This document shows positions 1-30,666 of a stretch of 30,666 bases of DNA, piece after piece. Position 1 is the stretch's first letter, and every line of letters begins with the position of its first letter. The position numbers were made by a program, and so were the translations under genes. Source of the DNA: an uncultured Pseudomonadota bacterium. Lineage in GTDB: Bacteria > UBA10199 > 2-02-FULL-50-16 > JAJFLM01. The DNA is taken from positions 8,677 through 39,342 of the forward strand of contig CAZXZM010000001.1 of the NCBI GenBank assembly GCA_964645365.1, in the 5' to 3' direction. Below the pieces are notes generated by a model that had not been told where the DNA came from, made no database searches, and saw only the letters and a program-made list of their open reading frames with translations.

Positions 1-1
1 T

Positions 2-787
2 TGTCACATCCTTTATAAAGCGCTCCTCTTTATGGGAACCGGAGCGGTCCTGCAGGCAACCGGTCAAAACCGCCTGAGCTCGCTAGGAGGATTGATACGT
101 TCACTCCCGGTGGTCTTTCTCCTCTATATGATCGGGGCGGTTTCAATCTCCGGCTTCCCCTTCTTTAGCGGTTTTATCAGTAAGTCGATGGTGGTCTTTG
201 CCGCGGAAGGAATCAATCTCGGTTGGGTTGCCTTGCTCTTGGAAGCGGCAGCGATCGGAACCTTTCTGTCGGTGGGACTCAAACTCCCCTACTTTACTTG
301 GTTTGGAAAGGATTCGGCGGAGGCTCCCCCGACGACCCGTCTCCCGAAATCGATGTACGCTGCCATGGCGATCACCGGATCTCTCTGCTTCCTACTGGGG
401 ATCTGGCCCGATCTTCTCTACCGCTGGCTTCCCTTCCCGGTCAGCTATCAACCCTACACCGCAACCCATTTGTTGCAGAGCAGCCAAATGCTGGCCGCCA
501 CGGCCCTCGCCTTTTTCCTGTTTGTCCCTAAACTGAAAATGGTCGCGACCCTGACCCTTGATTTTGATTGGTTTTACCGACGCCCACGTCACTTATTTTA
601 TCAATGCTTTGTCGCCCTGCCGGGACGCTTCTTTGACCGTGCTGAACAAACTACCTGGACCTTTGCTCGGCAACTCGCACACTGGAGTCAGAATCCAACG
701 CTCGCTCGCCAACACCCACCATTTGCGTGGTTGGCCGGATCGATCCTGTTCGTCTTTCTGTTGCTGGTAGGGTGGTTCTTTTTCTAA
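2..787 (+). CDS. Na+/H+ antiporter subunit D (MrpD) / NuoL-ND5-family proton-conducting membrane transporter, 5'-truncated by the window edge
   Basis: Frame is open from base 2 (CHILYKALLFMGTGAVL...). It carries the family motifs HILYKALLFMGxG, LGGL, and ISGFPFFSGFISKSMV, plus several hydrophobic helices. Stop TAA at 785-787. Confidence 0.85.
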   Translation, partial: CHILYKALLFMGTGAVLQATGQNRLSSLGGLIRSLPVVFLLYMIGAVSISGFPFFSGFISKSMVVFAAEGINLGWVALLLEAAAIGTFLSVGLKLPYFTWFGKDSAEAPPTTRLPKSMYAAMAITGSLCFLLGIWPDLLYRWLPFPVSYQPYTATHLLQSSQMLAATALAFFLFVPKLKMVATLTLDFDWFYRRPRHLFYQCFVALPGRFFDRAEQTTWTFARQLAHWSQNPTLARQHPPFAWLAGSILFVFLLLVGWFFF

Positions 788-1260
788 AGTAAGCGTAGCT
801 GGCGCGGTAACTTTGCAATAACTCGAACCGGAACCGGAATCTTGCGTGGCCCTAAGAGTTGGATAAGATTCTGGTCGAGCCAGGCGTTTGCTTCTTCGTG
901 ATGGGAGTATTCTCGTTCTTTGCGGCGGAATTCAGCGGTATGAATGATCCGACGCCCCTCGACGATTTGCTCCTGACAGACCTGATGACACATTTCGTGG
1001 TGGAGGATCGATTCAACGACATGGATCGGCACCCAGGATTGGTCAAGGACCGGATGAATCCGGATCAGACGCTCATCATAATAGTAGGCTCCGAACTCAC
1101 GCGAACGCCGAGCCCGCTTCGATATCACCCGCCCCCATTCTAGGCGCGCCCTCACCTGCCCGTCAAAATAGAGCCCATTTAAACGACGGAAGATTTTGCT
1201 AAGATCATAGATATGGCCTCGGGCAGAACGCGAGGGAGATCTTCTCCGGATAGGATTCAT
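784..1260 (-). CDS. SprT-like zinc metalloprotease domain protein (158 aa)
   Basis: HExxH motif (ILHHEMCHQ), a downstream H (IIHTAEFRRKE), and N-terminal YDLxxIFxxLNxxYF and FGAYY...IRIHPVLD segments typical of bacterial SprT-like proteins. GGAGG Shine-Dalgarno lies 7 nt upstream of the ATG. Confidence 0.75.
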   Translation of the reverse strand: MNPIRRRSPSRSARGHIYDLSKIFRRLNGLYFDGQVRARLEWGRVISKRARRSREFGAYYYDERLIRIHPVLDQSWVPIHVVESILHHEMCHQVCQEQIVEGRRIIHTAEFRRKEREYSHHEEANAWLDQNLIQLLGPRKIPVPVRVIAKLPRQLRLL

Positions 1261-1267
1261 ATGGTAT

Positions 1268-1272
1268 CCTCC
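1268..1272 (-). promoter_or_regulatory. Shine-Dalgarno sequence of the SprT-like gene
   Basis: Minus strand reads GGAGG-ataccat-ATG (cctcc on + strand at 1268-1272). Confidence 0.7.
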
Positions 1273-1282
1273 GACTTTACCG

Positions 1283-3358
1283 ATGCAAAATCAAAAAGTC
1301 ATTCTCTGGATTGCAATCGGGGGCATTTATTCCCTGATCAACTCGGTTTTTCAGGTCCTCCTAACTCATACCCTCTCCTATATCAGTCCGTTCCACATGC
1401 TCTCGGCGGTCTCGATCGCTCTTGGCATGGGAATTGTCTGCATGGGAGGGGGAGCTCTCTTCAGCCGCCGCGCCCTCAGCCGAATTCGCCCAGTCACCTG
1501 CTCCCTGGCCCTTTTGATTCCTCTCTCTTTTCTGCTCTATTTTTGGTTCGCTGATTTCTTCGCACCCGGGTCACGCTCACTCATCTTTTTTCAACACCCC
1601 TCTTTTCTGGTGTTGATGGGGTCTGCCATGGCCATCGCCGCACCTCCCTTTATCCTGATGGGGACAATCTCCGGTGCCTGCTTTATCACCGTACTCCAGG
1701 AGAAGAAGCAGTCTGTTCGCTGGCTCATTGCTATCGCAGCCTTTTCGTTCCTGATTGGCTATCTCGGCAGTTCATTACTGATCCAACAGATTGGCCTTGT
1801 TGGTCTCGTCATCGCAATCTCCTTGCTAGCACTTCTTCCGGCCATTCCTTTACGACGATGGGGGATTGTTATCCTTATTGCAATGGCTGCACTCTTTGCC
1901 GATCAAAATGATTTTCTCTTTCAATACCTCCAAAAACAACCCCAGCTGTGGAATCAACCCGCAACGCCGCCACAGCAATTAACGGGCAGCTGGTCCCCTT
2001 ACGCACGTGTCGATTTTTATCAAACAGCACCGCAAACACTCGCCGGAGCCTATAATGGAGTCCAGCAGTGGATGGTAACAACCAATCCCCAAGAGAATTT
2101 TGCGATACGCGAAGAGGGGTATAAATTTTTTCAGGGCGATACCCTGGTCATCGGTGCCGGAGGAGGCAATGGCGTTCAGGCACTATCCCAAGCGCAAAGC
2201 ATCACCGCCGTTGAGCTCGATCCTGTGGTCGTCAGAGCCTTATCAGGGAAACTCAGTCGATTCAATAATCACATCTACCAACAACCTCATGTCACCATCT
2301 TGGCTGGTGACGGCCGTGCCTTCCTTGAAGAATCTGAAAAGAAATTCGATGCGATCATTATCGAAGGGGCCGATATCAATATTTCGGCCAATAAAGGAAC
2401 GCTAATCAGTATGGAAAATTACCTCTACACGACCGAAGGTCTGCGCGCAGCCATGAATCGACTCAAAAAAGAAGGCGCACTTTATATCTTTTTTTCTGTT
2501 CACCCAACCATCATTCAAAAAGTAATGGCCTCTTTTGACAAAGACATTGCCCGCAAGTTTTTTCGGGGCCAGACTAAAAAACCGATAAACTTTTTCTACT
2601 CTCTGCTCATTGCCTCCCGCTCCCCCAAGCAACTGAATTCCTTTCCCAACTTCCTAACCTCGATTGGCCTCCAGATTGAAGAGCGTAATCTGGAAGCAGA
2701 TAATTCGACGGAAGTTCGCCCAGTAACCGACAATTTTCCATTCCTCTACATTACTTCGACCGGTCAGATTGTTGCGCTCAGCTACTTGCTGGCCGCTATC
2801 GGAATTCTTGTGGCCTTTCTCATTCTTTTCTCAGAAAAAAAAGGGCTCTCTCTTTTTTTCGCCGTCATTGGTGCCGCCTTCGTCATCGCGGAGCTGCTCC
2901 TCATCAATACAACCCGAGCTCTGCTCGGTGGCTTTCTCGAAACAGCAGCAGCGGTCGTTGGCTTTACGTCGCTTGCCTACGCCCTTGGGAATATTCTTTC
3001 GGTCCGCCTGAATATGGGGTGGATCACCCTTGCCACAATCACTTCCTTTGGGCTCCTAATAGCGCTGTTGCTGCAGGGACTTCCGACCGGAGGACTCTTC
3101 TTAAAGCTTGGCTGGATCTTAACGGTAACTTTTCCGGTCGGTTTCTCCATGGGGCTCTTTTTTCCGAAAGGAATGATGCTGGCCACACCCGAACGGGCCG
3201 GCTGGTATTTCGCCATCGACACGATGGGAACCGCCTTTGGCTCCATTGCCTTCTATATTGTCATCGTTTCAGGCGGCCTCTTTTCAGCAGCGATCATGAC
3301 CTTTGCCGCCTATCTCTTAGCAGCCGGACTCCTCTTTCAGGCAATCCGTAGCGCCTGA
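1283..3358 (+). CDS. Membrane-embedded spermidine-synthase-like / class I SAM-dependent transferase (691 aa; TM bundle - Rossmann domain - TM bundle)
   Basis: Central LVIGAGGG...ITAVELDPVVV...ILAGDGRAFLE...FDAII and late PVTDNFPFLY motifs, flanked by roughly 7 N-terminal and 6 C-terminal hydrophobic segments. Confidence 0.8.
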   Translation: MQNQKVILWIAIGGIYSLINSVFQVLLTHTLSYISPFHMLSAVSIALGMGIVCMGGGALFSRRALSRIRPVTCSLALLIPLSFLLYFWFADFFAPGSRSLIFFQHPSFLVLMGSAMAIAAPPFILMGTISGACFITVLQEKKQSVRWLIAIAAFSFLIGYLGSSLLIQQIGLVGLVIAISLLALLPAIPLRRWGIVILIAMAALFADQNDFLFQYLQKQPQLWNQPATPPQQLTGSWSPYARVDFYQTAPQTLAGAYNGVQQWMVTTNPQENFAIREEGYKFFQGDTLVIGAGGGNGVQALSQAQSITAVELDPVVVRALSGKLSRFNNHIYQQPHVTILAGDGRAFLEESEKKFDAIIIEGADINISANKGTLISMENYLYTTEGLRAAMNRLKKEGALYIFFSVHPTIIQKVMASFDKDIARKFFRGQTKKPINFFYSLLIASRSPKQLNSFPNFLTSIGLQIEERNLEADNSTEVRPVTDNFPFLYITSTGQIVALSYLLAAIGILVAFLILFSEKKGLSLFFAVIGAAFVIAELLLINTTRALLGGFLETAAAVVGFTSLAYALGNILSVRLNMGWITLATITSFGLLIALLLQGLPTGGLFLKLGWILTVTFPVGFSMGLFFPKGMMLATPERAGWYFAIDTMGTAFGSIAFYIVIVSGGLFSAAIMTFAAYLLAAGLLFQAIRSA

Positions 3359-3380
3359 TCGACTTCCAAAGACAAGCAGC

Positions 3381-3398
3381 CTGTCAATTATCTGACAG
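3381..3398. promoter_or_regulatory. Perfect dyad CTGTCA-N6-TGACAG (contains TGT-N10-ACA); candidate activator/enhancer binding site
   Basis: The inverted repeat is read directly from the sequence. It sits ~140-150 bp upstream of the predicted sigma54 start site. Confidence 0.5.
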
Positions 3399-3471
3399 AT
3401 AAAATTATCAAAATGATACTTAAAACATCCTTCTTGTATTTTCTGGGTCTTTGTTTAAAAAAACGCAATAA

Positions 3472-3484
3472 TATCAATTAGTTA
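3472..3484 (+). promoter_or_regulatory. IHF binding site candidate
   Basis: TATCAATTAGTTA matches WATCAANNNNTTR exactly. It is preceded by an A7 tract (3457-3463) in a strongly AT-rich intergenic region. Confidence 0.55.
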
Positions 3485-3507
3485 ATAATTTTATATTTCC
3501 AGTGAAA

Positions 3508-3522
3508 TGGCCTCTGCCTTGC
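3508..3522 (+). promoter_or_regulatory. sigma54 (RpoN) -24/-12 promoter candidate for the giant ORF
   Basis: TGGCCTCTGCCTTGC has TGGC and TTGC with exact GG-N10-GC spacing. The predicted start site is ~3534, about 21 nt before ATG 3555. Confidence 0.55.
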
Positions 3523-3554
3523 GGTACACTTCACAGTACAAACCCCCTCAATGA

Positions 3555-3671
3555 ATGGACCGGATTGGATTCAAAATACCCCTTTTTTTTCTCCTCCTCG
3601 TAGGGTTTGTCGTCCTGACCGGTCAGGAAAAATTCTCCGGCGGTGGCGGGTGTAGCTGCGGCGGCAAGAAG
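3555..3671 (+). other. N-terminal signal peptide followed by GGGGCSCGGKK motif
   Basis: Basic n-region (R3, K7), hydrophobic h-region (I8-L21), then TGQEKFS-GGGG-C33-S-C35-GGKK. Confidence 0.7.
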
Positions 3672-6600
3672 TCGGAAGAGGGAGAGATCGTCGGGCCCCC
3701 CACTGGCCCTGGAGCGGAGACCCCCTGCAAATTTGATAGCAACTGCAGCACCGGACAGATCTGTTCTGCTATTGGCAAGTGCACCGTACCGGCAGAATGT
3801 AGCCTTGATGTCGATTGTCCCGAGGCAAGTCAGATCTGTTCCAAGGGATCTTGCATCGAGAGTGGTGGGAGTTGTTCCGCCGACTCTGACTGTCCGGTCA
3901 ATCAAAGCTGCTCCGAGGAGAGCTGCGTTGGTGGGGGAACCAGCTGTTCTATCGCCGCTGATTGTCCCGATGGGCAGGCCTGCCGCGAAGAAATCTGCAG
4001 TGTCATTGGGGAGATTCCCTGCTCCCTCCATTCCGAATGCCCGCAAGGAGTTTATTGTTCGCTAGGAGAGTGCGCCCCCGGCCTCGATACCTGCACCACT
4101 TCGGAGGAATGCCAGGCGGGAACGATCTGCCTGAATGAAACCTGCGTCCCGACCGGCGGTGGATGCGATGAGCATAGCAATTGCGCGCTCGGTTCCTATT
4201 GTGAATCGGGAGACTGTGTTCCAGCCGGCCTCCCCTGCACCGCCCCCAATCAATGTCCGACTGAAACAACCTGCATCAATGGGGGATGTATCGAAGGGGG
4301 GGAAAGTTGTGACGAACATACCGACTGTCCCGAAGGGCAGAGCTGTCAAGACGGGACCTGTGCCATCGGTGCAGAAGATTGCACGATCGATGAAGAATGC
4401 GGCGTCGGCAATGAATGCATCAATGGTGTCTGTGTCACCGGTGAAGTCCCGCCGCTCGAAGATAATCAACCACCTCAATTTTTAAACCCCGGTAACAAAT
4501 CGGTCGTTGCCGAAGAGTCTTTGAGCTTTACATTGGAAGCGACTGATCCCGACAGCGATCCATTGCAGTTTGCAATGACCGGCCTGGAGGGAACCGGGGC
4601 CAATCTCGATGACGAAAATGGGGAATTTTCCTGGACACCAGCTATCGGTCAGGCCGGCAATATCTTCAATGTAATCTTTATCGTCAGTGATGGGACCGAA
4701 AGTGTCGAACAAATCATCACGATTGAAGTGCTCCCCCTCCTCCCGGTTGGCGAAGGGGTCGAAGGGGCCCTCATCGGTTATGCGGTCAATCCTGGTACAT
4801 GCGGTCTCTGGAATGAATTTTTTGAAGACGTTGGTGAAGGGGCCTACACGGGCCTCCTCTATGACCTCACCCAACCCTGTACCGGTACCGTCAATACCTT
4901 TCTCGTCGATGGACCGACAACCAATGCAACCAATAACCTTTCGGTTATTTTGCTGCCGGCCGCCACACTCCCGGAAATTCGCGGGATCGTCCAAGGGGAT
5001 CAAGATGTCGATGATACCCCCCGCGTTTATCAAGGAAGTCCCTCCCTGCAACTCTATGCCCAGGTGACCAATGCCCAAGGGCAACCTGTCGGGGCCAATA
5101 CACCGGTCGCCGTCGATCTGTTGATTGCGGATATCTCCAAGGCTTCGGCTGCTGGGATCTATCAAGCCGGGGGGATCTTCCGAGCGAACCTGGCGGTTCC
5201 CCCGGCTGAATTTCAAGGCGGTGCCGATGTCGACGCCGAGGTGCGAATCGCGGCCGCCGGTCAAGTCATCACCACCCCGGTCCGCCTGAAGGCGCTCCCC
5301 CCTCCCCTTGTCTTGGGAGAGGGACAGGCTGGACTCGTCCTCCCGCAACAACGTTTCTTCGAAGGGCAAGAACTGACCGTGTCCATTCAGACCAATACTT
5401 TTCAGGCGAGTACTCCCCAAACGGTCGCCGGTTTTCAATTTACAGTACGATATGATGCCGACACCCTCGATTTTGTCGGGGTTGAAAAAGGCTTTCACGG
5501 CACCCGCTTCAACGATATCCAACACGTCACAAACGATATCGGTGGTGGCGAAAAGACCGTCACCTTTAATAGTATCCTCAATCAACAGGCCTCGACCGGG
5601 GCCCCGCCGGTTTCGGCGCCGGATGACCCCACCACACCAGCCGATGAACGTCTGATCGAACTCGCCACCCTCACCTTCCGGGCCAAGGTCGATGCCGACA
5701 CAACCGCTTCCTTTTCCGGTGTTAAAAACGAACTCCTAAAAGTGGCGGAAGGGGATACGGCATTAGGGGAACAAGGGGAAGAACTGATCATCGCCGACCA
5801 CGCCGGAGTTGACGACGGTTTGGATCCGACCGGTGAAGTCCAGCTCCTGCAGAAGGAATGGCGTGGCTTATTGAGTTGGCCCACAAATAATGTCCTGATC
5901 GATCGTTCCTGGGCCAATGCGGGCCTGAAGGCAACCGGACAGATTCAGGTGCGGGGGGTCCGTAACGATTCTTCCGGACTGATCGATGCAACCGGCGACG
6001 CGATTTTCGGCCCGGCCGTTCCCGACTTTATTCAATGGACCGCAGCTCCTGGATCCTTTGAAGCGAGTGCCACCGGTACTCAGGATATCACCGTAAACCA
6101 TGAGGGATTTTCCAATGACCTGCAGGTTCGCGTCTTTTACGCCGATCCCGCCGATATCTTTGCCGACACCGATCATGAAACCTTCGACACGACACTGAAC
6201 AAAATTGCAGGCACCGACGAATATCAAAATACCCAATTGCGGATTGTCTGGACCCCTTCCGGATTGCTCACTCCTGATGGGGAACCCTTAGAGATTAATC
6301 TTACTCCTCACCTCACCTTTTCTGAAAATGGAAGTGTCAGCTATGATGAAGCAACCGGGCTTGTCTCTGCGATTGCGCCGGGTGCCGGGAGTATCGAAGT
6401 GCAGGGAGCGGGGGGAAGCCTCCCCGATATCCCCTTTACCGTCTCCGACGACGAGGCCGCACTCGATCACCTGCAGGTGGCGACCGCGGCCAATCTCTTT
6501 TTACAGATCGGTAGCAATGGGAGCCCCCTTGACGATCCAATCCCGGTTCCCGCCACCGTTGGGACGACACAGGCCTCCCAGATCCATTCCTTTGTCACCA

Positions 6601-9600
6601 ATCAGTTCGAGTCGCTCGATCAAGAGGCCCCGATTACGGTCTGGGCCCATTTCACCGATGGGAAAAAATCTCTTTTTACCAATCGAGTCGATCTAACGAG
6701 TGACGACACGAATACCGTTGTGGTCGACGGAACCCGTTCGGTCGCTACGGGACATGGTTCCACCTTTGTCAATGCCAATCACCCCGCGACGGGGCAGACT
6801 GCGAAAGGGAGGATCGGCGTCACTCTCCCTGAAATTGATTCACTCACGATCACGACCGATCATCCACGGATTGCACGAAACGACAACGATCCTTCAGCGC
6901 TGCTACTGGGACTCCCCATCGAGACGCAGGCCCATGCCACCGTTAATTTTCAGGGGGGTGGAACCTGGGAGGCAACGACCGATGATCGCGCCACCTTCGA
7001 GGTGATCGAAAATAGCACACTCGCTTCGATCAATAATGATGGGGACATCACATCACTCAACGCCGGCGGCGGTCGTGTCAAGATCCGCGCCACGCTGCAA
7101 GATATTCCGAATCCTGGAGAAATCCTCACCGCAACCAAGACCTTTTGGGTGATGACCTTAAAGGATCTTGAGATCCGTACCTGCGAAGACTTTACTTATC
7201 CCACCGACGCCAATCAATTTACGCCAGCGATTGGCGGAAGTAGTTGCGTTGTCGACAGCACCTCGACCTACATTGAAGGAACGAATGATCGTCAGTGGAT
7301 GCGCCCAAGCATTGAGGGGATCTGGAGTGACGACACCCGTATTGATCTCCTCAATTTAGACCATGCTGACAATCTGCTCGAACACAATCTGGAATCAGCA
7401 GAAGCAAGCGGCCATTTTGACCTCCTCCATCCAGAGATGGGGCTGTGGCAGATCGCTCCTCATACCATTACGCCCGATGAAGGCTTTGCCCTGACTGCAG
7501 AGTATCCCCTCATCCCGGGACCGGACGTCGATATCTCCCATACCATTCACATTAACAACGATCGCGTCGAGATCACCCAACTCTATTTGCGCGGTACCGA
7601 TGGCATCTCCGGAGGAATGACCGATAGCGATGTCACCTTCAACGATACCTTTTCCGGTATCAAAGAGAGTGGCGTTACAAACTTGCGCGTTGTCGCCCAG
7701 ATGTCCGACGGCACACGGCGCCTAGTCGCCAGTGAAGGGGCCCAAAATACCACCACGGGGGGACCCTTGCTCTCCCTGGCACTGAACAACCAAGACCTTC
7801 CCCATCAGCCGGCCAGCGCCCCCAGCGATTATGCCAGCCTTGAAGATCCGATCGGCGGGGCGCTCATGATTCGTGGCAACGGCGGTGTCACCCTCACCGC
7901 CGATCTTTCGAATGATTCTGGAGATGACTATCCGGGGCAAGACTATGTGGTGGCGGCCAACCTGACACCGGCGACCGGCGATATGGACCTCGGAAGTGCG
8001 ACCGGTCGTTTTGTAAAGGTACTCGGTGATGAAGAGACGATCACTGTCCCGGTGCGCCTGAGTACCGGCGCTGAAAACCTTGCCGGCTTTCAGGTCAAGA
8101 TCCGCTACAACGCTGCTGTACTGTCGGCGCAGATTGCCGACATTGTGCCAGGCCCGCTCGCCGGTGAGGCACTGATCAGTAACGTCAATACTTACGCCCT
8201 TACTTCACTGGAGGCGGACGGCGACCCCAACCGCACCGGTGAAATCGTCTTGGTCGGAACCTTTTCACCGGGTCAAGAACCGACCGGCATCTCCGAAGTA
8301 GCCCGGGTCCGCCTTACCGCGCACAAGGGGGACACCCTCTATACCCAGATCACCGGAACGATCCATGCCCTGGTCAATCCGGCGCAAAATACGATCGGAC
8401 CCGTCATTCCAGACGGTGGACGGGTGATGATTGCCGGCTCCGGTTTTGTCGATCCGGGAGTGCTCGGTGACTGTAACGGCGATGGTTCCTTTAGCGTTGC
8501 CGACGTCGTCCACCTGCAACAAATGCTATTATCTTCCCCGGCCTTTAGTGTCGAATGTAATTACACCCAAACAGATTCCCACCTAAATCTCGAGGATGCC
8601 TTCCGTGGCATGCAGATCCTGGCGGGGCTGTTTCATTTTGTCACCACAACTGTCACCGATCTCGGCAATGGCATCTATAAGGTCGATGTCCTACTGCAAG
8701 ATGCCGCCGGCAACCCGGTCACCGACAGCCCGCACCACCAGGTGCGGCTCACGATCGGCTCGATCGAAAACCCGGCCATCAACGGAACCTATCTTGCCAC
8801 GCACGAAGCGAACGGTCATTATACATTTACGTTGCCGGCGTTGACTTATAATGGACAACTTTCGGTCGCGGTCCGCCTGGCGATCTTGGATGATCAAGAT
8901 CCCCCGCATGAAAAAAATGCGGTTCAATTGGGGACACAAAACTTTGCGGCAATCGGATCGGGCGACACCGATAATCCTTGTGATACGGTTACCTGTCCGG
9001 TGGGACTCGCCTGCGACCCCGATAATCTAAACTGTGTCGATCTGTGCGACGGGATCTCTTGCCCGACAGAGGGAGAGGTATGCGATCCGGCCAGTGGGAA
9101 TTGTGTCGACGATGTGATCGATCACTGCGCCGGTGTCTCGTGCGACCCCGACCTCACTTGCAATCCGGCCAGTGGTGAATGTCAGGGGGGGTGTACCGAT
9201 GATAGTGACTGCCCCGCCGGACAGGCCTGCCACAGCACACTTCTTCAATGTGAAAATGACTCCGATGGCGACGGCGACCCCGACTCGGAAGATGAAGATG
9301 ATGACGGAGATGGCATCCCGGATGATGAAGACCCCTGCCCCACCGACCCACTCAATCTCTGCGTCGAAGGACCGACCGACTGTGTTGACGATAGCGATTG
9401 CCCGGTCGACTTTGTCTGCAACGACATCGAACATGTCTGCGAGCCTTCGGCGCTTGTCAACGAAGCCCCCTTCTTTCCGGTGAGCCCAACCGACAAAGAG
9501 GTAATCGGTGGCAACACGTTGACCTTTACGATCGAGGCAATCGATCCGGAGGGGGAAGAGCTCCTCTACTTCATGGATACTTCAAATGATATCGATTGCA

Positions 9601-12600
9601 TTGGACTCGGGTTAGAGATTCCAGTCGAGGTTTTCGATGAAACGACTGGTGAATTTTCCTGGGAGACGACCGTTGCCGACATCTGTGACCACACCGTGAC
9701 CTTCATCGCCTCCGATGGCATCAATGAAACAGAAGCAACGGTTGAGATCCGGGTCCTCCCCGATCCCGGCGACATCATCGACCCGCTCGATCTGGTCCGC
9801 GGGGCTCGGGTCGATTTTGAATCGAATCCGGGGCTCTGGACCGGCGATTGGTGGCGGGAAGAGATCGGCAATGACAATGGTTACTACGATGGTCATCTGA
9901 TCCGGTTGGCAAAACCGGGAAATGGCTCCATCACCGCCCGTCTCACTGGCGGCGATCCGGAACCAAATCAATCGCAAAATATCGCGATCGCCGGAGAACC
10001 GGCGCGTGCATTTTTGATTACCAACCGGAATGAGGTCTTTGCGGAAGACGCGCAGGTGGGAGCCTTTGCCTTTGTTACCGATAGCCAAGGGCGACCCATA
10101 GCGAATACCACGGTCACTTTTACGGTGGGAGCCAATTCTTTTGCAGCCAATCCCGTTCCTACTGAAACCGGAATCTATTACCGCTCTCTGACCCTCACCG
10201 GAACCAGCAGCATTACCTTGCAAGTTGCCGGGGTTGCCGAACAACCGTCACAAGATATCACATTTGTTCCCAATGCCACTCCTTTAAATCTTCCGGACGA
10301 GCGAGTGGGGATCCCCCTGCCACAGCGAAAACTCTACGAGAATGAAAGCTTTACCGTTCCGGTTTTGGTCAATACCGGCACCAAAAATCTGGTTGCCTTC
10401 CGGATCGCCCTCAATATTGGAACTGATTTTGAAGTCACCGCAATTGTGAAGGGAGCGGGAATCGACAGCGATGCCACCACCTTTGGAGCCTTGAGTACTA
10501 TTCCAACAACACTGCCAACCGATAATTCGATCACCTTCGGTTCTGCCTTAAGTCAAGGGGTGGCACCGCAAGGGACGGTTGAAGTCGCACGAGTCACCTT
10601 CCGTGCTAAAAGTGCGATTGCCAACCTTCCCAAGACAATCACCTTCACCGGCACCGCCCTCGAGTTGAAAGGGCAGACAACGAGTGGCGCGGAAGATATC
10701 CTGGCGGGGAATGGTCAACCGGTGCTGTTTGCCGACCATACCGGAACGACCGATGCCAGTGGCGCGCTCCGTGTCGAACCAAACGCAGCGGAAGGGATCT
10801 TTGCCTATGCCTCGGAGCCCTATGTCTTGAATGCCACCCCGCTTCTCGCCTCCCCCGATGGAACGGGGAACGTCATTACAAAAGTAATCCACCGTCTCAG
10901 CGCCAATGCGGTCGAAACGCTCCCGGCCGCCAATGCGGACAGTTACGCCAGTAGCGATGACGGTGTCGTTACGATCGATGACAATGGGAATTATCAGGGA
11001 GTCGCAACCGGCGAAGCCAATCTTGAGATCAGCTATCAAAGCTTTGATTTTGACGAGATCGGTGTCGTTTCTTCAGTCATCTCCAATGATGAAATTGCCG
11101 TCGAGGCAAGCGACCTGATCCTCAATCTAATTACCGGAACCGATCCCCCCACTTATCAAACCGGTCAGGTCCATACCTATTGGGAAGTTCCGGACCGACA
11201 GCAGGCCAATGGCACACCGGTCCAAATCGATCTGACCGAATCGGCCTCCCTTTCTTACCTCTCCGATGGCTGCGTGACGCTTGATGCTGCCATCACCGGT
11301 CTCGTGAAAAACAATGTCGCCGTGGCAGCGGCTGACTGTGGAACGGTTACCGTTTCAAATGGTGCTGATGACCTCGCCACCCTCAATTTTTCGATCAGCG
11401 ACGAGACCAAAACACCGGAAGCTTTTATTACCGTCCCCGCCTGGGTTGGGATCCACGACGCCCCCGATGTCCCTGTTTTAGCAAGTAGCGAGCTAAATTA
11501 CAGTACGCAAACAACGACCGCGCGCGTCACCGATGTCTTTACCGAATACGAACAAGAGATCCCCCTCAGGGTCTCGCTGGAATTTGCCGATGATGGGGAT
11601 GTCCGGATGGAGGTGACCGAGGAGGCAACCGCTTTTTCAAGTGATGATGAAGCGATTGCCACCGTCGACGGAGCGACGAAGCAGGCCACCGGGCTTGCCT
11701 CAGGCATCACGACACTCCGCGCTTCTTATAATGATATCGAGGCGATCGGTCGTATCAAGGGGGACATCCCAATCCCCGACGTCAACATCAATGGTTGTGT
11801 CAACATCGCTCGAACGGCAGAGGATCCGGCGGCACTTCTCAAGGGGCTCGCAACGGAAAGCACGATTACCGTCACCCTTCCCAATGGGGATAACATCACC
11901 GATCAGCTCTCTTTTACGGTCAGTGCTGGCGCCGATGTCATTGAGGTCTTTGATGACAACAGCTACCGCAGCCTGGAAACGACCGGCGGCCCCTTCACGA
12001 TCACGATCGAAACCGACGGCTTTCTAGGGATCCCCAATCAGACCTGCACTGCCTTTGTGATGACGATTACCGACCTAGCGGCAGAAGCGACCGAAGATTA
12101 TGATTCCGGTAATTTTAATAACCGCGTTCCGGATAGTTACTACTCGCTGATCGAAGGAACTGCCCATCACCAACGGGGACGCTTGCTGATCGAGGCTACT
12201 TGGTCGGATGAGAGCACCAGCTTGATCGGACCGGATGAAGAGGCGCTCTTAAATTCGGTCGCCGGGGGTGATAATTTTAATTTCAGTGGTGACGATCATG
12301 TCGATCGCCTCCCCGTCGCTACCGCAGCGGCCGGCAGTTGGCCGACCGGTTACTGGCAACTGGTCCCGACCGCAGCACCCCACACCGACATCGTTACCGT
12401 GACCTTAGACGATATCGTTGCCGCTCCAATCACAACACAAAAGACGATTGCGACCGCTAATGACCGGACCAATGTCACCGATCTGATTATTCGTGGCTCC
12501 GCACCCACTATCTTAAACCATGTCCCCCGCTTTGAGACCTTTGATGCCACAATGGCCTTAGTTGCAGGGAACTCGAGTGATCTCAATGTCGATGCCCTCT

Positions 12601-15600
12601 TTGGTGGAGACCGGACCGATGCTACTGATGCCGCCGTCACCGGCAATCCCCGCTACCGGTTGGCAACGGAAGGGTCACAGACGATCGCTGATTTCTTAGT
12701 CACCAATGTCGTCGAAGAAAAATTCACCGGCCAACCCGATGCCCCCGATCTCCCCGCAACGGTGGAGGGGAATGGAACGGTCATCGCCACCCGGAATGGA
12801 GTCGACGTCGTCACCTGGACCTTAGATCCCGATCAAGATGCAACCTTGTCAAAAGAATATCGAGCCGCCGTTAATCTTAAACCGGGGGGCAAAGATGTCG
12901 ACCTCGGCGCGGAAACAGGGCGCTTCGTCAAAGTCTTCTCAAATGGTCAGACGATGTCACTGACCCTCAGCGCCAATACCGATGGGGAAGATCTTACCGG
13001 CTACGAAGTTCACCTCTTCTTTAATCCGGCGGTCCTGACGGTCGATCCTGATAGTCTGGCCAATGCCCCCGATGGAACCAGTGGGGTCAGCCTGATCGAT
13101 CATCCAACAGATACAAACCCTGATCTGCAACGCGAACTGATCCTGGCAGGAACAATCAATCTTCCCTATCCCAGCGGAACCGTCAATCTCGGGACACTCG
13201 ATTTTGTCGCCGACGGTGACAAGGACCATGCGATCACCCTCTTTACCGGTACCTCAAAACTGCCAACCGAAGAAGAACCGGGTGCAACGGCCAATCCACT
13301 GGTAGCCGCCTCCGGTTGGGTCGATCCGGCGCCATTCAAAAATTACTGCGCCGATGCAGCACTCTATGACATCAACGACGTCTCCTGTCTGCAGATCGAT
13401 GTCTTAAACGATGGCGCCAACGACGCTCTCGGTGACTACAACGCCAATGCCTTGGCAAATATGTACGATGTCTTCTTAGGGCTACAGATCGTTCTCAGAA
13501 AAAACCATTTCACCTCACTCGAACAACCGGCCCCGAATCAACTAGAAGTCCGCGTCGTCAACAACCAAGACGACCCGGTCACTACCGGCAGCGAGGTGAC
13601 ACTCACGATTGTCGACAATCAAACACCGGCCAATACCGTCACCTTCAATGATGGTTCCAATTCGGTTAGCGGTACTACGGTTGAAGATGCTGGCACGGGG
13701 TTATTTACCGCCCAGCTCAATCCGCTCCAACATAATGATATGGTCACCTTTAATGTTGGGCTGACAACGACGCTCGCCTCCGGAACCTATACCTTTTCTT
13801 ACGACCAACCCCTGGCGATCACCGGAACCGACGGCGATCTCACCTGCACTCTAGATGGCGGCGAGTGTGGTGAAGATCAACTCTGCGTCGATACCAATGC
13901 CGATGGAGTGGTCGATTCTTGTCATGGGGGGGATTCCTGCACCAGTGATCTTGAATGCACAAACGGCCAGATCTGCACCGACGGGACCTGTCAGGGAGGA
14001 GAGGTTTGCACCACCAATTCCGACTGCAGTGACAATCAGGTCTGTAGTGCCGGAAGCTGCACCGGTGGCAACGACTGCAGCGATGATGGCGACTGCTCTA
14101 CTGGACAACAGTGTGTCAACGAAACCTGTCAAGGGGGTGGCATTTGTACAACGGATGGTGACTGCGCCGGCGGTTCGGTCTGTGATCCCCTGCAGGGCCT
14201 GTGTCTCTTCCCCGACGGTGAGTGCGATAGCAATGAAGATTGTGTCGGGGATCAGGTCTGCGATCCCGCAACCAACGCCTGTAGCGATCCAGGGGGATCG
14301 TGCATTGCCGATATCTACTGTCCGGTTCCAGGCGAGATCTGTCTTGGCGGGACCTGCCAAGGGGGCGGGGGTTGCACCAACGATTCTGAGTGTCCCCTCG
14401 CCGAACAGAGCTGTGTCGACGGCACCTGTGAGGGGGGAGAAACCTGCGAGGAAGCGGCCGACTGTGGCGATCAACTCACCTGTTCCGCAGCAGGCACCTG
14501 TGTCCCGGATGAAGATAACGACGATGTCCCCGATGAGATCGATAATTGTCCGGGCCTTGCTAACCCAGGACAAGAAGATGGGGATGACGATGGGGTGGGC
14601 GATGCCTGTGACACCGACAATAGCTGTACGACCGATGAAGAGTGTCCCGCCGATCAGATCTGTAACACCGCTGCCGATAATCCCGAATGTGTGATCGGTC
14701 CCGATGGGGATGGGGATGGTGTCACCGATACCAAAGATAACTGCTCCGATGATTCAAACGCCGACCAGGCGGATGACGATCTCGACGGGATCGGCAATGA
14801 ATGCGACGATGAAATCTCCGGTGAACCGGTCTGGGGGGCGAAGCTGTCTGCACTCACCCAAAAGGTCCGGGCAGCGACCGGCGTTGACACGGTCGGCGAA
14901 TGGAAGGGTCACTTCGACGACCATCACTTCACAATAGGACCAGCAGAAGACGGAAACTACTCCAGTGAGCTCTTGAATTTGACCCCGGCGGGACAGGGGA
15001 AGACGCGCACTTCTGTTGAAGAGGGGCCACAGTCGAGCTTCCAAGGCTACGCGATCGCCCCGGCCCAGAGTGAACTGCAGCAAAAGACGACACGCGGCAC
15101 GGTCGCGGAAAACCTACCGGATACACTCTATAAGGCACAACGGCTGACCGCCGATCGACAGCCAGTAGCCACAGGACAAAGCCATAACTTTAGCCCGGGC
15201 AATGCCGCAGCCAATCCAGCAAGCGACACGACTGATGACAACGGCTTTGTGGAAAGTCTGCTCACCATTGCCGACGCCCAGTTCACCGGCCCTGCCGATG
15301 GGAATGCGGCAATCGGCACTGAAACGATTACCGCACGTGCCCGGCCGGCGGTCGCCGACTGTGGTGGAGATATCTGCATCTGGCTGGAGACCTCCTTCAT
15401 TCCGATCTTCCCGAATGGAAACCTTACCGTACCGATCGTACTGAACGCCGGGGCCGAAACGATCGACAACTTCGATGTCCAGATCGACTTCAACACGACT
15501 GATCTCGAATTTGTCGGGATCGAGAGCAGCCTCCCCAATTTTGTGAGCAACCCGAACCCGAATATTGATGGTTACTCCCGCTTTACCGCCTTTGACATTG

Positions 15601-18600
15601 GTGCCGGTGGATCCAATACAGTCCTCGCCACCCTCACCTTCAGGGGAAATGCATTAGGGGATGGAGAAACAACACGCAGTACAGACTTAAGTGGCACGAT
15701 CGAAAGTCTGTATGCCGAGGGAAATATTGAAGTCACCGGGGCGACCTTCCGAGTCCGCGATGCGGATGGCTTCCATTTTAACCCGGCGGAGGTGACGGTC
15801 AATCAACCGGTCTTGCGTGAACTCTTTGCCTGGAGCTCGCAACCGGTGATCTATCAAGGATTGGGTGAACCGACTTATGACATCATCGCCCAGGCACTCC
15901 GCGAAGATGGGGAGATGATCGATGTTTCCGAAGAAATTGAAACAAGTGAAGACGATGTCACAAATGATGATGGAACGATTTCCAGAACCGTCACCATCAC
16001 CCATCCCGACTGTGAGGATTGCGAAGCGAGTTTCACCATCCAGATTTATCCCATCAGTGAGCTGAATTTGATCATCGACGACGTAGTGCTCGGCCAGGTC
16101 ACCAATCTCCCCGGCACTCCCTATCAACACACACCGCACCGCGTTGAAGCGGTCTATGCCGATGGAACGACGCGCGAACTCCGTTCCGAAACTGCCTTGG
16201 TCTTGACGCCCGAAGGTGCTGACCCTGGCGCGGTCAATGTCGATGTCGCCAATGGGCTGATCCAAGGAGACAGTGTGGGGATCGTTACTGTTTCGCTGCC
16301 GGATAGTTATGTTGCGGGTGGAATTCAAAGCGTCGCGGTGACGGTCAATGACGATCCGATTCCCTTGACCGAACTCCATCTCGTCGTTCCCGCCTCGATT
16401 GGTGCGAATCTCAATACGATTCCGGCAGCCCCGAACCGTCGCGCCCTCGAAGCGCAGGTCACGTCGGTCTTTACCGCCATCGAAACCGATCCCGACGCGG
16501 CCAGTCCGAACCCAGACGCCCAAACGACGCTCCGTCTGCTGGGACTGGCGGCCGATCCGGCCGAAGCCCCCCAAGATATCTCGGCACTCTTGGAAACCGA
16601 TGACATCGAGATCACCCCCGATGCCGCCGGCATTGTCGCGATCGAAGACCGGACGATCACCGCCACCGGCCCCGGTCAGGTCAATCTGAGTACCAAACTG
16701 GTCGGAACCGGCATCACCGATCCGAACACGATCGTCGATGTCATCTTGCCGGAAGGGGAACTGATTGTGAAAAAACTCCCCGGCAATGAAGAGATCCCAA
16801 CCACTGGTGCAATCAAACTCGCACTAGAGCCGGGTGACATTACGGAAACGCTGAAAGGGTATCAGGCCGAAGAGCGCTACCAGGTCTTTGCCCAATTCGC
16901 CTCTTCAGCACCGATTAACGTGACCGCCACAGCCATCTATCAAAAGATCGATCCGAACGATCGCTATACCCAAACACTCGACGGCGATGAACTGGTCCTG
17001 ACCTCGAATGAAACGAGCGCCGGCCCAGCCCAGCTCCAGATCACCGCCCTGGGCCTTTCCCGAACGATTCCGGTCGATGTTGTGACACTGCAGGCAATGG
17101 AACTGACAATGCGTGCCCCCTATCCGGAAACGGAAGGAGCCCCGCCGAAGACAACCCTCTTTAAGATCGAAAATTCCAGCGCCTATCAGTGGGTACGGGC
17201 CTGGGCCTTTGCACTCTTAACCGATGGGGATCGAGTCGATCTCTTCTCCTTTAAAGAGAATCCCAACCTAAATCTCGATGTCATCGGAACGGCCAGTCTT
17301 TCACCCGAGTCACGTTGGTTTGTCCGTGGTGCAAACGCCGGCAATGCCACCGTCACTGTCGGATGGACCGGCTATGAAGACAAGACGGATAGTGTCGGGC
17401 TTACCGTTACCAACACGCAGGCCGATATTACCGCCCTGGTAATCGATAGCCCGCAGTTTAGCGCCGGTAACAACGCGGTCAGTCCGGCGACCGACAAGAC
17501 ATTAAGCATTCCTGATGAGCGCAGTGCACCGTTTAGCGTCCTCGCCACCTATACGCCGGACGGGACCCAGGCGCTCCCGATTCGCTCCGATGACCAGACG
17601 GTTGAGGTGCCGAACCTATTGACACTGACGAGCAATGATTTAAAGACCGGACCGCCGGACGAATACACCCTGGAAAACTACCTAAGCTTTGATGATGGTG
17701 TCCCCGAAGAAAGCGCCCTGACAATCCACGAAAATGGCGCCGTTGAACTCAATGTAACAATCAATCCTATTGTTAATTTTGCCACCGAAACAAGCACCAC
17801 ATTAAATGTAGCGACCAACATCGCCCTCACCTTGGGCGATGTCGACCTCGGAGAAACGGTTGGTGTCCCCTTCCCCGACCGCTCCGGTGAACTCTTTGAG
17901 ATCCCGGTCTTTATCAAGATCGGTAACAGCAATGGGGAACGCGCTTTAAGTAATTTCGACATTCAGATCAACTATGATCCCGAAGTCCTTTCGATTGCCC
18001 ATGCCGATGGAACATTTGGTCTCACCGCCTATCAGGATCCGGCGGGGGCGATCTCGCTCGGCACCGATCTAGTCGGTAAGTCCTACAGCCTCCAACCGGG
18101 GGCCGATCCCGATCTCGGTCGGGTCAACCTCGTCCTCTGGTCGACCGGCAGCAATTCAGCCAATCATGCAGTGATCGAAGTGGCCCGGATTCGTTTCAAG
18201 GCGTTGAAGCCAGTCGGCAACGAAGTCACACTGATTACCGGAACGCTCAACGGTCTGTACGACTCCACGGACGCAGCGATTCCGGTCGCGGGGACGTTAC
18301 CGCGTGCGATCGTCGCCGGTGCCGGTGAACTCGATCCACCGGGAACACCACGAGGTGATCTGACCGGGAACAATCTCTTCTCCAGTGAAGATGTCCAGGC
18401 GATCCAAAATGCGCTAGTCAGTGGTGCCGCCGGTTCGCTCCCCTTGCCTGACGCCGACTGTTGGCCGGACGAGGTGATTAACTCCAACGATCCTTCGATG
18501 TGCGCCAAGATCATCGCCGGTCAGGCGCCCTTCATGGATTTCACATTCGAATATCCGTATCAGTCAGACCAGGGAAGGGTCCGTCTCCAAACGACACTCA

Positions 18601-21600
18601 CCGACAACGCCGATGGCAATATCGATGCCACCGCGGCACGCGTCACCTATCAAATTTCGGGAACCCCCTACACGGGGAACGAACTTGCCACTTTCTCAAG
18701 CAATGTTTTCGAAAAAATACTGACCGATCTCGACACAGCAGGAGACCTCGAGGTCATTGTTCAAGTGGAAGGATTGAGTGCTGGTGGCGATGTCCTCTGG
18801 AGCCATCACTATATGGGGACGCAACCGGTCCGGACCATTGCGATCAATCCGGGCGATCTCGATCCAGACGAAGATGAAGATGGGGATGGCGTCGATAATG
18901 GCACCGACAACTGTCCGTTTACTTTTAATCCAGGACAAGAAGATGGAAATGGCAATGACATCGGCGATGCGTGCGATGATTGTGCTCCAACACCTGATGG
19001 TGACGGGGATGGTGTCGGGGATGCGTGCGATAACTGTGCGGACATTCCGAATCTCGATCAGATCGATGAAGACCACGACGCGATCGGGAACGCCTGCGAC
19101 AACTGTCTTTCGATCTCCAACAACGATCAAGCAAACAGTAATGGCAACTTAATCGGCGATGCCTGCGAAGGCTTGGATCAGGATGACGACGGAGATGGAA
19201 TTCCGAATGGGGAAGACAACTGTCTGGATGTCGCCAATCCGGATCAGGACGATGGCGATGAAGATGGTATTGGTGATCTTTGTGAGTCGTGCACGCAAAC
19301 GAGTGAATGTGCGACTGGTCTCGTCTGTGTCGCCGGCACCTGCACCGACGAAGGGGGGAGCTGCACCCCCGAAACGGTCGACACCGACTGTGCCCCCGAT
19401 CAAATTTGTATCGACGGGGCCTGTGACGGCGGTGGGGCCTGTGACGATACGAGTGACTGTCCGCTCGGCGATCAGGTCTGTCATGAAGGGACCTGCGTCT
19501 CGCTCTGTCCCAATGGAACCCCGGCAATCGATGGTGAGTGCGAACCCTCAGAAACCGGGGCCCCCTCTTTTGTCGGGCTGACGAATGAGACGACACGTAT
19601 TGCTGGAGAAACGGTCGACATTACATTTACAGTCGAAGATCCCGACGGTCCCGATGAAACACTGGTTGAAATGAGTTCGGTCGAAGGGACCCCCGATCAT
19701 TCGACTTTCGCTACGATTCCGGATTTAGCAACACACACAACCGAGGGGCATCTGGTCTGGACAACCGTCCTCGAAGATATCGGTGACTATCATCTCACCT
19801 TTACGGCTACCGATGACGATGGTCACGAAACCCTCGCCACCTTGACGATCCATGTCATTGAAAATCCGGCCCTCGGGGGGCTACCGGTGGTCGGTGCCAA
19901 GGTGAGTTTTGATTCCGATCCCTCGACAATGGCCCGCTGGGAGGAACGGTGGTGGGATCAAGAAACCGCTGCAGACGGTCAATACATCGGTCCCTTTGGT
20001 GGTCTCTTCCAGACCGGCTCCTTTGACCTGTTGGGACAAATCGATGGAAGCCTCTTCCAGGCTGACAGCGCCGAAGTCCTACGCGATCAACGTGAAGTGA
20101 CGATCAACGAGACACCAACCAATGGTTTCTTGATTGCGGCAACACCGGAGGTCTTTCAGGAAGAAGCCGATGGCAGTGGTGAAGCGCAAATCTTCGCCTT
20201 CTTAACCGATGCACTTGGGCGTCCGTATGACGATGAGGATTTCACCGTCACGGTAACAGGAGCGGGGGGTGCGAATGCCACCCTCACCCACCTCGATACC
20301 GAAGAAGGGGTCTATGGAGGGAGCATCACTCTTCCCGCTGGGCAGTTCCCGAACGACGACTACGAATTAACACTGACCGCGCCGGTCTTAGCCGGTCCGC
20401 CAGCGACGTTACTCGATCTGGTGACCTACAGTGCTCCACCGAACATTCCAGATGAGTTCCTGCGTGCCGAACTGCCGCAAGGTAAATTTGCCCCCAATGA
20501 AATCTTTGACGTACCGGTCTATGTTAATGCCGGTGGTTCGAACCTGGCGAGCTTTACCCTAACCGTTAATTTCGATGATCGCCTCGAACTCATTGATAAT
20601 AGCGGTTTCAAAGTCACCGCCGGTCCCGGCATCGATCCGATCAACAACGGCACCTTAACGATCAATCCTGATTCGGTCACCTTCACCGGAACGATCGGTG
20701 CCACTGCAGCTCCCATCACCGGCCTTCACGCCCTAGTCACGACCCTCCATTTCCGTGTCAAGAGCGATGCCGTCTTGCCGAGCGATGTGGTCACCACCTT
20801 TATGAGTGGAACAATCGCTAGCGCCCAGGCGAAGGTCGGCTCCGGTTTTGAGGACCTCGATTCCAACGGGGAGGATCTCCTCCTGTCTGATCACACCGGC
20901 ACGAGTGATGCCGATGGAGACCTGCGCTTGATCCCCGATGCGATGCAGGGTTTCTTTGCCTACGCGTCGCTTCCGGTCCTGATGCACGATGTCGCACCGG
21001 GTAACGATCCCTTAGCGACCGAATCGGGTTCTCTGATCACACGCGTTGTCTACCACTCCAGCAGCGATGAGTTGGGAGAGATTCCAGTAGGGGCTACCGT
21101 TGTCTATCATTCAGGCGATAGCGGTATTGTGGCATTTGAGGATGCCAGTGAACGTTTTTATCACGCCGTATCGACCGACACGACGACGATCGATGTCACG
21201 ATCGATGGAGAAACATCAGCGCCAACAACGGTCCGGGCAATCGCACCAGCCATTGAAGATTTTCATATTGAACTGGGAGATACGACCTTAAGCAAGATCA
21301 GCGGCGGCGATGATTTTCAGACCACACAAGGCCATCTGGTCTGGACCGTCCCGGGAGTCACCCGACCGGACGGCACCACCCCCTTGACCTTTGACTTAAG
21401 TGCGAAGATCAAACAATGGAACCTCACGGAGGCCACCGTAGGCGTTGTTACCGTCGTTGACGATGATGGAATGGTCACTGTCGATCCGACGAGTGAATCG
21501 GGGAGTGTCACCCTGCAGGCAATCGGCGAAGGCCCCACGAGTGAGGCTGGTGACGATGAAATCATCACTGAACGAACGATCGCCATCGATGCCGACACTC

Positions 21601-24600
21601 CAGTGGCGGTCTCCGATCTGATCATCGCCGTCCCCGCCTCCGTCCTGATGACCGAGGATCCAACCCTCCATGCCGATCTCCAAAATATGGGGACTGCCAC
21701 GGCAATGATCTATGCCACCAACGCCTTCACCAAATATGGACGTGAGGCTCCGATCACTTACTGGGCGCTGTTTGGTGAAACAGTTGATCACGATGACGAC
21801 CCCGCGACGGCACCGATCGAGGTCCGGATGCCGCTAACGGGAGATGATCTCGATGCAGACTTAGCCATTGACGAAGTGAGCGGCCAACAACTCTTTGATG
21901 AAACATTCATCAGCGACAATAACAATAACAAACTGAAAGTGACCGCCGCCTGCCCGACCGGCGAGGAGGCTACCTGTGATACGAATGTCAACGCGACCTA
22001 CCGCGGTACAACTTATTCGACCCCACTCTATGTCGCGATCATCGCCCCCGATGTCGATATCATCGGCGACACCCTCCTCGCCCGTTCGGCGGACGACTTA
22101 AGTGCCACACTCTATAACCCACCGCTGCCGGTCAGTACCCAACTCGAAATTCAGAATCATGAAACGGAACAAGATATCACCAGTCACTTCAGTTTTTCGA
22201 TCGCGCCGGAACAGCAAAACATTGCCACGACGACACCGGAAGGCTTGGTGACGGCCGATGCAGCCGGCCCCGGCGGTGAAGTGACCGTCACAATCCACAA
22301 TGAAGATGGTTTCTTAGGGATTCTCGATCAGACTTACGTCATCCAGGTTATTACCTTAGAATCACTCACGCCCGAGGTTTACGAAGACTACGATCCGGCG
22401 ACACGCCCCGGCTACAATCCGGCCACCGGTGAAAAATTTGCGAGTGCCCACTCCGAAACTGTCCTGCAACTCGTCGAACAAGGAGGCGATAAATGGCAGC
22501 AGGCCCGCCTCTGCTTAAAGGGAACCTGGAACAACGGCGTTACTTTTTATCTTGACGATGCTGCGGTGGTTCTCAATGAAGTCTCCGGAGAAGGACTGAG
22601 TGGTGACCTGGAAATTGAGATTCCAGGGGTCTTTTCACTGGAAGCAACCGACGCAAATCCCGATTCGAATTGGCCCGGCTGTTGGCGTGTCACGACCGAT
22701 TCGGCGACTGCCGATCCCTTTACAGTATCGCTCACCGGTGATTCGGTCGCGGAAGACTTTAACGATATTGCGATCACACTCACCGCCGATGCTACCGATG
22801 GCAACCACGTTCAGGTGGATGACCTTGAGATCCGCGGCCGCGGTGGAATCAATAACCAAACGGTCGACATCGCCTCCGACACCGGAATGCTTTCTGCCGA
22901 TGCAACCTTTAAGGCGACCGTTGATTCAACCGCCAATCTCTGGATCAAATCAACCTTCAGCGACAATGCCCGCTTTGTCTTAGTCGATGATAATGATCAG
23001 GTCTTTGACGGTTTTGTCCTCTTTAATGACTTTGCCGAGATCCCACTCCCGAACCCGGCTCCCGCGGCAGCCCCCTCGGCAACGATCAGTGTCGATGGCC
23101 AATTGAGAATCGATGCCAACGGGGCGGTTGGAATGACAGTTGCACTCGCCGCAGATTTAGCTCCGGCCTACAGTCGTCCTCATCGAATCGCCAATAATCT
23201 GCTCCCTACAAATGACGGCGATGTCGATATCGGTCCGACAACCGGTCGCTTTATGCCGGTCTTAGGGGGTGCCCCGATCCCGATCCGGATCAATGTCGGT
23301 GCCGGTTCCTTTGATACGACAACGATTGAAATTGATTATGACCCGCGGGTCTTGCTCTTCAATACCGCAAGCTACACTCCGGCTGCGAATATTGCCTGGA
23401 TTCCAAAAAATGAGCCGACCAGCGTAGAGACGATGACAACGGCAACAGATGCTCCCTGCCCTGCAGACCCGAGTGATCCCTGCGAAGCGACCTTTACGTT
23501 GACCGCCTGGTCTACCGCCGCTTCCGCTCCGACTGGCACGATCACACTTGGAACAATTCAGGTAATCGGCCGCAAATTCCCAGGCCACACCGTCACCGAA
23601 CTGACCGGTAACGCCACCACATCGCTGGCCGATGCCACCGAAGTCACCAAAGATCCAATCGTTGCTGGAACTGGTTGGGTCGATCCCCCCGGACTGAAAG
23701 ACTATGCTAATGCTGACGGTCTCCATACTCCCGGTGACGTCACGCAGCTCTTGATCGACATTAATAATCCAGCCATTGGCGGAACTGGGGTCAGTGATCT
23801 TCCCGACGGACATGGGGGATGGCTCGGTGATTACGATGACAGTGGAACGGCCAATGCCTCCGATGTTCTGCTGGGGCGTCAGATCCTATCGAGTTGGTTC
23901 TATTTCCACGATATCACGACGACCGGCGGCGACGGGAACTACACCCTGAATATCCAGTTGCTCAATAAAAACAATGTAGCGATCACCACGGGAACAACGG
24001 TCACAGTCGATGTCACGAATATGAATCCGCTCAATACGGTTCTCTTCGACGGAGCGGCCTCAGCCACAATGACCCCCGATGATCCATTTACGATCCCGAT
24101 GACGGTCACCTACAACGACAGCATCACCCTCCGCTTTGAGCTGGCGGTCGATGTCGGTGGTAGCACCGGAACAAATTCCACTTATGTCTATCGCACGCTG
24201 AGCTTTGATGGTTCTTCCGGCAATCCCCCCTTATGTCCCGAGGACAAAGAGTATTGCGCCGATTTCGATCAATGCTGCGACAGCGGCTGTGGCGATGCCG
24301 GTAGTTGTGTCGATGTCATCTGCCCAGCCGGACAACAACTGGTGGGCGATGGTTGTGTCCCGATCCCCTGTGCTGGTAACGACGACTGCCCCTACAATGC
24401 CACCTGCAGCAGCGGGGTCTGTATCGATGTCTGTGATGAATCGATCGCTCCTGCGTGTTCCGATGGCGAGAGCTGTCAACCGGGACCGGGTCATACCGGC
24501 ATCTGTGACGATCCCTGCTCTGGCGTCGTCTGTAGCGGTGATCTCACCTGTCAGGTTATCGATGAGGAACTGCAGTGTTGTGATGCCGACGGAGACAATT

Positions 24601-27600
24601 GCGAAGAGATCGTCTGTGGGATGGGACTGGTCGCACTCGATGACGATCAAGATGGAACGATCGATCAGTGCGGCACCTGTATCGAAGATACTGTTTATAA
24701 TGAGACGACCCATCAGTGCGAACCGTATGAACCGTGTGGTGTAAACGAGGTCTTTGTCGACGGTCTCTGTTGTGACGAAGCCATCCCCTTTGTGGTCGAC
24801 GGCCAGTGTTGTGACAGCGCCGATGGCCTTGGAGCTTGCGAAGGGAGCGAGTGCCCCGAAGGGCAAAGTTATAACGAAGATGCAGAGTCCTGCCAGTGTC
24901 CCGATGGCTCGACACCAGCGGAGGGTCCCTGCCCCCTCAATACCGATCCGGTCTTCATGCAACCGGCCCTGACAACCTATTCGGTCTTGCCGGATCAAGT
25001 GGTCAACTTTGTGGTCAACGCCTTTGATTCCGATGGAGATACGATCGTCTATTCGATGTCCGAAAACGATCCATTACTGATTCCAGACGAATCGTTTGAT
25101 CCGGACACCGGCATTTTCAACTGGACCGCGACCGACGCGGCGATCGGTAATCACACCCTTGAGTTTACCGCCCAGGACGTCAATCCCGACGGCGATCCGA
25201 TCGGTGACGGAACGATACGGACGGTCACGATTCAAGTCACCGACGGTACGGTGGCGGGTGAAGCGGTCTTTGGTGCCCACGTCGTCTTCACCACAGTCCG
25301 TGATGATGGATTTGCAAAAGGACGGTGGGACGGCATCTGGTGGGAAGACGACGGAACGCCTGACGGTCACTATACCGGGCACCTGCTCGACCTCGCCTTC
25401 CCCGGCACGGAAAGTATTGGAGCCCAGGCCCTGGAAGGGATAACGACCGAAACAAATGCACTCGACATTATCCTGAATAGCGACGCAACACGAGGACATC
25501 TCGTCTTGGCACGAAATGATGTCTATCCCGACGATTCGATGCTATCGGTCTATGCCCTCGTTACCGATGATTTTGGTCGCCCCTATCATGGAAATGCGGT
25601 GATTACTGTCGAAACGGCTGGACATGGCTCGGAGACACTCACCAAGGCTCCCGGAAAACCGGGAATCTACGAAGGTTTGTTAACGCTGAATGGCTTTGAT
25701 GCCGTCGATCAACCGATTACCGCCATACTAAAAGCGGGTGGCGTAACCCTCTTGAATACAGCTGGAGCAGCGGACGAAGAACAGGCACTGACACTGAAGG
25801 AAACGGTTGAAGACTTAAATCTGGTTGCTGGACACGCCGGTCTCCAGATTCCGAAACGCCCCTATTCCCCGAATGAAACCTTCGACGTTCCCCTTTACAT
25901 CGATACCAATGGGCTCGGCCTCTTCTCTTTCAGTATCGATGTCACCTTCGATAGTTCCCGGGTCGAGTTCACCGGCAACAAGATCACGTTGGTTGCCGGT
26001 TTTGATCCGATCAACCCGGCGACCCTCCATGCTGAAACCGATACAATTACACTGCTCTCCGGTTCCGCCTCGAATCAATTGGTCGGTGCCGGCAAGCAAC
26101 TCCTCGGCACACTCCACTTCAGAGTCAGAAATGGTGCCGCGATCGCACCGGTCAACTTTTCCGGCACCGCCACAGAGCTCTTTTACAGTGCGAGTGGAGC
26201 CCAGACCCCGCTCGCAGGTCATGGACAGGCACTGCAGCTTGCCGACGGGGGCGGAAACGGGAGCGGAGACTTGGCCTTGGTCGGTACCGAACTCCGCGGC
26301 ATTCTGGCCCATGCCAAAGACAGTCAATTGTTCGGTACTGTTCTCGGTGGACTGTCGCTTCCGAACGATCTGACCCAATCCTCAATCCAGCTCTATAAGG
26401 TTGAAAATAACGGCACCTTAAGCCTGGTGGCCGCTGGCTCCGCTACTTGCAATGACACGGCCGATAAGGTCAGTGACGCCTGTGTTAATTTCGCTGCCAC
26501 TACTGAAGGAATCGCCATCCTCGAAGTCGAATACAGTGAACATGGCGGAACCAAAACGATCGACAATCTCCAGGTGCAGGTCGACTGGATCGAGGGGAAC
26601 TCTATCGACGCGGGAGGGGATATTGAACTGGCCACCGATGACAGCGATGGGACAATTAAAAAGCTGGGCGGAACCGATAGCTATCCGAAGGTCCACACTC
26701 ATGCGATCTGGCATCGCGGCGATGGGGTCCGCCTTGATCTGACATCTCATACTACGCTGACCAGCACAGATAATGCGGTCTTCACTGTCAGCGATGGCAT
26801 CATTACGGTCCAAGGAACTGGCTCCGCCAATCTGGAAGGACTCGGCGCCAACCTCCCCTTAACGGTCGTCGATGAAATAGAAGATTTTAATATCGAAGTG
26901 GCTGTGCCCGCTCACGTCGCGATGGAGAGCGTCACTACACCGGTCAACCTCGCTGGAATCGATACCGACGGACGTGGCACTAGCGAGGTGATCGCCTCGG
27001 TCGTCAATACCTTCACCCATCTCGATGATGAGGCGCCAGTCACCGTCAGTGCCATTTCCGTCGACGGCAGCCGTTTTGATATCACTGATGAAGTGATTGC
27101 GGCCGAGGGCCTAAGTATCGGTGATGATAGTTTGGTCGATTTCAAGGCAGACGATTCCAATATCGTCATTCCGAAGACAACGGGCGAGCATACGACGACC
27201 GTCACGGCAGAATATGCCAGCAAACTTCCAGTGAGTTCGAATGTCCATCTCAACATCACCGCCCCACCGACGACATTGAATGGCTGTGAGCCAGTCGCGC
27301 GAAGCAATGATGATGCTTCAGCCAAGGTCTTGGGGCTCCCGATCTCCCGCGAACTCAGCGTCACTTATAATGGTGGGGCCGATACGATCCCGACAGGGAA
27401 CATTAACTTTGTCGTCACCTCGGGGTCTGAACTCGTTAAAACAACGGAGGTCGAAGGATCGCAACAACTTGAAGACAACAATATTGTCGAGGTCGAAGAC
27501 GATCTCGATACCGGCGGCATTGTTGTCATCGAACTCGAAGTCAACTACTTAGGTTTCCCGAATCAAGTCTGTACGCTTCCGGTCATGACCTTAACGGGAC

Positions 27601-30600
27601 TTTCGGCCTCGACCTATGAAGACTACGACCCGGCCGATCTTCCCCACTATACAGCTGCCGATGGAATCTTTGCCGCAACCGTCGCAGACAACACGATTTC
27701 AAAGATCGAGGGACAGGTAGCTGAATGGCAGCGAGTGCGTCTGGTGATCGAAGGGACCTGGACCGATGGAACGAGCACTTACTTAGGGCCGGTCCAGAGA
27801 GATCAGATCGGAGGCGATTTTGAGATCACACTTCCTGATGCCAATTACGGCCAAGGAGATGTCTTTGATGAAAACTCCGATGATGGAGCGTCTCCTTCCG
27901 GTTGGCCAGGCTCTTACCGATTGACCGCCACAGCAGGGGCGAGCTCAGGGGACATTACGGTTGGTGTCGCTGAACCTTCGGCCACTTCGACACTCGATCC
28001 GGCGACCCACGACATGACCTTTGAAAATAGCGCGACGACCTTTAATCCGGCCGGCACGATCGTCCGGGGTGAACATACCGGAATTGGTAACGGTCTCGAG
28101 GTAGGGATCGATAATGTTCAGGTTGGTGTCATCAATGGCGACGAGGATTTCGATGCGACCCTGATGGGCTTTGCCGGAACGGCTTACCCCTTGACTGTCG
28201 TCGGTCAGTTTACCGATGGAGAACGGATGATTGTGGCGAGCGAGACTAGTAATGTCACCGGCACAGACCTCGTCACCTTTGAGGTGGAAGAGCTCGAACC
28301 ACCGCAGATGGCGGCTGTTGACCTCCCCGCCTCGGTCGCGGTCGATGCCGACGGCAATATCACCCCGAGCGCCAATGGCGCGGTTCGAATCCCCATCAAG
28401 GTCGCCACCACCGAATCGGCCTTAAAAGAATATGATCTCATCTCCAATCTCCATCCAGTCGAAGAAGATCTGGATATCGGCCCGACTGCTGGTCGCTTTG
28501 TTCCGGTCTTGAGTGGAGGTGGGGCTCAACCGACCTTGGCCGTCCGGGTCAATACCGGTGCCGGTAACATCAGTATCTTTGAGTTTGCCTTGAACTACAA
28601 CCCGCAGGTGGTCACCTTTGATGTCGCGGGGATCTCCGGACCGACCGGCTTTACTGTCGAGGCGAATATCGATCCGCCGGATGCCCAGACCGCGGGGGGT
28701 ATCGATAGTGCCCAGTTACTGGTCAGCGGTTCCTATGTCGGTGCGGCCAAGAGTGGCATTGTCACGATTGCAACGATCCCAATCGCCAGTGCCCCCAAGG
28801 GTGGTGATGGTTACTTTGAACTGACCGGTTCGGCAACCACGGTCGTCGATAACGGGGGGCTGACAACGCTCTCAACACCAGAAGTCACCGCAGCAAAGGG
28901 ATGGGTCGATCCTGGCGGTATCAAGAACTATGCCGATGAATCGGGTGAAGGAACCTATGGTCCGTACGATATCGCCCGCCTGAAACAGGATATCATTGCA
29001 GGGATTCAGGCACCATTAGTCGATCAGTATTCCAACGCTCCCGCGACCGAACTGCTAGGTGACTACAATGGTGGGGGCATACAACCGGGCAATCCTGCCG
29101 ATGCCCCGAAAGCGGATTCCTTCGATACCGGTCTGGCGCTCCAAATCAACACCCTCAAATTTCACTTTACCTATCTGACACTGACACCGACCGGAGCAAC
29201 CGGACACTACCTCTTCCGTGCGCACCTCTTTGACAAAACGGGGACCGCGACCTGTGCCAATGGAATCGAATTTGATCATTACGATGTGGGGGTACCCGGA
29301 AATACGATCCTCTTTGACGATGCCATACCGGCCTGTACCGAAACGCTCGCCGAAAAGTATTATGAAGCCGAAGTGACCGTCGCTTACGACGCCACAATCG
29401 GCCTCAAGGCAACGGTGACCACAGAAACCGCAACCGGTTCGAATCCGATTGCCGTCCTCGGCCGTTTTACCGTCCAAGGGGAAGAGGGGGTCCTACCGGT
29501 TTGCCTCGAAGGAACCACTTACTGTGCCGCTTCGGATCAGTGCTGTGAAGGGGCGGATGAAGATATTTGTGGGGGAAGCTGTAGCGATCCGATCTGTCCG
29601 GTCGGCTATGAAATCGACCCGGCCACCGATATCTGTGTCCCGACAACTTGCGTCAATGACAATCAGTGCCCCTTCGATGCCCAATGCACCGACGGGTTCT
29701 GCACCGACGTCTGTGACGGGGTCACCTGCGGTGATGGTGAGTCCTGTTATCCGACCGGTAACCACAATTCTGACTGTGGCGATCCTTGTGAAGATGTGAT
29801 CTGTGCCGCCGACTTTGAATGTGAATTGGTTGGGGATCAGGCAGAGTGCTGCGATGAAGACAACAACTGTAATGAGATCGATAACTGCGAACCGGGAACC
29901 TTCTTGATCGATGATGATCACGACGGCCTCTTTGATCGCTGCGGCATCTGCTCGGAAGGAACTGAATACAATGTCGCCACGGGACAGTGTCTGCCGGAGG
30001 CTTGTGAACAAGCAGCCGATTGTGCCGGCAATGAGACCTGTGATCTTGTTTCCGGTGATTGTATCCCCTGCCCGCCGGGCCAGATCCGTGATCCGGCCAA
30101 CGACAATGCCTGTATTGCCTGTCCCGACGACAGTGATCCAGCCTGTTCACTCGCCTGTCCCGAAGGAACGAGCTGGAACAACAACATCAACGCCTGTGCG
30201 TCTGAGTGCGAAGCGAATGAGCCCTTGTTACTACCGGATGGTTCCTGTGCCAGCTGTCCTGCAGGACACATCTACGACCCAAGCGAAAATAAATGTAAGT
30301 ATATCTTCTGCGAAGAAGACGAAATCGATCCGGGTAACGAAACTCTCAATGAAGCGCTTGATCAAAACCAACTCGAATTGTCGGTCGATTACACCACGTT
30401 GGCCGCAAAACTAAATGCCTTTGAAAACCGCACAATCTTCTTTGTCGCCCCGAATGGCAGCGACACGATTCCGGGAGATCCAGGGGGAGGTGCCACCGAG
30501 GAAGAAGAGACCGCCTATGAAGAAGGTCTGCTCCGCGGCACAGTCGATAAGCCACTCGCCTCAGTCGCTAAGGCACTGGAACTGATCGAGGCCAAGGGGG

Positions 30601-30666
30601 ATTATGAGGATCCCCACTACGTCATCGTCATGCAGGGTGAGTACAACGAAGAGGGGCTCCCGCTGT
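3555..30666 (+). CDS. Giant (>9,037 aa, 3'-truncated) secreted/surface multidomain protein with Cys-rich, TSP3, cadherin-like, Ig-like, cohesin-like and dockerin-like modules
   Basis: ATG 3555 follows an in-frame TGA (3552-3554). Manual translation found no in-frame stop to the window end, and the ORF track contains no ORF in this frame, consistent with it running off the edge. It starts MDRIGFKIPLFFLLLVGFVVLTG and gives coherent domain motifs throughout. Confidence 0.93.
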   Translation, partial: MDRIGFKIPLFFLLLVGFVVLTGQEKFSGGGGCSCGGKKSEEGEIVGPPTGPGAETPCKFDSNCSTGQICSAIGKCTVPAECSLDVDCPEASQICSKGSCIESGGSCSADSDCPVNQSCSEESCVGGGTSCSIAADCPDGQACREEICSVIGEIPCSLHSECPQGVYCSLGECAPGLDTCTTSEECQAGTICLNETCVPTGGGCDEHSNCALGSYCESGDCVPAGLPCTAPNQCPTETTCINGGCIEGGESCDEHTDCPEGQSCQDGTCAIGAEDCTIDEECGVGNECINGVCVTGEVPPLEDNQPPQFLNPGNKSVVAEESLSFTLEATDPDSDPLQFAMTGLEGTGANLDDENGEFSWTPAIGQAGNIFNVIFIVSDGTESVEQIITIEVLPLLPVGEGVEGALIGYAVNPGTCGLWNEFFEDVGEGAYTGLLYDLTQPCTGTVNTFLVDGPTTNATNNLSVILLPAATLPEIRGIVQGDQDVDDTPRVYQGSPSLQLYAQVTNAQGQPVGANTPVAVDLLIADISKASAAGIYQAGGIFRANLAVPPAEFQGGADVDAEVRIAAAGQVITTPVRLKALPPPLVLGEGQAGLVLPQQRFFEGQELTVSIQTNTFQASTPQTVAGFQFTVRYDADTLDFVGVEKGFHGTRFNDIQHVTNDIGGGEKTVTFNSILNQQASTGAPPVSAPDDPTTPADERLIELATLTFRAKVDADTTASFSGVKNELLKVAEGDTALGEQGEELIIADHAGVDDGLDPTGEVQLLQKEWRGLLSWPTNNVLIDRSWANAGLKATGQIQVRGVRNDSSGLIDATGDAIFGPAVPDFIQWTAAPGSFEASATGTQDITVNHEGFSNDLQVRVFYADPADIFADTDHETFDTTLNKIAGTDEYQNTQLRIVWTPSGLLTPDGEPLEINLTPHLTFSENGSVSYDEATGLVSAIAPGAGSIEVQGAGGSLPDIPFTVSDDEAALDHLQVATAANLFLQIGSNGSPLDDPIPVPATVGTTQASQIHSFVTNQFESLDQEAPITVWAHFTDGKKSLFTNRVDLTSDDTNTVVVDGTRSVATGHGSTFVNANHPATGQTAKGRIGVTLPEIDSLTITTDHPRIARNDNDPSALLLGLPIETQAHATVNFQGGGTWEATTDDRATFEVIENSTLASINNDGDITSLNAGGGRVKIRATLQDIPNPGEILTATKTFWVMTLKDLEIRTCEDFTYPTDANQFTPAIGGSSCVVDSTSTYIEGTNDRQWMRPSIEGIWSDDTRIDLLNLDHADNLLEHNLESAEASGHFDLLHPEMGLWQIAPHTITPDEGFALTAEYPLIPGPDVDISHTIHINNDRVEITQLYLRGTDGISGGMTDSDVTFNDTFSGIKESGVTNLRVVAQMSDGTRRLVASEGAQNTTTGGPLLSLALNNQDLPHQPASAPSDYASLEDPIGGALMIRGNGGVTLTADLSNDSGDDYPGQDYVVAANLTPATGDMDLGSATGRFVKVLGDEETITVPVRLSTGAENLAGFQVKIRYNAAVLSAQIADIVPGPLAGEALISNVNTYALTSLEADGDPNRTGEIVLVGTFSPGQEPTGISEVARVRLTAHKGDTLYTQITGTIHALVNPAQNTIGPVIPDGGRVMIAGSGFVDPGVLGDCNGDGSFSVADVVHLQQMLLSSPAFSVECNYTQTDSHLNLEDAFRGMQILAGLFHFVTTTVTDLGNGIYKVDVLLQDAAGNPVTDSPHHQVRLTIGSIENPAINGTYLATHEANGHYTFTLPALTYNGQLSVAVRLAILDDQDPPHEKNAVQLGTQNFAAIGSGDTDNPCDTVTCPVGLACDPDNLNCVDLCDGISCPTEGEVCDPASGNCVDDVIDHCAGVSCDPDLTCNPASGECQGGCTDDSDCPAGQACHSTLLQCENDSDGDGDPDSEDEDDDGDGIPDDEDPCPTDPLNLCVEGPTDCVDDSDCPVDFVCNDIEHVCEPSALVNEAPFFPVSPTDKEVIGGNTLTFTIEAIDPEGEELLYFMDTSNDIDCIGLGLEIPVEVFDETTGEFSWETTVADICDHTVTFIASDGINETEATVEIRVLPDPGDIIDPLDLVRGARVDFESNPGLWTGDWWREEIGNDNGYYDGHLIRLAKPGNGSITARLTGGDPEPNQSQNIAIAGEPARAFLITNRNEVFAEDAQVGAFAFVTDSQGRPIANTTVTFTVGANSFAANPVPTETGIYYRSLTLTGTSSITLQVAGVAEQPSQDITFVPNATPLNLPDERVGIPLPQRKLYENESFTVPVLVNTGTKNLVAFRIALNIGTDFEVTAIVKGAGIDSDATTFGALSTIPTTLPTDNSITFGSALSQGVAPQGTVEVARVTFRAKSAIANLPKTITFTGTALELKGQTTSGAEDILAGNGQPVLFADHTGTTDASGALRVEPNAAEGIFAYASEPYVLNATPLLASPDGTGNVITKVIHRLSANAVETLPAANADSYASSDDGVVTIDDNGNYQGVATGEANLEISYQSFDFDEIGVVSSVISNDEIAVEASDLILNLITGTDPPTYQTGQVHTYWEVPDRQQANGTPVQIDLTESASLSYLSDGCVTLDAAITGLVKNNVAVAAADCGTVTVSNGADDLATLNFSISDETKTPEAFITVPAWVGIHDAPDVPVLASSELNYSTQTTTARVTDVFTEYEQEIPLRVSLEFADDGDVRMEVTEEATAFSSDDEAIATVDGATKQATGLASGITTLRASYNDIEAIGRIKGDIPIPDVNINGCVNIARTAEDPAALLKGLATESTITVTLPNGDNITDQLSFTVSAGADVIEVFDDNSYRSLETTGGPFTITIETDGFLGIPNQTCTAFVMTITDLAAEATEDYDSGNFNNRVPDSYYSLIEGTAHHQRGRLLIEATWSDESTSLIGPDEEALLNSVAGGDNFNFSGDDHVDRLPVATAAAGSWPTGYWQLVPTAAPHTDIVTVTLDDIVAAPITTQKTIATANDRTNVTDLIIRGSAPTILNHVPRFETFDATMALVAGNSSDLNVDALFGGDRTDATDAAVTGNPRYRLATEGSQTIADFLVTNVVEEKFTGQPDAPDLPATVEGNGTVIATRNGVDVVTWTLDPDQDATLSKEYRAAVNLKPGGKDVDLGAETGRFVKVFSNGQTMSLTLSANTDGEDLTGYEVHLFFNPAVLTVDPDSLANAPDGTSGVSLIDHPTDTNPDLQRELILAGTINLPYPSGTVNLGTLDFVADGDKDHAITLFTGTSKLPTEEEPGATANPLVAASGWVDPAPFKNYCADAALYDINDVSCLQIDVLNDGANDALGDYNANALANMYDVFLGLQIVLRKNHFTSLEQPAPNQLEVRVVNNQDDPVTTGSEVTLTIVDNQTPANTVTFNDGSNSVSGTTVEDAGTGLFTAQLNPLQHNDMVTFNVGLTTTLASGTYTFSYDQPLAITGTDGDLTCTLDGGECGEDQLCVDTNADGVVDSCHGGDSCTSDLECTNGQICTDGTCQGGEVCTTNSDCSDNQVCSAGSCTGGNDCSDDGDCSTGQQCVNETCQGGGICTTDGDCAGGSVCDPLQGLCLFPDGECDSNEDCVGDQVCDPATNACSDPGGSCIADIYCPVPGEICLGGTCQGGGGCTNDSECPLAEQSCVDGTCEGGETCEEAADCGDQLTCSAAGTCVPDEDNDDVPDEIDNCPGLANPGQEDGDDDGVGDACDTDNSCTTDEECPADQICNTAADNPECVIGPDGDGDGVTDTKDNCSDDSNADQADDDLDGIGNECDDEISGEPVWGAKLSALTQKVRAATGVDTVGEWKGHFDDHHFTIGPAEDGNYSSELLNLTPAGQGKTRTSVEEGPQSSFQGYAIAPAQSELQQKTTRGTVAENLPDTLYKAQRLTADRQPVATGQSHNFSPGNAAANPASDTTDDNGFVESLLTIADAQFTGPADGNAAIGTETITARARPAVADCGGDICIWLETSFIPIFPNGNLTVPIVLNAGAETIDNFDVQIDFNTTDLEFVGIESSLPNFVSNPNPNIDGYSRFTAFDIGAGGSNTVLATLTFRGNALGDGETTRSTDLSGTIESLYAEGNIEVTGATFRVRDADGFHFNPAEVTVNQPVLRELFAWSSQPVIYQGLGEPTYDIIAQALREDGEMIDVSEEIETSEDDVTNDDGTISRTVTITHPDCEDCEASFTIQIYPISELNLIIDDVVLGQVTNLPGTPYQHTPHRVEAVYADGTTRELRSETALVLTPEGADPGAVNVDVANGLIQGDSVGIVTVSLPDSYVAGGIQSVAVTVNDDPIPLTELHLVVPASIGANLNTIPAAPNRRALEAQVTSVFTAIETDPDAASPNPDAQTTLRLLGLAADPAEAPQDISALLETDDIEITPDAAGIVAIEDRTITATGPGQVNLSTKLVGTGITDPNTIVDVILPEGELIVKKLPGNEEIPTTGAIKLALEPGDITETLKGYQAEERYQVFAQFASSAPINVTATAIYQKIDPNDRYTQTLDGDELVLTSNETSAGPAQLQITALGLSRTIPVDVVTLQAMELTMRAPYPETEGAPPKTTLFKIENSSAYQWVRAWAFALLTDGDRVDLFSFKENPNLNLDVIGTASLSPESRWFVRGANAGNATVTVGWTGYEDKTDSVGLTVTNTQADITALVIDSPQFSAGNNAVSPATDKTLSIPDERSAPFSVLATYTPDGTQALPIRSDDQTVEVPNLLTLTSNDLKTGPPDEYTLENYLSFDDGVPEESALTIHENGAVELNVTINPIVNFATETSTTLNVATNIALTLGDVDLGETVGVPFPDRSGELFEIPVFIKIGNSNGERALSNFDIQINYDPEVLSIAHADGTFGLTAYQDPAGAISLGTDLVGKSYSLQPGADPDLGRVNLVLWSTGSNSANHAVIEVARIRFKALKPVGNEVTLITGTLNGLYDSTDAAIPVAGTLPRAIVAGAGELDPPGTPRGDLTGNNLFSSEDVQAIQNALVSGAAGSLPLPDADCWPDEVINSNDPSMCAKIIAGQAPFMDFTFEYPYQSDQGRVRLQTTLTDNADGNIDATAARVTYQISGTPYTGNELATFSSNVFEKILTDLDTAGDLEVIVQVEGLSAGGDVLWSHHYMGTQPVRTIAINPGDLDPDEDEDGDGVDNGTDNCPFTFNPGQEDGNGNDIGDACDDCAPTPDGDGDGVGDACDNCADIPNLDQIDEDHDAIGNACDNCLSISNNDQANSNGNLIGDACEGLDQDDDGDGIPNGEDNCLDVANPDQDDGDEDGIGDLCESCTQTSECATGLVCVAGTCTDEGGSCTPETVDTDCAPDQICIDGACDGGGACDDTSDCPLGDQVCHEGTCVSLCPNGTPAIDGECEPSETGAPSFVGLTNETTRIAGETVDITFTVEDPDGPDETLVEMSSVEGTPDHSTFATIPDLATHTTEGHLVWTTVLEDIGDYHLTFTATDDDGHETLATLTIHVIENPALGGLPVVGAKVSFDSDPSTMARWEERWWDQETAADGQYIGPFGGLFQTGSFDLLGQIDGSLFQADSAEVLRDQREVTINETPTNGFLIAATPEVFQEEADGSGEAQIFAFLTDALGRPYDDEDFTVTVTGAGGANATLTHLDTEEGVYGGSITLPAGQFPNDDYELTLTAPVLAGPPATLLDLVTYSAPPNIPDEFLRAELPQGKFAPNEIFDVPVYVNAGGSNLASFTLTVNFDDRLELIDNSGFKVTAGPGIDPINNGTLTINPDSVTFTGTIGATAAPITGLHALVTTLHFRVKSDAVLPSDVVTTFMSGTIASAQAKVGSGFEDLDSNGEDLLLSDHTGTSDADGDLRLIPDAMQGFFAYASLPVLMHDVAPGNDPLATESGSLITRVVYHSSSDELGEIPVGATVVYHSGDSGIVAFEDASERFYHAVSTDTTTIDVTIDGETSAPTTVRAIAPAIEDFHIELGDTTLSKISGGDDFQTTQGHLVWTVPGVTRPDGTTPLTFDLSAKIKQWNLTEATVGVVTVVDDDGMVTVDPTSESGSVTLQAIGEGPTSEAGDDEIITERTIAIDADTPVAVSDLIIAVPASVLMTEDPTLHADLQNMGTATAMIYATNAFTKYGREAPITYWALFGETVDHDDDPATAPIEVRMPLTGDDLDADLAIDEVSGQQLFDETFISDNNNNKLKVTAACPTGEEATCDTNVNATYRGTTYSTPLYVAIIAPDVDIIGDTLLARSADDLSATLYNPPLPVSTQLEIQNHETEQDITSHFSFSIAPEQQNIATTTPEGLVTADAAGPGGEVTVTIHNEDGFLGILDQTYVIQVITLESLTPEVYEDYDPATRPGYNPATGEKFASAHSETVLQLVEQGGDKWQQARLCLKGTWNNGVTFYLDDAAVVLNEVSGEGLSGDLEIEIPGVFSLEATDANPDSNWPGCWRVTTDSATADPFTVSLTGDSVAEDFNDIAITLTADATDGNHVQVDDLEIRGRGGINNQTVDIASDTGMLSADATFKATVDSTANLWIKSTFSDNARFVLVDDNDQVFDGFVLFNDFAEIPLPNPAPAAAPSATISVDGQLRIDANGAVGMTVALAADLAPAYSRPHRIANNLLPTNDGDVDIGPTTGRFMPVLGGAPIPIRINVGAGSFDTTTIEIDYDPRVLLFNTASYTPAANIAWIPKNEPTSVETMTTATDAPCPADPSDPCEATFTLTAWSTAASAPTGTITLGTIQVIGRKFPGHTVTELTGNATTSLADATEVTKDPIVAGTGWVDPPGLKDYANADGLHTPGDVTQLLIDINNPAIGGTGVSDLPDGHGGWLGDYDDSGTANASDVLLGRQILSSWFYFHDITTTGGDGNYTLNIQLLNKNNVAITTGTTVTVDVTNMNPLNTVLFDGAASATMTPDDPFTIPMTVTYNDSITLRFELAVDVGGSTGTNSTYVYRTLSFDGSSGNPPLCPEDKEYCADFDQCCDSGCGDAGSCVDVICPAGQQLVGDGCVPIPCAGNDDCPYNATCSSGVCIDVCDESIAPACSDGESCQPGPGHTGICDDPCSGVVCSGDLTCQVIDEELQCCDADGDNCEEIVCGMGLVALDDDQDGTIDQCGTCIEDTVYNETTHQCEPYEPCGVNEVFVDGLCCDEAIPFVVDGQCCDSADGLGACEGSECPEGQSYNEDAESCQCPDGSTPAEGPCPLNTDPVFMQPALTTYSVLPDQVVNFVVNAFDSDGDTIVYSMSENDPLLIPDESFDPDTGIFNWTATDAAIGNHTLEFTAQDVNPDGDPIGDGTIRTVTIQVTDGTVAGEAVFGAHVVFTTVRDDGFAKGRWDGIWWEDDGTPDGHYTGHLLDLAFPGTESIGAQALEGITTETNALDIILNSDATRGHLVLARNDVYPDDSMLSVYALVTDDFGRPYHGNAVITVETAGHGSETLTKAPGKPGIYEGLLTLNGFDAVDQPITAILKAGGVTLLNTAGAADEEQALTLKETVEDLNLVAGHAGLQIPKRPYSPNETFDVPLYIDTNGLGLFSFSIDVTFDSSRVEFTGNKITLVAGFDPINPATLHAETDTITLLSGSASNQLVGAGKQLLGTLHFRVRNGAAIAPVNFSGTATELFYSASGAQTPLAGHGQALQLADGGGNGSGDLALVGTELRGILAHAKDSQLFGTVLGGLSLPNDLTQSSIQLYKVENNGTLSLVAAGSATCNDTADKVSDACVNFAATTEGIAILEVEYSEHGGTKTIDNLQVQVDWIEGNSIDAGGDIELATDDSDGTIKKLGGTDSYPKVHTHAIWHRGDGVRLDLTSHTTLTSTDNAVFTVSDGIITVQGTGSANLEGLGANLPLTVVDEIEDFNIEVAVPAHVAMESVTTPVNLAGIDTDGRGTSEVIASVVNTFTHLDDEAPVTVSAISVDGSRFDITDEVIAAEGLSIGDDSLVDFKADDSNIVIPKTTGEHTTTVTAEYASKLPVSSNVHLNITAPPTTLNGCEPVARSNDDASAKVLGLPISRELSVTYNGGADTIPTGNINFVVTSGSELVKTTEVEGSQQLEDNNIVEVEDDLDTGGIVVIELEVNYLGFPNQVCTLPVMTLTGLSASTYEDYDPADLPHYTAADGIFAATVADNTISKIEGQVAEWQRVRLVIEGTWTDGTSTYLGPVQRDQIGGDFEITLPDANYGQGDVFDENSDDGASPSGWPGSYRLTATAGASSGDITVGVAEPSATSTLDPATHDMTFENSATTFNPAGTIVRGEHTGIGNGLEVGIDNVQVGVINGDEDFDATLMGFAGTAYPLTVVGQFTDGERMIVASETSNVTGTDLVTFEVEELEPPQMAAVDLPASVAVDADGNITPSANGAVRIPIKVATTESALKEYDLISNLHPVEEDLDIGPTAGRFVPVLSGGGAQPTLAVRVNTGAGNISIFEFALNYNPQVVTFDVAGISGPTGFTVEANIDPPDAQTAGGIDSAQLLVSGSYVGAAKSGIVTIATIPIASAPKGGDGYFELTGSATTVVDNGGLTTLSTPEVTAAKGWVDPGGIKNYADESGEGTYGPYDIARLKQDIIAGIQAPLVDQYSNAPATELLGDYNGGGIQPGNPADAPKADSFDTGLALQINTLKFHFTYLTLTPTGATGHYLFRAHLFDKTGTATCANGIEFDHYDVGVPGNTILFDDAIPACTETLAEKYYEAEVTVAYDATIGLKATVTTETATGSNPIAVLGRFTVQGEEGVLPVCLEGTTYCAASDQCCEGADEDICGGSCSDPICPVGYEIDPATDICVPTTCVNDNQCPFDAQCTDGFCTDVCDGVTCGDGESCYPTGNHNSDCGDPCEDVICAADFECELVGDQAECCDEDNNCNEIDNCEPGTFLIDDDHDGLFDRCGICSEGTEYNVATGQCLPEACEQAADCAGNETCDLVSGDCIPCPPGQIRDPANDNACIACPDDSDPACSLACPEGTSWNNNINACASECEANEPLLLPDGSCASCPAGHIYDPSENKCKYIFCEEDEIDPGNETLNEALDQNQLELSVDYTTLAAKLNAFENRTIFFVAPNGSDTIPGDPGGGATEEEETAYEEGLLRGTVDKPLASVAKALELIEAKGDYEDPHYVIVMQGEYNEEGLPL
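3726..4433 (+). repeat. Ten tandem ~24-aa four-cysteine repeats C-x5-C-x(5-6)-C-x(4-5)-C
   Basis: Examples: CSADSDCPVNQSCSEESC, CDEHTDCPEGQSCQDGTC, CTIDEECGVGNECINGVC. Confidence 0.9.
4464..4733 (+). other. Cadherin-like / He_PIG-type Ig domain (unit 1)
   Basis: NQPPQF...FTLEATDPDSDPLQF...GEFSWTP...FIVSDG...ITIEVL. Confidence 0.75.
5340..5740 (+). other. Cohesin-like domain A1
   Basis: GQELTVSIQTN...VAGFQFTVRYDADTLDF...ELATLTFRAK follows the cohesin consensus (tVpV...gfqf.i.YD...L.f ... la.ltFk). Confidence 0.65.
7980..8430 (+). other. Cohesin-like domain B1
   Basis: TITVPVRLSTGAENLAGFQVKIRYNAAVL...GISEVARVRLTA. Confidence 0.65.
8466..8630 (+). other. Dockerin-like module 1
   Basis: GDCNGDGSFSVADVVHLQQMLL (canonical first F-hand loop plus helix), followed by a degenerate second repeat, TDSHLNLEDAFRGMQILAG. 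Confidence 0.7.
8979..13840 (+). repeat. Super-unit 2 of the mega-repeat
   Basis: Follistatin-N-like CDGISC/CAGVSC repeats and a TSP3-like acidic stretch (8979-9440), cadherin-like (9459-9758), FVTDSQGRP (~10071), cohesin A (~10317-10680), Big_2-like SSDDxxVxxxD repeats, cohesin B (12894-~13310), dockerin-like (~13338-13499). Confidence 0.8.
13845..18858 (+). repeat. Super-unit 3 of the mega-repeat (most divergent; no cadherin-like domain)
   Basis: About 9 four-Cys repeats (13845-14501), TSP3 repeats (14508-14810), Big_1-like TDDNG motif, cohesin A (~15380-15720, LTVPIVLN...FDVQIDFNTTDLEF), cohesin B (17838-~18320, FEIPVFI...FDIQINYDPEVL), dockerin (18354-18521). Confidence 0.75.
18354..18521 (+). 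other. Dockerin-like module 3
   Basis: GDLTGNNLFSSEDVQAIQNALV ... ADCWPDEVINSNDPSMCAKIIAG gives two loop-helix repeats. Confidence 0.7.
18861..19280 (+). repeat. Thrombospondin type 3 (TSP3)-like Ca2+-binding repeats
   Basis: DEDGDGVDNGTDNCPFTFNPGQED, DGDGDGVGDACDNC, DDDGDGIPNGEDNCLDVANPDQDDGDEDGIGDLC. Confidence 0.85.
18861..24230 (+). repeat. Super-unit 4 of the mega-repeat
   Basis: TSP3 block, 3 four-Cys repeats, cadherin-like (~19560-19860), FLTDALGRP (~20199), cohesin A (~20472-20830), cohesin B (23220-~23670), dockerin-like (~23697-23889, LGDYDDSGTANASDVLLGRQIL). Confidence 0.8.
24234..29495 (+). repeat. Super-unit 5 of the mega-repeat
   Basis: Cys block (24234-24935), cadherin-like (24939-25241), LVTDDFGRP (~25557), cohesin A (~25848-26180), cohesin B (28467-~28895), dockerin-like (~28920-29150). 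Confidence 0.8.
29502..30311 (+). repeat. Sixth Cys-rich block, paralogous to 24234-24730
   Basis: Aligns by eye with the unit-5 Cys block (YCxxxDQCC, CPxG, CPF/YxAxC, DGESC, DPC, ECC/QCC, DDDxDGxxDxCGxC). Confidence 0.85.
30435..30666 (+). other. Start of DUF1565 / right-handed beta-helix (pectin-lyase-like) domain, truncated
   Basis: IFFVAPNGSD...GTVDKPLASVAKAL...VIVMQGEYNE matches the typical N-terminal cap (yV.p.G.D...GT...Pf.ti..A......I.v..G.Y.E). Confidence 0.65.

What the first reader, a model, noticed from the sequence alone, without database searches (positions are those of the whole stretch)
3555..30666. Hidden giant ORF of >9,037 aa absent from the ORF track
One frame stays open for 27.1 kb and is still open at the window edge, placing it among very large bacterial proteins. 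It uses an N-terminal signal peptide rather than a visible T1SS signal. No catalytic domain is recognisable in the first ~8,950 residues. Pipelines needing a stop codon would annotate only spurious shadow ORFs here.
Basis: seen in the sequence. Interest (0 to 1): 0.85.

Follow-up and report, generated by a model that had tools for sequence, protein, structure and literature searches.

The report
Giant modular surface protein gene, truncated
The 27-kb open frame is a real gene for a roughly 9,900-residue, 1-MDa secreted surface protein of an uncultured marine bacterium, built from five ancient 1,700-residue repeat units and cut only by the end of the contig; it is a new family within the already known class of giant bacterial adhesion proteins.

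Summary
Observation confirmed. Window 3555-30665 (+) is one stop-free frame of 9,037 codons, while the other five frames carry 136-533 stops. It ends only because the contig ends.

- **Missing 3' end.** It is very probably G000:C96 (minus strand), an 857-aa 5'-open ORF. Giant orthologues in two relatives (9,627 and 12,096 aa) align across both contig ends with about 24 residues missing. Predicted full length is about 9,918 aa, about 1.04 MDa, pI about 4.
- **Architecture.** Signal peptide plus a conserved GGGGCSC motif, then Cys-rich DUF7107 modules, then five diverged super-repeats (25-35% identity). Each repeat holds Ig-like domains, two cohesin-like modules, one dockerin-like module and Cys-rich/TSP3 spacers. 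A C-terminal right-handed beta-helix (DUF1565) follows.
- **What is absent.** No catalytic domain lies before the helix. There are no RTX motifs and no second hydrophobic segment.
- **Age.** The repeat units are orthologous between genomes of different families, so the array is old and not an assembly artefact.
- **Distribution.** 9 of 93 genomes of its phylum, plus unnamed metagenomic proteins.
- **Reading.** Sec-exported, N-terminally tethered, Ca-binding fibrillar adhesin or self-associating matrix protein with a glycan-binding or glycan-cleaving tip.

Giant proteins of this size are known, so interest is moderate. The scan's first readers noted the same stretch in several other notes.

The parts
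3508..3522 (+). sigma54-type -24/-12-like element (TGGC-N7-TTGC), 32 nt upstream of the ATG
   Evidence: Read from the sequence. Comparable elements lie upstream of the orthologous giant genes in G017 (GGCAT-N5-TTGC) and G031 (TGGCAC-N5-TTGC). rpoN was found in 5 of 5 relatives but not in this 80%-complete assembly. Not tested functionally.
3555..30665 (+). Giant ORF, 9,037 codons, 3'-truncated by the contig end
3555..3659 (+). N-terminal signal peptide or signal anchor (aa 1-23, KD maximum 2.36), followed by a polar spacer and GGGGCSC (aa 29-35)
   Evidence: The same layout is found in G017, G031, P0002, P0003, P0006 and P0007.
3687..4463 (+). N-terminal Cys-rich region, 7 DUF7107 modules
   Evidence: Pfam PF23416, 73 bits, 7 stretches. 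Cys density is 10-16 per 100 aa.
4464..9359 (+). Super-repeat 1 (aa 304-1935): He_PIG, Ig-like domains, cohesin A (aa 604-753), cohesin B (aa 1485-1634), dockerin-like, Ig, Cys-rich spacer
9360..14714 (+). Super-repeat 2 (aa 1936-3720): cohesin A 2262-2387, cohesin B 3123-3258, then a Cys-rich/TSP3 spacer
14715..19421 (+). Super-repeat 3 (aa 3721-5289, shorter): cohesin A 3948-4063, cohesin B 4773-4928, TSP3 repeats about aa 5146-5245
19422..24821 (+). Super-repeat 4 (aa 5290-7089): cohesin A 5649-5761, cohesin B 6565-6711. This is the unit modelled with AlphaFold2.
24822..30404 (+). Super-repeat 5 (aa 7090-8950): cohesin A 7439-7549, cohesin B 8314-8453, long Cys-rich spacer
8442..8639 (+). 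Dockerin-like module 1 (aa 1630-1695)
   Evidence: Family HMM, i-E 3.5e-18. The family profile matches type-I dockerin chains in PDB at E 2e-5 to 2e-3.
13314..13511 (+). Dockerin-like module 2 (aa 3254-3319)
18324..18533 (+). Dockerin-like module 3 (aa 4924-4993)
23673..23906 (+). Dockerin-like module 4 (aa 6707-6784)
   Evidence: The AF2 model shows two helices directly after the cohesin.
28899..29168 (+). Dockerin-like module 5 (aa 8449-8538)
30405..30665 (+). Linker and N-terminal cap of the right-handed beta-helix domain, cut by the contig end. The inferred continuation is G000:C96 6158..3588 (minus strand), 857 aa, ending in a stop.
   Evidence: Alignment A1 to G017 and G031. DUF1565 hit on the C96 fragment. 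This stretch itself has no Pfam hit.

Best explanation
The frame is a genuine, intact gene for a giant extracellular protein of about 9,918 aa and 1.04 MDa, very acidic with pI about 4, from an uncultured marine bacterium with a genome of about 2 Mb. Shown: the protein starts with a Sec-type hydrophobic signal followed by a conserved GGGGCSC motif. It continues with Cys-rich modules and five ancient super-repeats of 1,570-1,860 aa. Each super-repeat holds about ten Ig-like beta-sandwiches, two cohesin-like modules, one dockerin-like module and a Cys-rich/TSP3 spacer. By homology-guided joining to contig C96, it ends in a right-handed beta-helix (DUF1565-type) domain and a short Pro-rich tail. 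Inferred: it is exported by Sec and taken across the outer membrane, possibly by a T2SS-like route, since a secretin is present. It stays tethered by its N-terminus, either through an uncleaved anchor or through a modified Cys of the GGGGCSC motif. It then forms a Ca2+- and disulfide-stiffened fibre a few hundred nm long. The distal beta-helix binds or cleaves a polysaccharide on particles or other cells. The ten cohesin-like and five dockerin-like modules, which have no other partner in the assembled genome, mediate self-association within or between molecules into a surface mesh or cell-cell cohesion matrix. Expression is probably sigma54-dependent.
For: - Open frame and integrity.
- C-terminal join: the only beta-helix match in the genome to the tails of the relatives' giant ORFs is the 5'-open ORF at the end of C96. 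Alignment A1 places the last residues of the window ORF and the first residues of the C96 ORF 23-24 residues apart on both G017 and G031. C96 is held by the same six runs as the window's end, with similar shares.
- Domains: Pfam Cohesin 45.9 bits, DUF7107, He_PIG, Big_2, TSP_3 and DUF1565. AF2 plus Foldseek matches cohesins at probability 1.0 and TM 0.5-0.6 normalised to the target. The family profile matches PDB type-I dockerins at E 2e-5. The rest is a string of Ig-like sandwiches.
- Partners: 5 dockerin-like and 10 cohesin-like modules all lie in this ORF, and none was found elsewhere in the 1.64-Mb assembly.
- Topology: one strongly hydrophobic segment (the 19-residue windows starting at residues 1-8; one borderline window at residue 6015, KD 1.63) and no RTX motifs.
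- Composition: D+E 15.4%, K+R 4.1%, 261 Cys in six clusters.
- Family: the same layout (signal peptide + GGGCSC ... beta-helix end) occurs in G017, G031, P0006 and P0007. Repeat units are orthologous across genomes with 97-100% bootstrap support.
- TSP3 spacers resemble the Myxococcus cell-cell cohesion protein MtsC at 99 bits.
- A secretin is present.
- Sigma54-like elements lie upstream in three genomes.
Against: - The C1-C96 join is inferred from homology. No overlap of 15 nt or more, no read pair and no public contig bridges it.
- There is no expression or protein evidence. The one metatranscriptome listed held none of the sampled words.
- Pfam Dockerin_1 does not hit the dockerin-like modules, so Ca-dependent cohesin binding is not established.
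- AF2 confidence is only moderate (mean pLDDT 61-64).
- The assembly is 80% complete, so dockerin-bearing partners, rpoN and a dedicated secretion system could lie in the missing 20%.
- The GGGGCSC motif is 8-20 residues from the hydrophobic core, which is unlike a canonical lipobox, so the anchoring mode is unknown.
- Whether the beta-helix is catalytic or only binding is untested.
Confidence: 0.7

Rival explanations
1. It is a cellulosome-like scaffoldin. The ten cohesin-like modules recruit separate dockerin-bearing enzymes into an extracellular multi-enzyme complex, and the beta-helix is one resident enzyme.
For: Multiple cohesin-fold modules. The beta-helix fold is common in polysaccharide lyases.
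Against: No dockerin outside this ORF was found, either with the family HMM or with Pfam Dockerin_1, in the 1.64-Mb, 80%-complete assembly. The dockerin-like modules sit in the same chain at a fixed 1:2 ratio to cohesins in every unit. No CBM was detected.
Confidence: 0.12
2. It is a predation or epibiosis weapon like the giant proteins proposed for Omnitrophota. It attaches to a prey or host cell, and the beta-helix tip digests cell-wall or capsule polysaccharide.
For: Dockerin plus TSP3 content resembles the 'Dockerin-type giant proteins' (bioRxiv 10.1101/2023.11.21.568195). The genome is small, about 2 Mb. RpoB is nearest to Myxococcota and Bdellovibrio-type lineages, which include predators.
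Against: No lytic domain was identified. There are no SecA-like or multi-TM regions as in the Omnitrophota proteins. The lifestyle of this phylum was not examined here. This reading overlaps the best explanation and differs only in the target.
Confidence: 0.12
3. It is an artefact: an assembly chimera of related repeats, a decaying pseudogene, or a non-coding open frame.
For: The assembly is a fragmented MAG (193 contigs), coverage is low at about 6x, and the exact protein is absent from a large protein collection.
Against: There are zero stops against 136-533 in the other frames. Repeat units are too diverged (25-35% aa identity) to mis-assemble. Independent runs from two studies agree at 99% or better without indels. 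Unit order is collinear with orthologous units in G031 and G017. Complete orthologues of 9,627-12,813 aa sit inside long contigs of near-complete genomes.
Confidence: 0.03

Closest known systems
Dockerin-type giant proteins of Omnitrophota (West-Roberts et al. 2023, bioRxiv 10.1101/2023.11.21.568195)
   Same: [quoted passage not shown] Most of the sequence is invisible to HMMs and needs structure prediction. The proposed role is attachment to surfaces or cells.
   Different: Those are 30,000 aa or more, come from Omnitrophota, and have C-terminal transmembrane and SecA-like regions. This one is about 9,900 aa and comes from a delta-proteobacteria-like marine phylum. It has a single N-terminal hydrophobic segment, true cohesin-fold modules, a five-fold 1,700-aa super-repeat and a beta-helix tail. 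Direct homology was not tested.
Cellulosomal scaffoldins (e.g. CipA/ScaA of Clostridia)
   Same: Tandem cohesin modules. In CipA/ScaA-type scaffoldins a dockerin sits on the same chain as the cohesins. The best fold matches are cellulosomal cohesins (1aoh, 6kgc, 4fl4).
   Different: No CBM and no partner dockerin-enzymes were found. The cohesins are embedded in long Ig-like arrays, there are Cys-rich/TSP3 spacers, and the host is apparently a diderm (a secretin is present) with a small genome. Pfam Dockerin_1 is not matched.
Giant fibrillar adhesins of Gram-negative bacteria (T1SS RTX adhesins such as LapA, SiiE, MpIBP)
   Same: Very long, acidic, Ca-binding strings of Ig-like domains with a ligand-binding region at the distal end.
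   Different: Those lack an N-terminal Sec signal and carry C-terminal RTX repeats and a T1SS signal. Here there is an N-terminal signal and no RTX motif.
Myxococcus MtsC / MYXO-CTERM TSP3-repeat cell-cohesion proteins (NCBIfam NF047638)
   Same: The TSP3 spacer region hits this model at E 2.6e-28. More distant proteins carrying the same cohesin-dockerin module end in MYXO-CTERM-like tails. The Gly-Cys motif resembles the MYXO-CTERM Cys motif.
   Different: The score of 99 bits is far below the 350-bit cut-off. The Gly-Cys motif here is N-terminal and lies after the hydrophobic segment, and there is no C-terminal sorting domain.

Membership tests
Cohesin domain (Pfam PF00963) | Match to the family HMM above the gathering score | tested here: met
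   45.9 bits against a cut-off of 24.1, best stretch aa 604-687. 25.3 bits on the 270-1000 slice.
Cohesin domain (Pfam PF00963) | Nine-stranded jelly-roll beta-sandwich fold like solved cohesins | tested here: met
   Foldseek probability 1.00 and TM 0.5-0.61 normalised to the target, against 1aoh, 6kgc, 2vo8 and 3ul4. Model pLDDT in that part is 70-80.
Type I dockerin (Pfam PF00404) | Match to the Dockerin_1 HMM | tested here: not met
   No match at E <= 0.01 anywhere in the genome, including this ORF.
Type I dockerin (Pfam PF00404) | Duplicated Ca-binding loop-helix (F-hand) pair of about 60-70 aa, similar to solved dockerins | tested here: inconclusive
   The family profile hits 12 dockerin chains in PDB at E 2e-5 to 3e-3. 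AF2 gives two helices right after cohesin B. Asp/Asn-rich loops can be seen in the sequence (printout). Ca binding and cohesin binding are untested.
Cellulosomal scaffoldin | Separate dockerin-bearing enzymes encoded in the genome | tested here: not met
   None found with the family HMM or Pfam in the 80%-complete assembly.
Cellulosomal scaffoldin | Carbohydrate-binding module on the scaffold | tested here: not met
   No CBM family in the Pfam scans.
T1SS RTX giant adhesin | C-terminal GGxGxD nonapeptide repeats and secretion signal, with no N-terminal Sec signal | tested here: not met
   0 GGxGxD motifs in the 9,894 residues. A hydrophobic N-terminal segment is present.
Omnitrophota Dockerin-type giant protein | Dockerin-like and TSP3 repeats | tested here: met
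   TSP_3 at 62.7 bits. Dockerin-like modules x5.
Omnitrophota Dockerin-type giant protein | 30,000 aa or more, C-terminal transmembrane/SecA-like regions, Omnitrophota host | tested here: not met
   About 9,918 aa. No C-terminal TM segment. The listed RpoB hits are 59-70% identical, the best to Myxococcota, Syntrophales and Bdellovibrio-type MAGs and the rest largely Pseudomonadota.
DUF1565 / right-handed beta-helix (PF07602, PF13229) | Match to the family HMM above the gathering score | tested here: met
   22.4 bits against a cut-off of 20.3 on the C96 fragment, which is the inferred continuation. The same hit occurs in G017, P0006 and P0007, and Beta_helix 29.5 bits in G031. The part inside the window (aa 8700-9037) has no hit on its own.
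MtsC (NF047638) | Score above the equivalog cut-off | tested here: not met
   99.1 bits against 350. Only the TSP3 repeats are shared.

The most novel reading that the evidence does not exclude
The protein is a self-contained 'auto-scaffoldin'. It would be a single 1-MDa chain whose own ten cohesins and five dockerins zip molecules together into a Ca-dependent extracellular mesh or cell-cell junction. It would be tethered by a previously undescribed N-terminal Gly-Cys (GGGGCSC) sorting or lipidation signal, which in some family members sits at the C-terminus instead. This would be a new, non-cellulosomal use of the cohesin-dockerin pair, conserved unit by unit across an uncultured marine phylum.
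Probability: 0.2. Interest if true: 0.7.

Novelty: new variant of a known kind. Interest (0 to 1): 0.42.

Why it matters
The gene takes up about 1.5% of a genome of about 2 Mb. It has been kept unit by unit across different families of an uncultured marine phylum, so it must matter for how these cells meet surfaces, particles or other cells. It shows cohesin and dockerin-like modules outside cellulose degradation, in a chain with no visible partner. It also gives a concrete test case for self-assembly, for a possible new anchoring motif, and for how a diderm exports a 1-MDa Sec substrate. In practical terms, it shows how contig ends hide such genes: here the two halves sit on different contigs of one bin, and the exact product is absent from a 15-billion-protein collection.

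Tried and rejected
- **Continuation on C4.** The 5'-open 2,879-aa ORF at the end of G000:C4 was rejected because its sequence is unrelated and it has no SR or beta-helix similarity.
- **Contig-end overlap.** No direct overlap of 15 nt or more exists between the C1 end and any other contig end.
- **Closing the gap.** Two exact-pattern scans of public metagenome contigs gave 0 hits. The read-laying output showed no loose end at 30666.
- **Apparent join 18327 -> 21444.** It appears in table 5c but rests on matches of only about 18 and 24 nt in short contigs, and it is not listed as a joint. I treat it as a chance or other-organism match.
- **Synteny.** The giant genes of G017 and G031 share neighbours on both sides, but G000's flanks do not (nuoN-like, SprT-like and a spermidine-synthase-like gene upstream; rsmH and ftsI downstream).
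- **NCBIfam.** Nothing beyond the TSP3-containing models.
- **PDB sequence search with the C96 fragment.** No hit.
- **ESM Atlas fold search.** Only generic Ig and cohesin clusters.
- **Naming the phylum.** The listed RpoB hits are 59-70% identical, the best to Myxococcota, Syntrophales and Bdellovibrio-type MAGs, while true phylum members are 72-83% identical and unnamed here. The phylum name was left undetermined.
- **Names for homologues.** All ten clusters looked up are unnamed metagenomic proteins.

Full report
**Observation.** With open-ended frames allowed, the window contains one ORF at 3555..30665 (+), starting with ATG, 9,037 codons long and without a stop. The other five frames of the same 27.1 kb hold 136-533 stops. 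GC by codon position is 0.61/0.47/0.59. The window is G000:C1:8677-39342 and C1 ends at 39342, so the frame is cut by the contig end. The genome is a MAG of 1.64 Mb in 193 contigs, 80% complete. There are no tandem DNA repeats and no N run inside the window.

**Integrity.** The DNA is held by at least six marine or seawater metagenome runs from two studies. Logan contigs of four of them tile window 10667-30666 at 99% identity or better. They show no indels, even depth (about 6x in X1) and 11 SNPs: 3 synonymous, 8 missense and no stop. A two-sided match listed only in table 5c (18327/21444) rests on matches of about 18 and 24 nt, and I disregard it. This check covers only the last 20 kb of the window and uses low-coverage contigs, not reads.

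**Finding the missing end.**
- No contig end overlaps the C1 end by 15 nt or more. The 5'-open 2,879-aa ORF on C4 is unrelated.
- A search of 40 relatives found complete giant ORFs with the same repeat unit. They sit inside long contigs of near-complete genomes: G017 (9,627 aa), G031 (12,096 aa) and G023 (12,813 aa).
- The last 800 aa of the G017 protein hit just one place in G000. That is the minus strand of C96, where an 857-aa ORF runs off the contig end and finishes with a stop.
- The same fragment matches the C-terminal regions of both G017 and G031.
- In alignment A1 the window ORF stops at a motif (…YNEEGLPL) that aligns with G017 …YEENELNL and G031 …YHEQGLTL. The C96 ORF begins (CLQREV…) where G017 has CLRREI… and G031 has CLMRYV…, which is 23-24 residues later.
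- C96 is held by the same six runs with similar shares.

I therefore infer a full length of about 9,037 + 24 + 857 = about 9,918 aa. That corresponds to about 1.04 MDa, pI about 4.05, and about 1.5% of a genome of about 2 Mb. The join is an inference. Two scans of public metagenome contigs for the junction found nothing.

**Architecture.**
- N-terminus: the only strongly hydrophobic segment is N-terminal (19-residue windows starting at residues 1-8, KD maximum 2.36; one borderline window at residue 6015, KD 1.63). After a polar spacer it is followed by GGGGCSC (aa 29-35).
- Cys-rich start: aa ~45-303 are seven DUF7107 Cys-rich modules.
- Super-repeats: self-comparison shows five units of 1,570-1,860 aa at 25-35% identity.
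- HMM coverage: Pfam sees only He_PIG/Big_9, Cohesin (45.9 bits), Big_2, weak Invasin_D3/Big_1, TSP_3 and DUF7107. NCBIfam sees only TSP3-containing models, including MtsC at 99 bits, far below its cut-off.
- Structure prediction: I modelled unit 4 in two pieces, using alignments of units from G000, G017, G031, G023 and P0002. Residues 6440-7060 (pLDDT 64) fold as Ig, cohesin, a two-helix module, Ig, then Cys-rich modules. Foldseek matches solved cohesins at probability 1.0 and TM 0.5-0.6 by target. The family profile hits type-I dockerin chains in PDB at E 2e-5 to 3e-3. Residues 5290-6440 (pLDDT 61) are a string of Ig-like sandwiches plus a second cohesin. Two stretches are poorly modelled, including the Trp-rich part.
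- Module counts: local HMMs built from the alignment find 5 dockerin-like and 10 cohesin-like modules, all inside this ORF and none elsewhere in the assembly. Pfam Dockerin_1 finds nothing in the genome, and Pfam Cohesin hits only this ORF.
- C-terminal fragment: the C96 fragment matches DUF1565 above cut-off and looks like right-handed beta-helix families in the Atlas feature search. G017, G031, P0006 and P0007 have the same C-terminal domain.
- Not present: no RTX motifs and no second strongly hydrophobic (TM-like) segment. No catalytic family lies before the beta-helix.

**Family and age.**
- The cohesin-dockerin-Ig module is found in 9 of 93 species genomes of the organism's phylum, which has a single class. 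The distribution is patchy over five families besides G000's own.
- In 1.84 billion cluster representatives, 79 proteins match at E <= 1e-30 and 558 at E <= 1e-10. Many are 4,000-8,000 aa long. All ten that I looked up are unnamed.
- The closest ones share the layout of signal peptide, Gly-run-Cys-x-Cys and a beta-helix end. In G023 and P0004 the GGGGCSC motif is at the C-terminus instead.
- A maximum-likelihood tree of 18 units pairs units across genomes. G000 unit 3 pairs with G031 unit 5, and G000 unit 2 with G031 unit 4. G000 unit 5 groups with the last units of G017 and G031 (97-100% ultrafast bootstrap support). The multi-unit array therefore predates the split of these families, and each unit has been kept. 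This also argues against mis-assembly.
- The G017 and G031 genes are syntenic; the G000 gene lies in a different neighbourhood.

**Organism.** The listed RpoB hits outside the phylum are 59-70% identical, the best to Myxococcota, Syntrophales, 'Deltaproteobacteria' and Bdellovibrio-type MAGs and the rest largely Pseudomonadota. Members of its own phylum are 72-83% identical. It is not Omnitrophota. The phylum name was not obtainable. A secretin gene indicates a diderm with a T2SS or type IV pilus.

**Mechanism (inferred).**
- The protein is exported by Sec and moved across the outer membrane by an unidentified route.
- It is retained by its N-terminus and forms a long acidic fibre of about 55 beta-sandwich domains. 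The fibre is stiffened by Ca2+ (TSP3 and dockerin-like loops) and by disulfides (261 Cys in six spacer clusters).
- The distal beta-helix binds or cuts a glycan.
- Cohesins and dockerins occur at 2:1 on the same chain with no other partner visible. Intra- or inter-molecular self-association, forming a surface mesh or cell-cell cohesion, is therefore more likely than enzyme recruitment.
- Sigma54-type -24/-12 elements lie upstream of the gene in G000, G017 and G031. rpoN is present in five relatives but missing from this incomplete assembly.

**Comparison with known systems.** Proteins of this size are known. The West-Roberts preprint calls proteins of 10,000 aa or more 'large' and reports up to 85,804 aa, including 'Dockerin-type' giants with dockerin and TSP3 repeats proposed to mediate attachment. 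More than 41,000 proteins over 5,000 aa are catalogued. This protein shares the general kind. It fails defining features of Omnitrophota Dockerin-type giants (size, TM/SecA regions, phylum), cellulosomal scaffoldins (partner enzymes, CBM), RTX adhesins (RTX/T1SS) and MtsC (score).

**Verdict.** The gene is real, ancient and nearly complete once C96 is joined. It is a new variant within the known class of giant bacterial surface proteins and is of moderate interest. The same stretch was also noted by the scan's first readers in other notes: the super-repeat, the cohesin/dockerin count, the beta-helix switch, the Gly-Cys motif and the sigma54 promoter. I tested these here to the extent stated.

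Noticed in passing
window 3508-3522; L012 (G017) and L011 (G031) upstream of their giant genes: Sigma54-type -24/-12-like elements lie 30-135 nt upstream of the giant gene in three genomes of different families: TGGC-N7-TTGC, GGCAT-N5-TTGC and TGGCAC-N5-TTGC. rpoN is present in five relatives but was not found in this 80%-complete assembly.
   Followed up: partly
window 3639-3659 (aa 29-35); N-termini of G017, G031, P0002, P0003, P0006, P0007; C-termini of G023 and P0004: A Gly-run followed by C-S/G/T-C is conserved just after the signal peptide in the closest family members. In two others it sits at the extreme C-terminus instead. It is too far from the hydrophobic core for a canonical lipobox and is reminiscent of the Cys motif of MYXO-CTERM.
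   Followed up: partly
G000:C4, minus strand, from the contig end (2,879 aa, 5'-open): This is a second very long open frame in the same genome. It is unrelated to the giant protein and has no obvious repeats. It was not scanned against any family library.
   Followed up: no
L012-L014 (G017) and L009-L011 (G031): The giant genes of G017 and G031 share neighbours on both sides: a flavoprotein upstream, and a Zn-dependent phospholipase C-like gene, a GAF-GGDEF cyclase and LytB downstream. The G000 copy sits between a spermidine-synthase-like membrane protein and, on C96, the rsmH-ftsI cell-division cluster.
   Followed up: partly
P0027, P0033, P0038, P0049 (hits): More distant proteins carrying the same Ig-cohesin-dockerin-Ig module end in MYXO-CTERM-like tails (Gly/Cys motif, hydrophobic helix, Arg-rich end). 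This suggests the module is shared with Myxococcota-type surface proteins.
   Followed up: no
window ~19860-20100 (aa ~5438-5516) and its equivalents in other units: A conserved Trp-rich stretch (GLW…WW) between the He_PIG domain and the next Ig-like domain is modelled with pLDDT below 50 and matches no family.
   Followed up: partly
window 12887-30464: Eleven single-base variants occur between sequencing runs, eight of them missense and none a stop. This indicates closely related strains in different marine samples.
   Followed up: yes

Follow-up and report, generated by a model that had tools for sequence, protein, structure and literature searches.

What kind of protein is encoded by a single bacterial reading frame in which a unit of about 5 kb recurs five times, each copy bringing cohesin-like and dockerin-like modules into the same chain? 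The window analysed here is a 30,666-nucleotide stretch of DNA from an uncultured Pseudomonadota bacterium. Its frame, P0001, is stop-free for more than 9,037 codons and is incomplete, as the contig end cuts it and the C-terminus is missing; the full-length product probably comprises ~9,600 residues. This one gene of a marine bacterium encodes a giant exported protein in which five tandem units are bracketed by six Cys-rich/TSP3 linkers. The GGGGCSC motif near the N-terminus is also kept at the N-terminus of relatives G017 and G024, and the position of the truncated tail is occupied in complete relatives by a DUF1565/right-handed β-helix C-terminal domain. The frame and its two ends are as follows.

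3555–30665, + strand: single open frame P0001, no stop, running off the contig and window end
3555–3674, + strand: N-terminal hydrophobic signal-like segment, then the GGGGCSC motif
3705–4454, + strand: head linker L0 (aa 51–300), with DUF7107/Dickkopf_N-like Cys-rich knots
30405–30665, + strand: start of the tail domain, truncated by the contig end

An earlier note on this DNA had proposed a five-fold super-repeat on the basis of regularly spaced anchor motifs, and the spacing proved exact. The motif D[MVL]D[LI]G lies at nt 7980, 12894, 17838, 23220 and 28467 (gaps of 4914, 4944, 5382 and 5247 bp) and G[WFE][VL]DP lies ahead of each dockerin at nt 8442, 13314, 18324, 23673 and 28899. Each occurs exactly five times in 9,037 residues, compared with mean counts of 0.18 and 0.08, respectively, and a maximum of 2 in 2,000 shuffles. 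In a chunked self-BLASTP comparison, units 1, 2, 4 and 5 are collinear over the unit length at 24–37% identity, with diagonal offsets of ~1640, 5040, 6830, 3400, 5170 and 1760 residues. The BLASTP match of unit 3 is limited to its last ~460 residues; a profile of the other four units aligns to it in one stretch (profile positions 98–1602 to residues 3753–5225, i-Evalue 4e-28). The BLASTP diagonals and the profile alignment together establish the proposed unit-length collinearity, and the pattern that would have spoken against it, short local self-matches only, was not seen. The conserved domain order also holds, in five collinear units of about 1,600–1,750 residues.

4380–9464, + strand: unit 1 (aa 276–1970), type alpha, with the He_PIG Ig domain
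9468–14306, + strand: unit 2 (aa 1972–3584), type beta, the unit folded by AF2
14616–19367, + strand: unit 3 (aa 3688–5271), divergent type delta without He_PIG
19419–24614, + strand: unit 4 (aa 5289–7020), type gamma
24804–29837, + strand: unit 5 (aa 7084–8761), type gamma

Pairwise identities between units are 19–31% in protein and 38–46% in nucleotides. Synonymous sites are saturated (pS 0.70–0.76) and dN/dS is consequently not estimable. Comparison of the gene with itself at the DNA level revealed no long repeat and only three short matches, all of them in linkers. On sequence grounds the five units are paralogues of great age that fall into distinct types, unit 3 being a shorter, divergent type that lacks the first (He_PIG) Ig domain. 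Two observations agree with the view of an old duplication whose copies are maintained as protein: the saturation, and the existence of counterparts to units 3 and 5 in genomes of other families that resemble them more (38–43% identity) than any paralogue in their own chain does (at most 31%). No foreign unit is as close to unit 2 or unit 4 as these two are to each other, so that the duplications may differ in age.

The cassette spans ~1,650 residues and about 13 domains per unit. It begins with the optional He_PIG Ig domain and a six-domain module resembling the ectodomain of TMEM132 (in order, a Trp-rich domain, an Ig domain, cohesin A and three BIG domains), continues with one BIG-like domain and two β domains and ends with cohesin B fused directly to a dockerin, followed by an Ig domain. 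Cys-rich/TSP3 linkers lie between the units. AF2 gave confident models of unit 2 (pLDDT 87.4, pTM 0.82; pLDDT 85.8, pTM 0.70). Ordered multi-domain super-repeats exist elsewhere, as in titin.

9735–11813, + strand: TMEM132-ectodomain-like six-domain module of unit 2 (aa 2061–2753)
8955–9404, + strand: Cys-rich linker L1 (aa 1801–1950)
13755–14804, + strand: Cys-rich and acidic Asp-rich linker L2 (aa 3401–3750), with a Pfam DUF7107 match inside
18855–19604, + strand: TSP3 and Cys-rich linker L3 (aa 5101–5350)
24255–25004, + strand: Cys-rich linker L4 (aa 6901–7150)
29505–30404, + strand: Cys-rich linker L5 (aa 8651–8950)

At the module positions named in the earlier note, family profiles give exactly five copies each of cohesin A, cohesin B and dockerin.

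5286–5891, + strand: cohesin A, unit 1
10260–10823, + strand: cohesin A, unit 2
15330–15845, + strand: cohesin A, unit 3
20418–20972, + strand: cohesin A, unit 4
25791–26327, + strand: cohesin A, unit 5
7941–8402, + strand: cohesin B, unit 1, beginning at the DMDLG anchor
12852–13286, + strand: cohesin B, unit 2, fold confirmed (Z 13.2 to solved cohesins)
17796–18287, + strand: cohesin B, unit 3
23178–23645, + strand: cohesin B, unit 4
28425–28865, + strand: cohesin B, unit 5
8427–8672, + strand: dockerin, unit 1, with G-x-x-D-P marking its direct fusion to cohesin B
13296–13538, + strand: dockerin, unit 2, two helices in the model
18306–18560, + strand: dockerin, unit 3, the module used for complex prediction
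23655–23933, + strand: dockerin, unit 4
28884–29195, + strand: dockerin, unit 5

The deep family profile of cohesin A matches solved cohesins (E 8.5e-8), and that of the cohesin B–dockerin fusion, which lacks a linker in all five units, matches both solved cohesins (E 1.6e-6) and solved dockerins over their full length (1ohz_B residues 1–58, 4fl4_A; E 2.3e-8 to 1e-5). In a profile from the window's own five dockerin copies, dockerins rank first, only at E 0.008. Comparison by hhalign shows homology between the profile of cohesin A and that of cohesin B (95%). Pfam Cohesin (PF00963) matches units 1 and 3 in two stretches each, and 22/44 and 22/41 of the family segments; Pfam Dockerin_1 (PF00404) matches 3/41 family segments and is below threshold on all of the dockerin copies in the window. 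The stand-alone fold search covered cohesin B of unit 2 (model residues 369–519), for which the top 13 matches are all solved cohesins (Z 13.2 to 10.4) with about 130 residues aligned at an r.m.s.d. of 2.6–3.6 Å, apart from one two-module entry aligned over 214 residues at 16.9 Å. The family dockerin consensus shows both EF-hand-like Ca2+ loops (D-x-N-x-D-G-x-x-x-x-x-D). Aligned by eye, each dockerin in the window has at least one good loop; one loop appears degenerate in units 1, 2 and 4, and one in unit 5 carries an insertion.

The front half of the cassette has its nearest structural match in TMEM132, by a wide margin in three structure libraries. With the unit 2 model, the top 13 matches among Swiss-Prot AlphaFold models are all TMEM132 proteins (E 1e-29 to 8e-25), the first other match being at E 1e-18, and model residues 71–763 align to residues of about 21–832 of TMEM132A–E, which is the whole ectodomain. 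The top two matches among the AFDB clusters are TMEM132 and the ESM Atlas search agrees (TM-score by hit 0.67 over 422 residues). The ectodomain of TMEM132 in animals and other holozoans consists of a conserved region, a cohesin and three BIG domains (Sanchez-Pulido and Ponting 2017, PMC6030884), which is the domain order of the unit's front half. In bacterial family members the Pfam models for the fourth, fifth and sixth TMEM132 domains match in the same order after the cohesin, the fourth at 27.7–53.3 bits against a cut-off of 27 and the fifth and sixth below their cut-offs; none of these models matches the window's own five units at E up to 1, and the sequence identity of the units to TMEM132 is 10–14%. 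The bacterial protein differs in carrying the cassette five times in one chain and in adding a second cohesin and a dockerin behind the module. The C-terminal membrane helix and cytoplasmic actin-linking motifs of TMEM132 are absent from the bacterial cassette. Complete relatives end in the β-helix and lack a tail in which one C-terminal membrane pass leads to PP1 and WIRS motifs in the cytoplasm; the window's own protein is truncated at this end.

The cassette is not peculiar to this gene. Comparison of copy number in related genomes, as suggested in the earlier note, revealed a family with one to six copies and a common plan of head, n cassettes and β-helix tail; whether a relative has 1, 2, 5 or 6 cassettes, its head and tail are the same. 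G017, G031, G024 and the L019 protein, which has two units, have a syntenic locus in common. Units from different genomes cluster by type: unit 5 is 43–44% identical to unit 4 of G017 (42.9%) and 38–40% identical to unit 6 of G031, and unit 3 is 37.8% identical to unit 5 of G031. Judged from these identities, at least two of the five units have orthologues elsewhere. Across the class the cassette has a patchy distribution (9/93 genomes), which indicates that it is dispensable for the lineage.

What such a chain does is suggested by the five-cassette anatomy together with an apparently closed cohesin–dockerin system. We infer, at a probability of roughly one half, that the protein is a self-associating surface adhesion fibre and not an enzyme scaffold. 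It would be exported and remain attached to the cell by its N-terminus (the anchoring is a guess), extending from the surface as an acidic fibre to which Ca2+ and disulfide bonds probably lend stiffness, with a β-helix binding or cleaving domain at the far end (its role as a tip is likewise a guess). The number of cassettes would set the length and valency of the fibre. Because searches of the window's genome and of three near-complete relatives turned up no further cohesin or dockerin genes, the most likely partners of the five dockerins are predicted to be the ten cohesins, either of the same molecule or of its neighbours. Binding of this kind would tie molecules together in a surface mesh or hold cells together homophilically, and would not recruit enzymes.

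A passive stalk, in which the cassettes form a long rigid spacer that holds the β-helix tip far from the cell, is possible but would be our choice in well under half of cases. The cohesin B–dockerin pairs would then lock within the chain or be vestigial, contributing stiffness rather than intermolecular assembly. The linkerless fusion of these two modules in every unit fits this arrangement, as do the degenerate Ca2+ loops of some dockerins and the high pTM of the multi-domain models (0.70 and 0.82), which suggests fixed packing between domains; a constant head and tail at 1, 2, 5 or 6 cassettes would be expected if only length varies. However, the unit types are individually conserved across genomes at 38–43% identity, which argues for type-specific functions and not for generic spacer duty, and the second cohesin of each unit has no partner in cis. 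Complex prediction of cohesin A against the cohesin B–dockerin of unit 3, the verdict of which was weak support for binding, also places cohesin A on the dockerin helices, with a weak score (0.34; best control 0.00) that may echo the model's memory of solved cohesin–dockerin pairs. In the benchmark, 58 of the 80 solved complexes attained the mark for this score, as did 2 of the 110 mismatched pairs, and scores of 0.60 or under comprised only 7 of the 80 solved complexes plus both passing mismatches.

It is improbable that the protein is a cellulosome-like scaffoldin whose ten cohesins recruit dockerin-bearing enzymes or other clients to the cell surface. As in Clostridium thermocellum CipA and Acetivibrio cellulolyticus ScaA/ScaB, many cohesins and at least one dockerin are carried on one secreted chain, and the single modules are matched best, in sequence as in fold, by solved cellulosomal cohesins and dockerins. 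In the scaffoldins, short linkers separate the cohesins, whereas here a spacing of ~850 residues is filled by Ig domains. Family profiles for dockerin, cohesin A and cohesin B matched only the giant gene in the window's own genome, as did the cohesin B–dockerin profile in the genomes of three relatives (95–100% complete), and Pfam Dockerin_1 gave zero matches in the window's genome; that genome is only 80% complete, so that client proteins could be missing from it. Dockerin-bearing enzymes were thus not found in these four genomes, and whole-protein Pfam scans at E up to 1 detected no CBM, SLH, sortase signal or glycoside hydrolase domain. Scarcely credible is an artefact, whether a metagenome assembly that misjoined strain variants or separate paralogues, or a frame that chance has left open. 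The contig does come from a fragmented MAG (193 contigs) and a few low-depth public contigs have odd joints inside the gene, but units that are 38–46% identical in nucleotides offer no long DNA repeat to mislead an assembler, and the region is tiled by contigs at least 99% identical (runs of two studies). Independent marine metagenome contigs (X1–X3, from runs of one study) span the junctions at nt 9522, 14622 and 24612, three of the four between units. Contigs of 275 kb and 396 kb carry complete orthologues with five and six units, a contig of 907 kb carries a related giant with five or six, and 9,037 stop-free codons cannot arise by chance.

Cohesins and dockerins outside cellulosomes have precedents. 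Non-cellulosomal cohesin–dockerin proteins (Peer et al. 2009, as cited in PMC9012536) include ANME archaeal proteins with one dockerin and up to five cohesins (PMC9012536), a finding that also lends some credit to client recruitment here. These share with the present protein several cohesins and a dockerin per chain without cellulose-degrading enzymes; they differ in that a fixed 13-domain cassette with two cohesins per dockerin is here multiplied up to six times, and other dockerin proteins were not found in the genomes searched. The 'Dockerin-type giant proteins' of Omnitrophota are described as exceeding 30,000 residues and as built of ~200-residue CBM35-like barrels flanked by dockerin-like helices; they also carry enzyme domains and Ca2+-binding repeats of the dockerin and thrombospondin type 3 kinds, and a role in attachment is proposed for them (West-Roberts et al., bioRxiv 10.1101/2023.11.21.568195). 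Compared by description only, they are like the present protein in being giants with a predicted extracellular location, in coming from uncultured bacteria and in having dockerin and TSP3 repeats, but the phylum differs, the 1,650-residue cassette and TMEM132-like module do not figure in the description cited and the unit 2 models contain no CBM35-like barrel–helix repeat of the Omnitrophota kind. Giant adhesins such as SiiE (53 BIg domains; PMC6272769) and that of Mobiluncus (51 domains; PMC10619420) are likewise very long chains of β-sandwich domains for surface adhesion. They repeat an Ig domain of ~100 residues, whereas the copies here are heterogeneous 13-domain cassettes conserved individually across genera; the cassette is indeed unusual for its size, as the earlier note remarked, being ~fifteen times longer than a BIg repeat.

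We tentatively suggest that the cassette is a bacterial counterpart, possibly pointing to a bacterial origin, of the TMEM132/coherin adhesion cassette of animals and other holozoans, still coupled to a dockerin and built into interchangeable typed cassettes. A dockerin is not detectable in vertebrates (PMC6030884). If this is true, bacteria retain the missing partner of the TMEM132 cassette, and type-specific cohesin–dockerin pairs could keep megadalton surface fibres in register as they self-assemble.

The giant gene (window 3555–30665, + strand) runs through 9,037 stop-free codons in a single frame and, since the end of the window is the end of contig C1 of its genome, encodes a protein that is truncated at its C-terminus. 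By analogy with a complete relative of 9,605 aa and five units in genome G017, the full-length protein is probably ~9,600 aa long. The source genome (G000), a MAG with a completeness of 80%, amounts to 1.64 Mb on 193 contigs. Near-identical sequence is present in metagenomes of marine, seawater and hydrothermal-vent origin that several studies produced. The protein is acidic (Asp+Glu 15.6%, Lys+Arg 3.7%), and the Pfam domains seen in it are He_PIG, Big_1-like, Big_2, Cohesin, TSP_3 and DUF7107. No link was seen between the giant gene and the three genes upstream of it (window 2–3358), and a simple sigma-70 scan of the intergenic stretch gave a single weak promoter-like site and no terminator. 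The upstream features and the Cys-rich stretches around the units are as follows.

Features upstream of the giant gene (window positions) and Cys-rich stretches in the giant protein (aa positions)
Window 2–787, + strand: end of a proton-antiporter / NuoN-like membrane protein
Window 784–1260, − strand: SprT-like protein
Window 1283–3358, + strand: protein of 691 aa whose middle part carries a spermidine-synthase-like domain
Window 3381–3534: intergenic stretch, with the weak promoter-like site at 3392–3420
aa 51–300: Cys-rich stretch ahead of unit 1
aa 1801–1950: Cys-rich stretch between units 1 and 2
aa 3401–3750: Cys-rich stretch between units 2 and 3
aa 5101–5350: Cys-rich stretch between units 3 and 4
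aa 6901–7150: Cys-rich stretch between units 4 and 5
aa 8651–8950: Cys-rich stretch after unit 5

The five-fold repeat claimed in the earlier note is borne out. The anchor motifs D[MVL]D[LI]G and G[WFE][VL]DP both lie exactly where that note had placed them, with five copies each against shuffle expectations of 0.18 and 0.08. Whole-protein self-BLASTP returned the identity match only; with 400-aa chunks, units 1, 2, 4 and 5 are connected by collinear unit-length diagonals (~1,700 aa, 24–37% identity) and unit 3 is matched only over its C-terminal ~460 aa. A profile made from units 1, 2, 4 and 5 aligns from positions 98–1602 to unit 3 (aa 3753–5225) in a single stretch with an E value of 4e-28, which identifies unit 3 as a full but divergent copy without the first Ig domain. 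Whole-unit pairwise identities between units are 19–31% and between-unit nucleotide identities are 38–46%. The duplication had been called old on account of divergence at synonymous sites, and the proportion of synonymous differences between units (0.70–0.76) is indeed at saturation, so that dN/dS between units is not interpretable.

An assembly artefact as the source of the five-unit gene is very improbable, since the three DNA self-matches are all short and confined to linkers, leaving no repeat able to mislead an assembler, and since public contigs at ≥99% identity tile nt 8000–27999 (runs of two studies) and run across the junctions between units at nt 9522, 14622 and 24612 (runs of one study). 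Low-depth public contigs (depth 2–5) also connect 14586 with 19090 through 15 other letters, a joint that would skip almost exactly unit 3, and further low-depth contigs connect 18327 with 21444 through 8 letters. As these joints are listed in a side table, outside the supported joints, they may be fewer-unit strain variants or assembly-graph artefacts.

By family profiles, the giant protein contains cohesin A, cohesin B and dockerin modules, exactly five of each. Deep profiles were built from 40–44 family segments: that of cohesin A matches solved cohesins with an E value of 8.5e-8, and one built only from the five cohesin A copies in the window matched no solved structure. The cohesin B–dockerin profile matches solved cohesins at positions 37–133 (E 1.6e-6) and solved dockerins, over their full length, at positions 171–235 (E 2.3e-8), and hhalign shows the cohesin A and cohesin B profiles to be homologous (95%). 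AF2 models of unit 2 were obtained for its N-half (aa 1991–2753; pLDDT 87.4, pTM 0.82) and its C-half (aa 2743–3443; pLDDT 85.8, pTM 0.70), and their strand patterns suggest seven and six domains, respectively. The modeled C-half comprises a BIG-like domain, two β domains of no assigned family (residues ~106–365 of the model), cohesin B, a two-helix dockerin and an Ig domain. A Foldseek search of the PDB with this 701-residue model returned only generic multi-Ig chains (NUP210, S-layer proteins and cadherins) and missed the cohesin; this was resolved by a full VIA search, in which the top matches of the cohesin B model are 13 solved cohesins with Z scores of 13.2 to 10.4. A likeness to teneurins was rejected, as the match to 9ifo, a 'teneurin-like protein' (E 2e-26), covers N-terminal BIG2 adhesion domains and not the teneurin core.

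Word-index homologue searches with the giant protein or a single unit gave no match; relatives were found by exhaustive HMMER and genome searches. With a profile from cohesin A through dockerin, the cassette was detected in nine of 93 genomes of the class, representing seven of its 24 families, and was not found in the two genomes of the same family. A locus search with an alignment of orthologous units gave one locus, in a relative of the same class. Among 1.84 billion representative proteins there were 389 matches at E ≤0.001, including proteins of one, two, three and four units, and the related genomes G031 and G023 encode proteins of 12,063 aa (six units) and 12,806 aa (five or six units), respectively. 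Unit copy number, which the earlier note had proposed to compare in related genomes, thus varies from 1 to 6. The one-unit protein P0007 and the two-unit protein P0008 both retain the head (Cys-rich or TSP3) and the DUF1565 / β-helix tail of the family, and the tail is also found in the G017 protein. Because the loci of G017, G031, G024 and P0008 (L009/L010, L011–L013, L017 and L019) are flanked by a flavoprotein gene (PF02441) and, on the opposite side, by a Zn-dependent phospholipase C gene (PF00882) and UDG, one locus carries two, five or six units. The window's own upstream genes differ from this neighbourhood.

In trees of all units, units of one type from different genomes cluster together, rather than the units of one genome. 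Unit 1 falls with the first units of G017 and G031 (support 0.99), unit 2 with G031 unit 4 (0.99), unit 3 with G031 unit 5 (1.0) and unit 5 with G017 unit 4 and G031 unit 6 (1.0). Identity is 42.9% between unit 5 and G017 unit 4 and 37.8% between unit 3 and G031 unit 5, against ≤31% for the closest paralogue of each; units 2 and 4 are each other's nearest match (31%), and unit 1 is a borderline case. Part of the array is therefore older than the split of these families, and another part may be younger or faster-evolving. The order of types varies between genomes, which indicates that whole cassettes were gained, lost or moved.

TMEM132 proteins, a little-understood group of neural adhesion proteins in humans, have links to hearing loss and to panic disorder, and no dockerin partner is known for their cohesin. 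When the unit 2 N-half model is searched against the Swiss-Prot AlphaFold set, its 13 best matches are all TMEM132 (human, mouse, rat, zebrafish and C. elegans; E 1e-29 to 8e-25), with model residues 71–763 aligned to ~21–832, the entire ectodomain; the next match has an E value of 1e-18 and a far lower TM-score. TMEM132 is again nearest among 2.3 million AFDB clusters. An ESM Atlas cluster of 161 proteins, mostly from haptophytes and with the TMEM132 fourth domain, matches cohesin A and the three BIG domains of unit 2 (422 residues aligned, TM-score by hit 0.67), and the TMEM132-like module may thus be wider among eukaryotes than holozoans. The window's own five units fall below the Pfam TMEM132 models. 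Single-cassette relatives pass the fourth-domain threshold (27.7–53.3 bits), with this domain directly behind the cohesin and followed by sub-threshold matches to the fifth and sixth domains. P0040 and P0041 (L021 8001–13328), more distant single-cassette relatives with 'Dictyostelium repeat' Cys-rich modules, match the fourth domain at 53 bits; the P0041 contig is compact and prokaryotic-looking. The published account of TMEM132 gives it a holozoan origin and an architecture of conserved region, cohesin and three BIG domains (PMC6030884), and we found no report of a bacterial counterpart in the literature searched. Unlike TMEM132, the bacterial cassette carries a dockerin beside the ectodomain-like module; a dockerin partner of the TMEM132 cohesin is not detectable in vertebrates (PMC6030884).

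The acidic composition and the richness in TSP3 and Cys-knot modules suggest an extracellular fibre stabilized by Ca2+ and disulfides. Complex prediction for unit 3 cohesin A with cohesin B–dockerin gave a score of 0.34, which counts as weak support (best control 0.00): the score mark is passed by 58 of 80 solved complexes and two of 110 mismatches, with seven of the 80 and both passing mismatches at ≤0.60. The predicted cohesin A contacts would lie on the dockerin helices, and the pass may stem from the model's memory of solved cohesin–dockerin pairs. We favour a self-associating adhesion fibre, with a probability of about 0.5; a passive stalk is possible and rather less likely. A scaffoldin is improbable. 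It would be an enzyme scaffold without clients, as the family dockerin and cohesin profiles found nothing outside the giant gene in its own genome (80% complete), the cohesin B–dockerin profile likewise nothing in three relatives that are 95–100% complete, Pfam Dockerin_1 had no match in the own genome, and no CBM, SLH or enzyme domains were listed in Pfam scans of the giant protein. The scaffoldin and artefact readings trail well behind the adhesion fibre and the passive stalk.

A GGGGCSC-type motif (Gly run, then C-x-C) follows a signal-like segment (window 3555–3674), as it does in the G017 and G024 proteins; it lies near the start of the G031 protein and at the extreme C-terminus of the G023 protein, and may act from either terminus as a signal for sorting or attachment. 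Thrombospondin type 3-like repeats with 38–52% identity to the unit 3/4 linker occur on G000 contigs C39 (1667–1951) and C102 (1502–2017), where they lack cassette domains.

The repeat unit of this structural protein is a whole 13-domain cassette of ~1,650 residues, a scale for which we found no described bacterial adhesin. Relatives carry it 1 to 6 times, some of them at a syntenic locus, and its individual copies show conservation between genera. If there are no clients, cohesin and dockerin would serve in self-assembly as well as in the recruitment of enzymes. With a dockerin beside it, the bacterial homologue of the TMEM132 ectodomain is a tractable system for asking what the TMEM132 cohesin binds, and it bears on the origin of the TMEM132 architecture.

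Follow-up and report, generated by a model that had tools for sequence, protein, structure and literature searches.

Extent and integrity of the giant open reading frame

Few known protein-protein connectors are as strong as cohesin-dockerin pairs, which have found wide use in biotechnology, but to our knowledge the role of these pairs outside cellulosomes is still mostly obscure. The locus described here raises this question in an unusually clean form, since the candidate pairs number no more than 5 x 10 and a single chain carries all of them: do these plugs and sockets join copies of the protein that carries them, recruit other proteins, or serve as structural parts only? The window, i.e. 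the whole stretch of 30,666 nucleotides that was analysed, contains a single uninterrupted frame on the forward strand (3555-30665) encoding more than 9,037 amino acids and, as the end of the window coincides with the end of the contig, open at its 3' side. The DNA of this frame is devoid of long nucleotide repeats, and positions 5000-24999 of the window are tiled without indels by near-identical contigs from four metagenome runs (marine, seawater and vent) belonging to three studies, from which we conclude that the giant ORF is not an assembly artefact. The host is an uncultured marine bacterium of a small candidate phylum labelled 'Deltaproteobacteria bacterium' at NCBI, with genomes of roughly 2-3 Mb; its own assembly comprises 1.64 Mb and is 80% complete. 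The giant gene occupies more than 1% of the DNA of a small (~2 Mb) marine genome.

Architecture of the super-repeats

Chunked self-BLAST of the giant ORF revealed five super-repeats, 25-37% identical to each other, with a period of 1,659-1,792 aa. HMMs built from its own modules detected exactly ten cohesin-like and five dockerin-like modules, in agreement with the sequence-only reading, which had counted about ten and five on one chain and had placed them at 5340-29150, correct within about 40 nt (the first module begins at nt 5298 and the last one stops at nt 29171). Each unit is made up of a Cys-rich/TSP3 Ca2+-binding linker, He_PIG and Big_1-like Ig domains, and two cohesins, A and B, between which some six Big_2-like Ig domains form a run (found in all five units); cohesin B is succeeded by the dockerin and an Ig/CBM56-like domain. 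The cohesin to dockerin ratio is fixed at 2:1, the spacing between cohesins A and B is 830-930 aa, and the dockerin adjoins cohesin B without a linker, each dockerin beginning at the last residues of the preceding cohesin B. The features are as follows (window coordinates, strand; residues of the giant ORF in brackets):

3555-30665, +, giant ORF, >9,037 aa, 3' end missing; five super-repeats of ~1,700 aa
3555-3674, +, predicted N-terminal hydrophobic signal or anchor segment, then Gly-rich GGGGCSC motif
4470-4730, +, He_PIG / cadherin-like Ig domain opening unit 1, preceded by Cys-rich DUF7107 repeats
5298-5900, +, cohesin A, unit 1 (aa 582-782); Pfam Cohesin 24.4 bits, AlphaFold pLDDT 93.2, Foldseek
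5865-7964, +, Big_2-like Ig run, unit 1
7968-8447, +, cohesin B, unit 1 (aa 1472-1631); Pfam Cohesin 22.9 bits, model against 1ohz_A
8442-8645, +, dockerin, unit 1 (aa 1630-1697); loop 1 canonical, loop 2 degenerate; Dockerin_1 13.6 bits, model against 2ccl_B
8631-8954, +, Ig/CBM56-like beta-sandwich after the dockerin, unit 1; 5t7a_B Z 10.3, 6a6c_A Z 9.9
10275-10835, +, cohesin A, unit 2 (aa 2241-2427); Pfam Cohesin 20.5 bits, module HMMs
12882-13319, +, cohesin B, unit 2 (aa 3110-3255); module HMMs, singly without Pfam match
13314-13514, +, dockerin, unit 2 (aa 3254-3320); loop 1 lost, loop 2 canonical; module HMMs, loop analysis
15339-15860, +, cohesin A, unit 3 (aa 3929-4102); Pfam Cohesin 18.5 bits, module HMMs
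17832-18326, +, cohesin B, unit 3 (aa 4760-4924); Pfam Cohesin 24.0 bits, module HMMs
18324-18539, +, dockerin, unit 3 (aa 4924-4995); Dockerin_1 12.4 bits, module HMMs, loop analysis
20430-20993, +, cohesin A, unit 4 (aa 5626-5813); Pfam Cohesin 23.6 bits, module HMMs
23211-23678, +, cohesin B, unit 4 (aa 6553-6708); module HMMs
23673-23912, +, dockerin, unit 4 (aa 6707-6786); loop 2 canonical; module HMMs, loop analysis
25806-26342, +, cohesin A, unit 5 (aa 7418-7596); module HMMs, singly without Pfam match
28455-28904, +, cohesin B, unit 5 (aa 8301-8450); Pfam Cohesin 14.2 bits, module HMMs
28899-29171, +, dockerin, unit 5 (aa 8449-8539); 10-aa insertion interrupts loop 2; module HMMs, loop analysis
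30402-30665, +, start of a C-terminal right-handed beta-helix (DUF1565-like), incomplete at the contig end

Identity of the cohesin and dockerin modules

The first half of the giant protein passes the gathering score of Pfam Cohesin (PF00963, 24.1 bits) with 51 bits (E 2.3e-13). Scored singly, seven of the ten cohesins match the profile: cohesin A of unit 1 (24.4 bits), the only one above the gathering score, and six further modules at 14-24 bits, the remaining three being without a match; homologues score 37-58 bits. The cohesin A family profile retrieved almost exclusively cohesins from the PDB (best E 3.4e-9), and the AlphaFold models display the nine-stranded beta-sandwich/jelly-roll that superimposes on solved cohesins. 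In particular, the model of cohesin B from unit 1 aligned with 1ohz_A at Z 13.4 (rmsd 2.3 Å, 130 of 140 residues), all of its top 15 VIA-align matches being cohesins, and with 2xdh_A and 2vo8_A at Z 12.6 and 12.3, respectively; 2xdh is the A. fulgidus cohesin, and 2vo8, like 2jh2, is one of the C. perfringens NagJ/GH33 cohesins. For the cohesin A model of unit 1 (pLDDT 93.2), each of the top 43 Foldseek matches in the PDB was a cohesin. These modules are genuine cohesin homologues and not generic Ig domains.

The dockerins are more divergent. All five fall below the gathering score of Dockerin_1 (PF00404, 22.9 bits), with 13.6 bits in unit 1 and 12.4 bits in unit 3, and with no match for the modules of units 2, 4 and 5 when scored singly. 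The Pfam check proposed by the sequence-only reading therefore gave a weak, sub-threshold match in two modules and none in three, whereas the family profile and the structure supported dockerin homology. Searched against the PDB, a 50-sequence family profile reached E 1e-9 and its top 27 matches were dockerins without exception, while EF-hand proteins first appeared at E 0.004; of the 50 family members, 13 matched Dockerin_1 at E <0.01. Residues 171-229 of the unit 1 model aligned with the type I dockerin 2ccl_B at Z 8.5 (rmsd 2.4 Å, 58 of 62 residues, 22% identity). This fold match and the distance between the two profile E-values rule out a generic EF-hand, so these modules are true, although degenerate, dockerin homologues. 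The sequence-only reading had allowed for generic Ig or EF-hand domains, an outcome with which the profiles and Z scores of both module types are at variance.

A dockerin is defined by two segments of ~22 residues, each consisting of an F-hand Ca2+ loop (ligands at positions 1, 3, 5, 9 and 12) and a helix. Both segments are present in the unit 1 model, with helices at 184-196 and 215-225, and loop analysis indicated that about one canonical Ca2+ loop is left in every one of the five dockerins: loop 1 in units 1 (D,N,D,S,D) and 3 (D,T,N,S,D), loop 2 in units 2 and 4, while unit 5 has D,S,E,G,D in loop 1 and the 10-aa insertion within loop 2.

Census in the host genome and its relatives

A search of the 1.64 Mb assembly with Pfam, a 5-sequence profile and the 50-sequence family profile, accepting dockerin matches with E up to 10, detected no cohesin or dockerin outside the giant ORF, which is thus the sole carrier in this 80%-complete assembly. 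Five relatives with assemblies 92-100% complete have orthologous giant genes of 9,600-12,800 aa, and the GGGGCSC motif is conserved in orthologues. In frames of 9,627, 12,096 and 12,813 aa, cohesin A alternates with the cohesin B-dockerin pair at a period of 5.1-5.5 kb, and single-unit family members keep the same spacing between them. All cohesin and dockerin matches of the five relatives lie inside the giant frames except one borderline dockerin, a two-segment module of relative G031; it lies on a secreted protein of 309 aa that also has a TSP3 repeat and whose gene precedes the giant gene by a few kb. Neither dockerin-bearing glycoside hydrolases nor other dockerin-bearing enzymes were found in the host assembly and the five relatives. 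The earlier suggestion that the protein displays enzymes or toxins which are tagged with dockerins and encoded at other loci is therefore not supported. The non-cellulosomal character proposed earlier was borne out, the giant protein having neither a CBM3 nor a glycoside hydrolase. According to Pfam, it has no substrate-targeting CBM, SLH or sortase anchoring module, and the CBM56 likeness of the post-dockerin domain is by fold only. A cellulosomal scaffoldin system was rejected on these grounds: no dockerin-tagged enzyme cargo, no CBM3 and no SLH/sortase module. Overall, the arrangement is strictly repeated, kept in relatives, and holds every cohesin and dockerin found in the genome.

Comparison with known systems

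In cellulosomes, adaptor scaffoldins have a single dockerin at the C-terminus, frequently accompanied by an X-module; this dockerin plugs into another scaffoldin, while the cohesins of the adaptor load dockerin-tagged glycoside hydrolases. Like the adaptor scaffoldins ScaA/ScaB of A. cellulolyticus and R. flavefaciens (PDB 3l8q, 4fl4), these chains being the best sequence and Foldseek matches, the giant ORF combines several cohesins and dockerin on one polypeptide; unlike them, it has a dockerin in each unit fused straight to a cohesin, it bears no CBM3, SLH or sortase signal, and dockerin-tagged enzymes were not found with it. Giant Ig-repeat fibrillar adhesins (Big_2/BIg-repeat; SiiE, LapA and MpIBP-type) consist of a long Ig-like chain that contains Ca2+-binding elements and has its ligand-binding region in the distal part, a general plan shared by the giant ORF, although we know of no cohesin-dockerin dyads or ~1,700-aa super-repeats in these adhesins.

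The sequence-only reading did not recognise the architecture from any described system. This holds for the particular module family, of which we found no published description, but non-cellulosomal cohesin and dockerin proteins, self-binding pairs and dockerin-type giant proteins have all been published. Non-cellulosomal cohesin- and dockerin-like modules were described by Peer et al. (2009, as cited in PMC10066038 and PMC9012536), and as in those cases the folds are genuine in an organism without a cellulose-degrading apparatus; those examples are short proteins with one or few modules, whereas the giant ORF arranges ten cohesins and five dockerins, the only such modules found in its genome, in a fixed super-repeat over more than 9,000 aa. 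The amylosome protein Amy4 of Ruminococcus bromii, an amylase of 1,356 aa that carries a single cohesin and a single dockerin, offers a precedent for self-binding: its cohesin was shown experimentally to bind its own dockerin, suggesting multimerisation, and it binds other dockerin enzymes too (PMC4611034). It has both modules on one chain, as here, but the giant ORF repeats them without a catalytic module, and other partners were not found.

Dockerin-type giant proteins of Omnitrophota are extracellular proteins of small-genome uncultured bacteria for which a role in attachment has been proposed (West-Roberts et al., bioRxiv 10.1101/2023.11.21.568195; PMC10066038); they have at least 30,000 aa, a C-terminal transmembrane segment, SecA-like parts, and dockerin helices flanking CBM35-like barrels (bioRxiv 10.1101/2023.11.21.568195). 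As in these proteins, beta-sandwich modules occur in the giant ORF together with dockerins and with thrombospondin type 3 repeats that bind Ca2+, but the giant ORF belongs to another phylum and another family, with canonical cohesins paired with dockerins, a predicted N-terminal anchor and a beta-helix end. Finally, the scaffoldin-like proteins of ANME archaea, also non-cellulosomal, possess one dockerin and up to five cohesins and have been proposed to form cell-surface or cell-cell assemblies; the same genomes encode many separate dockerin-bearing partners, e.g. substrate-binding proteins (PMC9012536, PMC5244752), of a kind not found with the giant ORF in its own assembly.

Proposed function and alternative explanations

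We give a probability of about one half to the reading that this is a giant extracellular protein of fibre or adhesin type, whose dockerins plug into cohesins of the same protein species and thereby bundle the fibres. The N-terminal hydrophobic segment would probably export the chain and hold it at the envelope, and the five super-repeats of ~1,700 aa, with their Ig-type domains and Ca2+-binding linkers, would form the fibre with a beta-helix at the tip. Each dockerin, loaded with Ca2+, would then engage a cohesin of the same protein species. Cohesins bind dockerins via their 8-3-6-5 sheet, and the likely socket would be a cohesin A, either on the same chain or on a neighbouring one, since a linkerless dockerin probably cannot reach the binding face of its own cohesin B. 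Such contacts would bundle, stiffen or cross-link fibres instead of recruiting enzymes. As these are the only cohesins and dockerins found in the genome, the plugs most likely connect parts of their own protein or several copies of it, and with all candidate partners on one chain self-association by cross-linking is plausible.

The same modules may instead be purely structural: the cohesin folds would be beta-sandwiches that act as spacers, the degenerate dockerin would link cohesin B rigidly, in a Ca2+-dependent manner, to the following Ig domain, no cohesin-dockerin binding would occur, and the protein would be a long adhesin stalk of Ig repeats tipped by a beta-helix. The dockerins of the giant ORF may indeed have lost cohesin binding, as each has a single intact loop, a 10-aa insertion disrupts one loop, and Pfam gives either 12-14 bits or no match. 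The missing linker to cohesin B and the strongly conserved G-(W/F)-V-D-P motif at this junction point the same way, and the three-domain AlphaFold model of unit 1 (cohesin B-dockerin-Ig/CBM56-like; pTM 0.69) suggests a fairly fixed arrangement, which a rigid joint fits equally well. We nevertheless consider this explanation somewhat doubtful, given that a free cohesin A is kept family-wide at a fixed distance from each cohesin B-dockerin pair, that many family members retain fully canonical two-loop dockerins, and that few columns of a 52-sequence alignment are invariant or nearly so, the Asp at position 12 of each Ca2+ loop being among them. If self-binding does not occur, this would show that a dockerin can turn into a structural joint by decay.

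A role as heterotypic multivalent adhesin, with cohesins or dockerins binding a foreign ligand carried by another cell or particle (for instance a surface protein or glycan of a host or prey), is unlikely. The small genomes and the patchy occurrence of the giant gene in the phylum (8 of 92 other species) recall putative episymbionts and predators, which have giant adhesin-like genes too, and the post-dockerin domain resembles the beta-1,3-glucan-binding CBM56, but a Z of 10 is unspecific for a small beta-sandwich, and in every tested case known to us cohesins bind dockerins. It is very improbable that the free cohesins, cohesin A above all, recruit separately encoded dockerin proteins (enzymes, toxins or adhesins) in the manner of a classical scaffoldin: ten cohesins against five dockerins would leave at least five spare sockets, a small secreted dockerin protein is encoded near the giant gene of G031, and the host assembly is only 80% complete, but no second dockerin appeared in that assembly even at E up to 10, those of the more complete relatives lie within the giant ORF bar the borderline one, and no dockerin-tagged enzyme was found in any of the searched genomes.

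Self-association might, more tentatively, extend to a higher order. One polypeptide bearing all sockets and plugs could, in Ca2+-rich seawater, assemble by contacts between cohesin A and dockerin that recur in register at intervals of ~1,700 aa. The product would surround a small-genome bacterium as a cross-linked extracellular lattice or sheath, or as a zipped fibre of several strands, a possibility that we rate as rather unlikely; the cohesin-dockerin pair would then be building material and not an enzyme holder. If self-binding is true, the protein would represent a natural self-assembling fibre or lattice and possibly a source of new orthogonal connector pairs, in a module family with about 300 metagenomic cluster representatives. 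Judged from the complete ortholog in G017, which ends in a right-handed beta-helix, the end of the chain is likely a beta-helix tip, which probably binds or cuts polysaccharide on a target surface.

Extent and authenticity of the giant gene

The dominant gene of the window is a single forward-strand reading frame (window 3555-30665) that runs stop-free for 9,037 residues and has its 3' end beyond the window. Since the window and contig C1 of the organism's own assembly (1.64 Mb, 193 contigs, 80% complete) end at the same nucleotide, the frame is cut by the assembly and not by biology; the other contigs, searched for paralogues and for the lost 3' end, gave short thrombospondin type 3 (TSP3)-type matches only. 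The following genes lie upstream:

784-1260, minus strand, SprT-like protein
1283-3358, plus strand, protein of 691 aa with a spermidine-synthase domain
upstream of the giant frame, Proton_antipo_M fragment

No flank synteny was found with the orthologue of the relative G017, where the spermidine-synthase-like and SprT-like neighbours are not syntenic, and the genes flanking the giant gene are not conserved. Five super-repeats with 25-37% identity and a period of 1,659-1,792 aa were revealed by BLAST of the protein against itself in chunks, self-BLAST of the whole protein giving the identity match only. At the nucleotide level the window contains short TSP3-type repeat motifs and no long repeats, and 20 kb of the giant gene is tiled without indels by near-identical contigs from four metagenome runs of three studies (marine, seawater and hydrothermal vent). 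Because long nucleotide repeats are absent and independent contigs tile the region, the sequence is real, neither a product of faulty assembly nor a collapsed repeat.

Identity of the cohesin and dockerin modules

Hidden Markov models built from the modules matched exactly the ten cohesin-like and five dockerin-like modules that the sequence-only reading had counted on one chain, and nothing else in the assembly (all ORFs of at least 60 aa scanned); they extend over nt 5298-29171, in agreement with the span of 5340-29150 assigned by that reading. Each unit consists of a cohesin A and, 830-930 aa downstream, a cohesin B, the last residues of which continue directly into the dockerin, giving a 2:1 ratio of cohesins to dockerins at conserved spacing.

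Pfam Cohesin scored 51 bits on the first half of the giant protein. The module-by-module scoring with PF00963 (Cohesin) and PF00404 (Dockerin_1) that had been suggested gave low-scoring matches for seven of the ten single cohesins (14-24 bits; three without match) and for two of the five dockerins (13.6 and 12.4 bits; three without match). As Pfam was borderline on the giant protein alone, family homologues were collected by searching 1.84 billion proteins with a profile built from all five cohesin B-dockerin-Ig dyads. This family comprises 304 cluster representatives at E ≤1e-3 and 16 at ≤1e-30, many of which span 2,000-7,900 aa and match in 2-7 stretches; those homologues that carry names are annotated as hypothetical or as 'cohesin domain-containing', and come from MAGs labelled 'Deltaproteobacteria', 'Myxococcales' or unclassified 'bacterium'. 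Family homologues clearly passed Pfam Cohesin (37-58 bits), and 13 of 50 dockerin family members matched Pfam Dockerin_1 at E <0.01. The cohesin A family profile (44 sequences) retrieved cohesins almost exclusively from the PDB (best E 3.4e-9), among them non-cellulosomal ones from A. fulgidus and C. perfringens. The first 27 PDB matches of the dockerin family profile (50 sequences) were all dockerins (best E 1e-9, over nearly the whole profile), EF-hand proteins appearing only from E 0.004.

AlphaFold models of cohesin A (pLDDT 93.2, pTM 0.89) and of the cohesin B-dockerin-Ig stretch (pLDDT 88.3, pTM 0.69) were obtained for unit 1. The first 43 Foldseek matches of the cohesin A model in the PDB were all cohesins, as were the top 15 structures aligned to the three-domain model in a comparison with the whole PDB (1ohz_A, Z 13.4, rmsd 2.3 Å over 130 of 140 residues); residues 171-229 of the latter model align with the type I dockerin of C. 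thermocellum (2ccl_B, Z 8.5, rmsd 2.4 Å over 58 of 62 residues). These profile and fold matches rule out a generic EF-hand or Ig identity, the outcome that the sequence-only reading had named as refuting it, and the modules are true cohesins and dockerins, as had been proposed.

Architecture outside the cohesins and dockerins

The N-terminus (window 3555-3674) comprises a hydrophobic segment, a polar spacer and a Gly-rich GGGGCSC motif, and the same layout with GGGGC(S/T)C occurs in the G017 orthologue as well as in family members P0004, P0006 and P0007. It therefore has the look of a working export, anchoring or lipidation signal of the family and not of a chance feature; the motif is not a canonical lipobox. 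The chain has an extracellular architecture rich in Ig domains and Ca2+-binding repeats: each unit begins with Ig domains of the He_PIG/cadherin-like and Big_1/invasin-like kinds and carries 650-700 aa reading as a Big_2-like Ig run between its two cohesins, and Cys-rich DUF7107 repeats together with TSP3 Ca2+-binding repeats lie between one unit and the next. One hydrothermal-vent contig joins window 14612 to 19007, omitting the 4,394 nt that lie from one TSP3-type linker to another, one side of this join being backed by 24 nucleotides only; it is probably a misjoin at a short repeat, though a strain lacking one of the units is possible.

The domain after the dockerin (unit 1, window 8631-8954, with an equivalent behind each of the other dockerins) is a CBM56/Ig-like sandwich (Z ~10 in structural alignment to the PDB), aligning best with CBM56 beta-1,3-glucan-binding modules (5t7a_B, Z 10.3; 6a6c_A, Z 9.9). 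This resemblance hints at glycan binding but may reflect a common fold alone. Just before the contig end (window 30330-30666) the chain turns into the start of a DUF1565-like right-handed beta-helix, its last ~140 residues aligning, weakly and in collinear order, to the beginning of the domain that closes the complete 9,627-aa G017 orthologue. That domain is a right-handed beta-helix of ~650 aa with weak DUF1565 and Beta_helix matches; its language-model neighbours are all beta-helix families, a phmmer search of the PDB gave no matches, and the orthologue ends after it with no C-terminal anchor. By this comparison, ~600 aa of the beta-helix end are probably absent from the window's chain. DUF1565 also follows the dyad in the single-unit member P0007.

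Wear of the dockerin modules

A textbook dockerin of two segments emerges as the family consensus, and the five copies in the window are worn as follows:

unit 1, Ca2+ loop 1 canonical, loop 2 degenerate
units 2 and 4, loop 2 canonical
unit 3, loop 1 near-canonical, loop 2 with Trp at ligand position 3
unit 5, loop 1 softened, loop 2 split by a 10-aa insertion

In an alignment of 52 dyad sequences, the position-12 Asp of each Ca2+ loop falls in one of the few columns that vary hardly or not at all. Two further motifs, (near-)invariant in these sequences, occur in all units at cohesin B and are absent from cohesin A: G-D-x-D-(L/I)-G at its start (unit 1, window 7980-8000) and G-(W/F)-V-D-P at its junction with the dockerin (unit 1, window 8440-8460). 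These motifs may provide an additional Ca2+ site, or a clasp that fastens the dockerin to cohesin B.

Possible function and alternative explanations

The giant protein would be exported, held by its N-terminus and extended as a long fibre, its ~60 beta-sandwich domains spanning, by our estimate, roughly 200-300 nm if extended. The dockerins would bind cohesins belonging to the same protein species, the natural candidate socket being cohesin A, either on the chain itself or on a neighbouring one. The C-terminus of a cohesin sits at the pole of the sandwich, not on the 8-3-6-5 face. Because the dockerin starts at the end of cohesin B, with no linker, the adjacent cohesin B is probably not the socket, and such binding in cis is judged unlikely from geometry alone. 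Amy4 of R. bromii provides a precedent, its cohesin having been found experimentally to recognise Amy4's own dockerin (PMC4611034). We give this reading a probability of roughly 50%.

The main rival, that the worn dockerins are now just rigid Ca2+ joints and the cohesins just spacers, is held to be less likely. Display of dockerin-tagged proteins encoded elsewhere, the second proposal of the sequence-only reading, found little support in the genome census which that reading had called for: neither Pfam Dockerin_1 and Cohesin nor the 5-sequence and 50-sequence profiles detected a dockerin or cohesin outside the giant frame in the organism's own assembly (80% complete), and dockerin-profile matches in five relatives (92-100% complete) all fell inside giant frames. 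The sole exception, and the only dockerin outside giant frames among the genomes searched, is a borderline Pfam match in the relative G031:

L015:3801-4730 (G031, contig C37), minus strand, separate secreted protein of 309 aa carrying a single TSP3 repeat and a dockerin of two segments, a few kb upstream of the 12,096-aa orthologue

This protein is possibly a cargo or a cap for a free cohesin. Given this census, classical enzyme display by the giant protein's cohesins is unlikely; heterotypic adhesion to another cell would be a slim possibility. The proposed interpretation is partly supported, and the observation behind it is confirmed.

Comparison with known systems and distribution

The sequence-only reading had not recognised the architecture from any system known to it. 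A limited literature search found no description of the giant cohesin-dockerin family, although related proteins are published. Cohesins and dockerins outside cellulosomes occur in every domain of life (Peer et al. 2009, cited by PMC10066038, PMC5244752 and PMC9012536), ANME proteins combine one dockerin with up to five cohesins (PMC9012536, PMC5244752), and the 'dockerin-type giant proteins' of Omnitrophota, with a proposed role in attachment, combine dockerin with TSP3 repeats (bioRxiv 10.1101/2023.11.21.568195). The giant frame differs from these systems in carrying all sockets and plugs on one chain of 9,000-13,000 aa, in the strict conservation of its cohesin A ... cohesin B-dockerin super-repeat, and in that the partner census showed no cargo to be encoded.

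The nearest named RpoB sequences (78% identity) belong to 'Deltaproteobacteria bacterium RIFCSP...' MAGs. Only 93 species representatives, all of a single class and with genome sizes of 1.1-4.6 Mb, make up the GTDB phylum, and the dyad profile matches in 8 of the 92 other species, patchily across families. The matching frames of three near-complete relatives measure 9,627, 12,096 and 12,813 aa, and in them matches to cohesin A and to cohesin B-dockerin alternate with a 5.1-5.5 kb period. The source organism occurs in metagenomes of marine, seawater and hydrothermal-vent origin.
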